Shown here piece after piece: positions 1-64,000 of a DNA stretch of 64,000 bases. The translations under genes and the position numbers were made by a program. The stretch comes from Bacteroidota bacterium (GTDB lineage Bacteria; Bacteroidota; Bacteroidia; UBA8524). The stretch spans positions 37,820-101,819 of the forward strand of contig WBUH01000010.1 of assembly GCA_008933805.1 (NCBI GenBank), in the 5' to 3' direction. Under the pieces are notes generated by a model, which was not told the origin of the DNA, did no database searches, and was given only the letters and a program-made list of their open reading frames with translations. Position 1 is the first letter of the stretch. Each line of letters opens with the position of its first letter.

Positions 1-180
1 CCCGCCTTTCTTATATAATTTCGTATCGAATGGTTTAAAACCATTAGATACGCTACTCGCAAAAGCCCTGAATTTTATATTCAGGGTAACGAGAGGAAAT
101 TTCTCATACAGATACTAAGCCGCAATAATTCTATGAAAAGCCAACTTAGCGCCTTAGTGGCACCAATTTACTTCATAACA

Positions 181-209
181 AATAAAAAAGCCGGCATTGC
201 TGCCGGCTT
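181..209 (-). terminator. Rho-independent terminator ending the T9SS cargo block
   Basis: Perfect 9-bp stem 188-196/201-209 (AAGCCGGCA/TGCCGGCTT) with a 4-nt loop. On the minus strand it is followed by a U-run (A184-A189 on +). It lies 33 nt past the PorP/SprF stop codon (242-244). Confidence 0.7.
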
Positions 210-241
210 CACAAAAGAAAACCTATTAAAAATGCATTATG

Positions 242-1192
242 CTATTCTAAGAAACGGGGAGTAAGAATTATCTTATTCAAAACAGGTTTGGGTTTACGAG
301 TGGTTTTCAACACAAAATTCAATACCAACTCGTGTGTACCGCTACTCACATTGCTAATATCAGTAAGCGTATAATCATAGCTATATCCCAAATGCCATTG
401 CGGGGTGATGTAATACCCTAACAATACCGACATAGCGTCGCCTGAGCGGTAAGCAAAACCGCCACGTAATTTTTGCTTGTACAACAAGTCAGCATTCACA
501 TCAAACTGGGTGGTTGCACCATCGTTTTTCATCAACACATTAGGGCGTAATGCTAATACAGGTGAAAGCTCAAATTGCATGCCTGCTGTTAAGTAATAGT
601 GCCTGCGGCCGTTGTATTTAACCATTGCTCCGGCAGCGGCATCGTAGTTAAAATCTTCCTCTGAAAGGTGGGTGGCCGAAAGCCCTACGTACAAATTGTT
701 TACGCTTTCGTTTTGATAGAAAAATCCAAACCCGTAATCAGGTTTCAAACTCGATACGTTTGTAGTAGGGATTTTAAGGTCGTTGGCTTGCTCAGGGCTA
801 AGTTTGCTGCCGTTTAACGATTTCTGCAAAAACCCGATAGAAGGCCCTACGCCCAAAGTTCCACTACCGATATTGAAACGGTAGTTATAAGACAATGAAA
901 GGTTTACCGATTTTTCATAGCCCAATTTATCGTTTACCAATTGCAAGCCAAAACCGTGGCTACGGAAGGGAAGATTAATACCTAATGACTGGGTACTGGG
1001 AGCCAACCCCTCTTTGTAGCCAGCCCATTGGCTGTGGTGCAGCAAAGTAGCCTCTAAACCACCTTGTGAGCCTGAATAAGCAGGGTTGTATGCCTGCCTG
1101 TTAAACATAAAATGAGTATAGTAAGGGTCTTGCTGGCCAAAAACGGCTGCACAAATAAGCAACAAGCCCAACACTGCTATTATCTTTTTCAT
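242..1192 (-). CDS. PorP/SprF-family type IX secretion system outer-membrane protein
   Basis: 316 aa. Signal peptide MKKIIAVLGLLLICAAVFGQ is followed by QDPYYTHFMFNRQAYNPAYSG, the N-terminal signature of the PorP/SprF family. The rest has a beta-barrel-like alternating pattern. It sits directly after a type-B-CTD cargo gene and an OmpA-family gene, the usual context for this family. Confidence 0.85.
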   Translation of the reverse strand: MKKIIAVLGLLLICAAVFGQQDPYYTHFMFNRQAYNPAYSGSQGGLEATLLHHSQWAGYKEGLAPSTQSLGINLPFRSHGFGLQLVNDKLGYEKSVNLSLSYNYRFNIGSGTLGVGPSIGFLQKSLNGSKLSPEQANDLKIPTTNVSSLKPDYGFGFFYQNESVNNLYVGLSATHLSEEDFNYDAAAGAMVKYNGRRHYYLTAGMQFELSPVLALRPNVLMKNDGATTQFDVNADLLYKQKLRGGFAYRSGDAMSVLLGYYITPQWHLGYSYDYTLTDISNVSSGTHELVLNFVLKTTRKPKPVLNKIILTPRFLE

Positions 1193-1219
1193 TGTTTTAA
1201 TTTTTTCTTCTTTTACAAC

Positions 1220-3163
1220 TTACTTTGATACAATCCTGAAGGTTGTACGACGGTTTAACTGATGTTCCTCTTCGCTGCAATTGCGTTTCACTTCCGTGCC
1301 CTCGCAAGCACAATCGTTTACCAGTTTGGTTTCACCATAGCCTTTTGCTTCCAAACGGGCAGAAGCAATGCCTTTGCTTATCAGGTAATCTACCACTGAT
1401 TGTGCCCTGCGTTGAGACAATTGCTCGTTATATTCTTTTGAAGAGCGGCAATCGGTGTGTGAACCTATTTCGATACGGATTTTAGGATATTTGTTCAAAA
1501 GGGTGATTAATGAATCTATCACGGGTAGTGATTCTGGACGCAAATCAGCCTTGTCTAAATCGTAGTAAATACCTTTCAGGGTAAACTCGTCTTCAACGTT
1601 CATTTGATTCAAAAGCAGCTCTTGCACAAAGTTTTCGGACAGTTCTTTACCAACGGTAGATACCTGTTTGGCCTCACTGTCAAAGTAGTAATCTTCGGCT
1701 TTTGAAGCGAAGAAACCGTATGAGGTGTTCATCATCAAAGGAGACTCAAGCACACCTTCACCGTTTGCAGTAAACGATGCGGCACTGTCTTTATTAATTG
1801 TAAACTTAACAGTAGCATTAGGAATGGTTTTGCCTGTTTTGGCATCTCTCACCACAATTTTCAGCTTAAACTCAAGCGGTTTAAGGTAAAAACCGTAAAT
1901 ATCATCCTTGCCCCTGCCGCCTTCGCGGTTTGATGACAAGTATCCGTTTTGCTTATCATCAGAAACAGTGAACGAAAAATCATCTGCACCTGAGTTAATA
2001 GGCCACTTCATGTTCACGGGTTCTTCCCACGTGCCGCCGTTATTTTTGGCTGAGAAAACATCTAAACCGCCCATACCTACGTGACCGTTTGACGAGAAGT
2101 ACAAAGTACCGTCGGCATGGATAAAGGGAAACATATCGTCTTTGTTGGTATTAATCACTGAACCTGCATTTACAGGAGCACTCCAGCTTTTACCACGCTT
2201 ATCAAAAGTAGTAGCGTAAATATCCTTACCACCAAAACCACCGGGCAAATCGGCAGAGAAATACAAGGTTAAACCGTCTTGAGACACCGAAGGATGGCCG
2301 TAGTTAGTTAACGAATCATCGCAAAACGAAAGAGCCGAAACATCTTTAAACGCTTTGCCCGAAAGTGTAGCCTCGTATATTTTACAAGAATTTTCTGTAC
2401 CCTCTACCCCGTTGCAAAGGGTAAAGTATATTTTAGAACCTGAGAACGCGCCTGTGGCTTCGTTGTAATCAAACACCAACCCTTCGGCGGGGTTTACTTT
2501 ACCTATCGAGGGCAGTTGTTCCCCACGTTTAGCCCTTTTAAGTTCGGCACGGTAAATATCAACAAACTTATCTCCGGTACGGCCGTACACTCTTCTATTA
2601 TCAGGGTTTTCACGGTCCGAAGAGAAAAACAAAGCATCGCCCCTATAGGCCACCACACCAAAATCAGAATTTTTAGTGTTTAAGCCCTTCATGTTTTCAA
2701 CTACGTAGCGGGTTTGCTCCTTTTTCCATTCCATGCCTTTTACACAGCCCTCAATCTCGTGGTCGGCTTGGTCGCCAATACCTCCTTTTGCTTTGTACTC
2801 CTCAAATTTGGCTTTGGCTTCTTCGTAACGCTCGGCATTCTTCATTTCCATCGCCACAAACCAAAGCGCCTCTTTATTATCGGGGTCGTTTTTCAAGGTT
2901 TGGTTATACCAATATTCGGCATTTTTGTAGTCGTTTATCTTACGAAAACTCTCGGCAGCACCAAAAGCAGCTTCGGCTTTCAGCTCTTTATCTGTCAAAC
3001 CAGCATACGCCTGCTTATACATGGATGAGCTAAGAAAGTACTCGCGGCTTTCAAAGGCTTTGTTAGCATCAGTAATGGTGGCTTTTCTGCTACAGCCGGC
3101 CATAACAGCCGCGCTCAGCGCAAAAACCAATAAAGGTTTTGTAATTAGTCTTATATTTTTCAT
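1220..3163 (-). CDS. PorE-like OmpA-family lipoprotein (TPR + TolB-type beta-propeller + carboxypeptidase-regulatory-like + OmpA_C)
   Basis: 647 aa with lipobox LSAAVMAGC and TPR-like helices at about aa 30-130. PD40-type blades: LFFSSDR, IYFTL, LYFSADLPGGFGGKDIY, LYFSSNGHVGMGGLDVF, GYLSSNREGGRGKDDIY. CRD-like KIVVRDAKTGKTIPNATVKF. C-terminal OmpA motif GSHTDCRSSKEYNEQLSQRRAQSVVDYL...GYGE. Confidence 0.8.
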   Translation of the reverse strand: MKNIRLITKPLLVFALSAAVMAGCSRKATITDANKAFESREYFLSSSMYKQAYAGLTDKELKAEAAFGAAESFRKINDYKNAEYWYNQTLKNDPDNKEALWFVAMEMKNAERYEEAKAKFEEYKAKGGIGDQADHEIEGCVKGMEWKKEQTRYVVENMKGLNTKNSDFGVVAYRGDALFFSSDRENPDNRRVYGRTGDKFVDIYRAELKRAKRGEQLPSIGKVNPAEGLVFDYNEATGAFSGSKIYFTLCNGVEGTENSCKIYEATLSGKAFKDVSALSFCDDSLTNYGHPSVSQDGLTLYFSADLPGGFGGKDIYATTFDKRGKSWSAPVNAGSVINTNKDDMFPFIHADGTLYFSSNGHVGMGGLDVFSAKNNGGTWEEPVNMKWPINSGADDFSFTVSDDKQNGYLSSNREGGRGKDDIYGFYLKPLEFKLKIVVRDAKTGKTIPNATVKFTINKDSAASFTANGEGVLESPLMMNTSYGFFASKAEDYYFDSEAKQVSTVGKELSENFVQELLLNQMNVEDEFTLKGIYYDLDKADLRPESLPVIDSLITLLNKYPKIRIEIGSHTDCRSSKEYNEQLSQRRAQSVVDYLISKGIASARLEAKGYGETKLVNDCACEGTEVKRNCSEEEHQLNRRTTFRIVSK

Positions 3164-3171
3164 AACCGTTT

Positions 3172-6100
3172 TTATCTAATCAGTGTAATGTTGCCTCTGG
3201 CAGTAACAATCTGGCCTGATGGCTTGTGGGCAAAAAACATATATACATACACGCCGTCAGGCAAGGGTTTGCCTTTGAAACTACCGTCCCATAAGGTGTT
3301 TTGGTCTTTGGCTTCAAACACCAACTCGCCCCAGCGGTCGTAAATCATAAAGTGTACTTCAGCCAGCTCATAAGGAGCAAAGTATTTGTACCAATCGTTC
3401 AAGAAATCACCACTTGGAGTAAATGCCGTGGGGAAATAGATGAAATCGGGCACTACAATTACTGTGCGGGCAGTGCTGTCTAGACAACCGGTAGCTGATT
3501 GTGCTGTGAGGCGTAGTTGGTACTCTCCCTCGTTACGGTATGTAATTTTGGGTAACGAATCGGTATAAGTGCGTCCGTCGGTGTTCCAAGAATATTTTAC
3601 AGCACCGAAACTATTATTGGTAATGCCGATAAGTTCACCTGCATAAAAAGTATCTTTTTGCAGCGTAAAATCAGCATCAAACACTGAGTTATCTACCTCA
3701 ACATCAATAGTATCTTCCCCACCCGGGCAACCCAACAAAGTAGATTTCACCCAAAACGATTCGTTTTTAGTCATTACCACATTAATGCTTGCGGTAGTTG
3801 CACCTGTGTTCCATAAAAAAGCATCTCCGCCGTTAGCGGTTAACGTAGTTTGCGAACCGAAACAAACCTTTGCAGGGCCTGCAATCTGTGGGTCGGGCGC
3901 AATTACTGATTCTACTTGCACACTATCGTAAAAAGTGCAGCCGTTTGCATCTGTACCGTACACCTTAAAGTATGCTGTAGCAGGCGGATAAGCGAGTGTT
4001 GAAGCCGACGAGGTATCGCTTAAAAAGGGCGAATATTCCCAAGTGTAGTTAATAGCTCCCGTGGCGGTTAGTGCAGTAGTATCTCCCTCGCAAATGGTTT
4101 TCTTCACTCCCGCATCAACAGAAGGCAAAGGCAGTATCGTAACCGTAACATTTTTAGTTACATCTGGGCATCCTGCACCTGCTTTTGCCACTACACTATA
4201 CATAGTAGTGTTGATGGGCTGTGCAGTGGGTGATGCCAAGGTATCGTTATTAAGGCTGCCGGATGGCGACCATTTGTAGCTTTCACCACCGCTTACATTT
4301 AACTGCGTGCTGTTACCAAAACAAATGGATGTATCAGGGCTGATGGTAATAACAGGCTGTGCTTTCACCGCCACCACTACACTACTGTCTGTTTGGCAAC
4401 CCAAAGTATCGTTTACAACCAGTTTTACATTGAATTTACCCGTATCAACAAATTGACGTTGGAAGTTACCACCCGAACCTTTAAGAGTATCGTTTATATG
4501 CCAGTTGCGTTGGGTAATAGCCCCTGCGGGCGAGCTGTTATCAGTAAAGGTTACCGTTCCGCCGGCACAAATTGTAAGGTTACTGGTGGTAAAGACTACT
4601 GCGGCACCGTTGATAATAGTAATGGAATCATCGGTAAAATAGGTAAGCGAGCAATTATTGCTATCGGTCAATATCAGCTTGGGTCTGAAAATACCGTTCA
4701 CTTTATACACGTGCGTGGCAGTGTCTGTATTCAGGTAATCCAATTGTCCGTCGCCGTAATCCCAAGTGTATAGTACCGCATCGGTGCTACCGTTGGCTTT
4801 CAAATTAACCTTCAAAGGCTTGCAACCATCATTTGGTGTAAAACTAAATGTCCCGGTAGGTCCGCCTACAGTAATAAAATCTTGTTTAATAATGCTGTCG
4901 TAGCAACCGCCTATACTCTTCACCCGCACCGATACAGTGTATTTACCGGGCTTGTTATAGGTATGTGTCGGATTTTTTACTGCTGAGTAACTACTATCGC
5001 CAAAATCCCAATAGTATTCATTTACATCGTCGGTTTGGCTGATGGTAAACACCACGGCAAACGGAGGACAAAGTCCCTTGCTTTGATTTACGGAGAAATC
5101 AACCTGTGGTTTTACCACATTGATTGCTTTTTTAACTGTGATAGAATCCTCACAGCCGTCGTTCCTCCTCACTCGCAAAAACACATCGTATTTACCAGTA
5201 TCGTTGTACACGTGCGAAGGATTGATAACATTAGAGGTATCTCCGTCGCCAAAACGCCAGTGATAACGGTTGTTCAACCCGCCAACGGTATAGTTTTGAA
5301 AACTTGCCGTAGTGCCCGCACACAACACATCGGGAACTACCATAAATACCGGTTTAGGAGGGGCGTACTCAATAACACGGGTAAGGCTGTGCGAACAACC
5401 TATTTTGTCTGACACGGTAAGAGTTACTAAGTAAGTACCCAATGCTGAAAATTTGTATTTTGGGTGACGAAGATTGCTGGTATCAGCGGGAGCTTTGCCT
5501 TTATCACCAAATTTCCACGTCCACTTTGAAAGACTATCGGTTTTGGTGGAAATATCAAAAAACGCCACCGAATCGGGAGGACATATCCTACCTACGGTTT
5601 TAAAATTAGCCCGAGGCCCTTTCACGTATATTTTCCGCGTTGCCGAAGCTGTACAACCGTCTTTATCGGTAGCGGTCAGTTTAGCATCGTACACCGCCGG
5701 AATGGTGTATTTATAAGAAGGTTTTTGAATGATGGCCGTGTCGCCGTCAAGGGCAGGGTCGCCAAAATCCCAAAACCATTTGCGGCTGCGGGTGGTGGTA
5801 TCGTCAAAGTTTACGGTAAGAGGGGCACATCCTGTAGTATCAGAGAGTTTAAAGTTTGCTCTGAATTTTGGCCGCACCCGCACATCGTAAATCATTGAGT
5901 CTCTGCAACCCGTACGTACACTAAACAACCACAACTTCACAGGGTAATCACCGATTGCCGTGTAGGTATGTGTAGGTAATGAATCTACCGAGTAGTTACA
6001 ATTTTTACCCACGTTCAACCCGTTTTTGGTATCGGTGGTACACTGCTGGTTACTGATTTTAAAAGCTTTGGGGTCGTTAAAAAACCACACCCTAACCACG

Positions 6101-8031
6101 GTATCACGAGGGTTTTTGTAGCGCGAAACATCAAAAAACCGAACTTGAGCAGGTGTATCACAATACAGCCCTTCCATATTGTCGGTTTGTATCCACGCCA
6201 ACGGCGGGTCGATGTTGATGTATTGGGTAATGGTGGTGTCTTTTTGGCAAGTGCCGTTCCACAGGGTAAGTTTAATATCAAACGAATCGGGCAATTCAAG
6301 AATTTTAGCCCAATTGCTGTACAGATGTTGAGGGTTTACCTGCAATGTATCTTTAATACCGTCACCAAAATCCCACTCAAACTTGGTATAGTTTTGCGAT
6401 TTATTGGTAAAGGTGATGCGCTTCTTCACGCACTCGTCCTGCTTATCAGCCTTAAAATCAGGAATGGGTTTGGTAAAAATACTTACCGTGTCCTGCCCTG
6501 TAGCTTTGCAACCATCGGGATAGGTAACCGTAAGCTTCACGATGTACTCTCCCTGATTAAAGAATTGCGAAGGTTTAGACTGTGTTGATGTATTACCGTC
6601 GGCAAAATCCCACGAAAAAGCCGTTGCCCCTGCGGGGTCGGTGGTATAATCAAATTTCACCGTTGCCGAATCGGCACATACCTGCCTTGGAGTAGGCTTT
6701 ACCAATACTTCGGGTTTAAAATCAATGGTATCTGTTTGCGTAGCCCTGCAACCACCGGGAGTAATGGTGGTAAACTTGATTATAAAAGGGCCGTGTGAAG
6801 TATAGGCATGAATAATATTGCGTTGCGATGAAGTATCGCCGTCGCCAAACTCCCAAAACGAACCGTAACCCGCTGTATTGTTAGTAAACGTAACGTTAAA
6901 CGGAGTTTTACAGTTCCGGCGGGGATTCATGGTGTAGTCCGTAACGGGCACATCATCAATCATTAGTTGCTTTTTAACTGTGTCGGCACAGCCGCCTGCA
7001 AAAGTTACTATCAGTTTCACAGTGCGCATTCCCGCGCTTGTGTAAGTATTTTGTGCGGGGCTACTGTTTGACGCGTTGCCATCACCAAAATCCCACAACA
7101 CACTTTGCGGAGTGCCGCTGCCTGTAATAGTAAACGTTAGCGGAATATCTTTACACCCTTGCGCCGTTGAAGGGCTAAAATCAACCACATTATTACCGGC
7201 AGTAACAAAATTGCTTTTGGTTAGTGAGTCTTTACACCCTGTTACAGTATTAACAGCCACCAGCTTTACTGTATAATTGCCTGCGGCGGTATAACTTGCC
7301 GAAGGATCTGTTGCTGTAGAGGTGGTGTTATTGCCCAAATCCCAGCTATAGGCAAGGTTACTGCCTGTGGTTTGGTTGGTAAAGTTTACTTGTGCTGGTG
7401 TGATACACGAAGCGGGTTTATCCGCCGTGAAAGCCACCACAGGAGTCGGGTCTACCTGTATCGCTTTCTGAATTTCTTTGAATGACTCGCAGCCGTTGGC
7501 ATCTTTAATGCGCAGGCTCACAGTCATTGCCCCTGCTACATGATAGGCATGCGAAGGGTCTTTTGTGGTACTTGTATTACCATCTCCTAAATCCCAAAAG
7601 TAATTGGTAATTGCAGCTCCATTACCACTCAAAGTGGATGTATTGGTTAGCGAAAACTGAGAATGCTGGCATCCAACGGCAGTATTCACCGTAAAATCGG
7701 CTTTGGGATTATCAAAAACAGTAATGTAAGCTGTTTTTGTAAGTGTGTTTGTACCACCGGGACCACTTACCGTAAGGCTCACGGTGTAAGTTCCGGGTGA
7801 TGTATAGATAATAACGGGGTTTTGAAGTGTAGATGTGGCACTGTTGCCAAAGCTCCATTGCCAAGATGTGATATTACCCGTTGAGTTATCGGTAAATTTT
7901 ATCAGTTTTGGAGAACAACCCGATGTAGCATCGGCAGTAAAAGCAGCAGTTACCTGCCCTTGCAGCTTTGTAGCTGCAAGGGTAAGCAATCCGCTTATCA
8001 GAACAATATATCTTAAAATTCCTATTTTCAT
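3172..8031 (-). CDS. PKD-repeat surface protein with T9SS type B C-terminal sorting domain (gliding-motility-associated CTD)
   Basis: 1619 aa with signal peptide MKIGILRYIVLISGLLTLAATKLQGQ. About 14 tandem PKD units, three ~65-aa Cys-bracketed Ig-like units, then one more PKD. The C-terminus FPTAFTPSGDFLNDW...IYDRWGELVFEA...WDGSFKGKPLPDGVYVY...GNITLIR matches the type B CTD pattern. Confidence 0.9.
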   Translation of the reverse strand: MKIGILRYIVLISGLLTLAATKLQGQVTAAFTADATSGCSPKLIKFTDNSTGNITSWQWSFGNSATSTLQNPVIIYTSPGTYTVSLTVSGPGGTNTLTKTAYITVFDNPKADFTVNTAVGCQHSQFSLTNTSTLSGNGAAITNYFWDLGDGNTSTTKDPSHAYHVAGAMTVSLRIKDANGCESFKEIQKAIQVDPTPVVAFTADKPASCITPAQVNFTNQTTGSNLAYSWDLGNNTTSTATDPSASYTAAGNYTVKLVAVNTVTGCKDSLTKSNFVTAGNNVVDFSPSTAQGCKDIPLTFTITGSGTPQSVLWDFGDGNASNSSPAQNTYTSAGMRTVKLIVTFAGGCADTVKKQLMIDDVPVTDYTMNPRRNCKTPFNVTFTNNTAGYGSFWEFGDGDTSSQRNIIHAYTSHGPFIIKFTTITPGGCRATQTDTIDFKPEVLVKPTPRQVCADSATVKFDYTTDPAGATAFSWDFADGNTSTQSKPSQFFNQGEYIVKLTVTYPDGCKATGQDTVSIFTKPIPDFKADKQDECVKKRITFTNKSQNYTKFEWDFGDGIKDTLQVNPQHLYSNWAKILELPDSFDIKLTLWNGTCQKDTTITQYINIDPPLAWIQTDNMEGLYCDTPAQVRFFDVSRYKNPRDTVVRVWFFNDPKAFKISNQQCTTDTKNGLNVGKNCNYSVDSLPTHTYTAIGDYPVKLWLFSVRTGCRDSMIYDVRVRPKFRANFKLSDTTGCAPLTVNFDDTTTRSRKWFWDFGDPALDGDTAIIQKPSYKYTIPAVYDAKLTATDKDGCTASATRKIYVKGPRANFKTVGRICPPDSVAFFDISTKTDSLSKWTWKFGDKGKAPADTSNLRHPKYKFSALGTYLVTLTVSDKIGCSHSLTRVIEYAPPKPVFMVVPDVLCAGTTASFQNYTVGGLNNRYHWRFGDGDTSNVINPSHVYNDTGKYDVFLRVRRNDGCEDSITVKKAINVVKPQVDFSVNQSKGLCPPFAVVFTISQTDDVNEYYWDFGDSSYSAVKNPTHTYNKPGKYTVSVRVKSIGGCYDSIIKQDFITVGGPTGTFSFTPNDGCKPLKVNLKANGSTDAVLYTWDYGDGQLDYLNTDTATHVYKVNGIFRPKLILTDSNNCSLTYFTDDSITIINGAAVVFTTSNLTICAGGTVTFTDNSSPAGAITQRNWHINDTLKGSGGNFQRQFVDTGKFNVKLVVNDTLGCQTDSSVVVAVKAQPVITISPDTSICFGNSTQLNVSGGESYKWSPSGSLNNDTLASPTAQPINTTMYSVVAKAGAGCPDVTKNVTVTILPLPSVDAGVKKTICEGDTTALTATGAINYTWEYSPFLSDTSSASTLAYPPATAYFKVYGTDANGCTFYDSVQVESVIAPDPQIAGPAKVCFGSQTTLTANGGDAFLWNTGATTASINVVMTKNESFWVKSTLLGCPGGEDTIDVEVDNSVFDADFTLQKDTFYAGELIGITNNSFGAVKYSWNTDGRTYTDSLPKITYRNEGEYQLRLTAQSATGCLDSTARTVIVVPDFIYFPTAFTPSGDFLNDWYKYFAPYELAEVHFMIYDRWGELVFEAKDQNTLWDGSFKGKPLPDGVYVYMFFAHKPSGQIVTARGNITLIR
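4360..7953 (-). repeat. Tandem array of ~14 PKD-domain coding repeats
   Basis: Recurrent ~85-aa period with cores WQWSFGNSATS, YFWDLGDGNTS, YSWDLGNNTTS, VLWDFGDGNAS, SFWEFGDGDTS, FSWDFADGNTS, FEWDFGDGIKD, WFWDFGDP, WTWKFGDKG, YHWRFGDGDTS, YYWDFGDSSYS, YTWDYGDGQLD. Each is followed by G.Y.V.L.V....GC. Boundaries are counted from the protein sequence. Confidence 0.8.
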
Positions 8032-8063
8032 TACGCGCTCAAAATCTCCCTCACTGTTGTTTT

Positions 8064-11000
8064 TTATTGTTTATCAATTTTCACCGTTTGGTTATAGCCA
8101 TTGGTGCTAATGTTTACAAAGTAGATTCCGGCAGCCCAACCGCTCACATTTACAGCAGTTTCGCGGGCGTTTGTTTCACCTTTCCAAACCAATCTTCCTG
8201 TTGCATCGGTTACACTGATTACCGCTTGCTCTTCAGCAGGCAAGCTGATATTCAGTTCTCCTTGGCTAATAGGGTTAGGATACACTACTATCTGCGCACC
8301 GTTTACACTTTCGATACCTAAACCGGGGCCAACGGCTACGGTTTTTTGTACCTCAGTAGAGCAGGCCACGGCAGTATTACCGTTCCATACCTTCATGGTG
8401 ATGGTTTTGGTACCTTGGCTTGCCCATTTAACATTGTGAGGACCAACACCTGATGCAGTTTGAGGTGTTGCATCGGTTCCAAAATCCCAGGTGTAATACT
8501 GAGCGGTTGTAGCGGTTTGTATCACAGTGGGCTGATTGGTCGCAACATACGATGCCGCTGTAAACGCAGCATTAACAGGAATTGTATAAACTGTTACCAC
8601 CGCTGAAGCCTTAGGACTGTAGCACTTACCGTCGAACACGTTTGCATAGTAAGTACGGCTGGTGTTAAGTGCGGGTGTAGTGAATACTACACCGCTATCG
8701 GCTGATATGGTGGCAGTATTATCGTTGAACCAATATACTTTACCACTGCCGGTAGCATTTACCTGTGCCGAAGAACCTTCGCAAACGGCAGGTTGGGTAA
8801 GCGTTGGGGCAGCAGGCAAGGCAAGCACATCAACGGTAACGGGTACACGCTGGCTTTTGCAAGCTCCTTCAAAAGCTTCTAAGAAGTATGTAGTGGTAGC
8901 AAACAGGTTGGCGGTATTAAATCGCTCACCGGTAAAGAAAGGTATCGTTGTAGTACCGTCGATAAACCAACGGATGTCTTCGTTAGCTGTAGCTTTTACA
9001 ACCGCAGGAGTGCCTGCACATACCTCAGCACCTACGCTGAAAGGATTTTGTATTTGTGCTCTTACAGCCACATCAACACGGGTGCGGGTACTTGGGCAAC
9101 CGATTACTACTTTTTCTACATAGAAAGAAGTGTCTTTAGTAAGCGAGCTGCTTGTTAATACATCGCCGGTGAATAGTGCGGTGGTTGCATTTACATCGTT
9201 ATACCAATTGTGTGTTCCGTTAGTATCGGCTGCTAATTGCACCGATTGGTTGTAGCACAATTGGGTAGTACCGCTTACAAAAGGAGCAACCGGTATTGCA
9301 TTTATTTTAACCGGATAAGCCACGCGGTTGCTTATACAACCGATGTTTTTCACCTCAGCATAAAACACAGTATCAATAAAAATTACACCCGCATTAACGG
9401 TATTGCCAATGGCAAAAGGCTTTTCATCGTTCATAGCTGCAAACCATCGGATAGAACCGTTTCCGGTGGCAGTAAGGTTTGCGGTATTGCCATTACATAC
9501 GTTTAACGTAGTAAATGCAGGAGCAGCAGGAATGGTACAAGCAGAATCCACACCAATGGTAAATACGATATAGTTATTCAACACGTCGGATTGAACACCG
9601 TTGGTATTTGCAGTCCTGCGCACAGGGCCTTCACTTACCCAACGGGTGCCGTTCCAGCTTACTACACGAATGTTCAACGCATCAACACCTGTAATGGCCG
9701 AGTTTGTTGTGAAAGGCACTTCAACACGACCTTCAACTGTATTTGAAGTGCTTATTTTCCAGTATTCGTTGGCTTTCACCGCAGCTAGGCCTTCGCCACG
9801 CTTAGCCGTATCAAAACCGTTGTTGTTTGGTGTATTGCCTACATACTCCAGCGTTACCCAAGTATTTGCATTATCAGCAGTATAATTTACAGGAGCATAA
9901 ATTGCTTTACCTACGGGCAATTGCACTGTTTCAGCGCTATCCACCCAAACTTTCACAGGGCCGTTAATGTAGCTTGCGGCTGAATAACCATCAATCACAC
10001 CATTGCCGTTAATAGTAAGTAAGTTGCTTGGGCTTGTGGTAATATTACCTGCCCCAATAAATAATGTATCGGCAATAGTTAGGTTATCGGTCAACACCAA
10101 GCCACTGTTGTTGCTCACTTTTACTGTGCGGGCAACGTTGCCGTTAAGGCTACCGCTGTTTTGCACAGCAGTACCATTAAATACATAATTGGCAGGCTGA
10201 ATGGTTTTAGCACCTGTATTGGCAAACAAACCACTTACACCTTGCGAGTGTGCAGTGATAATTGTTGCGTTACTTTCAATAATAGTAGCGGCATTGCCTG
10301 TGAAACCGTTAGCGAAACCGTTTAATTGGCCGGCCACACGAATACCATTATTAGCAGTAGTTGTGATGGCTTTGTTATTTAACAATTCGGTTTGACTTGA
10401 AGCAGCTATTTGGAATATAGCTGCGGCACTGTTCACCTGTATCGAACCTGTACCGCTCAGTTGAGCCACATCCGTAATACGAGTTTTAGCAGAATTAACT
10501 ATAACAAGGTCTCCTGCGCCGGTAATACCGTTACGCAAACCTCTCTCGCCGTTACCACCAATGGTTAATGTTGTATTGTTATCTATTGCAAGCAAGCCGT
10601 TTATTACCAACGGGCTGTTTGCATTCATGGCTGAACCGGGGAATGTGTTGTTTTGTGCTATCCTAAAAATGGCTACTTCGTTAGCAGCCGAATTAGGGAA
10701 CATCACAGCAGGACTGATGGTGTTTGCAATAGTGGTATTGTGTACATATAATGCGCTGTCTTCAAACCTGATATTGGTGTTTCCTGCCCAATCGGCAGCA
10801 TCACCAAATGAGGCAAGCTCAATTACACCGCCCTTTTTCACTGCAATGCTTGCAGGCGCAGCAATATCTATACCGCCAATTGATTGGCCGTTGTTGTGCA
10901 ACAAGGTTCCTTCAACAGTTATATCATCACCAAAAGCATCATTAACAGCAAGTTTGAACGGCGCTACCGATGGGGTTACCAATACAGCACCCTTTTCAAT

Positions 11001-14000
11001 AGTAAGTTCATCCACCGTATTTGCAGCGGCCGAAATGCCGTTCATTTTCACGGTATCGCCGTTGCTGATGGTTACAAAACCGTGTTCGCTGCAGTTGGGA
11101 GTATCCGTAGCGGCAACCCAATTAGTACCGAAGTCGGTGGTTTGTTCCCATACCGAAATATCCGACCAGTTACCTGATTTTACTGAACGGAACCACACAG
11201 GCAACAACACATTAAAAGGATTACTGATGACACTGTCTAAACCTGCCGAGCGGGCAATAAGTGTAGCACCCGTGGTGGGTACGTCAAATATCAGTTTGGT
11301 AAACTCTGCTACCGCTTTGGTAGGTATCACACCCACCGCATTCAGGGCAGAAAAATTAAAGGCCGTACCGTTTGCTTCCAGTGTTATACCACGTCCTGCA
11401 TTATCTATATTACCTTCCGCATCAAGGGTTTGCACAGTTACAAAAGGATACATAATGCTACCACGCGCAACGTTTACAGGTTGTTTCACAAACGCCAAAC
11501 GGCTGGCAGTAATATCAATTTTGTTATCGTTATACAGCGTTGAGCTGGTAGCACCGCCAGCATTTGTAGCCGCAAGCAATGAACCAGTAGCACCTACAGT
11601 GGCCGAAGTAATAGTAAATGTTACACGATGTCCGTCGGTTACTGTACCTTTAAACGTTACGTGCAATGAAAAACGAACCGAATCATTATCATTGGCAACC
11701 AGGTTTATATTGGTAAACTGTATGATTGAACCTACTGTGGTTACCTCGGCAATTTTGACACCGTTGGCTACCAACGCAGCTTTTCCAATGGCGTATGAGT
11801 TGCCCACGCTAAAGGTAAGTGCTGAAAGTGTAGTAGGCTCAAAATCGTTATCAGGGCTTCCGCCGCCATCACGTAAACGAAGGCTGAATACCTCTAGTGA
11901 ATTTGTAGCAGTAATAACACCGGTATCTTTATACGTAAGGTGCTGAATATTTTGCGGGTAAATGAATGAACCGTCAACAGCTATATCTGAGCGTTTAGAG
12001 TTTTCAACCACATACCTGCTGCTTTTACCATTTATCATGCCGGAAGCCATTGCTATAAGGGTATCGGTTGGCATAGCCTTAAAGAACCTTACGGTATCAA
12101 AAGCAGCCAAACCGCTCACAGCATTTACAACGCGTGGCGAAGCAATAAGTGCATTACCGATAGATGAAACTGAAATAGCACCGGTATAATCAATATCACG
12201 GCTACCGAAAGTATCTAAAGCTACTACCTGCTGCTGAGTAATGAATGCACCCGCCTCAATTGGTGTAGGCATGGTGGTTAAGAAACTTAGCTTGGTAGCA
12301 AGTACTTCAATGCTGTTTTTAAGCGTATCCGAAAGAGTGCTGAAATTATAGGTTTGTGAACTTTCTATCACCCCTTTTACAACCACATCGGCAGAATCTA
12401 TTTTGAAATGGAAACGGCTGTTATCAGTCAATACGGTTTTACGTAGCGATAACCTTACCGACATTGGCCTGTAGTTGTTGTCTTGAGCAACCACATTTAT
12501 CGAGTTGAAAGTAATCGTGTTAGTACCTATTAAACCTTGCCTGATAAGAGCACCTGTGCTGTCATCAAATAATCCTACCGATTGTATTGCGGTAGACCAG
12601 CTTGCAACGGTATTTTTTGCACCGGGTCTTACCACTAATGAGGTAATCTGGGTAGGCAAATCATCCATATCATTAAGGGTTGAGCCCCCGTCTTTCAATT
12701 GTATTCTCCATGCCAAAACACCTTTGGTAGTATCGCTTACCGTGGCATCATTCATCAAACTTGATATAGTTACCACACCCGTGCCTGCAACACCCTCAAC
12801 AGCTGAACTGTACGACGGTGGATATCCCCATGTACTATCCGTAGCAGTAGGCACAGGAGTCGCAGTTTTGTAATTGCGGGTTTCGTTATTGGTAAGATTA
12901 TAGTTGTAAGGAAATAATGTGTAATAGTAACGGGTACCTTGCACCAACCCTGTAATGGTAGTAGTGATAGTGGCGTTGCTTGTAAACACCCCTACTACTT
13001 GCCCATCACCAATAAATTGTCCGTTGGTATAAGCAGTAGCATCGTTGGGAATTCCCGTAGGAGCCAAACGGGCACGTTGCAAAATTATGTAGCCTTTAGC
13101 ATCGGGCACTTGTGTCCAATCTAACTTAATGCTGTTCTTAGATTGAGTTGTAGCCGTAAATGTTAAAGGATAGGCTGAAGGTTCAGCTGAGAGGGTAAAA
13201 AAAGAAGTCTCGGTAGTGTAAACCGTTTTGCTGGCATCAGTAACAAACCCCTTGTAATAAATCCTTGTGCCTGTAGGCAAACCTGTAACTGTGGTATCAA
13301 ACACACCGTCGGTTCCCGATACGTTTACTTGGGTTACACCTGAACCGCCTTTAAGCGGGTTAGCGGTTAACGACCAAACAATGCCACGTTCAAGAACAGT
13401 TGCTGGGCCGGCCAATACTACCTCGGCACCTAAATCGGCTTTGGCAGTATCAATATTTTTAACAGTAGGATTGGTAATGTATATGCTTTTTGTACCCTTT
13501 ACCGACATGCTGTAGATAGCATACAAAGCCGCTTGACCTGTACCGTTTCCTGTAGAGGTATATTGAAAAGCGATATATCCTTTTCCGGTTTGGCTACCAA
13601 TATTTATGGTATAATTAGAACCGGCTGTGTAGCTGGCCAAAGTTGACCAAGTGGCTGAATAGGGGCTTCCTGAACCTGAATAGTTGGTTGAAAGTCTAAC
13701 GTTTAATGAACCACCGCTATAGTTTGAGCCCATTGATAATGAGATATACTCATTTAAGAACTCATCAAAATTCAATTCGGGGGTTATCAACCAATCATCG
13801 GCTGCACCGCTGCAACTTTGCGATGAGTGGTTATTTTGCAAAATACCACCACCGCAACGCCAAGTACAACCACCGTCAACGTTTTGGATAGACCATCCCG
13901 CAGGAGGTGCAGCACAACTTGTATTGAAGTCGTACGAAATCATTACATCGTTTTGTGCTTTTACCAATGCAGGCAGCAACAATACTATTGCAGCTACACA

Positions 14001-14036
14001 AAGGTTAAAGGCACTTTGAAACAATTTATTTTTCAT
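8064..14036 (-). CDS. Giant surface protein with T9SS type A C-terminal sorting domain (tandem paralogue, downstream copy)
   Basis: 1990 aa with signal peptide ending LVKAQ. MAM/choice-of-anchor-J-like tip (SYDFNTSCAAPPAGWSIQN). FN3-like unit (SIKLDWTQVPDAKGYIILQR...GTRYYYTLFPYN). Beta-helix-like region led by WFRSVKSGNWSDISVW. Four Ig-like repeats and a PKD-like domain. C-terminus VVYPNPISQGELNISL...GIYFVNISTNGYNQTVKIDKQ is of the Por_Secre_tail type. Confidence 0.85.
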   Translation of the reverse strand: MKNKLFQSAFNLCVAAIVLLLPALVKAQNDVMISYDFNTSCAAPPAGWSIQNVDGGCTWRCGGGILQNNHSSQSCSGAADDWLITPELNFDEFLNEYISLSMGSNYSGGSLNVRLSTNYSGSGSPYSATWSTLASYTAGSNYTINIGSQTGKGYIAFQYTSTGNGTGQAALYAIYSMSVKGTKSIYITNPTVKNIDTAKADLGAEVVLAGPATVLERGIVWSLTANPLKGGSGVTQVNVSGTDGVFDTTVTGLPTGTRIYYKGFVTDASKTVYTTETSFFTLSAEPSAYPLTFTATTQSKNSIKLDWTQVPDAKGYIILQRARLAPTGIPNDATAYTNGQFIGDGQVVGVFTSNATITTTITGLVQGTRYYYTLFPYNYNLTNNETRNYKTATPVPTATDSTWGYPPSYSSAVEGVAGTGVVTISSLMNDATVSDTTKGVLAWRIQLKDGGSTLNDMDDLPTQITSLVVRPGAKNTVASWSTAIQSVGLFDDSTGALIRQGLIGTNTITFNSINVVAQDNNYRPMSVRLSLRKTVLTDNSRFHFKIDSADVVVKGVIESSQTYNFSTLSDTLKNSIEVLATKLSFLTTMPTPIEAGAFITQQQVVALDTFGSRDIDYTGAISVSSIGNALIASPRVVNAVSGLAAFDTVRFFKAMPTDTLIAMASGMINGKSSRYVVENSKRSDIAVDGSFIYPQNIQHLTYKDTGVITATNSLEVFSLRLRDGGGSPDNDFEPTTLSALTFSVGNSYAIGKAALVANGVKIAEVTTVGSIIQFTNINLVANDNDSVRFSLHVTFKGTVTDGHRVTFTITSATVGATGSLLAATNAGGATSSTLYNDNKIDITASRLAFVKQPVNVARGSIMYPFVTVQTLDAEGNIDNAGRGITLEANGTAFNFSALNAVGVIPTKAVAEFTKLIFDVPTTGATLIARSAGLDSVISNPFNVLLPVWFRSVKSGNWSDISVWEQTTDFGTNWVAATDTPNCSEHGFVTISNGDTVKMNGISAAANTVDELTIEKGAVLVTPSVAPFKLAVNDAFGDDITVEGTLLHNNGQSIGGIDIAAPASIAVKKGGVIELASFGDAADWAGNTNIRFEDSALYVHNTTIANTISPAVMFPNSAANEVAIFRIAQNNTFPGSAMNANSPLVINGLLAIDNNTTLTIGGNGERGLRNGITGAGDLVIVNSAKTRITDVAQLSGTGSIQVNSAAAIFQIAASSQTELLNNKAITTTANNGIRVAGQLNGFANGFTGNAATIIESNATIITAHSQGVSGLFANTGAKTIQPANYVFNGTAVQNSGSLNGNVARTVKVSNNSGLVLTDNLTIADTLFIGAGNITTSPSNLLTINGNGVIDGYSAASYINGPVKVWVDSAETVQLPVGKAIYAPVNYTADNANTWVTLEYVGNTPNNNGFDTAKRGEGLAAVKANEYWKISTSNTVEGRVEVPFTTNSAITGVDALNIRVVSWNGTRWVSEGPVRRTANTNGVQSDVLNNYIVFTIGVDSACTIPAAPAFTTLNVCNGNTANLTATGNGSIRWFAAMNDEKPFAIGNTVNAGVIFIDTVFYAEVKNIGCISNRVAYPVKINAIPVAPFVSGTTQLCYNQSVQLAADTNGTHNWYNDVNATTALFTGDVLTSSSLTKDTSFYVEKVVIGCPSTRTRVDVAVRAQIQNPFSVGAEVCAGTPAVVKATANEDIRWFIDGTTTIPFFTGERFNTANLFATTTYFLEAFEGACKSQRVPVTVDVLALPAAPTLTQPAVCEGSSAQVNATGSGKVYWFNDNTATISADSGVVFTTPALNTSRTYYANVFDGKCYSPKASAVVTVYTIPVNAAFTAASYVATNQPTVIQTATTAQYYTWDFGTDATPQTASGVGPHNVKWASQGTKTITMKVWNGNTAVACSTEVQKTVAVGPGLGIESVNGAQIVVYPNPISQGELNISLPAEEQAVISVTDATGRLVWKGETNARETAVNVSGWAAGIYFVNISTNGYNQTVKIDKQ
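8574..9539 (-). repeat. Four tandem ~80-aa Cys-bracketed Ig-like repeats (coding)
   Basis: Units start CNGNTANLTA, CYNQSVQLAA, CAGTPAVVKA, CEGSSAQVNA. Each has W[FY] about 15 aa later, P...G..F.T..L, T.[FY][YF] and a closing C.S.R..V.V. Coordinates are counted back from the stop codon. Confidence 0.75.
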
Positions 14037-14056
14037 TTTTAATCCGTTGTTACTAC

Positions 14057-17000
14057 TTATTGAACTATTACTTTATGTACCGAAACTCCGTTTTCGGTAG
14101 CCACCTTCAGCATATACAAGCCTTTAGCAAAGCCTGTCACATCCAATTGTTTATTTATGCCTGATACATTTTCAAAAGCAGTTTGATAAACTGTTTTTCC
14201 GGTAGCATCTGTAATCAACACACTGCCCGATTGTGCAGCTTCAAACACCACATCAAGGGTCAAAGCTGATGAAGCAGGGTTAGGATATACAGCTATGCTT
14301 GCACCTGCAATCTCTTGCACGCCAACCCCTGCACCTACTTGTACAAAGTTTTGCACCTCGGTAGAGCAGGCTACGGCACTGTTTCCGTTCCACAGTTTCA
14401 ACTTCACTGTTTTAGAACCTTGGGTTGACCATTTTACATTGTGAGGGCCTGCACCTGTAGCTGTTTGAGGAGTAGCATCCGTACCGAAATCCCACACATA
14501 ATTTTGGGCAACGGCTGTAGTTTGTATTGCTACTGTTTGATTTGTTGGCGCATTGGCGGGTGCATTTATGGTAGCACTGCCGGGTATTGCAAACGCCTCA
14601 GCAAGTGCGGCCACTTTTGGACTGAAACACTTACCGTCAAATATGGCTGCATAATAAGTGCGGGTAGCTGTAAGCGGAGCGGTAGTAAAACTGTTTCCGC
14701 TGCTGATAGCTGCCGATGTGGTATCGTTGTACCAATACACCGTACCGGGGCCGTTAGCCGCAATCTGTGCTGTATTACCTACGCAAACCGCACCGGGAGT
14801 AATTGCAGGAGCGGCAGGTAAAGCAAGTACTTTAGCTAATACGGGTATGCGCGGGCTGGCGCAAGCACCGTCAAAAGCTTCTACATAAAAAGTAGAATCT
14901 GCGGTTAAAACACCGGTTGTATAACGTGTTCCGCTATAAAACGGGGTGCTTGCAGTTGTATTCTCATACCAACGGATTGTATAGTTTGCAGCAGCATTTA
15001 CTACTGCTTTTGCACCTGAACAAACTTCCGCACCATTGCTAACGGGTGAAAGTATTCCGGGCTTCACGCTCACATCTATCCTTGTACGGGTAGTGCTTGC
15101 GCAGCCATTTTGTATTTTTTCTACGTAGAAAGAAGTATCGTTAGTTAGGTTTCCGGTTGCAAACGCATCGCCGGTAAATATTGGCAGCGTAGCATTTACA
15201 TCGGCATACCAGTTGTTAGTACCTAATGTATCAGCATTTAGTACGGTTGCCGTTGCGTTACACAATTGTGTTGTGCCGCTTAACGAAGGGGCCGCGGGAG
15301 GGGTGTTAATAGTGACTGAATAAGCAACACGATTGCTATAGCAACCAATGTTTTTCACTTCAGCATAAAAAACACTGTCGGTAAACAATGTGCCAACATT
15401 TACGGATGTACCTTGTGCAAACGGCTGAACGTCGTTGGCATTGATAAACCAACGTACAACTCCGTTTCCGCTGGCGGCAAGTGTTACCACATTGCCTGCA
15501 CCGCAAACATTGTTGGCAGCAAAGACAGGAACCGCAGGGATAGCACACGTTGAATCAACACCTACTGTAAATACTGTATAATTGGTTAATCCATCGGCAA
15601 CCACACGGGTAGAAGTTGCAGTGCGTGCCACAGGACCTTCGCTTACCCAACGGGTTCCGTTCCAGCTTACTACGCGGATGTTAAGAATATCAACACCGGT
15701 TATTGCTGAGTTTGAAGTATAAGGTAATTCAATGTTTCCTGTTGTTTTGGCCGATGAGTGGATTTTCCAGTATTCGTTAGCTTTTATTGCGGCAAGCCCT
15801 GCCCCTCTTTTAGCTGTATCAAACCCGTTTGCATTGGGGTTGTTGTTAACGTACTCTAGGGTAATCCAAGAAGGCGTGCCTGTTGATGTATAGGTTACAG
15901 GTCCATAAGTGGTTTTACCCACAGGATAGTACACTGCTGCATTATCTACCCACAAATTCAATGGTCCGTTTATAAAGCTGGTAGCTGAATAACCGTCAAT
16001 CACACCGCTTACGGCAATAGTCAATACCGCGTTGGTTGATGAAGTAACATTGCTTTGGCCGATATACAGGGTATCAGTAACAGTTACTGAATCACCCAAA
16101 GTCAACCCGAAAGCATTGTTTACTTTTATTGTACGTGCAGTTAAACCTATGGTGTTACCAGTGTTTTGCGCAACTGTACCGTTGAATATGTAATCAGTAG
16201 CAGGGTGATAGGTTTTAGCCCCCGAAGTATTGAACAAACCACCCAAACCTTGAGTATTTGCAGTAATTACGGTTGCCCCTGCTTCGGTTTTGGCAGTAGC
16301 ATTACCGCTAAAGCCGTTGGTAAACCCGTTCAGCGTACCGCTTACTGAAATCCCATTAGCGGCAGTTGTAGTAAGTTCTTTGTTGTTTTTAAGTTCGGTA
16401 TAGCTGGCCGTTCCAATCTGGAACAGTGCTTTAGCATGGTTAACGCTTATTTTACCGCTACCGCTCAATTGAGCATCGGCAGTAATGCGCACTTTTGATG
16501 AATCGGCTATTACAAGGTTACCCGCACCTATAATACCGTTGCGCAGTAAACGCTCACCACCACCGTTTATAGTAAGTGTTTTTGCAGTATCAATGTTTAA
16601 CAATCCATTGATGGCAAGGGTTGCCATTGGGTTTATAAATGAACCGGGGTAAGTATAGTTTTGTGCAATCCTGAAAACAGGTTTCTCAGTAGCAGTTGCA
16701 TTGGGGAACATGGTAACCGCCCCAATGGTATTGGTAATTGGCGTATTGTGAATATAGAATGAACTGTCTTCAAAAGTAATGTTGGTATTTCCAGCCCAAT
16801 GTGCGGCATCACCAAAGGCAGCCAATTCAACAGCACCGCCTTTTTTAACCAACATTGTTGCAGGTGCAGCAATACTGATACCGTTTCCGGCCACAGGGTT
16901 GTTGTGCAACAACTTACCTTCCACTACCACATCGGTGGCCAAACCGTCAACTACTGTCAATTTATTATAGGCACCTTGTGGGGTTATCAATACCGCATTG

Positions 17001-20000
17001 CTTTCTACAATAAGTTCATCAACAGTATTTGCATCTGCGGTTAAACCATCCATTTGAACAGTGTGAGCAGCACGAATAGTTATGCGGCCGTGCCTGCTGT
17101 AATCAGGAGTTTCGTTGGCAGCCTGCCAGTTTACACCGTAATTTTTAGAGAATTCCCAAACAAGAGTATCAGACCAGTTTCCTGATTTTACTGAACGGAA
17201 CCAAGTAGGCTTCATTACCTCAAACGTATCGCTCACGGTACTGTCAATTCCTGTAGTTTTTACAGAAATTTTAACTCCTGTAGCGGGTACACCGTAAATC
17301 AAGCGGCTAAAAGTAGCCACACCATTACTGCTTGAATTGGCTGATATAATGGCGCGAAAATCGAATATTGAGCCGCCCAATACTTTCAGCGTATAATTAT
17401 GAGCCGCTAAATCGTAGTTACCTAAACTATCAGTCGCAACTACCGAAGGTGGGGGTAATTGAGCACTACCTTCTGATACGTCGGTAGGTTGTTGTACAAA
17501 CCTAACCATACGACCAATAACATCTATCTTGTTATTAGCACCGCCGGTTAAGCTGGCCGCTCCACCTGCATTAGTAGCAGTAAATTGGCTTGCTGCTGCA
17601 TCAGCAGTTGCAATAACTACGGCAAAACCAAAGTTATCACCATCAATTGCTGAATCTTTAAAGGTTACACGTAAAGAAAAACGAAGCGAATCATTATCAG
17701 GGGCAGTCATTGCAAAACCTGTAAACACAAGCTGCTTGTTAGCACCAACTGTTACAACGCTATCCACCTCAGCAACTTTTGTACTGCCTACAAATAAGGC
17801 GGCTTTGCGTATAAGGTATGATTTGCTAACATTAAATGTTAACCCTTTTAGAATAGTAGATTCGAAGTCGTTATCATCATTATTACCACCATCGCGAAGT
17901 AGTAAAGACATTACTTCTAATGAATTGGTAAGCGATACCGCATCGGTATCGTTATAATCAGTATGAATAATATTTTGCGGGTAAACAAAGCCTCCATCGG
18001 CAATAATATCAGAACCTTTAGAAGCTTCAACCACAAACCTGTTGCTCTTTGCAAGCGTTAACGCACCTGCTGTAGCAACCAGGGTATCGTTGGCTGAAAT
18101 CCTGTTAAAGCGCACAGTATCAAATATTGCCAACCCCTTCACGGCAGTAATGCTACGTGAGGTTGCTATCAGGTTTCCGTCGGTTGCGGTTAGGCTAATG
18201 TTCCCGTTAAAATCAATATCGCGGGTATTAAATGCATCAACCGCTTCAACCTGTATGGTATTAGTTAAAAAAGCACCGGCTTCAACCGTTGTTTGGGGCT
18301 GAGTGATGAAACGCAACTTAGTAGCCACTACATCAATGGTGTTTTTACTTGAATCAGAGTAAGAAATGAAGTTTTGGGTTTGTGAGCTTTCTAACACCGA
18401 TTTGGTGAGCGTACCTATAGAGTCAACATAAAAATGAAAAGTATCCCTGTCTCTGTGGGCAATGGCTTTCAAACTCAACCTAACCGAAAGTGGTCGGTAG
18501 TTATTATCGGCGGCTGTTACGGTAAGTCCGTTAAAGGTGATTGTGTTTGCGGTAATAGTACCGTTAGCAATCACAGCACCCGTGCTATCATCTACCAATC
18601 CTACTGATTGTAACGTATTCAACCAGCTTGAAACTGTATTTTTTGCTGCTTTGTTAAGTGTAATACGGGTAACAATGGTAGGCAAATCATCGGCATCGTT
18701 CAGGGTGGCACCACCGTCTTTTACTTGTAGTTTCCAAACTTGTGTACCGTTGGCAGCAGTAGTGATATTATCATTTATCAGAGATGAAAGACCTACAGCT
18801 TCAGAACCTGAAACACCTTCTATAGTTGATTTAAACGATGGCGGGAATCCCCAAGTACTGTCGTTAGCCAACGGTATAGTGGGCACTGTTCGGTAATTGT
18901 ATGTTTCGGTATTGGTACCATTATATCCAAAAGGAAACAGTGTATAGTAATACCTTGTTCCTTGTATCAAGCCGGTTATTGTAGTTGTTACCGTAGCTCC
19001 TGATGTTACAAACCCTACAATAGTTCCGTCACCTAACACCTGATTTAGCGTATATGCAGTCTTATCAGTAGGTGTTCCGGTTGGAGCCACACCCTTGCGT
19101 TGGATAATCAAATATCCGTTAGCTCCGGCAACCTGTGTCCAATCAAGCTTTATGCTGTTTTTTGAGATGGCCGTGGCTGTAAATGAACCGGGGTAAGCCG
19201 TAGGTTCTGCTGATTGGGTAATGAAACTCACCTCAGAAGTATAAAATGAGCCAGTTGAGTTACGGGCAAACCCTTTAAAATATACACGCGTACCGGCAGG
19301 CAAACCTGTAATTGAAGATGTAAATGTTCCGGTTGAGGTACCTGAAGCAGTAACTTTGGTAACACCGCCGCCACCCACTAAAGGGTTGGTAGTGGTAGAC
19401 CATACAAATCCACGCTCTAAAATAGTTGTACCGCCGTTTGAAGCTAAGTTGGCTGAAAAGTCGGCAGTAGACTCACCTATATTGGTTACAGCAGGTGTAT
19501 TAACATCAATACCTGCATTCCAGCTAATTGACACGTTATCTAAAGCAACCCCGTCGCGCGAACCGCTTCCCGAAGAAGCATAGTACCAACGTATATATAC
19601 AGGACCCGATTTATTGTCTAGGGCTGATATATCAATGTTCGCAAAATTGGTGGTGGTACCTTGTGCAATACTGCCCGAGTTATAAGCTCCTGCACTAATG
19701 GCACTAAAACCCGAGGTTGCCGATGTGGTACTTACTTCAAGATTGAAGGTACACAAACGGGTTTGCTCACGGATTTTAAGCACATCATAACTGATTTTCA
19801 ATCCGTTTTTTCCGGTTGTATTAGAAATTACCAGTATAATGTACGAAGGGTCGTAGTTACTTCCGCTACCCAACAACCCAATGTTTGAACCATAATTATA
19901 GTTATCACCGGTGGTGCTGCCTGAAGTACCCACGCCCATGGTTGGATCCCAAGCACCGTTGTTGTTTGCACCCCAACCTGAAGGGTATCCAGTTCCCGAA

Positions 20001-20140
20001 GCACCGGGAGCAGTATTAAAGTTTTCGCTATAGGGGGATGATGACGGAAGAGACACCCCGCTTGGTTGCGCCACTGCCACTATACTGATAAACAGTAAGG
20101 CTACAGCGGCGGTTATTTTATATATTCCTTTTGTTTTCAT
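14057..20140 (-). CDS. Giant surface protein with T9SS type A C-terminal sorting domain (tandem paralogue, upstream copy)
   Basis: 2027 aa with signal peptide MKTKGIYKITAAVALLFISIVAVAQ. Collinear with the 8064-14036 product; shared strings include SIKLDWTQV, GTRYYYTLFP, WFRSVKSGNWSD, NIRVVSWNGTRWVSEGPV, FYAEVKNIGC, WDFGTDATPQTA. C-terminus AVYPNPASSALTLDV...GLYMLKVATENGVSVHKVIVQ is a type A CTD. Confidence 0.85.
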   Translation of the reverse strand: MKTKGIYKITAAVALLFISIVAVAQPSGVSLPSSSPYSENFNTAPGASGTGYPSGWGANNNGAWDPTMGVGTSGSTTGDNYNYGSNIGLLGSGSNYDPSYIILVISNTTGKNGLKISYDVLKIREQTRLCTFNLEVSTTSATSGFSAISAGAYNSGSIAQGTTTNFANIDISALDNKSGPVYIRWYYASSGSGSRDGVALDNVSISWNAGIDVNTPAVTNIGESTADFSANLASNGGTTILERGFVWSTTTNPLVGGGGVTKVTASGTSTGTFTSSITGLPAGTRVYFKGFARNSTGSFYTSEVSFITQSAEPTAYPGSFTATAISKNSIKLDWTQVAGANGYLIIQRKGVAPTGTPTDKTAYTLNQVLGDGTIVGFVTSGATVTTTITGLIQGTRYYYTLFPFGYNGTNTETYNYRTVPTIPLANDSTWGFPPSFKSTIEGVSGSEAVGLSSLINDNITTAANGTQVWKLQVKDGGATLNDADDLPTIVTRITLNKAAKNTVSSWLNTLQSVGLVDDSTGAVIANGTITANTITFNGLTVTAADNNYRPLSVRLSLKAIAHRDRDTFHFYVDSIGTLTKSVLESSQTQNFISYSDSSKNTIDVVATKLRFITQPQTTVEAGAFLTNTIQVEAVDAFNTRDIDFNGNISLTATDGNLIATSRSITAVKGLAIFDTVRFNRISANDTLVATAGALTLAKSNRFVVEASKGSDIIADGGFVYPQNIIHTDYNDTDAVSLTNSLEVMSLLLRDGGNNDDNDFESTILKGLTFNVSKSYLIRKAALFVGSTKVAEVDSVVTVGANKQLVFTGFAMTAPDNDSLRFSLRVTFKDSAIDGDNFGFAVVIATADAAASQFTATNAGGAASLTGGANNKIDVIGRMVRFVQQPTDVSEGSAQLPPPSVVATDSLGNYDLAAHNYTLKVLGGSIFDFRAIISANSSSNGVATFSRLIYGVPATGVKISVKTTGIDSTVSDTFEVMKPTWFRSVKSGNWSDTLVWEFSKNYGVNWQAANETPDYSRHGRITIRAAHTVQMDGLTADANTVDELIVESNAVLITPQGAYNKLTVVDGLATDVVVEGKLLHNNPVAGNGISIAAPATMLVKKGGAVELAAFGDAAHWAGNTNITFEDSSFYIHNTPITNTIGAVTMFPNATATEKPVFRIAQNYTYPGSFINPMATLAINGLLNIDTAKTLTINGGGERLLRNGIIGAGNLVIADSSKVRITADAQLSGSGKISVNHAKALFQIGTASYTELKNNKELTTTAANGISVSGTLNGFTNGFSGNATAKTEAGATVITANTQGLGGLFNTSGAKTYHPATDYIFNGTVAQNTGNTIGLTARTIKVNNAFGLTLGDSVTVTDTLYIGQSNVTSSTNAVLTIAVSGVIDGYSATSFINGPLNLWVDNAAVYYPVGKTTYGPVTYTSTGTPSWITLEYVNNNPNANGFDTAKRGAGLAAIKANEYWKIHSSAKTTGNIELPYTSNSAITGVDILNIRVVSWNGTRWVSEGPVARTATSTRVVADGLTNYTVFTVGVDSTCAIPAVPVFAANNVCGAGNVVTLAASGNGVVRWFINANDVQPFAQGTSVNVGTLFTDSVFYAEVKNIGCYSNRVAYSVTINTPPAAPSLSGTTQLCNATATVLNADTLGTNNWYADVNATLPIFTGDAFATGNLTNDTSFYVEKIQNGCASTTRTRIDVSVKPGILSPVSNGAEVCSGAKAVVNAAANYTIRWYENTTASTPFYSGTRYTTGVLTADSTFYVEAFDGACASPRIPVLAKVLALPAAPAITPGAVCVGNTAQIAANGPGTVYWYNDTTSAAISSGNSFTTAPLTATRTYYAAIFDGKCFSPKVAALAEAFAIPGSATINAPANAPTNQTVAIQTTAVAQNYVWDFGTDATPQTATGAGPHNVKWSTQGSKTVKLKLWNGNSAVACSTEVQNFVQVGAGVGVQEIAGASIAVYPNPASSALTLDVVFEAAQSGSVLITDATGKTVYQTAFENVSGINKQLDVTGFAKGLYMLKVATENGVSVHKVIVQ
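14579..15547 (-). repeat. Four tandem ~80-aa Cys-bracketed Ig-like repeats (coding)
   Basis: Units start CGAGNVVTLAA, CNATATVLNA, CSGAKAVVNA, CVGNTAQIAA, with the same consensus as in the two neighbouring giants. Coordinates are counted back from the stop codon. Confidence 0.75.
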
Positions 20141-20162
20141 TTCTTAAAAACTTTCAACCGGA

Positions 20163-23100
20163 TTAATCGATAATTACTTTTTGCATTACCGTTTGGCTAT
20201 TGTTTAATCTGATTTGTAACAAATACACTCCTTTGGCAAAGCCCTTCACATCAACTGTTTTATAAGAAGCATCAACAGTTTCTGTGTAAACTGTTTTGCC
20301 TGTTACATCGGCAAGTGTGATATGTGCAATGGTTGTTCCTTCTGTAGCAATGATATTTAGTACAGATGATGCCGGATTTGGATAAACACTTAGCAATGAA
20401 GCGTTATCAACTGTTTGGGTTGATAGCAATTCGCTAAGGTTATATACTTTTACCGTTTTGGTGATTACCGTATCGCAGGTAACTGCACCTACCTTTTTGG
20501 TGATGGTTAAGCGTACATTTTTCAATCCTTTAGTGCTCCACTCAAGATTGTGGGGACCTGTTCCCGTAGCACTTGATAAGCTTGCACCTGAACCGAAGTT
20601 CCAGCCGTACAGGTTATCAAAATTACCGGTAGCACTAAGAGTAACTTGGGTTTTAATGTTTGCCGAATCGGGAATTGAAACGGAGAAGCCATCCATGTAT
20701 CGGATTACGCCTACGTTATAAGTTACTTTACTGCTGGTGCAGAAACCGTCGTAGCTTTCTATGTAATAGGTTGTATCTTTAAACAGCTTACCTACAAACA
20801 AGGTACTATCAGCAACAAAAGGCACAGTATCGGCAGCATCTTTGTACCAACGTACGATGCTGTTTGAACCTGCTTCAATGGTTACGTTATCTCCCCAACA
20901 GAAAGGATTGACTGTTTTAATTACAGGTGCGGCAGGTGCATTACGAAGTGTTACTGCAACAGGGCGTTTTTCGCTGCGGCAATAACCATCGTACGATTGC
21001 ACATAAAATGTAGTGTTTACATTCAGGTTAGCAGTAGTGTAAGTATTTCCTATAGATGAAGGAGTAGTTGCAAACAGAGAGTTAAACCACTCAGCCGTTG
21101 CAGGTGTTACTGCTTTTAGTATGGCTGCGTTTCCTCTACAAACAGGTTGAACAGAATCAACCAATGGGGGTTGAGGCAATGCACGAACGTTTACGTTCAC
21201 TGTTTCAAAGTCGCTTTCGCAACCTGCATATACTGCCTTGGCAAAGTATTTTTTATTACCTGTAACTGCGGGTAATACAAAGTCGTTACCTGAATATACA
21301 GGGGCTGATGTTTTATTCTCGTACCAGTTAATTACAGCACCGGCAGCAGCAGCCACAAGTGTATCCGACAAACCGTAGCAAACAGAATCAACGGGAGTAA
21401 TTACAGGCTTGATTGCAAAAGGTATTACCGCTATTTGAACTGAATCACGAACGGTTGTACACAATCCGTCAAACAGCTCATAGTAATAGGTTTTATCAGC
21501 AGCAAGTGTAGCTGTGTTTAATGTATCACCGGTAGCTATGGTTGTAGTTGCATTGTATTGGTCGAACCACTTAATAGTACCGTTTCCGTTTTTGCTCAAC
21601 ACAATTTGCGAGTTGGTATTAAAGCAAATCGGGCTTGCAGCACTTACAAAGTTTACCGAAGCCGGGGTTTGAACTTTTATAGTAGTTTTAACCCTTGCGC
21701 TGGTGCAGCCTGCTTGTGAATTATCAACAAACAAAGTAGTATCGGCAACCAGAGTATTAAAGATTAATGCGCCTGTGTTTAGGGGAGTTGTAGAAACTGC
21801 ATCAGCGTACCAAGTAGCTGTACCGCTAACAACAGGAGCAAGATTAATGCTGCCGTTATAGCACACCACAAACTGACTGTCAATAAACGGAGCGGCTGGA
21901 ATTGGGTTTACAGTAACGCTAACGGTATTACGGTTGCCTAAACAACGGCCGTTAAATACTTCGTACCAATAGGTGGTATCGTTGTATAAGTTACCTGCAT
22001 CAAAAATGGTATCCTCAACCATTGGCAGGGTTTCAGTTTCACTGTTATACCAACGGATAATATCGGGGCCGTTAGTAGTCCACGTAACATTGCTGCCTTC
22101 GCAAACTGTTTGGCTGCTTATCGCAGGTACACCTACAATGGTGTCGCTTACCAACACTTCAAAAGGCACTTTGGCAGAAACACAACCGTTGCTAACTGTA
22201 CTGATATAATAGATGGTATCACTTGTTAAAACAGGTGTAGTATAAGAACGGCCTATATGAAACGGTGTCACCGCGTTCAGGCTATCGTACCAGCTAATTA
22301 CAGCACCTGAGGTTGAATCAGCAATCAATGTCCAAGATGTACCGTTACATACTGAATCAACAGGAAGGTTTGCAATCCAAGGTGTAGCAACGGGTATTAC
22401 ATTTACCGGCACCTCAACACGGTAACTGCGTACAAGACTGTCTGAAACCTGCGCGTAAAATGCACTGTTGACTGTGATAGTATCAGTAACTAATGTATCA
22501 CCTATGTGTATCGTATCACCGCCGTAGGGTTTATTAAACCAGTATATTTTACCACCTGCATTGGGGTTTTGGGCAATAAGTGTGCGGGTATTGCCTGCAC
22601 ACAAAGTATCGTTACCACCTACAAAAACCGGTGTGGCAAACATGGGTGCTCCAAACTCGTCGGCACCAATATCGGGTTGGTTGTTGTGGCGGGTTTCGCC
22701 TTCGTAATCTTTTCCAAACGTAGTGGCTCTGCCCGCAGCATTTAATTTCCAGTTAATGGTATCAAGGGTTAGCAACAAGTTGGCCACCAACGTATCCCTA
22801 AATACAGGTATGGTATTAAAGATTGTATTTTTCTCAAGTCCGGTTAGTGCATTCCAACTTTGGGGGGTATAAGCAGTTGCATTGCTCACATTGTAGAATG
22901 CATTGCTTTCAATCGGAGTGTACACCACGTTGAAATCGCTGGAGAAAACAGAACTTGGAGCGGCATGAATACCAACGGCCCTGAAAGTAGCACCGCCGGT
23001 CATGTTATTTTTATTGATAACGATGTTGTTATACATCTCAACCCTTGCAGAAGTGCTACCGTGTACCAATCCGTATGAGTTGGTGCTGCGTGTTTGTCCG

Positions 23101-26100
23101 CCCAATACAATTGTATTGTTATGTACTTTACCGGCAACGGCTGCAGTTGAATAGTAGCGAATACCTTGCAACGACACGGGCATGTTTGCAAATGCCTCGT
23201 TGGCAAACAAAATTTGGTTTTTGTAAACATTCCAAGTACCCGCGTTAACGTGAATACCCATTAAGGTTCCTGCACTTGCCGAGGTAGTTTGGTGGCTTAC
23301 TTTGTATAGTTTGTTGTTGCGTATATCACCGTTACCGCCGTTAGTACCTATACAGGTAATAAATCCGGTAGCGGTTGAGCTGTTATTCAACAACGAGTAC
23401 ATCTCGTTGTTTTCAATAATGTTATTACTAAAGTTGTTAGCCAAATAAACACCCATAAATGCAGCATCTTGCGCACCGGTAATACGGCTACTAAAGCCTT
23501 GTATATCGTGCAACACGTTACGGGCTATATACGCAGGGGCGGCTGCCTGATAATCAATTACCCTAAAGGCTTTTGCAGTGCTGACAACCCCCGAATGACG
23601 GATGTATGAAAACTCGTTATCAGTAATTTCTGCACTCGCAGTAACACTTGAAGGAAGGTAAAGAATTGACAACGCATTGCCGTTGTTTAGAACAAGTGCA
23701 TCGTTGTAGTTAGATAAGTTACCACCTATTTTATTACCTGAGAAGATGAACTTACCAGCGTTAAGGCTTATCACCCTAACAATGAATGAAGATGTTTGTG
23801 ATTGTGTATATAACCTGATTACGTTACCCTTAATAATTGTGGGGGTATTGTTGCCAACGGTTATGTTCATCAGCGAAAGTGCAGCAGTACCTCCGTATGA
23901 CCACATAGCACCGCTTGCAAATTTTTGTGTACCGCCAATGTAATTGTATGAAATTTCATACCCGTGCGCAGTAGCGTTAGCTACCACATCAATTGCACGT
24001 ACCGCACTGGTTAGAGCGCGTGTATCGTTTTGAAAGAAGTGGTTGCCCGATATTTTCCAGTTTGGCCCTGAATACGTTGAAGCTGCAATATGCGCAACGG
24101 TGAAGTTTGAAAATTCGTTGTTTAGTATCTGAATATTGTCGTTAGTAGCAGTAGCGGAAAGACCCACTGAAACTATACCGTACGAGGAAACTCTGTCGGC
24201 TCCGATGACAAACGAGTTGTTTTTTATAATAGTACCATCATTACCCTCACCACCGGTAAAGGTGTTGCTAATAAAGATACCGCCTTGGGTACCTGAGGCA
24301 TTGGCTACTATAGTAAGGTTGTTAAAAATGTTGTTGTGCGCATCTTGCTGCAACATAAACACCGAAGCATTGGCGGCATTGGTTTCTGTTCTGAAAGTCC
24401 ACTCGCGGGTATTGGTCGGGTTGCCTAAAATATCATATCCGGCGCCGTCAAACTCAATACTATCTGCACCATACATGGCAATCATACCGTACGAAGCATT
24501 TGTAGTTTTTGTTTTGCTACCGGTAACAATCCCAAAAGCGTTAGAGTCCAAGCGGATTAATACTTTACCGCCATTGCCTGCATAACGCATTTGGCTGAAA
24601 AAGACAGGATATTCTTCGTTTACGTCGTCGTAAGTTGAGGTAATAAGAAACTTAGGGTTACCGGCTATGTAGCTTGAAGCCAGTTTTTTTGAAACAGCAG
24701 TAAGGTTTTCAAAATCATATCCCCTACCTACCCTATATATATTGTTGTAAATAGTATCGCCTGAATAATCTGCCGGAGCAATAAACAACACGGTATTAGC
24801 CGAAGTATCAAAGCCCATTTTTGAGGCCGCAAGCACCACGCTAACAGGACTAACTCTTGTTCCTGCCGAATCAAAAGCAGGCGCGGCGGCTAGTGAGTTG
24901 GTTTTACCACTTGCCACACGAACAAAGCCGTCAGTAATTTTGTAGTTTACATTAACGCCAAACGAGCTGATGCCTTTAGCGTTGCTGTCAGCAACCACTA
25001 CCCAATGTCCAAAAGCAGTATCAACAGTAGTTATCCCTTTTCCTATGCTAAAAGCCAAAGGCTCTTTGCGGAAACTGGCTGTTATCTCTGAAAAACTGCT
25101 ATCGGTAACCAGTGTATTTAATGAAAGCGGGCTATACGCTTGGTTTCCAACAGGGAATGTATAAGCACCGGCAGTTAGTTTTTTATCCAAACGCCTTGCT
25201 ACAGCACCGCGTATATACGTTGTAGCACTACCACCCACAATTGCAGCGGCGGCAGGATTGGCTATGCGTATTTTATTAGGAGCATCAACTACAAACACAC
25301 CTTTGGTAAGTGTTAGTACTTGCGCAACGTTTATTGAGCCGTTGGTGATTGCAACGGCCGAATCAGAGTTGATAGTAAGGTTAGTAATGTTCCTGTCGGC
25401 AGGAATTTCGAAACCTGTTTTATACGCTTTACCAAGGTTGATATAGCTAATGTTATAGGCAGCATTACCCCTCCACAATTCAGGAAAAGTATCTAATGTT
25501 CCGCCATAAAAATAGCTACCGCTAACCCTGCTTATTTCAATATTTATTGCGTTAAGACTATCGCCCAAACGCAGGTTTTTGGCATTGATAACGTTACCCG
25601 TTGTAAGATTCAGCAGAATTGTGCGAATCATATTAGGAGCAGGAATAACAAGGGTTGATGCAGTATCTGTCTGCAAAACATCAAGCCTTGCCAAATTAGA
25701 GTATCCTGTACCGGTAAGTGTTTGGTTTTTACCATTAAACACCATCGCGCCTGATACGTTACCCGAATAGATGTAACCGTTGTTAATAACCGAATCGGCT
25801 AAGTATAAGTAAGCATTAAGGTTAAAAGTATCATTTGCCGTATGGATAAAATCACCCATAACGTTGGCAAACGCAGTTAACCTTACTTTTACTGTTTTGG
25901 TTGAAGTAGCAGAGCTGTCGGTTAATAGATTAGGGAATACACCGCGTACTAAAAACTCAGGATTTGCAGCAGTTGCTGTAGTGGTGGAATCGGTTAGTTT
26001 TACCCATGTACCTGTGTATTCAGAAGCACCTGTACCTTGTACGTAATAGTCTAAACGGCTCGTTACAATACCGGGGTTTACCAAAACAATTTCACCGCCC

Positions 26101-28136
26101 AGCATTTTAATAACAGCCGTTGTTAAACCCATTGTAGGCTCGTTAGTATTGTTACCAACTACGGCTAAGCGCAGCTTACCCCCCGTTTGAATAAACGATG
26201 TAGCACTGGGGCTGTACAACCTTCCGGCAAGGTTCATTGAACCGCCTTCAATAATCAAATCAAAAGAACCGCTGAAATAGTTGTTGTTAGTAGTCCCGAA
26301 GGATAAAGAGCCCTTTTGCACTTTAAAAGTGCCGTTAAAAGCAATGTTGCTGTTTTGCCCAACAACCGTAAGACTGTCGTTTGCAAAAACAACCCCTGCA
26401 TTATCACCAATTACAGGGTTAAATGCTGTAAACAAACGGTTTTCAAGTTTATAGTTACCGCCTATTACAAGCGTACCTACCCAATTGTTAGTTTCCACAA
26501 AACCTCCGTTTGATAGCAAGTCAGTATTGTATCCGCGAACAGTGGCTGTAGCAGGTGAAAAATATACCGAGTCAGCAATGTTTGTTCTTTCAACCGAAAG
26601 TGAACTGATGTTTGTTGTTGCAGTGGCGTTGGTAATAAATGAAGAAACTTTGCGACCAAAAAAAGTAAGGATCACCCCCTCTTCTTTGGTACCGTTCTTC
26701 TTATAAAGGTCTATAACACCATTATTATAAATATCACCGCGAACGGCCAATACCATTGATGTATTAGTATTGGTAGGTACCGAATGAACGGAAATTTTAC
26801 CGTCTTCGCTCACCCAAATATTGCCGTGTACGTTTAGTTTGCGGGTGGCACTTGTGTTTTCATATACCAGCGCACCGCTATCAATTACTAAATGATACGC
26901 ATTGGCTGCTGCATCGTCAAGTATTACCTCGTAGCCTTTGCTTACTACAACGCTATCGTAGCGGCTGGGAACCGAATTGGTTGACCAAGTTGCAGGGTTT
27001 GACCATGCACCGCCGGCTACGGCCTCTATTAATTGCGCAGGAGGTATTGATACCGTGCAGATGTTGCTATATGCCGAATATTGACCTTGATTATAAGTCC
27101 TTACCCTGAAAACGTGTTCTTCGCCGGGATAGAAACCTTCGGCCAAATAAAAGTTGATGTTCTGGGTAGTACTGTCAAAGTAGTTAAAGTTACCGTACTT
27201 GTCTTTCTTCTCAATTTCAAACCTCACCTCGTTGTTACTGTTATCGTCCCAATACAAAACAGCTTGGTCGTAAGTAACATTTATTGATGTCATGTTTGAT
27301 GGACCGTAAATCACATCAGGCGTAAAAACAAACCTGCGAGCATTGCTGTCGTTATCATACGTAAGCGGAGCAATAACACCTGAATCGGCTTTGTTGTACA
27401 AGTTATCTAACGAAGTTGTATAGGCAGTAAGGGTACGGGCAGTATCAAAACTGTCCAAATCAGTTACTACTAAAAAGTTGTAATCTGCTAATGCGCTGTT
27501 GCGGGCAATACCAATAGTAGCAGTAACCGGAGTTGCGGTATTGGTAGATGGGATAACCATCTTACCATATACATACTCAATCACACCGCCGTTTTCGTAA
27601 ATGCGTACTTGGTAATTGCTTTCGCTACCTGCAACGGGTGTTGCTGCTGAGGGTATGTATGTAACCCACTCCACTACTAAAGCACGGTTGGGCGCTGTAC
27701 CCGTAACCGTATATTTAAGTGAAGCAGCGGTTTGAATGTCCCAAAAAGGGGCTATCACGCCTTGAAAACGATAGTTATTGTTGCCCAACTTAAAGGAGTT
27801 TCCGTTGGTTGCAGGAAACAACAACTGTTCAGCGGTATTATCATTATTACCTAATACCAAATACCCTGATGTACCTATTAAGAAGTGCTTATACACCTTG
27901 CCCAAAAGCACCACATTAAAAGGCAGGTTATATACCTGTGTGTTTTGGTTAGCAGTATTGGCAGTAATCAAAGAGGTTACTGTAGAGAAGTCAATGGCAT
28001 TACCATTGGCATCTTTTCGCAAATCCCCTTTTTTGTCGGTTGCAAAATCATACGCTCTTGAATCCTGCGCAGTTGCAGCCACCGTCACAAAAACGGTCAT
28101 TGCCAGCAGGCAGAGCAATTTGTTTATCGTTTTCAT
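20163..28136 (-). CDS. Giant (2657 aa) beta-helix/Ig-repeat surface protein with T9SS type A C-terminal sorting domain
   Basis: Signal peptide MKTINKLLCLLAMTVFVTVAATAQ. FN3-like unit (VLYWDDNSNNEVRFEIEKKD...HVFRVRTYN). GGAWSNPATWS-led beta-helix-like region. PbH1-like I.NN repeats. Eight Ig-like repeats and a PKD-like domain. C-terminus SVYPNPASSVLNIIA...GVYLLQIRLNNSQTVMQKVIID is a type A CTD. Confidence 0.85.
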   Translation of the reverse strand: MKTINKLLCLLAMTVFVTVAATAQDSRAYDFATDKKGDLRKDANGNAIDFSTVTSLITANTANQNTQVYNLPFNVVLLGKVYKHFLIGTSGYLVLGNNDNTAEQLLFPATNGNSFKLGNNNYRFQGVIAPFWDIQTAASLKYTVTGTAPNRALVVEWVTYIPSAATPVAGSESNYQVRIYENGGVIEYVYGKMVIPSTNTATPVTATIGIARNSALADYNFLVVTDLDSFDTARTLTAYTTSLDNLYNKADSGVIAPLTYDNDSNARRFVFTPDVIYGPSNMTSINVTYDQAVLYWDDNSNNEVRFEIEKKDKYGNFNYFDSTTQNINFYLAEGFYPGEEHVFRVRTYNQGQYSAYSNICTVSIPPAQLIEAVAGGAWSNPATWSTNSVPSRYDSVVVSKGYEVILDDAAANAYHLVIDSGALVYENTSATRKLNVHGNIWVSEDGKISVHSVPTNTNTSMVLAVRGDIYNNGVIDLYKKNGTKEEGVILTFFGRKVSSFITNATATTNISSLSVERTNIADSVYFSPATATVRGYNTDLLSNGGFVETNNWVGTLVIGGNYKLENRLFTAFNPVIGDNAGVVFANDSLTVVGQNSNIAFNGTFKVQKGSLSFGTTNNNYFSGSFDLIIEGGSMNLAGRLYSPSATSFIQTGGKLRLAVVGNNTNEPTMGLTTAVIKMLGGEIVLVNPGIVTSRLDYYVQGTGASEYTGTWVKLTDSTTTATAANPEFLVRGVFPNLLTDSSATSTKTVKVRLTAFANVMGDFIHTANDTFNLNAYLYLADSVINNGYIYSGNVSGAMVFNGKNQTLTGTGYSNLARLDVLQTDTASTLVIPAPNMIRTILLNLTTGNVINAKNLRLGDSLNAINIEISRVSGSYFYGGTLDTFPELWRGNAAYNISYINLGKAYKTGFEIPADRNITNLTINSDSAVAITNGSINVAQVLTLTKGVFVVDAPNKIRIANPAAAAIVGGSATTYIRGAVARRLDKKLTAGAYTFPVGNQAYSPLSLNTLVTDSSFSEITASFRKEPLAFSIGKGITTVDTAFGHWVVVADSNAKGISSFGVNVNYKITDGFVRVASGKTNSLAAAPAFDSAGTRVSPVSVVLAASKMGFDTSANTVLFIAPADYSGDTIYNNIYRVGRGYDFENLTAVSKKLASSYIAGNPKFLITSTYDDVNEEYPVFFSQMRYAGNGGKVLIRLDSNAFGIVTGSKTKTTNASYGMIAMYGADSIEFDGAGYDILGNPTNTREWTFRTETNAANASVFMLQQDAHNNIFNNLTIVANASGTQGGIFISNTFTGGEGNDGTIIKNNSFVIGADRVSSYGIVSVGLSATATNDNIQILNNEFSNFTVAHIAASTYSGPNWKISGNHFFQNDTRALTSAVRAIDVVANATAHGYEISYNYIGGTQKFASGAMWSYGGTAALSLMNITVGNNTPTIIKGNVIRLYTQSQTSSFIVRVISLNAGKFIFSGNKIGGNLSNYNDALVLNNGNALSILYLPSSVTASAEITDNEFSYIRHSGVVSTAKAFRVIDYQAAAPAYIARNVLHDIQGFSSRITGAQDAAFMGVYLANNFSNNIIENNEMYSLLNNSSTATGFITCIGTNGGNGDIRNNKLYKVSHQTTSASAGTLMGIHVNAGTWNVYKNQILFANEAFANMPVSLQGIRYYSTAAVAGKVHNNTIVLGGQTRSTNSYGLVHGSTSARVEMYNNIVINKNNMTGGATFRAVGIHAAPSSVFSSDFNVVYTPIESNAFYNVSNATAYTPQSWNALTGLEKNTIFNTIPVFRDTLVANLLLTLDTINWKLNAAGRATTFGKDYEGETRHNNQPDIGADEFGAPMFATPVFVGGNDTLCAGNTRTLIAQNPNAGGKIYWFNKPYGGDTIHIGDTLVTDTITVNSAFYAQVSDSLVRSYRVEVPVNVIPVATPWIANLPVDSVCNGTSWTLIADSTSGAVISWYDSLNAVTPFHIGRSYTTPVLTSDTIYYISTVSNGCVSAKVPFEVLVSDTIVGVPAISSQTVCEGSNVTWTTNGPDIIRWYNSETETLPMVEDTIFDAGNLYNDTTYWYEVFNGRCLGNRNTVSVTVNPIPAAPFIDSQFVVCYNGSINLAPVVSGTATWYADAVSTTPLNTGALIFNTLVADTTLFVDNSQAGCTSARVKTTIKVQTPASVNFVSAASPICFNTNSQIVLSKNGNGTIKWFDQYNATTTIATGDTLNTATLAADKTYYYELFDGLCTTVRDSVQIAVIPFAIKPVITPVDSVCYGLSDTLVAAAAGAVINWYENKTSAPVYSGNDFVLPAVTGNKKYFAKAVYAGCESDFETVNVNVRALPQPPLVDSVQPVCRGNAAILKAVTPATAEWFNSLFATTPSSIGNTYTTANLNVNTTFYVQSYDGYCRSEKRPVAVTLRNAPAAPVIKTVNPFCWGDNVTIEAGSNSIVRWYKDAADTVPFVADSTLFVGKLFKDTTYYIESYDGFCTSSKVTYNVGVIRYMDGFSVSIPDSANIKTQVTLSATGNFDNLYGWNFGSGASLSSATGTGPHNLEWSTKGLKNVRLTITKKVGAVTCDTVITKTVKVYNLSELLSTQTVDNASLLSVYPNPASSVLNIIATEGTTIAHITLADVTGKTVYTETVDASYKTVDVKGFAKGVYLLQIRLNNSQTVMQKVIID
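20691..22637 (-). repeat. Eight tandem 78-87-aa Cys-bracketed Ig-like repeats (coding)
   Basis: Units start CAGNTRTLIA, CNGTSWTLIA, CEGSNVTWTT, CYNGSINLAP, CFNTNSQIVL, CYGLSDTLVA, CRGNAAILKA, CWGDNVTIEA. The upper boundary was checked against DNA: ATPVFV is encoded at 22621-22637 on the minus strand. Confidence 0.8.
22986..24338 (-). repeat. Parallel beta-helix (PbH1-like) repeat region inside the 2657-aa protein
   Basis: About 20-25-aa periodic motifs: NNIFNNLTIV, IIKNNSFVIG, IQILNNEFSNF, KISGNHFFQ, EISYNYIGG, IIKGNVIRL, IFSGNKIGG, EITDNEFSYI, YIARNVLHDI, NIIENNEMYS, DIRNNKLYKV, NVYKNQILF, KVHNNTIVLG, EMYNNIVINK. The start was checked against DNA: the His codon of HNNIFNN lies at 24336-24338. 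Confidence 0.6.
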
Positions 28137-28173
28137 TTATTCCGTTTATTCTTCCTTGTGTAATTCCTATTGC

Positions 28174-31100
28174 TTATCGTACCAGTGTTACCGTACCTTC
28201 CAGTTTAAACTGCTTAAGGTTTTCAGCCACCAGCAAGTAGAAGTATGTACCAGCAGGAGCAGGGTTTCCGTTAAAATCACCGTTCCAACGGTCTTCAGGT
28301 CGGCTGCCTTCAAACATCAGTTTGCCCCAACGGTCAAAAATCTTAAAGCTGTATTGGGTAAATGTTCCCTTAGTAATGGCTCCGAAATTGTCGTTAACAC
28401 CGTCCCCTTCGGGTGAGAATACATTAGGGATGGTTATCCCTTCGTACACGGTTACTATTTTTTCGATAGTGTCCACACAGCCTTTATCGTTCACCACAAT
28501 AAGGGTAACTTTAAACTGGCCTGGGGTTTCAAATGTGTGTTTAAGGGGATTATCAACAGATTCTTTGCCCTCAACAATCCATTTAAACGAGCTGATGTTT
28601 AGTGTTTTGTTGGTGGCGATAATATCCAAGGGCACAAAACCTTGCTGGGGAGTGAAGTCAAAATCAGCATTGGGGTTATTGTTCACCAATATTTGCACGG
28701 TATCAGCGTAGTTGGCGCAATCGGTTACTTTAAACCAATACGAGGCATTTGTTGAAGGTTGTACAGTGATTGTCGGCGTAGTTTCGTTGGTACTCCACAT
28801 ACCGGGTAGCGAACCGCTTACATTAAGGGTAACTTTTTCGCCCCTGCATATATTAATAACCGGACCGGGGAAAATTGTATCTCCGGGATTGGTAATAACA
28901 TCCACCAGTTGGTCTATCTCATTGTAGCATCCGTTAGCATCCGTATAGCTGTACTTAACAGAGTGCGAACCTGCTCCCAATGTTTTGGGATTGAATGAGT
29001 TGGTATTGGTTCCGTTTACCGTAAACTGCCCGCCCATTGGCGTACCTGATAGCTGAATTAAATCATCTGAGCTACAGTACTGAGTGTTAAGACCGTTAAT
29101 GGCTACGGGAGGAGGTGTACCCACAAATACGGAGTCTTTTACTTTGTTTACGCAACCGTACACAAAATCAACAAAAGTGTATTCAATTACGTGATGCTTT
29201 CCGGCTGTATAAATGGATGGGTCGAATGTATTACCTGATACGGGCAAACCATCAATGGTTATTGCACCGCCGGTAGGGTTGGTTGTAATAGAAATAGGAT
29301 TGCTGTTGAAGCACAGGTTTTTAGTAAGACCAACAATTTGAGGGTTTGGCAAACCCACCACAACAAAGTCTTGAGTGTCTTTTGTACTGCAATTGTTTGC
29401 ATTAGTATAGGTGTATATCACCCTGTGGTTACCCAAACCTGCTGTAGCAGGGGTAAACTGTGTAGCTGCTGTATTATCTAATGTAAAGTTACCACCCGCA
29501 GGAGCTCCTGTAAGCGTTACTTGCGCGGCATCAATACAGTAGTTTGCATTTAGCCCTGTGATATTGGCCGTTGGCTTATCAATAGTGAAAGTACCTACTG
29601 CTGAATCAATACAGCTGTACGTAGGATCTTGGTAGGTATATACCAACCTGTGCGCACCCGTTGCAATTGTTTTGGGGTTTATACTAAATACAGGGTTACC
29701 GTCAAGAGTAAATATACCGCCTGTAGGGTTTGCAGTAAGGCTTACGGTAGCAGCATCGTAGCAATACACCGCGCTTAGCCCTGTAATATTAGGGTTGTTT
29801 TTTATTACATCAACCGTAGCTGTATCGGCATTAGCACATGCACCGTCACTATAATAATATACAACGGTATCTATACCTGCACGGGCAGCCAAAGCAGCAG
29901 GGTCATATTTAGTATCGGCAACACCGTTTACGTAGAAAATACCGCCTGTAGGTGTTCCGGTTAATACTACTTCAGGCTCGCCTGCGCAATAAAAACTGTT
30001 CATCCCGCCAAGGGTAACCACCAAGGTATTGTTTACATCACTCTTTTTGGTATCGCTTGCAGGACAACCGATTGAATCTGTATAAGCATAGATAACGGTA
30101 TGAGTGCCTAATCCCAAAGTACCGGGATTAAAAACCGAGTCTGGCACACCGTTAATGGTAAATATACCTCCGGCGGGAGTTCCTTTTAGTTTAAAGGATG
30201 GTGCCGCGGGGCAATACTGTCCGCCTAAATTATCAATAGCGGCAGTAGGCATATATATAGTAAAATCAACTGTATCAGTTGCCGTGCAACCGCCTACGGT
30301 TGTATCGGTATATTTATATACTACGTAGTGACTACCTAATGAGAAGGTGGAAGGGTCAATGGTATTTTGCTGAGTACCGTCAACATAAAAAGTACCACCT
30401 GTGGGCGTACCCGTAAGAGTTACCACTGAGCCCGATTGACAAATTTTATTAGAAAGACCTGTAATGGTGGTAGGAGGTGCAGGCAAAATGGTTATTTGCT
30501 TAAACACTGTATCAACCTTACCGCAAAGGCCGTCAACCATAAAGGTTACTTTATAAGTACCCGCGCTCCTAAAAGCATGGGCAGCCACCATTGTTTTTAA
30601 AATAGGTGAACCGTCACCAAAATCCCAACGCGGGTTTTTGTAGCAGCTTGATAATGAAGTATTGAAAAACGCTGGAGCGTTTTGGCAAATAGTATCAGGG
30701 GCAGTAACGCTTAAAGGATTAAGAGCAGGAGCTTCACCTATAACTAATGAATCCAGTGCAAAACCTTCAGCTGTACATTGCGAACCTGTTGAGGTAAATG
30801 CCCAACGGAACATTACGCTTGGCTGACCTGCCAGCATATTAAGACAGCGTTTTGCCTCAGCCCATCCACCGCAATATCCTCTGCCGCCGCAACCGCTTCC
30901 CCAGCTACCACATGGGTAACTGCGTGCGTTACCGCTCCAACCGCCAAGGTTATACCAGTTTTTAGTTTCGCAGTTATCAGCATCAGCATTAGAACCTAAG
31001 TTGTTCCAAGTACCTCCACCGTTTGTAGAGTATTGCATGGTAACTACCTCCCAGCTATATTCTACCTCAACTACAAACTGAAAGGCTATGTAGGGTGTTT

Positions 31101-31722
31101 TAAGATTAGTGAAATCGTAGCAAGGCGATGTTAAATAAGAAACGTCGCTATTGGCGTATAGTCCGGTAAGACCACCGTTTGTCCAGCTATTAACACCGTG
31201 GGCTGATTGGCCTGTGTTGGGTTTATTCCTTGCACCCCAAATCCAAGTTGAGTTAGTTCCACCGGCAGTAAAACCGCCGTTGTTGCTTTCAAAACTTTCA
31301 AAGTAAGGAAACGATGATACTTTAGGTACATAAACAAATACCGAAGTATCATTTGCCCTTGTTGGGTCGCCCGGCAAACTGGTATATACCTTTAAGGTAT
31401 TTACTCCACCTGTTAAGGTGTTTAGTTTGGTTGCAAAGGTGTAGTTTATAGAACCCGCAGTTGCAATACTAGCTCCTGTGTAGGTTTCGGTAACTACAGA
31501 ACCTCCGTTAAGGCTATACGAAATATCAAAGTTGGTAATAGCTGCACCTGAGATGTTTGCCACCCTAACAACCACACTATCGGTGCGGGGTGCATTGGTA
31601 CAGTTTAGGGCTGTAGTAGGATATATTACATTAGTAACAGCCAGGTTATTCTGGCCGTTTACCAGAATAGCCGAGAACAATATCAGAACAACAAACAACG
31701 ATTTGTAAAAACCTTTATACAT
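28174..31722 (-). CDS. CARDB/MAM-like/PKD/Ig-repeat surface protein with T9SS type B C-terminal sorting domain
   Basis: I prefer the internal ATG at 31722 (1182 aa) because it gives the signal peptide MYKGFYKSLFVVLILFSAILVNGQ. CARDB-like unit (VVVRVANISGAAITNFDISYSLNGG). MAM/choice-of-anchor-like unit (FPYFESFESNNGGFTAGG). Two PKD units and seven ~75-aa GTP.GG.F repeats. C-terminus IPNVFSPEGDGVNDNF...IFDRWGKLMFE...WNGDFNGNPAPAGTYFY...GTVTLVR is a type B CTD. Confidence 0.85.
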   Translation of the reverse strand: MYKGFYKSLFVVLILFSAILVNGQNNLAVTNVIYPTTALNCTNAPRTDSVVVRVANISGAAITNFDISYSLNGGSVVTETYTGASIATAGSINYTFATKLNTLTGGVNTLKVYTSLPGDPTRANDTSVFVYVPKVSSFPYFESFESNNGGFTAGGTNSTWIWGARNKPNTGQSAHGVNSWTNGGLTGLYANSDVSYLTSPCYDFTNLKTPYIAFQFVVEVEYSWEVVTMQYSTNGGGTWNNLGSNADADNCETKNWYNLGGWSGNARSYPCGSWGSGCGGRGYCGGWAEAKRCLNMLAGQPSVMFRWAFTSTGSQCTAEGFALDSLVIGEAPALNPLSVTAPDTICQNAPAFFNTSLSSCYKNPRWDFGDGSPILKTMVAAHAFRSAGTYKVTFMVDGLCGKVDTVFKQITILPAPPTTITGLSNKICQSGSVVTLTGTPTGGTFYVDGTQQNTIDPSTFSLGSHYVVYKYTDTTVGGCTATDTVDFTIYMPTAAIDNLGGQYCPAAPSFKLKGTPAGGIFTINGVPDSVFNPGTLGLGTHTVIYAYTDSIGCPASDTKKSDVNNTLVVTLGGMNSFYCAGEPEVVLTGTPTGGIFYVNGVADTKYDPAALAARAGIDTVVYYYSDGACANADTATVDVIKNNPNITGLSAVYCYDAATVSLTANPTGGIFTLDGNPVFSINPKTIATGAHRLVYTYQDPTYSCIDSAVGTFTIDKPTANITGLNANYCIDAAQVTLTGAPAGGNFTLDNTAATQFTPATAGLGNHRVIYTYTNANNCSTKDTQDFVVVGLPNPQIVGLTKNLCFNSNPISITTNPTGGAITIDGLPVSGNTFDPSIYTAGKHHVIEYTFVDFVYGCVNKVKDSVFVGTPPPVAINGLNTQYCSSDDLIQLSGTPMGGQFTVNGTNTNSFNPKTLGAGSHSVKYSYTDANGCYNEIDQLVDVITNPGDTIFPGPVINICRGEKVTLNVSGSLPGMWSTNETTPTITVQPSTNASYWFKVTDCANYADTVQILVNNNPNADFDFTPQQGFVPLDIIATNKTLNISSFKWIVEGKESVDNPLKHTFETPGQFKVTLIVVNDKGCVDTIEKIVTVYEGITIPNVFSPEGDGVNDNFGAITKGTFTQYSFKIFDRWGKLMFEGSRPEDRWNGDFNGNPAPAGTYFYLLVAENLKQFKLEGTVTLVR
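28894..30477 (-). repeat. Seven tandem ~75-aa repeats (G-L-x(3)-Y-C ... L-x-G-x-P-x-GG-x-F ... G-x-H-x-V-x-Y-x-Y-T-D)
   Basis: Units begin GLSNKIC, NLGGQYC, LGGMNSFYC, GLSAVYC, GLNANYC, GLTKNLC, GLNTQYC. Each contains (T/K)G(T/A)P.GG.F, F.P...(G/A).G.H and a second Cys. The upper boundary was checked on DNA: the first Pro of PPTTITG lies at 30475-30477. Confidence 0.75.
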
Positions 31723-31744
31723 GATTTCAAAAAAATTTGCCCGA

Positions 31745-31752
31745 CAAAAGTA
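31745..31752 (-). promoter_or_regulatory. Candidate Bacteroidota sigma-A -7 box (TAnnTTTG) for the cargo block
   Basis: The minus strand reads TACTTTTG, with 22 nt between the motif and the ATG at 31722. It is the only such box I see in the 374-nt upstream spacer close to the start. Confidence 0.4.
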
Positions 31753-32018
31753 TAGAGGTCGTATAGCGTAAAAGTTATGCAATGGTTACGGTGTAAGAAC
31801 ACCACCTCTTTTTTAGAAAGCACCCCAAAACCAAAACCGAATACAGACTATTTTTGGTAGTATAAAATCTATATATCAACACATTAAAAAAAAAATAATT
31901 TAGATTTTAAAACTAGAAAACGGATAGCACAGTGGATTATTTTTAGGCTTTAACACCCGCATTAAATACAGTAAAGGTTCTCTTAATATTAGCCATGAAA
32001 GAAACGGCCTAAAATGAG

Positions 32019-32053
32019 AGAAACCCCGCTGCCCTAATGCATCCGGGGTTTCT
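32019..32053 (-). terminator. Probable terminator after the 470-aa orphan gene
   Basis: 10-bp stem AGAAACCCCG (32019-32028) / CGGGGTTTCT (32044-32053) with a 15-nt loop. On the minus strand it is followed by CUCAUUUU. It lies 44 nt past the stop at 32097-32099. The long loop and weak U-run lower confidence. Confidence 0.45.
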
Positions 32054-32096
32054 AAAGTGAGTTAGTAGTAAATACAGGTATTATATCCGCAGTTAC

Positions 32097-33509
32097 TTAA
32101 AACCTAATCAGTTTATACAGCTGTTGGTTATTGATGTTCTTAATCCGTTCCAACTCGGCGTTGTAGCCGGAAAAATCCTTGGCGGCAAGGTGTTGCTTGG
32201 TGATTTTTATAATCTCTTTAATAGGCTTAACGTAAGTATCTTCAAAGTTAAAACGAGAGATGACCCTTGTAAGCAAGCCCAGTTCAGAGTTGATTAATGC
32301 ATAATCACCTGTTTGGGTATAGTTGTAGATATTAAGAATCACGTTTTCTACAGCAATCCAGCAGGTATTATTGTTAAGACTGTTGAAATACTTGCGCGAC
32401 TTAAGCAGCATTGCCGAGCTTTTGTTATAATCACTGATGTAAAACTCTTTCACTGCCATCAGGTAGTAAAAGTAATTCTTCATTGTGTTGCTAAAGTATT
32501 CCAGCTTCTCTTGTGAAAGCAACTGGGTAATTTGCGACGATAATGCCGAACGGTTCCAAATATCAACTTTGCTAAGCACCGACATGAAGATAAAATAGAA
32601 GATGGTACACTCAAACATCTTAAATCCGGTAACCGTATTAATCTGCTCCATAATGTACTTCTGCGTATGCTCAAATTGCTCTTGCGCACCTGTTAGGTAA
32701 TAATACTTACTAAAAAGGCACTGTATAGCAATGTTGCAATTGGGGTAACGGTTTAGCAAAAACGAGTTATGGTAGAGCTTGTGCAACAATACCAACTCTT
32801 TTAATATCTCTTTACTGTCGGCAGTTTCTTTACTTACAGGATATGTAAGACGCAGGGTAAGTTTTGCACTCAGGTATAAAAACGACGATGATTTACAATG
32901 TAAGAATTCATCCACTTGTTTCACTTGCTCAAGCGCATCCTTTGCCTCGTTATAAAAGTAAGAGTTGTTAAAATAGAAGAGGTCTTGCGTATCCAACAAC
33001 TTAGTGTAGAAAAGCTCTTCCAGCTTCATCATGGTTTTCTGCTTGAAATCAGCATCCGTCATCAGGCTTTTATACTGCTGCATCTTTTTCTTATCATGCC
33101 TGTACAGCATCATAAAACAGAAGTAAATCTCCTTCAACTCAGCAAACAACTCCAGCTCAAAGCATTTCTTTTCTATCCGTTGCAGTTCCCGCACCAACGT
33201 TGTAGCATCGTGTGAGTACACCAACCCGCGAAGGTTTTGCACCTTCTCTTTAGTGATGATAACCTCGTTCTTCTCAATCTCAATCTTTACGCTTATCACA
33301 TCTTCGTACAAACGGTTCTTAAGGGTATAAAAACCGGCCGGTTTATCCGCATAGCCCAGTTTCTCAATTATCTCTTTCAAATCCGTTTCATCGCTCTCAT
33401 ACACGTAATTAAGCAAACGCGATTTTTGGGCTTGCTTGCCAATACGTTTTTTAAGCAAAATCATCTCTTTTGCGGTCATGTTTTTAACCGCATTAAATAG
33501 GTAATCCAT
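32097..33509 (-). CDS. Hypothetical all-helical protein (orphan; possible TPR-like scaffold or regulator)
   Basis: 470-aa ORF, rich in K/L/Y/F/N, with no signal peptide or TM segment and helical-repeat-like periodicity. I recognise no catalytic or DNA-binding motif. The coding region is visibly more AT-rich than its neighbours. Confidence 0.55.
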   Translation of the reverse strand: MDYLFNAVKNMTAKEMILLKKRIGKQAQKSRLLNYVYESDETDLKEIIEKLGYADKPAGFYTLKNRLYEDVISVKIEIEKNEVIITKEKVQNLRGLVYSHDATTLVRELQRIEKKCFELELFAELKEIYFCFMMLYRHDKKKMQQYKSLMTDADFKQKTMMKLEELFYTKLLDTQDLFYFNNSYFYNEAKDALEQVKQVDEFLHCKSSSFLYLSAKLTLRLTYPVSKETADSKEILKELVLLHKLYHNSFLLNRYPNCNIAIQCLFSKYYYLTGAQEQFEHTQKYIMEQINTVTGFKMFECTIFYFIFMSVLSKVDIWNRSALSSQITQLLSQEKLEYFSNTMKNYFYYLMAVKEFYISDYNKSSAMLLKSRKYFNSLNNNTCWIAVENVILNIYNYTQTGDYALINSELGLLTRVISRFNFEDTYVKPIKEIIKITKQHLAAKDFSGYNAELERIKNINNQQLYKLIRF

Positions 33510-33665
33510 CGTAGTTTTTCAGTGCAACCCGCAATCATACTTATTAAAGATAATGAGCGTGTTACATCCGAGAAACGTAACAAAATGATAACCCCTTCTT
33601 AATGTAAAGAAAGCCCGTTTTATAACGAAAGAAGAAATGTATTAGAGTTATTAATAGAGAGGATT

Positions 33666-34085
33666 TTAAGCAACTGAGATAATAATAAGTAATACTCCAA
33701 GGGCTAAGTAAACCCAAGGCATAATATCAAACTTTGTTCTAGCAAATGTGATATCAGAATAATCTTGCGGGTTACAATAAATCAAGCATTCTGAACTGCT
33801 TTTAAGACCTGACTTGTTAACTGTATAATTAAATGGCGCGTAAAAATAAAACAACCCCTCTCTGTATTTAACTCTTTGCGCATAGCTCTTTCCGTCAACA
33901 CGATATGAAATATCTACAACTTCAATCCAACCCATATCACCTGAACCATATTCAACACATTCAATTGCTATTGAGTGAACAATCGCTTTAGCCTCCAACC
34001 AACCTGACAATCTTTTTGATTGAAAAAAAAGTCTAACCGACATAAATACTGTATAACATCCCAAAAAGGATAAAAAGTACATCAT
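33666..34085 (-). CDS. Small membrane protein with DUF3592-like topology
   Basis: 139 aa. N-terminal TM (MMYFLSFLGCYTVFMSVRLFF), a beta-rich middle (GWLEAKAIVHSIAIECVEYGS...ISYRVDGKSY) and a C-terminal TM (WVYLALGVLLIIISVA). AT-rich. Confidence 0.45.
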   Translation of the reverse strand: MMYFLSFLGCYTVFMSVRLFFQSKRLSGWLEAKAIVHSIAIECVEYGSGDMGWIEVVDISYRVDGKSYAQRVKYREGLFYFYAPFNYTVNKSGLKSSSECLIYCNPQDYSDITFARTKFDIMPWVYLALGVLLIIISVA

Positions 34086-34121
34086 GTATAAATATTCTTT
34101 AACCGACTATATAATGCACTT

Positions 34122-35666
34122 TTACCCCGCCCAATTCTCTCTATCCAAACTGCGGAACTGGATGGCTTCAGCAAGGTGTTCGGGGCGTATTTCTTCGCTG
34201 GCGGCAAGGTCGGCAATAGTTCGGCTTACTTTTAAGATACGATCGTAAGCACGCGCCGAAAGCTGCAAACGTTCCATGGCTGTTTTCAGTAGTTTCTGCC
34301 CCACAGCACTTATCTGGCAAATCTCCTGTACTTTACTACTGCTCATCATGGCATTGCTATACACAGCAGGATTTCCCTTAAACCGCTCGGTTTGGATATC
34401 GCGGGCTTTCAGCACCCGTTCCCTAACCTCTAAACTATTCTCAGCTTTGCGCTGCTCCGATAACTGGTCGAAACTAACGGGGGTAACCTCAATATGTATG
34501 TCAATCCTGTCCAACAACGGCCCACTCACTTTGCTCAAATACTTTTGTACAACACCGGGGGCACATACGCAATCCTTATCGGGGTGGTTATAATATCCGC
34601 ACGGACACGGGTTCATAGCAGCAACCAACATAAAGCTGGCAGGGTAATCCACTGAAAATTTTGCCCGACTGATGGTTACTCTGCGTTCCTCCAAAGGCTG
34701 GCGCATTACTTCAAGCACGGTACGCTTAAACTCAGGCAATTCATCCAAAAACAATACTCCGTTATGGGCCAATGAAATTTCGCCCGGTTGGGGTACTGCC
34801 CCCCCGCCTACCAGTGCCACATCACTAATAGTGTGGTGCGGCGACCGAAACGGACGTATGGGCGTTAACCCCACGTTTTGCGCAAGCTTACCAGCCACCG
34901 AGTGTATTTTGGTAGTTTCAAGAGCTTCGTGAAGTGTAAGCGGAGGCAATATGCTGGGCAAACGTTTGGCAAGCATTGTTTTGCCGCTACCCGGCGGGCC
35001 TATCATTATTACGTTGTGTCCGCCTGCGGCAGCAATTTCAAGCGCACGTTTAATGTTTTCCTGCCCTTTTACATCGGCAAAATCAAACTCTACATTGGCT
35101 TGCTGCTCGGCAAACTCGCGGCGGGTATCTACTTCAAAACGCTCAATGGCACCTTCATCCCCGTTAAAAAAACTCACCACTTCGCCCAAGTGATTAGCTC
35201 CGTACACCTTAAAATCAGCTACAATAGCAGCTTCGCGTGCATTTTGCACAGGTAATATAAACCCTTCAAAACCCTCTTTGCGGGCTTGTATAGCTATGGG
35301 TAGTGCACCCTTAATGGGCTTCAAACTGCCGTCCAACGATAGTTCACCCATTATCAGGTATTTACCCAGCTTTTCAATTTCAGTTACTTGGTCTGATACG
35401 GCCAACATAGCCGCAGCTATGGTTAAATCATACGCTGAACCTTCTTTGCGTATATCGGCAGGCGCCATGTTTATCACCACCTTTTTGCGAGGCAATTTTA
35501 ATCCCGCATTTTTAAATGCAGTTTCTATGCGCCATTGACTTTCCTTTACGGCATTATCAGGCAAGCCTATTAAAAAATAGCCCGCTCCCTCCCCTGCATT
35601 CACCTCTACAGTAATGGTTTGTGCATTTACTCCATATACGGCACTTCCGTAAGTTTTTACCAGCAT
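34122..35666 (-). CDS. comM: YifB/ComM-family Mg-chelatase-like AAA+ ATPase
   Basis: 514 aa. N-terminus MLVKTYGSAVYGVNAQTITVEVN is typical of the family. Walker A GPPGSGKTM, Walker B VLFLDELPEF, zinc-ribbon-like NPCPCGYYNHPDKDCVC, and a ChlI-like C-terminus. Confidence 0.9.
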   Translation of the reverse strand: MLVKTYGSAVYGVNAQTITVEVNAGEGAGYFLIGLPDNAVKESQWRIETAFKNAGLKLPRKKVVINMAPADIRKEGSAYDLTIAAAMLAVSDQVTEIEKLGKYLIMGELSLDGSLKPIKGALPIAIQARKEGFEGFILPVQNAREAAIVADFKVYGANHLGEVVSFFNGDEGAIERFEVDTRREFAEQQANVEFDFADVKGQENIKRALEIAAAGGHNVIMIGPPGSGKTMLAKRLPSILPPLTLHEALETTKIHSVAGKLAQNVGLTPIRPFRSPHHTISDVALVGGGAVPQPGEISLAHNGVLFLDELPEFKRTVLEVMRQPLEERRVTISRAKFSVDYPASFMLVAAMNPCPCGYYNHPDKDCVCAPGVVQKYLSKVSGPLLDRIDIHIEVTPVSFDQLSEQRKAENSLEVRERVLKARDIQTERFKGNPAVYSNAMMSSSKVQEICQISAVGQKLLKTAMERLQLSARAYDRILKVSRTIADLAASEEIRPEHLAEAIQFRSLDRENWAG

Positions 35667-35942
35667 TGCTACCCTTGAAATTTTTGGTAAATGTATTTAT
35701 TTCTCTGTATAAAGGGTATAAAAACATCATAGAAGGCTTGTACTTAATTCAATACTATAGTGCTTATATAAAAAATTACACTATCTTTGGTGTGATTAGC
35801 TTGCGGCTAGTAATGTCGACTCCTCAAAAAGCCGCCTATCATTCTACCCCCTCTCTGCTCCGGCAAATTATCACCGCACTGCACAACCAATTCGCAAACA
35901 AACGAGTAAATGCTGCCTTAGGTGTCCCTTTCAACACAGTTT

Positions 35943-36503
35943 ATGGTTATACATATAAAATACATGGTGAGTTTACGCTGCAAAATGGTAGTGAAAAACG
36001 AGCTGAAACTTCTTGGCTTGCATTACATTTTTGTGGATCTTGGAATGGTTGAAGTATTAGAAGAAATTACTCCCGACCAATTACAGTTACTCAAAATAAG
36101 TCTTAAAAAATCAGGACTGGAACTATTGGATGACAAAAAAAGCATTCTAATAGAAAAGATAAAAAATGTGGTTACTGAGATGATACATTACTCTGACGAA
36201 TTGCCCAAAGCAAATTACTCAGACTACATCAGCGAGAAACTAAATTTGGATTATACCTACTTGTCTAACATTTTTTCGGAAGTGAAGGGAATAACCCTAC
36301 AGCAGTATATCATCATCCACAAGATTGAACGGGTGAAAGAATTACTGTTGTATGACGAGCTTAACCTAACCGAAATATCATACAAACTGCACTACAGCAG
36401 TGTGGCGCATCTATCCAACCAGTTTAAAAAAATTACAGGGCTTTCGCCTACTTATTACAAGAAATTAGGCCAAAAAAGAAAAAGCAATTTAGAAAACATG
36501 TGA
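35943..36503 (+). CDS. AraC-family transcriptional regulator with degenerate HMA-like N-terminal domain
   Basis: I prefer the ATG at 35943 (186 aa) over the GTG at 35922. The N-terminus IHIKYMVSLRCKMVVKNELKLLGLHY resembles a heavy-metal-associated fold lacking the CxxC pair. The C-terminal AraC HTH pair reads YSDYISEKLNLDYTYLSNIFSEVKGITLQQY...LNLTEISYKLHYSSVAHLSNQFKKITGLSP. Confidence 0.8.
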   Translation: MVIHIKYMVSLRCKMVVKNELKLLGLHYIFVDLGMVEVLEEITPDQLQLLKISLKKSGLELLDDKKSILIEKIKNVVTEMIHYSDELPKANYSDYISEKLNLDYTYLSNIFSEVKGITLQQYIIIHKIERVKELLLYDELNLTEISYKLHYSSVAHLSNQFKKITGLSPTYYKKLGQKRKSNLENM

Positions 36504-36504
36504 T

Positions 36505-36565
36505 TTGTGTAACAGATTACAAATGTTGTGTAACAAGTTGTTATTAAAACGCCTGCATCTTTGTA
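36505..36565 (+). promoter_or_regulatory. Operator/promoter: TGTAAC direct repeats 21 bp apart plus a -7-like CTTTGTA, upstream of the CsbD-like gene
   Basis: TTGTGTAACA at 36505-36514 and again at 36526-36535. TTAAAAC, TGCA and CTTTGTA (36559-36565) follow. The same 58-nt architecture recurs at 38395-38452 with identical spacings. It lies 2 nt downstream of the AraC stop and 40 nt upstream of the ATG at 36605. Confidence 0.55.
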
Positions 36566-36604
36566 GTGTAGTTAAATTATTAACCACACTAAATAAAAAT
36601 AATT

Positions 36605-36826
36605 ATGGATACCCAAAAAAAACCAGCAGAAGCATTTAAAGTGTCAGGAGACTGGGGAATGCAAACAAGGCTACTGAAGGAGAAATACCCTCAACTAACG
36701 GATGCCGATTTGAAATTTGAAATGGGTAAAGAAACCGACCTATTGGGAAGGATTGAAAAAAGGCTGAATAAAAATCGCGAAGAGGTTATTAATATCCTAA
36801 AAAAAGGATTTCCTGAAAAAGCTTAA
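36605..36826 (+). CDS. CsbD-like general stress protein
   Basis: 73 aa. The pattern W.....LKEKYPQLTDADL....GKETDLLGRIEKRL.K.REEV matches the short Bacteroidota CsbD-family layout. Confidence 0.55.
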   Translation: MDTQKKPAEAFKVSGDWGMQTRLLKEKYPQLTDADLKFEMGKETDLLGRIEKRLNKNREEVINILKKGFPEKA

Positions 36827-36902
36827 ATTCATCTTTATTAATTGATAACGCGATATTTTATAGCTATTGCAAGCCTTTAAAAAAGAGAATTTAATAGACA
36901 AA

Positions 36903-36930
36903 GGGCGGAGCCTTAAAACTCTGCCCTTTT
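36903..36930 (+). terminator. Rho-independent terminator after the CsbD-like gene
   Basis: Stem GGGCGGAG (36903-36910) / CTCTGCCC (36919-36926) with one G-U pair, followed by TTTT (36927-36930). Confidence 0.6.
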
Positions 36931-36950
36931 AAAAAACAACACCCGTTATT

Positions 36951-37289
36951 GTGGAAAATGCAGATTTTGAAAGCGCTAGAGTTTTTATCATTGTAGAAAT
37001 TCTTGAATACATACCCAACTCGGTAGTAATTAAAACAATTATCAGAAAAACAACCGGCAATATTAGTGCTGTTTCATTTGACACCGGAGAAGCATTAACT
37101 GAAAAAATTTCACCGTTTGATACTTTCATACAGGTAATTGATGGAAAGGCTGAAGTGGTTATTAATGATGTTTCGCACCTTCTAAACACAGGACAATCAA
37201 TCATTATACCTGCCCACTCACGCAATACCATTAAAGCAAATGTGAGGTTCAAAATGATCTCTACAATAATAAAAAGCGGGTACGAATAG
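36951..37289 (+). CDS. Cupin-domain protein
   Basis: 112 aa with a GTG start. FDTGEALTEKISPFDTFIQVIDGKAEVVINDVSHLLNTGQSIIIPAHSRNTIKA fits the two-motif cupin beta-barrel layout. Confidence 0.65.
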   Translation: MENADFESARVFIIVEILEYIPNSVVIKTIIRKTTGNISAVSFDTGEALTEKISPFDTFIQVIDGKAEVVINDVSHLLNTGQSIIIPAHSRNTIKANVRFKMISTIIKSGYE

Positions 37290-37314
37290 TAAACACAGTT
37301 TAAAACAAAAAATT

Positions 37315-37575
37315 ATGAACTCAGGAAAAATAGTATTAGGGGTTTTGGGCGGCTTAGCTGCCGGTGCATTATTGGGCATTTTACTTGCACCTGAAAAAGG
37401 GTCGGTAACAAGGAAAAATATAATGAATAAAGGCGAAGACTACCTTGACGGGCTTAAAGGCAAATTTGACGAGCTAATGGCTGCAATTACGGATAAGTAT
37501 GAGAGTGTGAAAGACGAACTAAAAGACGTGGCTGCTGATGAACAAGCAGGCAACAAAGCCGGAAAACAGTTGTAA
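37315..37575 (+). CDS. YtxH-domain protein
   Basis: 86 aa. N-terminal hydrophobic GVLGGLAAGALLGILLAPEKGSVTRK followed by a charged helical tail is typical of YtxH. Confidence 0.75.
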   Translation: MNSGKIVLGVLGGLAAGALLGILLAPEKGSVTRKNIMNKGEDYLDGLKGKFDELMAAITDKYESVKDELKDVAADEQAGNKAGKQL

Positions 37576-37601
37576 CCAATTTTTCACCTAAACTATTAAG
37601 C

Positions 37602-37961
37602 ATGCCGGAAACCACTACAGCTGAAGCAACACCCATTGAAATACTTTTTGAAGAAGCCGCTGCCTATAGCAAAACCACAATAGAGCTAATACGGCTGGTG
37701 GCCATAAGCAAAACAGCCGATTTACTATCGCTGATAACAGCGGGTTTGGTAATAACACTTATTACAGCAGTATTTGCAGTATTTATGAATATAGGTGTTG
37801 CCATGTGGTTAGGTGAGGTATTGGGTAAACTATATTATGGGTATTTTATTGTAGGAGGATTTTATGGATTATTAGCATTATTACTTGTAGGCCTTCGCAA
37901 GCAATTAATTATACGTCCTATAAATAATGCCATTATAACATTGTTACAAAAAGATGTATGA
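37602..37961 (+). CDS. Holin-X/DUF1469-like two-TM membrane protein
   Basis: 119 aa with an amphipathic N-helix and two long TM segments (LLSLITAGLVITLITAVFAVFMNIG, GYFIVGGFYGLLALLLVGL). It holds the usual position after YtxH. Confidence 0.5.
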   Translation: MPETTTAEATPIEILFEEAAAYSKTTIELIRLVAISKTADLLSLITAGLVITLITAVFAVFMNIGVAMWLGEVLGKLYYGYFIVGGFYGLLALLLVGLRKQLIIRPINNAIITLLQKDV

Positions 37962-38341
37962 AAAGCAAAAGTGATGTGTTGAATGAGAAAATACTTCTTT
38001 TAAAAAACACACAAGCAACGCAACTAAAACTGCTTACACAGCAACTGGATGCCACTTACCAAAGCCTTAGACCAATTAATCTTTTAAAAACCACGCTACA
38101 CGAAGTAGCAACAGCACCCGAATTAAAAACCACATTGATAAATAATGCAATAGGTTTAGCAATGGGTTATCTTTCAAAGAAAATAATAACGGGCTCATCG
38201 CACAATCCCATGATAAAAATGGGAGGACTCTTGTTACAATTCACCATTGCCAATATCGCCTCAAAACATCCGGAAGCTATAAAAGCAGCCGGAAAAAATA
38301 TCTTTAAGATATTTTTTGGCCGAGAGGATGTAGAAGTATAA
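37958..38341 (+). CDS. Hypothetical protein, translationally coupled to the holin-like gene
   Basis: 127 aa. The ATGA start/stop overlap at 37958-37961 couples it to the upstream gene. It has a helical N-half and an amphipathic/hydrophobic C-half (GGLLLQFTIANIA). Confidence 0.5.
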   Translation: MKSKSDVLNEKILLLKNTQATQLKLLTQQLDATYQSLRPINLLKTTLHEVATAPELKTTLINNAIGLAMGYLSKKIITGSSHNPMIKMGGLLLQFTIANIASKHPEAIKAAGKNIFKIFFGREDVEV

Positions 38342-38394
38342 TCACACCTTTTTTAAACATTAATTATATCCTAAGGGATAAAACAAGTGATTAA

Positions 38395-38452
38395 TGTAAC
38401 TTATCACCAAACAAGTGTAACACATACAATTTAAAACAGTTGCAACTTTGTA
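38395..38452 (+). promoter_or_regulatory. Second copy of the TGTAAC-N15-TGTAAC ... CTTTGTA operator/promoter
   Basis: TGTAAC at 38395-38400 and 38416-38421 (21-bp spacing). TTAAAAC, TGCA and CTTTGTA (38446-38452) sit at the same offsets as in the 36508-36565 copy. It lies 44 nt upstream of the ATG at 38496. Confidence 0.55.
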
Positions 38453-38495
38453 CTCTTAATGTGAACTATCAACGTCTTAAATTTTTTAAAAAATC

Positions 38496-38939
38496 ATGAA
38501 AATAAATAAATTAATAGTAATGGCATCAATAATACTAATGATAATTATGATCATTACAGGCTGTAGCTCTCCGGCAAAGAAGGTTGAAAACGCCCAAAGC
38601 GACGTAGAAAAAGCCAACAGAGAACTTGAGCAAGCCAACAAAGACTATATAGCTGATATAGAAGCCTATAAAAAAGAAACGAATGAAAAAATACTTGCGA
38701 ATGACCGCACACTTTCTGAGTTTAATACGCGAATAGAAGCTGAAAAAATTGCAGTGAAAAAAGATTATACAAAAAAAATCGCTGAGCTGGATCAAAAAAA
38801 CAGCGACATGAAAAAAAGGTTAGACGAATATACCTTAGAAGGTAAAGACAAATGGGAGATTTTTAAAGCGCAATATGCCCGTGATATGGAGGAGCTAAAC
38901 AAAGCCTTTGCAGATTTAACCGCTAAAAACACTAAATAA
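38496..38939 (+). CDS. Coiled-coil lipoprotein (hypothetical)
   Basis: 147 aa with lipobox IITGCSSP. The remainder is K/E-rich heptad-like sequence. Confidence 0.55.
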   Translation: MKINKLIVMASIILMIIMIITGCSSPAKKVENAQSDVEKANRELEQANKDYIADIEAYKKETNEKILANDRTLSEFNTRIEAEKIAVKKDYTKKIAELDQKNSDMKKRLDEYTLEGKDKWEIFKAQYARDMEELNKAFADLTAKNTK

Positions 38940-38966
38940 TTTACACGCCATTAAACACAAAAAATC

Positions 38967-39617
38967 ATGAAAAAATCACTTATTATAATATGCGTGTTAC
39001 TACTTTCTTTTAGTAACACATTACTTGCCCAAGGCGAGAATGATGACAATATTGACATGCGCGAAAAACTTACCTTCGGGATAAAAGCCGGCATCAATTA
39101 TTCTAATGTTTGGGACGAACAAGGACAGGATTTTGAGGCCGACCCAAGGGTAGGGTTTGCGGGGGGAGTATTCTTAGGAATACCAATAGGTAAATACCTT
39201 GGTGTGCAGCCTGAGCTTTTGCTTTCGCAAAAAGGATTTCAAGGCGGCGGAACATTACTGGGCAATCCCTACTCGTTCTCTAAAACAACAACATATATTG
39301 ATGTGCCTATAATGCTGCAAATAAAACCTATTGAGTATTTAAGCATTGTTTTCGGACCCCAATATTCATACCTGATAAACGAAAAAAACAAATACACGTT
39401 TGGGGCAAACAGCACTGAGCAGGAAAGAGAATTTGAAAACGATAATGTGCGCAAAAACGTGCTTGGTTTTGTAGTGGGCGGCGATATTAACGTCTCACAC
39501 ATTGTACTTTCAGGCAGGATGGCATGGGATTTTCAAACAAACAATGGCGATGGCTCATCATCAACACCACGCTACAAAAACCAATGGCTACAAATAACTA
39601 TTGGTTTTAGATTGTAA
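38967..39617 (+). CDS. Outer-membrane beta-barrel (porin-family, OMP_b-brl_2-like) protein
   Basis: 216 aa with signal peptide ending LLAQ. FGIKAGINYSNV, alternating strands and a C-terminal QITIGFRL are typical of small Bacteroidota OM barrels. Confidence 0.65.
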   Translation: MKKSLIIICVLLLSFSNTLLAQGENDDNIDMREKLTFGIKAGINYSNVWDEQGQDFEADPRVGFAGGVFLGIPIGKYLGVQPELLLSQKGFQGGGTLLGNPYSFSKTTTYIDVPIMLQIKPIEYLSIVFGPQYSYLINEKNKYTFGANSTEQEREFENDNVRKNVLGFVVGGDINVSHIVLSGRMAWDFQTNNGDGSSSTPRYKNQWLQITIGFRL

Positions 39618-39657
39618 GTAATACCGATTGGTATTACTTAGTACATAAAATAAAAAT

Positions 39658-40260
39658 ATGAAAAAATTAATTTTAATAACACTCTTACTATTCTCAACAG
39701 TATTTACTGCACTTTACGCTCAAACTACTACTACCACAACCACTACGGTTACAACCACAAAAAGCGGTTACAGCACAAAGTATGGCAAAACATTAAATGC
39801 GGGTATAGGAATAGGTTATTATGGATATGTAAACCGCTCTTTGCCCGTATTCCATCTTAACTACGAGCTGGATGTTGCAAAAAACTTCACCTTAGCCCCT
39901 TTCATAAGTTTTTACAGCTATACCAATGAGTATTATTGGGGAAGTAATAACCACCCCTACAGAAACTACCGCTACCGCGAAACGGTGATACCTATCGGCT
40001 TAAAAGGTTCTTACTATTTTGATGATATACTTGCTGCAAACTCTAGTTGGGATTTTTACCTAGCCGGTTCATTAGGCTTTGCCATTGTGAACAGAAGCTG
40101 GGACAGCGATTACAACGGTGATAAAGATTATTACAAAGGGGCTCGTCCCTTGTACTTAGATATTCACGTAGGTACTGAGTATCACTTTAACAACAGGGTT
40201 GGCGCATTCCTTGATTTATCAAGCGGGGTATCTACTATCGGTTTAGCCTTTCACCATTAA
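39658..40260 (+). CDS. Outer-membrane beta-barrel-like protein with Thr-tract linker (hypothetical)
   Basis: 200 aa with signal peptide ending LYAQ, then TTTTTTTTVTTT, aromatic-rich alternating strands and a C-terminal TIGLAFHH. Confidence 0.45.
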   Translation: MKKLILITLLLFSTVFTALYAQTTTTTTTTVTTTKSGYSTKYGKTLNAGIGIGYYGYVNRSLPVFHLNYELDVAKNFTLAPFISFYSYTNEYYWGSNNHPYRNYRYRETVIPIGLKGSYYFDDILAANSSWDFYLAGSLGFAIVNRSWDSDYNGDKDYYKGARPLYLDIHVGTEYHFNNRVGAFLDLSSGVSTIGLAFHH

Positions 40261-40277
40261 CAGTTAAAAAATAAATT

Positions 40278-40433
40278 ATGGGAAATTTACTATATGCAAT
40301 CGCCATTGTACTAGTAGTTGTTTGGGCAGTGGGGTTTTTAGGTTACAATGCAGGGGCCCTTATACACATTCTGCTGGTAATAGCCATAGTTGCTATCTTA
40401 TTGCGCCTAATAAAAGGAAAAAATACTCTTTAA
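40278..40433 (+). CDS. lmo0937-family small membrane protein (51 aa, absent from the ORF track)
   Basis: Hand translation gives MGNLLYAIAIVLVVVWAVGFLGYNAGALIHILLVIAIVAILLRLIKGKNTL. It has two TM helices with the W..GF....G..IH.LLVIA core of this family. The ATG lies 17 nt after the previous stop, and the TAA is at 40431-40433. Confidence 0.6.
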   Translation: MGNLLYAIAIVLVVVWAVGFLGYNAGALIHILLVIAIVAILLRLIKGKNTL

Positions 40434-40493
40434 GCAGGTACTGAGCAGCTTGGGAAAGTATGTCTTTACCACTTGAAAGTGTGTGTAAAACAG

Positions 40494-40527
40494 GGAGGGT
40501 TTGGAAACAGACCCTCCTTTACTTTTT
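40494..40527 (+). terminator. Terminator closing the lipoprotein/OMP/small-protein operon
   Basis: Stem GGAGGGT (40494-40500) / ACCCTCC (40511-40517) with a 10-nt loop, then TTTACTTTTT. It overlaps the 3' end of the convergent DUF1801-like gene. Confidence 0.55.
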
Positions 40528-40866
40528 GTACGATACTGCCAATTCCATTATCTCTTCAATAATTTCAATCTGAATATCAGTATTAGGGTCTACAGGTAGT
40601 ATTTTCATCCGCGCACGGTTGCCGGTTTGCAAGGCATGGTGGCTTATCTTATCTCCGTCAACTATCAAAATATACGGCCATTGCGTTTTCTTATCTACCC
40701 ACAAATAACACAAGCGTTTCCCTTTGTAAGTAAACAAAGGCATTCCGTAATTCAGGGTTTCCTCAATGCTATTGTGGCAGTTTAGTATAATATCACGCAA
40801 AGCCAGTAAGCAACTTTGTTGCGGCTCAGTTTTTTGAAAGTAAAAGCCGGTAAGTGCTTCGTTCAT
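40519..40866 (-). CDS. DUF1801 (YdhG-like) domain protein
   Basis: 115 aa. CLLALRDIILNCHNSIEETLNYGMPLFTYKGKRLCYLW resembles the DUF1801 core. Confidence 0.45.
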   Translation of the reverse strand: MNEALTGFYFQKTEPQQSCLLALRDIILNCHNSIEETLNYGMPLFTYKGKRLCYLWVDKKTQWPYILIVDGDKISHHALQTGNRARMKILPVDPNTDIQIEIIEEIMELAVSYKK

Positions 40867-41017
40867 TTATCTAATACTTGAAATTATTAACCCATACAAG
40901 ATGGTATGGTTTGTGTAATCTTTTATTTTACGGTAAAAGTACTTAATTTGCCCCGAAAGCAGTATTGCACACACTGCTTTCACTTAAGGAGTATTGAATT
41001 TTATTAAACCTCACGCG

Positions 41018-42004
41018 ATGAAAAAAACCATACTGTTACTTTTAATTATAGCCGTAGGATTGCCGGCGGCTATTGCACAAAAATTTAGCTTTGATTTTGA
41101 CGCAAAGGCTACTGATTATGCAAGCATAGGCAAACGTAAGCTAGCTGTTGAACTGCTTGAGGAAGACGGCAGGGCTATAGCAAAGTTTACCAGAAACAAA
41201 GAAGATTACCCAAAGGGCGTTGAGAATTATCAGAAGTATGTGAAATCATACAATGAGAACATGAAGAACTTGATGCCCAAGTTTTGGAAACTGAATGCCA
41301 CCATTGAGTTTAAAACGCCTAAAGAAATAAAAAAACTGATTGAGGCACGTGATAAGGATTATGTGATTTTGCAAGCAAAAGAAGTTGGTGGCGGCGAAGA
41401 ATACATTACCCGTTTTGACGGTACTGCTATCTCGTTGATTTTGTTTAGAGCTGAAAAAAGCGGAACGATAGATTACAAAACAATGTTGCCTTATTCATCA
41501 TCTCGCAACGACCAATGTAATACTACCCCTGATTTTACTTTTACCATCCAATCTGCTGCTGCAAATATTGAATACATGATGGAAAAGAAAACCACAGCTA
41601 CTTTTCCTGATTTTATGGAGACTAAAGCCATTGCTAATTGCAAAGATTTGAAGGATAAAACATTGCTTCTTGAGCCTGATGTGTTATCGCCCAAAGCGGA
41701 TAAGAAAACCATTAAGGAGTATTATGAAAAGAAGTTTGAGGTTTTGAAAAAAGACCTTAGCCTTGTAAACAATGCTGTTGAAACACAAGACCCTGCTATG
41801 TGCTACGTTGTTTTGATACCTTACAGCACCTACCAAAACCCATTTGCCAGCGAACCAAGAACCTATGTACTTTGCTACAAGCTTATTGTGAATGCTGCCG
41901 ACGGCAAAATAATGAACTACATGGAAGGCAAAGCTAAAAACGGTGATGATGTATCGCTGTTGCAAGAAAAAGACTTTAAACAACTAAACAGCTGCGATAA
42001 GTAA
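41018..42004 (+). CDS. Secreted hypothetical protein
   Basis: I prefer the ATG at 41018 (328 aa) because it gives the signal peptide MKKTILLLLIIAVGLPAAIAQ; the track start at 40994 is TTG. I recognise no motif. Confidence 0.5.
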   Translation: MKKTILLLLIIAVGLPAAIAQKFSFDFDAKATDYASIGKRKLAVELLEEDGRAIAKFTRNKEDYPKGVENYQKYVKSYNENMKNLMPKFWKLNATIEFKTPKEIKKLIEARDKDYVILQAKEVGGGEEYITRFDGTAISLILFRAEKSGTIDYKTMLPYSSSRNDQCNTTPDFTFTIQSAAANIEYMMEKKTTATFPDFMETKAIANCKDLKDKTLLLEPDVLSPKADKKTIKEYYEKKFEVLKKDLSLVNNAVETQDPAMCYVVLIPYSTYQNPFASEPRTYVLCYKLIVNAADGKIMNYMEGKAKNGDDVSLLQEKDFKQLNSCDK

Positions 42005-42026
42005 TACCGTAGCCGTTATATATGCA

Positions 42027-42062
42027 AAAGCCCTTTGTTTGTGAAACAAAGGGCTTTTTTAT
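42027..42062 (+). terminator. Rho-independent terminator (plus-strand gene)
   Basis: Stem AAAGCCCTTTGTTT / AAACAAAGGGCTTT followed by TTTTT. It begins 23 nt after the stop at 42004. Confidence 0.75.
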
Positions 42063-42073
42063 TGCCTTATAAA

Positions 42074-42106
42074 ACAAAAAAATCCCCTGTTGGTGAACAG
42101 GGGATT
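42074..42106 (-). terminator. Rho-independent terminator of lpdA
   Basis: Stem ATCCCCTGT (42082-42090) / ACAGGGGAT (42098-42106). On the minus strand it is followed by a U-run (A-run 42075-42082 on +). It lies 30 nt past the lpdA stop. Confidence 0.7.
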
Positions 42107-42135
42107 TACAGTTATTTGTTATTAAAAGATAAATA

Positions 42136-43530
42136 TTACAAGTGTATGCACTCACCGTAGGCTTGTGCAGTAGCTTCCATAATGGCTTCGCTCATTGTGG
42201 GGTGAGGGTGAACTGATTTTATGATTTCGTGGCCGGTAGTTTCCAGTTTACGTGCAGCAACAACCTCAGCAATCATTTCGGTTACGTTAGCACCAATAAA
42301 GTGCGCACCCAACCATTCGCCGTATTTGGCATCAAAAATCACTTTTACAAAGCCTTCTTTAGCTCCGGCAGCACTTGCCTTACCTGAAGCTGAAAATGGG
42401 AATTTACCCACTTTAATTTCGTATCCGGCTTCTTTAGCTGCTTTTTCGGTATAACCCACTGAAGCAACTTCGGGCCAGCAATAGGTACAACCGGGTATGT
42501 TGTTATAATCCAAAGGCTCAACGTGTACACCTGCAATTTTCTCAACACAGATAATACCTTCTGCGCTGGCTACGTGTGCCAAAGCGGGGCCTTTTACAAT
42601 ATCACCGATAGCATATACGCCATCAATGTTGGTTTTATAAAAATCATCTACCAATACTTTGCCTTTATCGGTTTTTACACCAACAGTTTCAAGGCCGATG
42701 TTTTCAAGGTTGGTTTGGATTCCTACAGCACTTAGTACCACATCGCATTCCAATTGCACATTACCGGTTTTAGTTTTTACGGTTACTTTGCAACCTGCGC
42801 CGCTGGTATCAACACCTTCAACACTGCTTTCGGTCATTATTTCAATGCCTTTTTTCTTGTATTCTTTAGCAAGTGTTTTAGATACCTCTTCGTCTTCAAT
42901 TGGTAAAATGTTAGGCATAAACTCAACGATGGTAACTTTAGTACCCATAGCGTTGTAGAAGTATGCAAACTCACAACCAATAGCACCGCTACCTATTACT
43001 ACCATGCTTTTTGGTAGTTGGGGCAATACCATTGCATCGTGGTAACCAACAATCTTTTTACCGTCAATTTTCACATTAGGCAACTCGCGGCTGCGGGCAC
43101 CTGTAGCAAGTATAATATGCTTTGCTGTGTGAAGTTCTTTTTTGCCATCAGCAGCAGTTACTTCAACACTGCCTTTTGAAGCTAATTTTCCAAAACCTGC
43201 CAAAACGGTGATTTTGTTTTTCTTCATTAAGAAAGAAATACCCTTGCTCATACCGTTTGCAACATCGCGAGAGCGTTGGATAATATTGCCAAACTCAGGT
43301 TTTGAGTCTGAAACGGTAATACCATAATCAGATGCGTGTTTAATGTATTCAAACACTTGTGCTGATTTCAACAGGGCTTTGGTAGGGATACAACCCCAGT
43401 TAAGACATACACCGCCAATTTCAGATTTCTCAACAATGGCAACGTTCATACCCAACTGTGCTGCACGAATGGCTGCAACGTACCCACCGGGGCCGCTTCC
43501 TATTACTATTACGTCAAAATTCATATTCAA
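42136..43530 (-). CDS. lpdA: Dihydrolipoyl dehydrogenase (E3)
   Basis: 464 aa. FAD motif VIGSGPGGYVAAIRAAQLG, redox disulfide GGVCLNWGCIPTKALL, NAD motif VIGSGAIGCEFA, and C-terminal HPHPTMSEA. Confidence 0.92.
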   Translation of the reverse strand: MNMNFDVIVIGSGPGGYVAAIRAAQLGMNVAIVEKSEIGGVCLNWGCIPTKALLKSAQVFEYIKHASDYGITVSDSKPEFGNIIQRSRDVANGMSKGISFLMKKNKITVLAGFGKLASKGSVEVTAADGKKELHTAKHIILATGARSRELPNVKIDGKKIVGYHDAMVLPQLPKSMVVIGSGAIGCEFAYFYNAMGTKVTIVEFMPNILPIEDEEVSKTLAKEYKKKGIEIMTESSVEGVDTSGAGCKVTVKTKTGNVQLECDVVLSAVGIQTNLENIGLETVGVKTDKGKVLVDDFYKTNIDGVYAIGDIVKGPALAHVASAEGIICVEKIAGVHVEPLDYNNIPGCTYCWPEVASVGYTEKAAKEAGYEIKVGKFPFSASGKASAAGAKEGFVKVIFDAKYGEWLGAHFIGANVTEMIAEVVAARKLETTGHEIIKSVHPHPTMSEAIMEATAQAYGECIHL

Positions 43531-43607
43531 AAGTTGTTTAAAAGCGGTGCAAAATAACGCATTTTAATTGATATGGCATTGATGTATATCAATGCCCCAT
43601 GTTTGAT

Positions 43608-43648
43608 ATAAAAACAGCCCAAGCATGAAACTGTTTCATGCTTGGGCT
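43608..43648 (-). terminator. Rho-independent terminator of the DUF3822-rsmD-coaD operon
   Basis: Stem AGCCCAAGCATGAAAC / GTTTCATGCTTGGGCT (43616-43648). On the minus strand it is followed by GUUUUUAU. It lies 27 nt past the coaD stop. Confidence 0.75.
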
Positions 43649-43674
43649 GCACTATTATTATTAAATAAATACTA

Positions 43675-44133
43675 TTAGCCTATACGTACCGCATCAGGCA
43701 CAAAGCGCTTGTAATCACCGCCGTATAATATCACATCACGCACCATTTTTGAACTTATGGCTGTGTTTTCAGGCATCGAAAGCAAAAACACAGTCTCCAA
43801 CTCAGGCCAAAGGCTTTTGTTTATCTGGGCAATCTGGTATTCGTAATCGTAATCCGTTACTGAGCGCAATCCGCGCAAAATGTATTTAGCTTCTTTAAAC
43901 TTACAAAAGTCAACCGTCAACCCATTATAGTGGTCGGCAGTAACTTTAGGCTCATCCTTAAAAATTTCTTTTATCCAACCAATCCTTTTATCCATATCAA
44001 AAAGGTGCTTCTTATCCGTATTACGGCCAATAGCAATAATAATTTCATCAAAAAGAGGCAAGGCACGGTTAATAATTTCTACGTGGCCTATGGTAATGGG
44101 GTCAAAAGTACCGGGGAATATTGCTCGTTTCAT
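43675..44133 (-). CDS. coaD: Pantetheine-phosphate adenylyltransferase
   Basis: 152 aa with AIFPGTFDPITIGHVEII (T/H-x-G-H nucleotidyltransferase motif), RGLR and ISSKMVR. Confidence 0.92.
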   Translation of the reverse strand: MKRAIFPGTFDPITIGHVEIINRALPLFDEIIIAIGRNTDKKHLFDMDKRIGWIKEIFKDEPKVTADHYNGLTVDFCKFKEAKYILRGLRSVTDYDYEYQIAQINKSLWPELETVFLLSMPENTAISSKMVRDVILYGGDYKRFVPDAVRIG

Positions 44134-44190
44134 AATCGGTATAATTATATCGGGGGGTTCAAAGAAAACACTTTTTACGTATAAATAACA

Positions 44191-44736
44191 CTAATGCGGC
44201 TGATTGGCATAAAAGCTAAACGCCGATTGCCCATATTTCCGGGTTTCAACCAAACAGTCATGCGGAAGTCTCACATTACTATTGTGCTCTATAATCAATA
44301 ACCCGTCTTGGTGTAGCAGTTGCCGCTCAAACACCAATTGAGGGATTGTATTGATGTTTTGCATGGCATAAGGAGGGTCGGCAAAAATCACATCGTACTT
44401 TGCAGCTGCATTTTGCAAGTATTTGTAGGCATCACCTTTTAAGGGTAACAAACAATCCAGCGAAAGCTCTTTTTTCACCTGCTTTAAAAATGAGAGAGTA
44501 ACCGTGCTGCTATCAACAGCAACCACCTCTTGCGCCCCGCGAGATGAAAACTCAAGGCTTATATTGCCTGCACCTGCAAACAAATCAAGCACTTTTGCAC
44601 CTTCAAAATCAAGGCGGTTGTTTAAAATATTAAAAAGGGCTTCTTTGGCAATATCGGTTGTGGGCCTTGCCTGTATGTTTTTGGGTGGCCTGATAATGTA
44701 GCCTGCGTGTTGTCCGCCTATTATCCTCAATGGCAA
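44191..44736 (-). CDS. rsmD: 16S rRNA (guanine966-N2)-methyltransferase RsmD
   Basis: 181 aa with RPTTDIAKEALFNIL, the SAM motif LDLFAGAGNISLEFSSRGA, and FADPPY. Confidence 0.88.
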   Translation of the reverse strand: MPLRIIGGQHAGYIIRPPKNIQARPTTDIAKEALFNILNNRLDFEGAKVLDLFAGAGNISLEFSSRGAQEVVAVDSSTVTLSFLKQVKKELSLDCLLPLKGDAYKYLQNAAAKYDVIFADPPYAMQNINTIPQLVFERQLLHQDGLLIIEHNSNVRLPHDCLVETRKYGQSAFSFYANQPH

Positions 44737-45545
44737 AAATCAATCAGAAAGTCAAACTCAAAATCTTCGGGTATATCTATGCTTTTACCTTTTGTTGGTA
44801 AAACCTCTGCCCTACCTGCATACGTTGCCAGCACATCAGCTAATTGCTGGGGCGCATTGCCGTGCAACAATAAAGGCAAACTTTGGTGGCTAATACCAAA
44901 CGTTTGGTAATAGTTAAGAATAAAGTAAGTAGCCTCGTCAATTCCCGTGTTAGGGAAACTGTTAAAGAAAACCGGCTGGGTATTGTTGGCATGTACCAAA
45001 TAAATACGGTCTTTCTCAACAAACACATTCAGCCTGTTTGGGTAATAACGTACCGATTTACGCAAATAATGAGCGGCTCTGGGCTCAACTATGGCTTCAT
45101 AGTACTTTGAGCGTGCAGGATAAAACAAATACTCTTTTACCCCAAAAACCAGCTTCACGCTTTCATCAAGCAGTGATACTGCTTTTGCTACTTCATCCTT
45201 ATCAAGGGTGTGCATGTGGCGCAGGTACGAATCGGTATAAAGCTCATCGTACATGGGTGCAGGCACCAAACTGCACTTGTGCCCTTGCAACACCACGGTG
45301 GTGGTTTTATATTTTTGCTTCAGGCTTTCTTGTGAACGAACAAAATCAAAAAAAGCACTTTCATCTTCCTTAAGCGGCACATAAAAACCGAAATGCCCCA
45401 ACAGCTGCAAAGCTCCGGCAGCATTATGCACTGCAAAAGCACAGGCATTATCGTTTAGTGCCACTACCAAATGGTTTTGGGCTGATAACTGGCTGTTGTA
45501 ATCCTCGGATGTATGAAATACCTGCATAGGTTGTTTATATGGCAA
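44727..45545 (-). CDS. DUF3822-family protein
   Basis: 272 aa. It overlaps rsmD by 10 nt. Position immediately upstream of rsmD-coaD is the conserved Bacteroidota context of DUF3822. The assignment rests on context and overall look only. Confidence 0.5.
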   Translation of the reverse strand: MPYKQPMQVFHTSEDYNSQLSAQNHLVVALNDNACAFAVHNAAGALQLLGHFGFYVPLKEDESAFFDFVRSQESLKQKYKTTTVVLQGHKCSLVPAPMYDELYTDSYLRHMHTLDKDEVAKAVSLLDESVKLVFGVKEYLFYPARSKYYEAIVEPRAAHYLRKSVRYYPNRLNVFVEKDRIYLVHANNTQPVFFNSFPNTGIDEATYFILNYYQTFGISHQSLPLLLHGNAPQQLADVLATYAGRAEVLPTKGKSIDIPEDFEFDFLIDFCH

Positions 45546-45551
45546 TATACT

Positions 45552-45574
45552 AAAAAAGCCCTTTTCAGGGCTTT
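45552..45574 (-). terminator. Rho-independent terminator
   Basis: AAGCCC (45556-45561) / GGGCTT (45568-45573). On the minus strand it is followed by a U-run (A45552-45557 on +). It lies 30 nt past the stop at 45604. Confidence 0.6.
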
Positions 45575-45603
45575 ATATCGTTACCGCCTTTGTATAGACG
45601 TTC

Positions 45604-46143
45604 TTAGTTTTCTTGTTTCTCCCAGTTACCTGTGTAAATAGCATCGCTTAAAGAACCTACTTTAAGAGCACGCTTTTTATTTACCGGTTTAGGGTCAATC
45701 ACTTCAAATACTTGAAGGGTAACACCGTTACGGTTTACTGTACCTGATCCGATTTTAAATTCAACTTTATCTGAGCAAGGCACAAAACGCAATGAGTCGA
45801 AATTAGCTATTTTGTCTTTCAGCTTATCAGCAATAGTTACAAACATTGTATCTATCACAACGGTTTGGTTCGCTTCGGTCAATTCACCCACCTGTTTCAA
45901 CTCAACAATTTTTCCGTTTTTAAGACCGTACTCAAGACTATCAAAGCTGTTAGCAAATACTCCGTAAGCATCTTTATAAGCAAACTGAGCCTCTTTAATT
46001 TCAGTTAAACGTTGAATAATTTTACCCTCAACATACGCTATTTGATTTTGCATGCGCAGTGTTGATGCAATAGAGTCATAACACAAATAACCCACTATAA
46101 CACAAAGAATAGCTAATACTGCTTTAACTATGTTGTTAGTCAT
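45604..46143 (-). CDS. Membrane-anchored hypothetical protein
   Basis: I prefer the ATG at 46143 (179 aa), which gives MTNNIVKAVLAILCVIVGYLCYDSI, an N-terminal anchor. I recognise no motif. Confidence 0.5.
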   Translation of the reverse strand: MTNNIVKAVLAILCVIVGYLCYDSIASTLRMQNQIAYVEGKIIQRLTEIKEAQFAYKDAYGVFANSFDSLEYGLKNGKIVELKQVGELTEANQTVVIDTMFVTIADKLKDKIANFDSLRFVPCSDKVEFKIGSGTVNRNGVTLQVFEVIDPKPVNKKRALKVGSLSDAIYTGNWEKQEN

Positions 46144-46275
46144 ACTTTCTTGATTTGGTGCAATAATACTACTTTTACTTGTATGGCGTGTAAAATGCAT
46201 CTTAAAACTGCACTTATACGCACACTTTTTTTACTGAACGATTTTTCTGCCTTACAGGTTTGAATTAATCATTAA

Positions 46276-46308
46276 TAAAAAACCCGCATAGCATACGCCA
46301 TGCGGGTT
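46276..46308 (-). terminator. Rho-independent terminator of the YceI-family gene
   Basis: Stem ACCCGCAT (46282-46289) / ATGCGGGT (46300-46307). On the minus strand it is followed by UUUUUUAUU. Confidence 0.7.
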
Positions 46309-46337
46309 ATATATACAAAGTATCTGGTCTGTTGTAA

Positions 46338-46997
46338 TTACTTTTTAGCTACAAGATTGATATTGATACCAATTATGTTGCTAAGGAAGTTTTCTTTCAA
46401 AAAGGCACGGGCTTTAGTGTCTTTTTCGTTACCCCACATTACGTTCCACTCCAAACGGTTGATTTCAGTTTTTGCAGTAGCAGTTACTGAACCGTCGGCA
46501 GTTGTAATTTTAGCAGGGAAAGTAATTTCACGGGTGTTATTTTTGATTGAAAGGTTACCGCTTACGCTGTGGGTATTACCGTTTGCATCAGCAGCAGCCA
46601 ATTTCTCAACTTTAGTGATTTCGAATGTAGCAGTAGGAAAACTATCAACGTTGAAGAAATCAGGGCTTGCAAGGTGACCTACCAATTTAGCGTTCTCAGC
46701 TGCATCAGTAATGTCGGTGTTTTTGATAGTTTTCATATCAACAGTAAAGTTACCTGATTTTAGTTCGCCGTTTTCAAACGAAAGAATACCGGTTTGGATA
46801 TTGATAGTTCCGGTGTGTGAACCTGAAACAACTTTTGAACCGCTCCAACCCAATGTGCTGGCAGTTGCATCAACGGTATAAGTGGCTGCTGAATCAGATG
46901 CTTGAGCTACTTGTCCGGCTTCGTTTGAGGTTTTAGTGTTTTGCTTGCAAGCCGCCAAAGACGCTGCTGCAAATAGTACTACAAATACTTTTTTCAT
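46338..46997 (-). CDS. YceI-family (polyisoprenoid-binding-like) lipoprotein
   Basis: 219 aa with lipobox LAACK. YTVDATASTLGWSGSKVVSGSHTGTINIQTGILSFENGELKSGNFTVDMKTI and GNLSIKNNTREITFPA match the YceI pattern. Confidence 0.8.
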   Translation of the reverse strand: MKKVFVVLFAAASLAACKQNTKTSNEAGQVAQASDSAATYTVDATASTLGWSGSKVVSGSHTGTINIQTGILSFENGELKSGNFTVDMKTIKNTDITDAAENAKLVGHLASPDFFNVDSFPTATFEITKVEKLAAADANGNTHSVSGNLSIKNNTREITFPAKITTADGSVTATAKTEINRLEWNVMWGNEKDTKARAFLKENFLSNIIGININLVAKK

Positions 46998-47022
46998 ATT
47001 GTTTTTAGTGTAATTATTAGTA

Positions 47023-47030
47023 CAAAGCTA
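47023..47030 (-). promoter_or_regulatory. Candidate -7 box TAGCTTTG for the YceI-family gene
   Basis: The minus strand reads TAGCTTTG (TAnnTTTG), with 25 nt between the motif and the ATG at 46997. Confidence 0.4.
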
Positions 47031-47123
47031 TAAATCAATGTTTAAACATCAAAGTGATTTCTTTAACATTTGTATAAACAACTGTTTAACAGGACTTTAA
47101 ATTTAGACTCATTCTTAATAACG

Positions 47124-47153
47124 AAAAAAGGGCAGCTAAAAACTGCCCTTTTT
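47124..47153 (-). terminator. Rho-independent terminator (hairpin flanked by A-run and T-run)
   Basis: GGGCAG (47130-47135) / CTGCCC (47143-47148), flanked by AAAAAA and TTTTT. It lies 23 nt past the stop at 47176. Confidence 0.7.
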
Positions 47154-47175
47154 CCGTTATTTATCGCCTAAACAA

Positions 47176-48147
47176 CTATTTACACTCGTAAGTATAAGTG
47201 GTGTTGGTTGTTTCTGTGGGGCTGATTTCTTTTGAAGTAGCTGGGCTATTACGTGTATTAAACGTATAAGTGGTAGTAATTGTTTCATTACCTGTATCGG
47301 TTACATCGGTGTGACTGGTTTTCAAATTCACATCAATGTCTTTAGAGTCAATGTTGGGGTCACTCCACTCATCAGGTACCAGCTTAGTAATCAGCTTGTA
47401 AGCAGCATCGGCATCACCCGCAGTTTTGCTCAAATCAAACACCGCAGTAAACGAAACTTTAAACGGCTCAGAAACATCTGATTTTGAAGATTCTTTAGTA
47501 CGGTTACCGTTACCATCGTACTCGTAGCTATACTCATCTTGTAATGAGTAGGGTTGAGTACCCATTGAGGTTTCAGAAGACCTGTAAGTAATCAATCCGG
47601 CAGGGCGTCCTTTTGAATTATAATTTAAGAATATACCGCTGTCTTTTGAAACTACTTTACCTACACCGGGAAAGTTATCAATAGTTGTGGTGCGCACCGT
47701 ATATGAAACCCTTCCGTTTGCATCGTAAAAATACTTTTGGTTAATATCCACCAAACCGAAAGGAGAGTTGATACTATAATCACGTTGAGTTATCTTATTT
47801 GCTGAATTGAAGGCATTGCTAAAATTGATGGTCAAAGCCCCTTTTTGGTAAAGCTTTACATCAGTAAGGTTACGGCCATTATAAGATAATAAAGCATAGC
47901 TGGTTGTATCTTCATTACCGGTAACAGAATCTATAAAGTTGGCCTTTACAATTTTATCATCGTTGTAATACAATACAAACCCACCATAGCTAAGAGGGCT
48001 GCCGGTAACTGCAATCTCTTCTTTGATAGACTTTAGCTTACAGTTTTGACTTGAACCGCCGTTGTTGTTTCCGTTGTTCTCATCTTTCTTACAAGATGCC
48101 GCAGCTAAAAGAAGCCCGGCAAAAGCAAACATGATAATTTTTTTCAT
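47176..48147 (-). CDS. Hypothetical lipoprotein
   Basis: 323 aa with lipobox LAAASCKKD followed by an Asn/Gly-rich linker. It contains YD-like strings (YFYDANGRVSY, YSYEYDGNGNRT). No function can be assigned. Confidence 0.5.
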   Translation of the reverse strand: MKKIIMFAFAGLLLAAASCKKDENNGNNNGGSSQNCKLKSIKEEIAVTGSPLSYGGFVLYYNDDKIVKANFIDSVTGNEDTTSYALLSYNGRNLTDVKLYQKGALTINFSNAFNSANKITQRDYSINSPFGLVDINQKYFYDANGRVSYTVRTTTIDNFPGVGKVVSKDSGIFLNYNSKGRPAGLITYRSSETSMGTQPYSLQDEYSYEYDGNGNRTKESSKSDVSEPFKVSFTAVFDLSKTAGDADAAYKLITKLVPDEWSDPNIDSKDIDVNLKTSHTDVTDTGNETITTTYTFNTRNSPATSKEISPTETTNTTYTYECK

Positions 48148-48184
48148 AATTCAGTTTATGTACTTAACCTAAGTAGACGGCTAT

Positions 48185-49849
48185 TTATGCAAAACGGTTC
48201 CCCACCCAAACAAAACGTTTGTTAATATATTCAGGGTTGGTGAAACTGGCATTACCCGCGGGGTTACCGCCCGTAACGTGAAAATCAGAAAATGCAGCAT
48301 GCTGGTTTACAAATATTGCACCTGTGAAGTTGAATGAAACCGGGGTAAACACGCTGTTCATTTCATCTTCAATAGTAGCTTGTGCAGCAGCATCGGTTGT
48401 ATAAGCCAAGCAGGTAATGGCACCGTGAGCTTCTGCTGACTCTTTTACCAACTGCAACGAGTGTGCTGAGCTATCGGTTTTAATAACAAACACAACCGGC
48501 CCAAAGCATTCTGTTAGGTAAAGGTCTTTTTGCTCCACTCCTACCTCAATCAAACTTGGGCTGGCAGTACGGGCATTCTCAAACTCAGGGTTGGCAACCT
48601 GCACGCTGGCAAGCACCATGCGACCACCGGCACCGGCAGCTGCTTGCACACGTTGTATGGTAGCATCGGCTTGGATACCACCCAAGGTAAAGGCACCCAT
48701 TTTAGGATGGTTTACAATGCCTTTGATTGCTTCTGCAAGCATATTCACAGCATCGTCATACGCCACAACTCCATCGGGGGTTTTAATACCGTCTTTTGAT
48801 ATAAAGATATTTTGTGGTGCAGTACACATTTGTTTTGAATACAGCGATACTGAAAACGCAATGTTTTGCATCACCGCATTAATATCAGCCGCAGAATCAA
48901 GTATTACCGAGTTTACTCCTGCTTTTTCAGTAAATACATCTTTACCGCTAAGGTTTTCTACATAGTTACCAAAGCTTGAGCTTCCGGTAAAATCAACCAG
49001 TTTCACATCCTTATCCTCGGCCAATTGCTTAGTAATAGGTTGTGTAACGGTATCTACCGCCAACTGAACTATATTAGGGTCAAAACCGTTAGCCTTCAAT
49101 ACTTTTTGAATTTCTCCCACCACAATGGCAATAGGTAATATTGCTTTAGGGTGAGGTTTCACTATCACAGTATTACCGGTAATTAAACTGGCATACAAAC
49201 CGGGTACGGTGTTCCAAGTAGGGAAAGTAGAACAGCCTATTACCAAGCTGATACCTTTTGGTACGGCTTTCCAGTTTTTACGAATATTGATATCAAACTT
49301 GCCCATGTTTTTAACCCACATCACTTCTTGTGGAAAACGGGTAAGTTCCATATAGCCCATGGTAATAGCTTCAAGTGCCCTGTCGTTTGCATGTGGACCG
49401 CTGGCCTGAAACGACATCACAAAACCTTGTCCGGTGGTGTGCATGGTGGCATAAGCAATATCAAAAAAGCGAGGGATTATTTGTTCAAGAGTTTCTATCA
49501 AAACACCGGTACGTTCCTCAACACTGGTTTTGCTCCATTGCTTTTGAGCAGTTTTAGCATTGCTCATCAATTGCTCTGGCGAAAACGCAGGATAGGTAAT
49601 TCCTAAGCCCAATTGCAAAAACGGAGAAACTTCTTCACCTATGTGAGCTACTTCACCGGTTTGCAGCAATTCATTAAATCCGGTATTCAACAGTTTCTGA
49701 AAATAGCTCTTGCCGTTTGCATCACCATCCTCAGCATAGGCTTTGGGGTTCTCGGGGTAAGGGGTATAATAATTACGTTCGCTAATGGCTTTTATGGCTG
49801 CATCAAGCGTAGGCTTGTGCTTTTCAAACAATGAAGCTGCTTGGTTCAT
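48185..49849 (-). CDS. paaN: PaaN-like aldehyde dehydrogenase family protein
   Basis: 554 aa with the ALDH catalytic region FTEKAGVNS ... SKQMCTAPQNIF. Length and the N-terminus (LFEKHKPTLDAAIKAISERNYYTPYPENPKAY) resemble the stand-alone PaaN type. No other paa genes occur in the window. Confidence 0.6.
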   Translation of the reverse strand: MNQAASLFEKHKPTLDAAIKAISERNYYTPYPENPKAYAEDGDANGKSYFQKLLNTGFNELLQTGEVAHIGEEVSPFLQLGLGITYPAFSPEQLMSNAKTAQKQWSKTSVEERTGVLIETLEQIIPRFFDIAYATMHTTGQGFVMSFQASGPHANDRALEAITMGYMELTRFPQEVMWVKNMGKFDINIRKNWKAVPKGISLVIGCSTFPTWNTVPGLYASLITGNTVIVKPHPKAILPIAIVVGEIQKVLKANGFDPNIVQLAVDTVTQPITKQLAEDKDVKLVDFTGSSSFGNYVENLSGKDVFTEKAGVNSVILDSAADINAVMQNIAFSVSLYSKQMCTAPQNIFISKDGIKTPDGVVAYDDAVNMLAEAIKGIVNHPKMGAFTLGGIQADATIQRVQAAAGAGGRMVLASVQVANPEFENARTASPSLIEVGVEQKDLYLTECFGPVVFVIKTDSSAHSLQLVKESAEAHGAITCLAYTTDAAAQATIEDEMNSVFTPVSFNFTGAIFVNQHAAFSDFHVTGGNPAGNASFTNPEYINKRFVWVGNRFA

Positions 49850-49868
49850 ATTCTTTTAAAAATTTGTG

Positions 49869-49876
49869 CAAAGATA
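49869..49876 (-). promoter_or_regulatory. Candidate -7 box TATCTTTG for the PaaN-like gene
   Basis: The minus strand reads TATCTTTG, with 19 nt between the motif and the ATG at 49849. Confidence 0.4.
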
Positions 49877-50045
49877 ACGCCTTTTGTGCATTGTTATAAA
49901 TGTGTTTCATTACGCTTTGCAATAGGCTTTTACACAATTTGGCCACCACCATTTGGTATTTTTTTTTAAAATTTTTACGTTTTATTGTAAAATTTTGAGT
50001 TAACTTGTAAACACGGTAATTTTTAGCTAACTCCCTGAAGTCAAA

Positions 50046-52973
50046 ATGACGCATGAATTTGTAAATACCGCGAGGTCGTTGAGAAACAAGTACCTCGTAT
50101 TTTTAGGTATAATAATAATTATCCTGATAACTAATCTTCCCATCATCCATTATAGTTACCAAGTCAATAATGAGTCGGCTACTATGATTAATATATCAGG
50201 AAGACAACGGATGCTTAGCCAGCGAATCTCTAAACTTACTTATAATATTGCCACCCAAATACGTGAAGACGGAAAAGCACAAGAACACTTCCTTGATTCT
50301 ACTATTAAGTTCTGCGACCAGTTTGTAAGAGCACACGATGCCTTGCTGCTTGGAAACGGGGATTATGGGATAACCGTAAAACCAAGCCCGGCAGTTAAAC
50401 AGAAAATTGAAAGCACTACAACTGAACTCTGGGGAATTGTTAATGCGGCAAAACTGCTTGCCGTAAATCAAGATACCGCAACAGCAAATTCTTCAATAGA
50501 CACAATGCGTAAATACGACATCCCGTATTTACTGAAAATGGAAGACGTTGTGGCTACGCAGGAATCGGAATATATAACCACACGGCGCACCACCCGAAAC
50601 CTTCTCATTATACTATCTACAGCATCACTTATCATCATCATATTAAGTTTTATTGTTATAGTATTACCTACCATACGAAAACTAAATATCGCTAATGATT
50701 TACTTACCCAAACCACCGACAGGCTTTTTATGGCCACCGGTGCAGCGAAAATTGGAGTTTGGGAGTATGATGTAAAAAATGACGCCTTGATATGGGACGA
50801 TGAAATGTACAAGATGTACAACATTCACACTGAAGATTTAAAGGGTCTATTAAAAGCCTGGTTTAGAACCATACATCCTGAAGACTTATCGATGGTGGTA
50901 AGGGAATTGCGACAAACTTTGCATGGAAAATCTGAAATAAACAATGAATTCAGAATACTTTGGCCTGATGGCACAGTGAGGTTTATAAGAGCCCGTGCTG
51001 TATCGCAGAGAAATAAAAACGGTAAGGTGGTAAAGCTTACAGGGATTAATTTTGATGTAACCGACCAAAGAGTATCTGATAAGATTATCCAAGAAGGCAA
51101 ACAAAGCTTATTGAAGGCGCAGGAAATTGCCAAATTAGGAAGCTGGGACTGGGATATAATAACCGGAAAAGAGTTTTGGAGCGATGAGCAGTACAGGATT
51201 TTTGGCTATGAACCCGGTGAAGTTGTTGCCAACTATAGTTTATTCTTAAGCGCATTACACCCTGATGACGAGGAGCGGGTTTTGAAAGCGGTGGCTGATG
51301 CACTTGATGGAACTAAACCATACAATATAAATTTCAGGATAATTAAGAAAAACGGTGACATTGTATATATAGATGCGTTGGGTGAGGTGTATCGTGATGC
51401 AAACGGTGCTCCACAACGTATGATAGGCACAATTCATGATGTTACTGAAAAAACACTTGCCCAAAAAGAACTGCGATTAAGCGACGAACAATTTAAAGGT
51501 GCCTTTGAATATTCTGCTATTGGTATGGCATTGGTGTCGCTGGAGGGAAAATGGCTGCGTATAAACAGGCAGCTATGCACCATTTTAGGATATACTGAGG
51601 ATGAACTACTGAAATTAACTTTTCAAGATATCACCCACCCCGATGACCTTGACAGTGATCTTGAAAAATTAAACCGACTGCTAAAAGGCGAGATAGACCA
51701 TTATAACATGGAAAAACGCTACCTGCACAAAAACGGCGGCATTGTGTGGGTGATGTTAATTGTGTCGTTGGTTAAGGATATTGAAGGAAATCCCGCTCAT
51801 TTTGTATCACAGATTGATGATATCACCCAGCGGAAAAAGGATGAAGAAGAGCTTTTACGCGTTAACCAACAGCTTACGGCACTTTTTGATTCAGGAAGTC
51901 AGGTATCAACCATAAGCACCGACCTGAAAGGCACCATTACCTATTTCAGTAAAGGTGCCGAAACCCTGCTAGGCTACAAAGCTGAAGAGATGGTGAATGT
52001 AAATTCTCCTGCCATTATTCATGTAAGAGAAGAAGTTGAAAAGCGGGGGGATGAACTTACTGAGCTTTTCGGACGTGAAATAAGAGGCTTCGATGTGTTT
52101 GTTGAGTATGCCAAACAAGGCAAGCATGAATCGAGGGAATGGACGTATGTGCGAAAAGACGGCGGCACATTCCCTGTACAATTAGTTGTAACCGGATTAA
52201 GAAACCGTCAAGGCCAATTGGTAGGCTTTTTAGGTATTGCTACAGATATCACTAAGCAAAAAGAAAAAGAAGAGGCACTAAACTCTTCGCTAGATATAAT
52301 TGGCGAACAAAATAAACGCCTGTTGAACTTTGCCCACATTGTATCACACAATTTAAGATCTCACACGGGCAACATGCAAATGGTGCTAGGGTTGTATGAC
52401 GACTCTGAAACACCCGAAGAAAAAGAAGAGATGGTAGACCATCTTAAAAGCATTACTCTGACTCTTGCCGAAGCTATTAAAAACCTGAACGAAGTAGTAA
52501 GCATACAAACCAACATTAATAAGCAACGGGAAAAATTAAACCTTAAACACTATATTGATAAAACTATTGAGGTGCTTAGTGGTGAGATTGAATTAAAAGG
52601 AGCTAAAATTGTAAACAACGTTCCTGCCGATGTTGAAGTTGATTTTAATGCTGCTTATATGGAAAGTGTTTTACTGAATTTTCTGACAAACGGTATAAAG
52701 TACCGTCACCCTGACAGGCCAGCTATAGTAACACTTGACATTATTGTTGCAGATGGCAAAAAAGTTTTGCAAATTGCTGATAATGGCTTAGGTATTGATA
52801 TGAAAAAACACGGAGAGAAACTATTTGGCATGTATAAAACTTTTCATGGAAACAGCGATGCTAAGGGGATTGGATTATTTATAACCAAAAACCAAGTAGA
52901 GGCGATGGGCGGAAAAATTGAAGTGGAAAGTGAAGTTAATATTGGAACAACCTTTAAAATATCCCTGCAATGA
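50046..52973 (+). CDS. Multi-PAS sensor histidine kinase with PilJ/NarX-type N-terminal sensor
   Basis: 975 aa. TM1, then the sensor P-box-like INISGRQRMLSQRISK, then TM2 (LLIILSTASLIIIILSFIVIVL). Four PAS/PAC units (GVWEYDV..., GSWDWDI..., IGMALVSLEGKW..., VSTISTDLKGTITY...). H-box FAHIVSHNLRSH, N-box LLNFLTNGIKY, G-boxes IADNGLGID and GIGLFITK. Confidence 0.88.
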   Translation: MTHEFVNTARSLRNKYLVFLGIIIIILITNLPIIHYSYQVNNESATMINISGRQRMLSQRISKLTYNIATQIREDGKAQEHFLDSTIKFCDQFVRAHDALLLGNGDYGITVKPSPAVKQKIESTTTELWGIVNAAKLLAVNQDTATANSSIDTMRKYDIPYLLKMEDVVATQESEYITTRRTTRNLLIILSTASLIIIILSFIVIVLPTIRKLNIANDLLTQTTDRLFMATGAAKIGVWEYDVKNDALIWDDEMYKMYNIHTEDLKGLLKAWFRTIHPEDLSMVVRELRQTLHGKSEINNEFRILWPDGTVRFIRARAVSQRNKNGKVVKLTGINFDVTDQRVSDKIIQEGKQSLLKAQEIAKLGSWDWDIITGKEFWSDEQYRIFGYEPGEVVANYSLFLSALHPDDEERVLKAVADALDGTKPYNINFRIIKKNGDIVYIDALGEVYRDANGAPQRMIGTIHDVTEKTLAQKELRLSDEQFKGAFEYSAIGMALVSLEGKWLRINRQLCTILGYTEDELLKLTFQDITHPDDLDSDLEKLNRLLKGEIDHYNMEKRYLHKNGGIVWVMLIVSLVKDIEGNPAHFVSQIDDITQRKKDEEELLRVNQQLTALFDSGSQVSTISTDLKGTITYFSKGAETLLGYKAEEMVNVNSPAIIHVREEVEKRGDELTELFGREIRGFDVFVEYAKQGKHESREWTYVRKDGGTFPVQLVVTGLRNRQGQLVGFLGIATDITKQKEKEEALNSSLDIIGEQNKRLLNFAHIVSHNLRSHTGNMQMVLGLYDDSETPEEKEEMVDHLKSITLTLAEAIKNLNEVVSIQTNINKQREKLNLKHYIDKTIEVLSGEIELKGAKIVNNVPADVEVDFNAAYMESVLLNFLTNGIKYRHPDRPAIVTLDIIVADGKKVLQIADNGLGIDMKKHGEKLFGMYKTFHGNSDAKGIGLFITKNQVEAMGGKIEVESEVNIGTTFKISLQ

Positions 52974-53353
52974 ATACTTTAACAACTTGTATTGTTGACG
53001 ACGATGAAGTATTTGTAATGGGTGTCAAGCGAATTCTCACCCGTAATAATCTCTGTACTGATATACTTGTATTTGAAAACGGCTTAAAAGCTTTAAACCA
53101 TCTTTCTTCATCAGGCAATGTGATACCCGATACTATATTATTGGATATCAATATGCCCGTAATGGACGGCTGGCAATTTTTAGAGGGGTTTTCAAAAGTA
53201 AAACCTACGTTAGGAAAACCTGTTACCATTTACATGATTAGCTCTTCTATTGACCCTAACGATATGGAAAAAGCTAAAACTTACAGTGATGTTAAAGACT
53301 ACATCGTAAAACCGATAACCACTACTGATTTACAACGAATAATCGTTCATTAA
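52970..53353 (+). CDS. Receiver-only response regulator
   Basis: 127 aa with CIVDDDEVF, LLDINMPVMDGWQF, MISSS, KDYIVKP and no output domain. The ATGA overlap with the kinase stop suggests translational coupling. Confidence 0.88.
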   Translation: MNTLTTCIVDDDEVFVMGVKRILTRNNLCTDILVFENGLKALNHLSSSGNVIPDTILLDINMPVMDGWQFLEGFSKVKPTLGKPVTIYMISSSIDPNDMEKAKTYSDVKDYIVKPITTTDLQRIIVH

Positions 53354-53402
53354 TCAATCGACCTTTATAGCATAAGCTAAACGCTAACAATATTCCTTAA
53401 AA

Positions 53403-53438
53403 CAAAAAAAAATGGCCGCAATAGCGGCCATTTTTTAT
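53403..53438. terminator. Bidirectional rho-independent terminator
   Basis: ATGGCCGC (53412-53419) / GCGGCCAT (53424-53431), flanked by an A-run (53403-53411) and a T-run (53431-53436). It lies between convergent genes ending at 53353 and 53473. Confidence 0.8.
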
Positions 53439-53472
53439 TAACTAACACGCGGGAATGACCCCACAATTCTTT

Positions 53473-54522
53473 TTAATAATTAAAGAAGAAACCACCGGGT
53501 ACTATACCCACTTTAAAATTGCTTTCAGTTCCGTCTGTTTTCAAGCGGTAAACAATTCCTTTTTGGTTAAAATCAAGCGCATCAGTAACATATACTGAAC
53601 CGTCTTTAGGGTCAACACCTAAACCGTAAAAATAACCGGCTTTTTTAGCTGTAGCAGGCAAAGTGCTTGCAGTAATATCCATTTCGTACACACCGGTGCT
53701 GCTGGTATAATACAGCTTATCGCCGCTGCCGTTAATTGCCAATTTGCTGGCCGATTGACCTGCGGGGAATAACACGGTAGCTTCAACGCTGTTATTAGAA
53801 GGATTAACACGAATAAAACGTGCTTGGGTAGTACCAACTGAATCAACAAGTACCCAAAGTTTGCCGTTTTTATCTTTCACCAAACCGTTTGGTGCACCGG
53901 TCAAGGTAATGCTATCAGCAACAGTGTTGTTGGTTGAATTAATTTCATACACCATTTTGTTGCTCCAGTTGTTTACATAAACATCTGTTCCAACTTCAAC
54001 CATGTGTTCGCTCCAACCGGGCAATGTAATGCTGCCGGTTTTAGTAGCTGCGTCAAGGTCAACAATGTGTATCACACCGCCAAACAAATCGGTTACGTAA
54101 GCCTTTTTGTTGCCTGATGATGATAAAGGCAGCAAAAAGCGGGGTGATCCCATGTTGTTGATAGTAGCTGTAGAGGCAAAAGTTTCAGCATTTACTACTT
54201 CAATTTTTTGTGAGTTATTTACAATCAGGTAGAATTTGTTACCCACTTTAGTCATTGATTGCAAAATATCGCCCAAGGGACGGCTGTTTTTCTTTGCAAA
54301 CAAATCGTCGCTTAGTTCACCGCTAGTAGGGTTATAAAAATCAACGCTTGAATTGCCTTTTAAGAAACCACCTTCGTTTATTACAAAAACACCTTGGTAG
54401 CTTGCGGGGGTTGATGTACCGGGTTTGGTATCATCATCTTCTTTACAAGAATTTAAAAACAACACCATTGCAGCCATTGCTATTACAAGGCTCAGGTTTG
54501 TGATTTTTTTCAGATTTTTCAT
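53473..54522 (-). CDS. Beta-propeller surface lipoprotein (YncE/DUF5074-like), second gene of the B12-riboswitch operon
   Basis: I prefer the ATG at 54522 (349 aa), which gives MKNLKKITNLSLVIAMAAMVLFLNSCKEDDD, a lipobox with an acidic surface-export-like tail. GVFVINEGGF..GNSSVDFYNP...LGDILQSM...YLIVNNSQKIEVVNAETF and repeated blade-like strands follow. It starts 14 nt after the receptor stop. Confidence 0.6.
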   Translation of the reverse strand: MKNLKKITNLSLVIAMAAMVLFLNSCKEDDDTKPGTSTPASYQGVFVINEGGFLKGNSSVDFYNPTSGELSDDLFAKKNSRPLGDILQSMTKVGNKFYLIVNNSQKIEVVNAETFASTATINNMGSPRFLLPLSSSGNKKAYVTDLFGGVIHIVDLDAATKTGSITLPGWSEHMVEVGTDVYVNNWSNKMVYEINSTNNTVADSITLTGAPNGLVKDKNGKLWVLVDSVGTTQARFIRVNPSNNSVEATVLFPAGQSASKLAINGSGDKLYYTSSTGVYEMDITASTLPATAKKAGYFYGLGVDPKDGSVYVTDALDFNQKGIVYRLKTDGTESNFKVGIVPGGFFFNY

Positions 54523-54536
54523 TTTTATTGTTTGGA

Positions 54537-56507
54537 TTAAAAGTTTAATTGAACAGTTAGTAAATAATTGCGACCGGGCATTGGCACCCATTGCACCACA
54601 GCATATTCTTTATTAAGCAGGTTGCGTGCCTGCAATAGCACTTCCATATCAAGTGCTTTTATCTTGTGCGCCCAGCTTACCATTATATTTAAAGTGTAAA
54701 ATGCGGGCAACCATGCAGTGTTATCAGAGGTTACAAATTGCCTGCCCGTGTATTGCCCGTTAATGTTTATATACCAGCGTTTATACCCGCCGGCCACATT
54801 GCATACTGCCATGTGATAGGGCACATATTGCAATTGCTTTTTATAACTATCATCAAACTGGCTTTTCTTTTTCTCGTTGGTGCTAATGGTGTACGAATAG
54901 CGAGCATCAGCCCTCACATAGCTTTTATCATTCAGCCGAATGCTAACTTCTGCTTGTGTTTCAATCCCACGCGATTTTACCCGTTGGATATTTTGCGGCG
55001 TCCATATCCCCCCTACTCCCTGCAACCATATTATCCAATCGGTAATGTCATTATAGTATCCGCCAGCAGAGGCATTTGTCTGCACTTTTCCCCAACGGTT
55101 TTTATAAGCCACTCTACTTTCAATACTATATCCGTTTTCAGGATTCAGATTAGGATTACCACCGGGATTCCAATACAAATCATTAAAATTAGGATAGCGG
55201 TACAAACGTGAAGCTTTAGCCTGCCAATACAGTGGCCCGAACACATTCCACTCGGCGCCGATAGAGGGCACAAAAGGCAACACCTTTAGTTTTTGTGCAG
55301 ATTGAAGCGATACCATAGGCAATTCCTGTGTGTTGCGTAAACTCACCCACTCTTGCCTCAAAGTAAGTGAAGTGATTAGTTTGTTCCCCAAACTGCGGTA
55401 ACGGTGTGATACGAATAAAGCTCCTTTGTATTGTACAGGCGATGGTTTACCATAATCAACTGCCGATGATTTAGAGTTGCTATTATTAAGCCCTACGCTC
55501 ACATCGTGGCGATTGCTAATCTTATACCTGAATTCTCCCTCAAGCACCACCCCCACAGCGCGGTTATCGCTTGCAAGTATCGGGGTTATCGCAGAATCGG
55601 TATAGCGTATGCGCTCATCAAACCACATAAAGCGTAAAATGGCTTCGGCTCTCAGTTTGCTGTATTTCACATCGCCCATCAACCTCCACACATCATCTTT
55701 CTGAAATGCCCTGCTTTGGTTTTGAATCATGGTGCGCCCAACTCCTCTATACGCTTGGGTGTGCCATAGGTGTAACCCCGCTTTTATATGCTTGCTAATT
55801 GCAAAATAGTTTTCAAACACCTGCCCGTTATTCCACCACTGCGCGTTGCGCATGGTATCAGTGGGTTTTCCAATTTTTGTAGGGTTTGTATAGGTATATG
55901 TGTTTTGTGCCGTTTGATTGAAATAACGCACACGACCTGTGTACCACTTATTTTTATAACTGAACTTTATACCTTGTTGAAAGTTTTCGAAACTACCGAC
56001 ACCCAGCATTACTTTGCCGTGCAACCCATTTTTCTCCATCGGTGTTTGTCCAAAACTTACCGTGCCGCCAATAGCACCACTGCCATATAAGGCGCTTTGA
56101 CTACCGTACCCAACCTCAAGCGCATCAATAAAAAAAGCCGGTATCAGGTTCATATCGGCCAGTTGGTTCATGGGGCTTTGTATGTTAAAGCCATTCCAAA
56201 CAATGGCCGTTTGCACGCCATAAGTGCCCCTCATAATAGGAGTTGCTAGAGTTCCGGGTGAGTATGTGCGGACAAACATCCCTGTTTGCCCCATTACATC
56301 GGCAAGCGTATTAGGCGTGTATTGCTTTAGCAGGGTTGTATCAGGCTTCCAACTGTATGTACCCGCACTAAATACCTTTTCGCGGTAGGCCACCACTTCG
56401 GCAGCTCCCACTTCATACAAAGTATCTTTTTGCGCCTGCACATTATAGGCGGCAACCAAACACGCTACCGAAACAATCAGTTTTTTTAGGTCCAATGTAA
56501 AGCACAT
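54537..56507 (-). CDS. btuB: TonB-dependent receptor, BtuB-like (cobalamin-riboswitch controlled)
   Basis: 656 aa with a signal peptide ending VQAQ. Plug region NTLADVMGQTGMFVRTYSPG...IMRGT...IVWNGFNI, a barrel, and a C-terminal LLTVQLNF. The symbol is inferred from the upstream riboswitch, not from sequence identity. Confidence 0.75.
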   Translation of the reverse strand: MCFTLDLKKLIVSVACLVAAYNVQAQKDTLYEVGAAEVVAYREKVFSAGTYSWKPDTTLLKQYTPNTLADVMGQTGMFVRTYSPGTLATPIMRGTYGVQTAIVWNGFNIQSPMNQLADMNLIPAFFIDALEVGYGSQSALYGSGAIGGTVSFGQTPMEKNGLHGKVMLGVGSFENFQQGIKFSYKNKWYTGRVRYFNQTAQNTYTYTNPTKIGKPTDTMRNAQWWNNGQVFENYFAISKHIKAGLHLWHTQAYRGVGRTMIQNQSRAFQKDDVWRLMGDVKYSKLRAEAILRFMWFDERIRYTDSAITPILASDNRAVGVVLEGEFRYKISNRHDVSVGLNNSNSKSSAVDYGKPSPVQYKGALFVSHRYRSLGNKLITSLTLRQEWVSLRNTQELPMVSLQSAQKLKVLPFVPSIGAEWNVFGPLYWQAKASRLYRYPNFNDLYWNPGGNPNLNPENGYSIESRVAYKNRWGKVQTNASAGGYYNDITDWIIWLQGVGGIWTPQNIQRVKSRGIETQAEVSIRLNDKSYVRADARYSYTISTNEKKKSQFDDSYKKQLQYVPYHMAVCNVAGGYKRWYININGQYTGRQFVTSDNTAWLPAFYTLNIMVSWAHKIKALDMEVLLQARNLLNKEYAVVQWVPMPGRNYLLTVQLNF

Positions 56508-56630
56508 TATACCTGCGGGATATGCAGAATACAGCCAGCACGGGTAACCGAACGTTTTTTATGTGTTTGGAAACTATTGTACTACTGAACCCCTGCCCTT
56601 ATTCCCGAAGGCGTGAATCCTTTTAAAGCA

Positions 56631-56800
56631 TTTCAGGCAGGTCTTCTGACTCATTTCTCGCTTTTTGCAGCCTTCCCGTTGGCATTAGCCAACAGTGGCA
56701 AAAGGGGGCAAAAAGGTGACAACAGGGTTGTCTTTGAAATTTACAGCAGCGGGTACTGTCCACGATTTACACGTGGTTCCCTTTTCATCTTGGCACATAT
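56631..56800 (-). promoter_or_regulatory. Cobalamin (B12) riboswitch aptamer
   Basis: The minus strand reads, in order, AAAAGGGAACCACGTGTAAATCGTGGACAGTACCCGCTGCTGTAA ... TTGCCACTG ... ACGGGAAGGC ... GAGTCAGAAGACCTGCC (the B12 box). These are the conserved core elements of the cobalamin riboswitch. The aptamer ends 124 nt upstream of the receptor ATG. Edges are approximate. Confidence 0.85.
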
Positions 56801-56907
56801 AGATGTGCTAGAACCTGTAATACGCGGCAAATATAGTTATTTTTTGAAATGTGCAAGCAACACACTAATAATGCTGCTAATAGCCGCAAATGCTGTATTA
56901 TTGAAGC

Positions 56908-57771
56908 ATGTTACTACCCGAAAGTTACCTGAAGCCTAACCCGCTGCACGACCCTAAAAAGGCAAGGGGGTTTCTTATCACATTGGGTATTATGTACCCT
57001 ATATATGTGTTCTTTTTATACTGGTTATGGTATAGCGAGGGAACAAATACAGGGTTCCATTTCTTTGATGATATGGGCGAGTGGCTGCAAATGGATAAAG
57101 TGGGTCATTTTGTAGTACATTTTCAATGGGCACTAATGCCGGCCTATATTTTTTGCTGGGCGGGATATGATGTAAAGCAATCTGCACTGTATAGCTTTTG
57201 GGTGAGCGTGTTTATTTTAATGCCCGTTGAGGTGATGGACGGCTTCTCAGCTGCATGGGGCTTCTCTTGGGGTGATGTGATTGCCAATGTACTGGGCAGT
57301 TTGTTTGCCTATGTGCAGTTAAGCGGTTTTGGCAAAGCTGTTGCAATTGCCAAATACAGCTACCACACTACCGCATTGGCTCTTATACGACCTGATATGT
57401 TTGGAACAGGCTACGTGCAAAACTCATTAAAAGATTACAACGGGCAAACGTATTGGCTAACAATTGATGTGAATGCCATTGCAGGCCGAAAAATATTACC
57501 CAATTGGCTATTATTAAGTATTGGTTATAGTGGAGAAGATATGTATGGCGGGCACGATAATGTGTGGACAGATAAACAAGGCGTAACGCATGATTACAGC
57601 AACATTGCCCGCTACAGGCAATGGTATTTATCGTTTGATATTAATTTTACTCCGTTAATAAAAAACAAGGTATTGCAGCGGGTATTTTACGGCCTCAATA
57701 TTTTTAAAATGCCCTTTCCTGCACTAGAGTTTAGCGAGCGTGGAATTAAATTTTACTGGTTGTACTGGTAA
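56908..57771 (+). CDS. Polytopic membrane protein, DUF2279-like (tentative)
   Basis: 287 aa. WYSEGTNTGFHFFDDMGEWLQMDKVGHF resembles the DUF2279 core as I remember it. It has several hydrophobic segments. Confidence 0.35.
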   Translation: MLLPESYLKPNPLHDPKKARGFLITLGIMYPIYVFFLYWLWYSEGTNTGFHFFDDMGEWLQMDKVGHFVVHFQWALMPAYIFCWAGYDVKQSALYSFWVSVFILMPVEVMDGFSAAWGFSWGDVIANVLGSLFAYVQLSGFGKAVAIAKYSYHTTALALIRPDMFGTGYVQNSLKDYNGQTYWLTIDVNAIAGRKILPNWLLLSIGYSGEDMYGGHDNVWTDKQGVTHDYSNIARYRQWYLSFDINFTPLIKNKVLQRVFYGLNIFKMPFPALEFSERGIKFYWLYW

Positions 57772-57772
57772 A

Positions 57773-58687
57773 TTAGTCTATCACAAATTTTTGCCCTTCG
57801 ATGGCAAGAAAAGAATTTTCAAAAACTGCCCGCGCCTCTTCTAACAAAGGAGTTAAGTCTTTGTACCTCGCTGAAAAATGGCCTAATAACAGCTTACCCA
57901 CCTGTGCCTTTTGAGCGATGGTGGCCGCCTCAAAAGCAGTACTGTGAAGGGTTTCTTTGGCCCTTTCTACCAAATCGTGCATAAAAGTACTTTCGTGGTA
58001 CAGCATATCAGCACCGGCTATATGTTCAAGCACCGGCTCATAATAGCGGGTATCAGAGCAATACGCATACTTACGGGGAGCTTTGGGTTCAAAGGTCAAC
58101 AACCTGTTTTCAATAACATTTCCCAAGTCGTCTCTGTAATCCAATCCGCGTTTTAAGTCTTCGTAATATGCATAAGGCACTTCGTGCAGTTCGCAGGCTG
58201 CATTATTTATTTTACGGTAAGGATTTATCTCTTCAAACAAAAAACCTGTAGTGGGCAGCCTGTGCTGCAACACTATTGATTTCACCCTAAAAGTACTATT
58301 TTCTTCCAGCACACGGCTTTCATCGTCATGCACCGTATGAAAATACAATGGAAACCTTAATACAGTGTGCGAGTACTTAAAATGGTCGTTGATAATGGCC
58401 TCCAATGGTTCGGGGCCGTATATGTGCAGTTCGTTTTCCCTGCCCTGAAAATTAATAGTTGCCAGCAACCCCACTAAGCCCAAATAATGGTCGCCATGTA
58501 GGTGACTAATAAATATATGATTGATTTTGCTGTGCCTAAGCCTGTATTTGAGTAACTGGTTTTGGGTTGCCTCGCCACAATCAATCAAAACGTATTTTCC
58601 TTTTATATTTAACAGCTGAGCAGACGGGTGCCTGTCGGCGGTTGGAGTAGCACTACTGCACCCTAATATTGTAACTTCAAACGACAA
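57773..58687 (-). CDS. rnz: Ribonuclease Z
   Basis: 304 aa with MSFEVTILGCSSATPT...RHPSAQLL, the metallo-beta-lactamase motif SHLHGDHYLGL, and C-terminal LLLGHFSARY. Confidence 0.9.
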   Translation of the reverse strand: MSFEVTILGCSSATPTADRHPSAQLLNIKGKYVLIDCGEATQNQLLKYRLRHSKINHIFISHLHGDHYLGLVGLLATINFQGRENELHIYGPEPLEAIINDHFKYSHTVLRFPLYFHTVHDDESRVLEENSTFRVKSIVLQHRLPTTGFLFEEINPYRKINNAACELHEVPYAYYEDLKRGLDYRDDLGNVIENRLLTFEPKAPRKYAYCSDTRYYEPVLEHIAGADMLYHESTFMHDLVERAKETLHSTAFEAATIAQKAQVGKLLLGHFSARYKDLTPLLEEARAVFENSFLAIEGQKFVID

Positions 58688-58810
58688 TGGCGGTATCTAT
58701 TTTTGTAAAGTTACTTACGAAGTAACGACATTGCAAACGAAGTTTTATATTTAATAGACTCAAGTATATAAAGTATTGTATCTATTTTAATGTCCGCTAA
58801 TTATAATAGC

Positions 58811-59416
58811 ATGAAACTGAAACTACTAATGTTACTTTTTATGATGGCCTTTTGTAGTGTTACTTTCGGTCAAACTGAAAAAGACACCCCTGCACTAGTC
58901 ATTACAAGAAAAGGCAAAAAAACATATTTATACAAACATGCCTACTTGCGTTTTCACCTAACCCCAAAATCGGCTAAAGACTGCCTGCCTTGTTGCCCCG
59001 AAAAGCTTGACGGAACTTATTTAAAACGTAATAATGATAGCATTTGGATGGAAGTTTATGACCGAGAACTGATTTATACGGATAGTAACGGCACACAGTA
59101 TGTAAATTATATGCACTACGGCATTTTTAGTGATAAGCCGCTACCGGTTATTGAATCATTTTCTTATGCTGATGTCAGAGCTATTTATTACAATTCTCCG
59201 GTCAGAAGCTTTCTAAACAAAGCATCTGCAATTGTTATGGGAGTTAGCGGAGCATCGGCATTGCTGGCGGCCCCTTTGCTAAGCATTAAAAAAGACGGAG
59301 GCTTTAACGGAAATCGCTATTTTAGAGTAGCCGGCTGGAGTTTAGCGGCATTTGGAGTAGGGCTTTCGGTTAATCTTCTAACCCTCGAAAGGGAATATAA
59401 AGTAACCTTAAATTAA
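58811..59416 (+). CDS. Hypothetical membrane protein
   Basis: I prefer the ATG at 58811 (201 aa), which gives the signal peptide MKLKLLMLLFMMAFCSVTFGQ. Two C-terminal TM segments (IVMGVSGASALLAAPLL, VAGWSLAAFGVGLSVNLL). Confidence 0.5.
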   Translation: MKLKLLMLLFMMAFCSVTFGQTEKDTPALVITRKGKKTYLYKHAYLRFHLTPKSAKDCLPCCPEKLDGTYLKRNNDSIWMEVYDRELIYTDSNGTQYVNYMHYGIFSDKPLPVIESFSYADVRAIYYNSPVRSFLNKASAIVMGVSGASALLAAPLLSIKKDGGFNGNRYFRVAGWSLAAFGVGLSVNLLTLEREYKVTLN

Positions 59417-60420
59417 TCAGCCTTTATTTTCTCTATTACCTTATCAATATTTTTCTCTAACAAGTTAAAGAATTTCACTCGTTGCTTTTCGGCAGTACCA
59501 CTGATAAGAGTTGACTTCTGCATGTGTTTCTCAAGCCACTCTTCGGTTTCATCGCAAAAACGCACATCGGTGGTATTAATGTTATTAAACGTGTGGTGAC
59601 TTAAAAATACTGCCTTTAGTGAGTCTAAATAGGCCATAATTGTATTATTGCCTATCAGCAGTTCGCTAAAATATAACTTATAGTTTTGCGGACGTTCTTC
59701 TTTTGGCTCGTTCAACAACTTGCTACCTTGGGCTGCCCAATCGCGGGTAGAAAATATCATTTCACGCAGGTTATCACATACTGCAAGTGCCGATTCTCTG
59801 TTCTCAAACCAACCGCTTTCCCAACTGTATTCTATCTGCTTCAATGTAGGGAAAAGCATATCATCGCTCCATATCTCAGTTGAGGGCACTTTTAGGTATT
59901 TCTTATGGATTGAGCTTGCCACCTTCTGCATCTCAGCACTGATAAGGCTGGGGTCAAACTTTTTATCCTGCATACGTTTTACCCCCATCAATGCACGCAT
60001 CCAGTAATACATCTTAAAATTGCCAATCTCTCTAAAACCCAAATGCTGTAAAATAGATATATCTACAGCACCGTAAACAATGCGTTTATCATTTGCCATC
60101 AACAGTTTATCCAATATTTGATCAAGGCTTTGCAAGTACTGGAAAAAACTTTCTTCGTTCTCATCCAAATGGCGGTAACGAAAAGTAACCAAACCCGCTA
60201 AGGTTTCGGTAAACGCACTAAACGGAATTTTGAAGTGATTGCACAGTGCTACTGCTTCATCTAACGATATGGCAGTTTCGCCCCTTAATCTGCGGTATGC
60301 GCTATCAGCACTCACATTTAGCAACTCTGCTATTTCTTCGGCTAAAGAGGTGTTTGCCGGGGCAAGTTCTTTTAATTTCTGGACAAAGGCTTTTTGAACG
60401 GCGTACTGGCTATTGGGCAT
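59413..60420 (-). CDS. HTH-domain protein with helical C-terminal domain (putative transcriptional regulator)
   Basis: I prefer the ATG at 60420 (335 aa). The N-terminal XRE-like HTH reads NTSLAEEIAELLNVSADSAYRRLRGETAISLDEAVALCNHF. The rest is helical. Confidence 0.5.
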   Translation of the reverse strand: MPNSQYAVQKAFVQKLKELAPANTSLAEEIAELLNVSADSAYRRLRGETAISLDEAVALCNHFKIPFSAFTETLAGLVTFRYRHLDENEESFFQYLQSLDQILDKLLMANDKRIVYGAVDISILQHLGFREIGNFKMYYWMRALMGVKRMQDKKFDPSLISAEMQKVASSIHKKYLKVPSTEIWSDDMLFPTLKQIEYSWESGWFENRESALAVCDNLREMIFSTRDWAAQGSKLLNEPKEERPQNYKLYFSELLIGNNTIMAYLDSLKAVFLSHHTFNNINTTDVRFCDETEEWLEKHMQKSTLISGTAEKQRVKFFNLLEKNIDKVIEKIKAD

Positions 60421-60530
60421 CGGCGTTGATTTGAACGTAATAAAACGCAAGATAACAATTTGATAGTATTAACTGCCATATTGCCCTGCACAACATTTAG
60501 GCACTTTATTTGTTAATTTTACAAACTGAT

Positions 60531-61043
60531 ATGGAAACCGAGATAGTGAACCGTGTGGCGCAAAGTGCGCTTATAACTATAAACCTTGAGGATTTTTACC
60601 ACCCCGGGGAGCGCGTGGTGTTTGATATGAAGGAGTGCCTGTATATGGGTCTGATTTTGCGTGAAAAAGATTTTAGAGAATGGGTAAAAACCCACGATTG
60701 GGAACAATACAACGGCAAAAATGTATCGATAATATGTTCTGCGGACGCAGTAGTCCCCACTTGGGCTTATATGCTGGTGGCTGAGCGTTTACAGCAACAC
60801 GCCCATTTCTTTGTATTTGGCAATAGTGAGATGCTTGAAAATGCTTTGTTTTTAAAGGCATTGCAAAACCTTTCGCCCCAAGAGTATGAAGATAAAATGG
60901 TGGTGATTAAAGGTTGTTTTGATAAACCTGTGCCTACAGGTGCATATACTGAAATTACCCGCATGCTTGCCCCTTACGTAAAAAGCCTTATGTATGGCGA
61001 ACCATGCAGTACTGTGCCCATATTTAAACGTAAGAAAGCCTAA
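60531..61043 (+). CDS. DUF2480-family protein
   Basis: I prefer the ATG at 60531 (170 aa). METEIVNRVAQSALITINLEDFYHPGERV...LREKDFREWVKTHDW...CSADAVVPTWAYMLV matches my memory of the DUF2480 N-terminal pattern. Confidence 0.5.
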   Translation: METEIVNRVAQSALITINLEDFYHPGERVVFDMKECLYMGLILREKDFREWVKTHDWEQYNGKNVSIICSADAVVPTWAYMLVAERLQQHAHFFVFGNSEMLENALFLKALQNLSPQEYEDKMVVIKGCFDKPVPTGAYTEITRMLAPYVKSLMYGEPCSTVPIFKRKKA

Positions 61044-61084
61044 AACGGCCTTTACCTTTCTTTTCTATACCCTTTAAATGAAAA

Positions 61085-61110
61085 GAGGCCAGGCATAACG
61101 CCCGGCCCCC
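61085..61110 (-). terminator. Possible terminator after the LruC-domain gene
   Basis: GGCCAGG (61087-61093) / CCCGGCC (61101-61107) with one mismatch. On the minus strand it is followed by UCUUUUCAUUU. Confidence 0.35.
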
Positions 61111-61139
61111 ATCCGTAATCCATATATAGTTAGTTAGCT

Positions 61140-63209
61140 TTACGGCGTATAAATATTATTGGTATTTCGGTATCCCGATTTATTTTCATACCAATCGTTG
61201 TTTAGCAACCCATTGCTTTGCACCCATGCTCCAAACTTGGTGTGGGCTGTAACCACATCCGACCTTTCTGAAGGGTAATTAAACTTGGTGGGTATATGTA
61301 TAGCCCAAGGCAAGTTGTTTACAGTTTTATAGTAACGGTTGCTAGAAGGAATTGAGTTATCATTTGCAGTTCCAAACAATGATGTGTTTGCAAGTACTGT
61401 ATTTGCTTTGTTTGGCAAATGCACTTCGCGGCTACGAACATTGGAGAACAAGAATGGGTTGAACGGGTAGGTACCCAAATTTGTAAACGACAGCGTTGAG
61501 CTGAAAGTCATACGGATATTAATCGTATCAGGGTAAGCTATTGGCGCAAACCTGCGGGTATTGTACATAGAGCCGCCGGGCTGGCTTAATTGGTCGGCTG
61601 CTTCATCAAACAATATCACTACGGCTTTTGTATGACCGGCTTCAAGTCCTTTGTTAGTAAGTGTAACACGACTACGGGTAATATCATATCCTGTAACTTG
61701 ATTAACCAGTGAAGCATTGAATGGGAACTCAACCCCGAAGCCACCGGGTAATGAACCACCTTTAGCATCAACAAATGATTTACAGTTCAGTTCCATTACA
61801 TTGTTTTGTGGGCTCACCACAACGTGGAATCTCCAACGAACAACTAAATCGTTAAAGTCATAATCCCCTTTGCTGGGCCACAAATCTTCGTAGGCCAGTG
61901 TACCAAATTCAGTTTTTGAAGGGAAATAACGGTCATACGCTTTGGTTGAATCACAAGGATAATCATCAAACAAATCAGGCACACCGTCGTTGTCGCAATC
62001 CGCTGTAGGGTTCACAGGAGGAATTGTTGGGTTACCTATACCCGTTGGTGGGTTTGCTGATGCGTAAAATACTGCATCGTTAAAATCGTTATCGCTGGTT
62101 CCGTTATCACGGCGTACATCTTCAAAGCAAATCAAATAACGTTGCGTTGCAGAATCGTACAACATCAACGCATGGTCTTTGTAGAAAGAAGACTCGCTGT
62201 TAAAATCTTTATGGCTATACCAAATGGCCAAACCCGCTGTTATTTGTGCTGAGTTGTTGAAACCGTTGGCAGCTAATGCAAAGCCAATCATGGTGTCTTT
62301 TCCGAAACGGCCCAAAAGAACCCTGTTACCTGCTGTAAGACCACCGCCGCTTCCGCTAAAGCTTGAGTTAGGGAATACAGTGTATAACGAGTCGATGTCA
62401 GTTGCTACAGTGGGAGGGCTGTTTTTGTGGTATTTGTAGTAGAATAATGAGTTTTTGTAGGTTGCACCTTCATGCACAAAAGTTATCCAAATATCAGCTG
62501 TTTGGGTAACCTCAATAACAGGCAGAATATTATTCAAATACTGTGGCTTGTATGTAGGCACCGACTTTGTTTCAGGCAAGGCCGACATTAAACGTGTTAA
62601 AAATCCTGATGAAACTGTATCTGAAGTGGTAAGGTAATTAGGAACCCCACTGCTATTCCAAGTACCTAAACGGTACGAGAATGTGCTGGTTACACCGGCC
62701 TTGCGGGTGAAACCGCTGCTAAGATTTTCAAAACCATTAGTGGCTTGGCTTGAAGGTGCCACCATTGATTGAATTTTACCATTGATGTAATGGTACTTAA
62801 CTGTATTGCCTGCAATAGGAACCTCAACGTTGTTAGGCACCCCCATTATGTATGGGAATATTGTTACTTGTTTCACGTAGGTAGGTACACTCATAGGCAC
62901 CAACAACACACCGTTTTTATCAGTAACACCGGTTGCATAAACTTCGCGGCTTTTTATTCCATCGGTTGGAGCATCAAATACATCAACACGAACACCTCTT
63001 AAAGGATTTCCCTGAGCATCTGTTAATACAACATCCAAAGTAAGGTCTTGGGTAGTAGCAAAATCAAAATTATTGGGAACTACAAGATCGTTCATGCTCG
63101 AAACGTTGTTATCAACAGCATTTTCGCTGCCTGTATTCAAGCCATCACGCTTACAACTTGCCAGTGCAAGCACCAGAGCCAAAGAAGTAAGTGTTATTTT
63201 AAGTTTCAT
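61140..63209 (-). CDS. LruC-domain lipoprotein (CRD-like + DUF4114-like + LruC domain)
   Basis: 689 aa with lipobox LALASCKRDG. CRD-like LTLDVVLTDAQGNPLRGVRVDVF...VTDKNGVLLV. CFEDVRRDNGTSDNDFNDAVFYA. Asp-rich DCDNDGVPDLFDDYPCD. The LruC signature LAYEDLWPSKGDYDFNDLVVRWRF. Confidence 0.7.
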   Translation of the reverse strand: MKLKITLTSLALVLALASCKRDGLNTGSENAVDNNVSSMNDLVVPNNFDFATTQDLTLDVVLTDAQGNPLRGVRVDVFDAPTDGIKSREVYATGVTDKNGVLLVPMSVPTYVKQVTIFPYIMGVPNNVEVPIAGNTVKYHYINGKIQSMVAPSSQATNGFENLSSGFTRKAGVTSTFSYRLGTWNSSGVPNYLTTSDTVSSGFLTRLMSALPETKSVPTYKPQYLNNILPVIEVTQTADIWITFVHEGATYKNSLFYYKYHKNSPPTVATDIDSLYTVFPNSSFSGSGGGLTAGNRVLLGRFGKDTMIGFALAANGFNNSAQITAGLAIWYSHKDFNSESSFYKDHALMLYDSATQRYLICFEDVRRDNGTSDNDFNDAVFYASANPPTGIGNPTIPPVNPTADCDNDGVPDLFDDYPCDSTKAYDRYFPSKTEFGTLAYEDLWPSKGDYDFNDLVVRWRFHVVVSPQNNVMELNCKSFVDAKGGSLPGGFGVEFPFNASLVNQVTGYDITRSRVTLTNKGLEAGHTKAVVILFDEAADQLSQPGGSMYNTRRFAPIAYPDTINIRMTFSSTLSFTNLGTYPFNPFLFSNVRSREVHLPNKANTVLANTSLFGTANDNSIPSSNRYYKTVNNLPWAIHIPTKFNYPSERSDVVTAHTKFGAWVQSNGLLNNDWYENKSGYRNTNNIYTP

Positions 63210-63371
63210 TATAGTTAGTTGGTTTTATTCCTAAATAGCAAACAAATGTATTACGGATAATTATTTCCACCGCGTAAACTGTGTTGTTTTGGGCTGTTTT
63301 TTATATGAGTAGCGGTTTTTTTATACGAGCAGCAATGGGCCAAAAAAACATAAAACTTATTACTAAAAATT

Positions 63372-63399
63372 AAAAAAGCCCCGACTCCCGTCGAGGCTT
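63372..63399 (-). terminator. Rho-independent terminator after the second LruC-domain gene
   Basis: Stem AAGCCCCGAC (63376-63385) / GTCGAGGCTT (63390-63399) with one mismatch and a 4-nt loop. On the minus strand it is followed by UUUUUUA. Confidence 0.6.
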
Positions 63400-63426
63400 T
63401 AACCAAACTATCAACTATGAAAAAAA

Positions 63427-64000
63427 CTATCTCGTAAACAACTTTGAGGCGTTTATATTACCCTGCTCATTCAGGTACCAGTTCTTATTGGTATTTCCTC
63501 CGCTTTGAGCCCAATTAGCAAAATTCAGGTACGCTTGAATAATGCTTGTCTTTTCTGAAGGGTATGCAAACTGCATAGGCATGTGTATTGCCCATGGAAG
63601 GTTGCCGCTTGTTTTGTAATAACGGTTAGCATTAGGTATGCTGTTATCTTTTCCTGTGCCAAGTAAACTAAGTGTTGCCAGCGCGGTATTGGGTTGGTCG
63701 GGCAGGTGTATCTCAGTACCTCTGTTTAAGGTAAATACAAAGGGATTGAAGGGATATGTACCCAAGTCGCCAAAAGTAATCGGGTTGGTAAAAGTCATCT
63801 TGGTCTTAATAGTATCAGGATATGATATGGGTGAATTATTTACTGTGTTGTAGAACGATTGACCTGTGCCCGAAAGTTGGTCGGCAACTTCATCAAACAA
63901 TATCATCACGGCCTTTGTATGCCCTTGTTCTAGCCCTTTGCTGTTCAACGTAACGCGGTTGCGGGTAATTTGTGAGCCGGTAACCTGCGAAACAGCCGAG
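63427..64000 (-). CDS. Second LruC-domain protein, 5'-truncated by the window edge
   Basis: The track start at 63948 is a TTG inside an open frame. Hand translation of 63949-63999 gives SAVSQVTGSQITRNRVT, collinear with LVNQVTGYDITRSRVT of the neighbouring paralogue, so the gene continues beyond 64000. Confidence 0.7.
   Translation of the reverse strand, partial: SAVSQVTGSQITRNRVTLNSKGLEQGHTKAVMILFDEVADQLSGTGQSFYNTVNNSPISYPDTIKTKMTFTNPITFGDLGTYPFNPFVFTLNRGTEIHLPDQPNTALATLSLLGTGKDNSIPNANRYYKTSGNLPWAIHMPMQFAYPSEKTSIIQAYLNFANWAQSGGNTNKNWYLNEQGNINASKLFTR

Follow-up and report, generated by a model that had tools for sequence, protein, structure and literature searches.

The window analysed here is a 64,000-nucleotide stretch of DNA from a member of the Bacteroidota. 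The host organism is known from metagenome-assembled genomes (MAGs) alone. Between nucleotides 242 and 31722 (~31.5 kb) its minus strand carries a run of seven open reading frames, five of which specify giant cargo proteins of the T9SS, designated B or A according to the class of their C-terminal domain (CTD), while the remaining two specify a PorE-like lipoprotein and a PorP-like barrel. The features of the block and its flanks are:

177–210, minus strand: predicted intrinsic terminator (10-bp GC-rich stem with 6 GC pairs, T-run), immediately 3' of the PorP stop
242–1192, minus strand: PorP/SprF-family barrel, 316 aa
1220–3163, minus strand: PorE-like lipoprotein, 647 aa
3172–8031, minus strand: B2, type B cargo, 1619 aa
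8064–14036, minus strand: A3, type A cargo, 1990 aa
14057–20140, minus strand: A2, type A cargo, 2027 aa
20163–28136, minus strand: A1, type A cargo, 2657 aa
28174–31722, minus strand: B1, type B cargo, 1182 aa
31745–31752, minus strand: -7 promoter box of the Bacteroidota type TAnnTTTG, TACTTTTG, 23 nt 5' of the B1 ATG
32019–32053, minus strand: hairpin with a perfect 10-bp stem, 15-nt loop and T-rich tail, 3' of the 470-aa gene
32097–33509, minus strand: 470-aa TPR-like protein outside the block, predicted to be cytoplasmic and all-helical (AF2 pLDDT 87.5, pTM 0.76)

The order of transcription is B1-A1-A2-A3-B2-PorE-PorP, with cargo CTD classes B-A-A-A-B. The intergenic spacers, in order of coordinate, measure 27, 8, 32, 20, 22 and 37 nt, and the cargo proteins sum to 9475 aa. 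A sequence-only reading of the same DNA had reported seven co-directional ORFs, six short gaps and this cargo total, and the same values were obtained from the ORF listing. The longest ORF for B1 (28174–31782) opens with a TTG; counted from the ATG at 31722 it yields the 1182 aa protein with a clean signal peptide.

Motif scans agree with the earlier statement that the only TAnnTTTG box near a start is the one upstream of B1 and that a clean terminator lies 3' of the block. No minus-strand TAnnTTTG box was found within 100 nt upstream of the other starts in the block, the closest being 478 nt upstream of the 2027-aa gene (A2), and the site at 210..187 was the best-scoring terminator-like site of the minus strand in a scan of the window. 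The box occurs at the matching aligned site 5' of the B1 orthologues in L093 and L088, that is, in three lineages in all, and the terminator stem is kept in L001 with changes confined to the loop. In L001 three further type A cargo genes lie just past this terminator. The hairpin at 32019–32053 probably separates the 470-aa gene from the block. The tight packing, single box and single terminator are consistent with one transcription unit, although motif scans could miss internal promoters within 31.5 kb. The orthologous loci retain short spacers too.

CTD classes were called from Pfam and NCBIfam profiles at their curated cut-offs. For type B these are 35 bits (TIGR04131) and 27 bits (PF13585, CHU_C), and both B1 (59.7 and 64.9 bits, respectively) and B2 (53.4 and 50.7 bits) exceed them. 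For type A the cut-offs are 23 bits (TIGR04183) and 27 bits (PF18962, Por_Secre_tail); A1, A2 and A3 scored 41.6, 44.9 and 49.8 bits against the former and 49–51 bits against the latter. With all five proteins above the curated cut-offs, the B-A-A-A-B order originally proposed stands. Sec-type signal peptides, each ending right before a Gln, were read from the translations of PorP and all five cargo proteins, as had been claimed for the latter; those of the type B cargo are MYKGFYKSLFVVLILFSAILVNG and MKIGILRYIVLISGLLTLAATKLQG, each followed by Q. The O-glycosylation sequon is enriched 2–4 fold in all five cargo proteins, which on sequence grounds are probably O-glycosylated.

B1 is composed of a signal peptide, a CARDB/MAM-like N-terminal region, a PKD domain, about eight Cys-containing Ig-like repeats, a second PKD domain and the CHU_C CTD. 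Its full-length orthologues have 1162–1196 aa and show 39–95% identity. B2, the cargo adjoining the anchor pair, is a rod of at least 14 PKD domains without a distinct tip, followed by the CHU_C CTD. Homologous type B CTDs carry the annotation 'gliding motility-associated'.

The three type A proteins are longer. A1 possesses an N-terminal domain, fn3, a G8 domain that passes the Pfam cut-off, a long stretch of NN-type repeats resembling a beta-helix, eight Ig_7 repeats and the Por_Secre_tail; its residues ~1150–1800 hold NN-rich repeats typical of right-handed beta-helices. A2 begins with a variable tip of ~170 aa, followed by fn3-like domains, beta-sandwich modules, a G8-like beta-helix, four Ig_7 repeats and the Por_Secre_tail. 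Its AF2 model is all-beta and of moderate confidence (pLDDT 68.5, pTM 0.40), and the Foldseek matches to residues 1–1200 were exclusively chains of fn3/Ig/MG sandwiches. A3 is a paralogue of A2 (54% identity over 1848 aa) in which the N-terminal tip is unrelated, i.e. swapped; the A2 tip is also exchanged in L079. The G8-like start is common to A2 and A3, and the beta-helix from residue ~970 is modelled with confidence.

Domain profiles agree with the adhesin-like architecture of tip, beta-rich stalk and CTD put forward before. The labels then given to the tips (MAM, CARDB, choice-of-anchor) find indirect support in B1, which has a sub-threshold Reelin_subrepeat-B match and whose N-terminus has partial homologues containing CARDB, MAM and InhA-like-MAM Pfam domains; the tips of A2 and A3 gave no profile match. 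Profile and PDB sequence searches detected no enzyme domain in the five cargo proteins, in line with the earlier remark that no catalytic motif was recognised, and the glycoside hydrolase, lyase and Beta_helix families gave no match even at E ≤ 1. GhpA (PDB 9flp), the subunit of the Aureispira grappling hook, was the sole PDB sequence match for A1, A2 and B2. The Ig repeats of A1 match its stem (E = 1.3e-64), and B2 matches GhpA (E = 3.8e-46) with its CTD aligned to residues 5813–5882. In the PDB sequence search the similarity took in only the Ig/PKD repeats of the stem and the CTD and did not reach the GhpA hook and neck; the cargo N-terminal regions, including residues 1–1900 of A1 (E ≤ 1), had no match.

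The 316-aa protein is a member of the PorP/SprF family (TIGR03519, 239.5 bits against a cut-off of 90.55, model positions 1–290 of 292) and matches PF11751 over its full length (positions 2–273 of 273, E = 1.9e-64). It is the sole PorP in the window and presumably both shuttles and anchors type B cargo. The 647-aa protein possesses an AGC lipobox (VMAG followed by C), a weak TPR match, PD40 repeats (beta-propeller) and an OmpA_C peptidoglycan-binding domain (E = 5.2e-18) with the motif TD...LSQRRA; a PorE CRD was seen, faintly, in the L086 orthologue only. The proposal of a PorE-like/PorP-like pair is thereby borne out. Since the lipoprotein scores below the NCBIfam cut-offs and equally for NF052230 (T9SS_PorE; 432.4 bits, cut-off 600) and CHU_0125 (434.1 bits, cut-off 620), it is taken to be a paralogue and not the core PorE. 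In this locus the PorE gene comes first and PorP second, the usual order being PorP then PorE. B2 adjoins the pair, not PorP itself, and B1 is located 26 kb upstream of that PorP. Over their last 100 aa the CTDs of B1 and B2 share 34% identity. In F. johnsoniae, CTDs using a common shuttle show >44% identity, and one pair at 43% is reported to lack crosstalk. By this yardstick the 34% value argues against a shared shuttle for B1 and B2, and a pair private to both type B proteins is a tentative reading.

The comparative question raised by the sequence-only reading, whether the gene order is conserved, was answered in its favour, albeit with rearrangements. The full gene set, with near-invariant lengths (differing by <2% between orthologues in most cases), is kept in about eight related lineages at 40–70% identity. 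L079 and L081/L082 have the B-A-A-A-B order; in L080 and L084 it is B-A-A-B-PorE-PorP, then a further A gene; in L086 it is A-B-PorE-PorP-A; in L093 a 479-aa gene is followed by B1-A1-A2; and in L088 and L089 B1 is divergently transcribed from A1-A2. Given this divergent layout in two distant lineages, one operon is not obligatory, and the co-transcription layout is not universal, one A gene being 363–413 nt 3' of PorP in L080/L084. A GldC-like gene adjoins the L086 locus. Divergence is more rapid in the A proteins than in the B proteins, PorE and PorP; in L080 the A proteins show 40–43% identity and the others 59–63%. Conservation of the block at 40–70% identity in other lineages favours a functional unit over five unrelated exoproteins. 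In a survey of 78 loci with PorE-like genes, about 55 carry type B CTD, PorP and PorE in that order; the cargo-PorE-PorP order was restricted to the window's own lineage and L051. Cassettes without type A genes were the norm.

Several described systems resemble parts of this locus. F. johnsoniae has five or six operons of a type B substrate, an SprF-like shuttle and a PorE homologue (PMC9143113, PMC12618676). One of these, Fjoh_3952-3951-3950, likewise combines an adhesin-like type B cargo with cognate PorP/SprF-like and PorE-like genes; Fjoh_3952 localises statically (PMC12618676), and the product is proposed to be a static, cell-wall-anchored surface complex (PMC12618676, PMC9143113). These operons are arranged cargo-PorP-PorE whereas ours is cargo-PorE-PorP, and the window goes beyond them with a further, distant type B gene and three co-directional type A giants. 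In P. gingivalis a PorE-PorP-PG1035 complex is known, and SprF-SprB binding has also been reported (PMC9143113): PG1035, with a type B CTD, sits on the PorP barrel and PorP on peptidoglycan-tethered PorE, which shares the domain set (TPR, beta-propeller, OmpA_C) and lipobox of our PorE-like protein. PG1035 is small (~50 kDa), unlike the giant cargo here, and PorP and PorE of P. gingivalis are core T9SS parts present in single copy whereas our pair are cargo-linked paralogues. The grappling hook cluster of Aureispira sp. CCB-QB1 consists of ghpA-ghpB(PorP)-ghpC(PorE) (Lien et al., bioRxiv 10.1101/2024.01.29.577165). GhpA is also a giant Sec/T9SS substrate with Ig-like repeats, and has a binding module at its N-terminus, a sorting domain at its C-terminus and a stem that multimerises laterally; the PorP and PorE homologues encoded after it are proposed to make up a basal body in the outer membrane and peptidoglycan (bioRxiv 10.1101/2024.01.29.577165). 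GhpA is, however, a single 5898-aa protein forming a homo-heptamer, whereas the window specifies five proteins of 1182–2657 aa, three with type A CTDs; the PorP-PorE order is reversed in the window, and no T6SS or predation context is visible there. In SprB/SprF of F. johnsoniae, too, a giant, repeat-rich adhesin with a type B CTD has a PorP-family partner encoded downstream, but SprB is mobile and without a PorE-like partner, and no window protein matched the SprB repeat (PF13573).

The cassette of type B cargo, PorP-like and PorE-like genes has accordingly been described in F. johnsoniae, P. gingivalis and Aureispira (ghpABC), and the novelty first claimed for the seven-gene content holds for the extended locus, not for this core. 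The new aspects are the conserved extended content, the A2/A3 tip swap, the reversed PorE/PorP order, two distant type B CTDs with a single PorP, and the conserved 470-aa neighbour.

We think it fairly probable that this is a chromosomal T9SS cargo-plus-anchor locus which extends the known cassette and specifies co-expressed, static, wall-anchored surface fibres. By analogy, the PorP-like barrel would take B2 from the SprA translocon and hold it by its uncleaved type B CTD, and the PorE-like lipoprotein would link the barrel to peptidoglycan; the product would be a fibre fixed statically to the wall, resembling Fjoh_3952-3951-3950 or GhpABC on a smaller scale. B1 may use the same PorP-like protein or another encoded elsewhere. 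A1–A3 would exit via PorV and, after removal of their type A CTDs by PorU, be attached to anionic LPS or released; porU, porV and A-LPS genes are absent from the window. The diversified N-terminal tips of A1–A3, on conserved G8-like beta-helix and Ig_7 bodies, suggest ligand-binding heads on stalks. From the conserved linkage and near-invariant lengths we infer that the products are co-expressed and act jointly as an adhesive layer on the surface or a set of appendages.

The alternative that fares best, possible but clearly less probable, is a cluster of independent adhesins, brought together by tandem duplication and shared regulation, in which PorE/PorP serve B2 only. A2 and A3 are indeed tandem paralogues, the neighbourhood is rich in T9SS cargo generally (the three extra type A genes past the terminator in L001), the CTDs of B1 and B2 are dissimilar enough to suggest different shuttles, and most surveyed cassettes lack type A genes. 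However, B1, A1 and A2/A3-type genes, along with B2-PorE-PorP where the loci reach that far, stay together at ~40% identity, beyond what duplication history would give. At the other extreme, and in our view unlikely, is a single heteromeric, grappling-hook-like appendage of several T9SS substrates, with type A proteins docked non-covalently on a base of B2 (and B1), PorP and PorE. The linkage of A and B genes survives inversions and gene shuffling in about eight lineages, lengths this constant at 40–60% identity are unusual for free-standing repeat adhesins and suggest matched dimensions, and the Ig/PKD repeat types of the A and B proteins are common to the laterally multimerising GhpA stem. 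Nevertheless, type A and type B cargo take different post-translocon routes (PorV/PorU and PorP-like, respectively), the number and position of A genes vary by lineage (two or three, sometimes 3' of PorP), and the B, PorE and PorP proteins change more slowly than the A proteins. Likewise improbable is its fullest form, a hetero-oligomeric organelle with a type B PKD-rod base on PorP/PorE, docked type A giants with exchangeable tips, both sorting routes, subunits of constant length and expression controlled by the 470-aa TPR protein.

That the G8/parallel-beta-helix regions of A1–A3 bind or degrade polysaccharide, instead of mediating adhesion, appears very unlikely. G8 proteins of the CEMIP/TMEM2 type and tailspike-like depolymerases are the glycan-acting comparators. 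The G8 domain and NN-rich beta-helix-type repeats of A1, and the G8-like start and confidently modelled beta-helix of A2/A3, are in keeping with such a role, and the A1 region could hide a polysaccharide-active site missed by profiles; against it are the empty enzyme-family and A1 PDB searches at E ≤ 1 and the beta-sandwich chains that alone matched A2 in Foldseek. The earlier 'possibly gliding adhesins', propelled over the cell surface like SprB, finds some favour in the annotation of the type B CTDs, the GldC-like gene beside L086 and the distance of B1 from the PorE-like gene, but is very unlikely since type B cargo linked to PorE is static and fixed to the wall in the published model, in which the mobile SprB and Fjoh_4750 have no PorE-like partner (PMC9143113, PMC12618676), and B2 is directly beside a PorE-like gene.

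The locus bears on how type B cargo is matched to its PorP-like shuttle and on what determines whether a secreted giant stays as a static fibre, moves as an adhesin or is released as a factor. Its two type B CTDs, which show low mutual identity and have a single PorP/PorE pair, constitute a natural test case, to which the three type A giants linked through divergence, the reversed PorE/PorP order and the paralogues differing mainly in their tips add value. Joint assembly of the products would make this the first T9SS appendage to use both sorting routes; otherwise the locus would be another wall-anchored adhesin cassette of known type, from an uncultured lineage.

The 470-aa protein encoded next to B1 had no Pfam, NCBIfam or PDB sequence match, and its family numbers 20 members among 5.8 billion proteins. 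It is 43–44% identical to the products of genes adjoining the B1 orthologues in L088 and L089, and the 479-aa gene of L093 is its counterpart at the same position beside B1. In Foldseek its model weakly matched the TPR arrays of MalT domain III, Rap, NprR and LGN, and the TPR-like protein is a candidate regulator of the block.

The seven minus-strand genes described by the sequence-only reading were reproduced in the ORF list, and that observation was accurate. In order of transcription they specify B1, A1, A2, A3, B2, a PorE-like and a PorP-like protein, where B1 and B2 are cargo with a type B and A1 to A3 cargo with a type A T9SS C-terminal domain (CTD).

Genes of the block
242-1192, minus strand: PorP-like, 316 aa, PorP/SprF barrel
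1220-3163, minus strand: PorE-like, 647 aa, OmpA lipoprotein
3172-8031, minus strand: B2, 1619 aa, type B cargo
8064-14036, minus strand: A3, 1990 aa, type A cargo
14057-20140, minus strand: A2, 2027 aa, type A cargo
20163-28136, minus strand: A1, 2657 aa, type A cargo
28174-31722, minus strand: B1, 1182 aa, type B cargo

The mechanically called ORF of B1 begins with a TTG at 31782; the ATG at 31722 yields the 1182-aa protein with a typical signal peptide. A minus-strand TAnnTTTG box lies at 31752-31745, with this ATG 23 nt downstream, and the motif scan of the window found no other minus-strand copy within 100 nt upstream of any start, the closest being 478 nt upstream of A2. When the window was compared with two other loci (L093 and L088), the aligned position of the B1 -7 box was also occupied in both. 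The upstream gene (32097-33509) is terminated by a hairpin at 32019-32053. The top-ranking minus-strand terminator-like site (210..187; a 10-bp stem with 6 GC pairs, and a T-run) is located immediately 3' of the final stop of the block and is kept in L001, a locus from a different assembly with approximately 97% DNA identity to the window. Because the spacers measure only 27, 8, 32, 20, 22 and 37 nt, and a single box and a single terminator are present, the block is most likely expressed in this lineage as one long transcript from the B1 promoter. TAnnTTTG is markedly depleted in the 64-kb window: both strands together carry 47 copies, where dinucleotide shuffles predict 87 +/- 7.6. Such a deficit would fit selection that removes spurious promoters.

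Profile searches identified CHU_C/TIGR04131 (type B) sorting domains at the C-termini of B1 and B2, and Por_Secre_tail/TIGR04183 (type A) sorting domains at those of A1, A2 and A3, all above the curated cut-offs. The PorP-like protein matches PorP/SprF over its full length (TIGR03519, 239.5 bits versus a cut-off of 90.55); an exact-sequence look-up with it returned no match. The PorE-like protein possesses TPR, PD40 and OmpA domains and a lipobox (VMAG|C). Since its scores against NF052230 PorE (432 bits, cut-off 600) and CHU_0125 (434, cut-off 620) fall below the cut-offs, it is regarded as a PorE-like paralogue and not the core PorE. A literature search on CHU_0125 and PorE-like proteins revealed nothing beyond the T9SS papers cited here.

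The PorE/PorP pair had been called private to this block; it is instead a known and widespread cassette, as examples from three organisms and the survey of loci demonstrate. In P. gingivalis, PorP is bound by PorE, and the type B protein PG1035 by PorP (PMC9143113). In F. johnsoniae, SprB is bound by SprF (PMC9143113), and a type B substrate, an SprF-like shuttle and a PorE homologue are encoded together in five or six operons (PMC12618676). The grappling hook of Aureispira is a heptamer of GhpA, a 5898-aa T9SS substrate whose gene adjoins ghpB (PorP) and ghpC (PorE) (bioRxiv 10.1101/2024.01.29.577165). GhpA is the sole PDB entry matching A1 (E = 1.3e-64), A2 and B2 (E = 3.8e-46), and the CTD of B2 aligns with GhpA residues 5813-5882. 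Among 78 loci retrieved with the PorE-like protein, the order type B, PorP, PorE occurs in about 55, and the PorE-then-PorP order is confined to the window's own lineage (L001, L002) and L051. The claim of novelty was therefore overstated, the block being a known wall-anchored type B adhesin cassette in extended form. What is new is its extension by conserved type A giants, together with several unusual details, and the locus is of moderate interest to T9SS specialists.

One such detail is that a single PorP in the window faces two type B proteins, whose final 100 aa share 34% identity. In F. johnsoniae, sharing of a shuttle goes with CTD identity above 44%, and a pair at 43% is reported to show no crosstalk (PMC12618676). 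Two type B genes precede one PorP gene in several of the 78 loci (L014, L015, L063).

The arrangement of three type A giants between two type B genes is conserved across related loci.

Gene orders in related loci (lengths in aa; identities to the window)
L081/L082, A2 70% identical: B-A(2657)-A(2037)-A(1991)-B(1621)
L079, A2 59-62% identical: B-A(2669)-A(2008)-A(1995)-B(1621)
L080, A2 44%: B(1183)-A-A-B(1619)-PorE(649)-PorP(318), then another A after 413 nt
L084, A2 42%: B(1183)-A-A-B(1607)-PorE(649)-PorP(323), then another gene after 363 nt
L086: A-B(1630)-PorE-PorP-A(1591)-GldC-like
L088 (contig CALRNX020000003.1), L089 (GROS21 scaffold_356), B1 39-42%: B1 divergent from A1(2668/2695)-A2(1996/2009)

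These gene orders indicate that the genes stay linked even where they have been rearranged, and the proteins hardly differ in length. Sequence divergence is uneven: between L080 and the window B1, B2, PorE and PorP are 59-63% identical and the A proteins 40-43%, and in L079 the first ~200 aa of A2 have been replaced (20-25% identity versus 59-62% for the whole protein). Collinear relatives of A2/A3 of ~2000 aa form only about nine 50%-identity clusters, and the modules within them are shared by over 1100 large proteins. In L086, from a JGI metagenome lineage, the GldC-like gene (14898-15272) is located immediately 3' of the A-B-PorE-PorP-A block and may indicate a link to gliding or T9SS regulation; genes for PorZ-like/Reg_prop histidine kinases lie nearby, with nothing comparable in the window.

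B2 consists almost entirely of PKD domains, at least 14 of them arranged as a rod. A weak Reelin-B match and the Pfam content of partial homologues suggest a CARDB/MAM-like head for B1, after which come PKD domains and some eight Ig-like repeats that contain Cys. A1 contains fn3 and G8 domains, a long beta-helix-type NN-repeat stretch and eight Ig_7 repeats. The pair A2 and A3 is paralogous (54% identity over 1848 aa), and the N-terminal ~150-170 residues of the two are unrelated. AF2 predicts an all-beta structure for A2 residues 1-1200 (pLDDT 68.5), with a confident beta-helix from ~970; in Foldseek this model resembles only fn3/Ig/MG sandwich chains through generic matches (TM ~0.1), a modelling result that is informative only in excluding an enzyme fold. 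The PDB sequence search gave no match for B1 or for A1 residues 1-1900, and when the halves of A1-A3 and B1 that lacked annotation were compared with Pfam at a relaxed threshold (E <= 1), only fn3, G8 and weak Reelin-B matches emerged. In the five cargo proteins and PorP, the predicted signal peptide cleavage site is followed directly by Gln. Matches to the Bacteroidota O-glycosylation sequon, D(S/T)(A/I/L/V/M/T), number 119 in the five cargo proteins, where composition predicts 41, and all five show a 2-4 fold excess; this enrichment is absent from the PorP-like protein and the cytoplasmic proteins of the window that were checked, and three other envelope-type proteins show a milder excess of 1.7-3.6 fold.

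The earlier interpretation, that the block encodes one composite cell-surface structure, is partly supported: the retained linkage and the constant protein lengths favour joint action of the products, and it is rather unlikely that they form one physical structure. B2 would leave the translocon for the PorP-like barrel and stay bound to it through its CTD; the barrel, tied to peptidoglycan by the PorE-like lipoprotein, would make it a static fibre. A1-A3 would take the PorV/PorU route, be LPS-linked or released, and display variable tips borne by conserved stalks; B1 may draw on the same PorP-like barrel or on one from another locus. Independent adhesins are a rival explanation, against which the conserved linkage stands. 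Gliding adhesins are another: SprB-type substrates without a PorE partner are mobile, and the PorE-linked Fjoh_3952 is static (PMC12618676). Glycan-active beta-helix proteins, a third and unlikely rival, would accord with the beta-helix-like regions of A1 and A2; no enzyme family was found in any of the five cargo proteins by profile, relaxed Pfam or PDB sequence searches.

The gene that immediately precedes B1 in the window and L093 (32097-33509, minus strand), which also adjoins B1 in L088 and L089, specifies an all-helical, cytoplasmic protein of 470 aa belonging to an un-annotated family with 20 members among 5.8 billion proteins. In its confident AF2 model (pLDDT 87.5), a small bundle of helices at the N-terminus accompanies a TPR-like solenoid; the model is weakly similar to MalT domain III and Rap/NprR receptors. 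In other loci (L090, L092) members of the family neighbour further T9SS cargo and two-component genes, and the protein might hypothetically regulate T9SS cargo loci. Just past the window's left end, beyond the block terminator, L001 (13558-21685) carries three convergent type A cargo genes.

Type A cargo genes of L001
716 aa, fn3 + Exo_endo_phos
686 aa, LTD (Lamin-tail domain)
490 aa, without a recognised domain

Since similar LTD and nuclease cargo adjoins the 470-aa family members in L090 and L092, the 47x-aa gene and LTD cargo appear to make up an older neighbourhood in which the adhesin block sits. The L001 record (CALRQL020000001.1) is titled 'MAG: Agrobacterium sp. 719_389'; this label is probably wrong, since its T9SS cargo, PorP/PorE and Bacteroidota promoter boxes are clearly those of Bacteroidota. 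The other records bear no finer label than Bacteroidia or Bacteroidota.

Around the promoter (31500-32300) no inverted repeat is long or perfect, only imperfect pairs of 10-17 nt occurring there, and DNA tandem repeats within the block and flanking repeats are absent; there is thus no indication of phase variation through inversion or repeat slippage. A genomic-island origin is likewise not supported, since the window shows no tRNA or mobile-element signs and the surroundings are housekeeping genes (YifB, lipoamide dehydrogenase, PaaN). Other genes outside the block are likewise of ordinary chromosomal kinds and include a PAS histidine kinase, a TonB receptor and a 689-aa LruC-domain protein (61140-63209, minus strand; TIGR04456, E = 9.7e-71) unrelated to the block. 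The segment 36001-40000 is poor in GC (0.35-0.37), has a strongly positive AT skew (0.16-0.20), and contains several small plus-strand ORFs without a Pfam match and an OMP beta-barrel protein (38967-39617).
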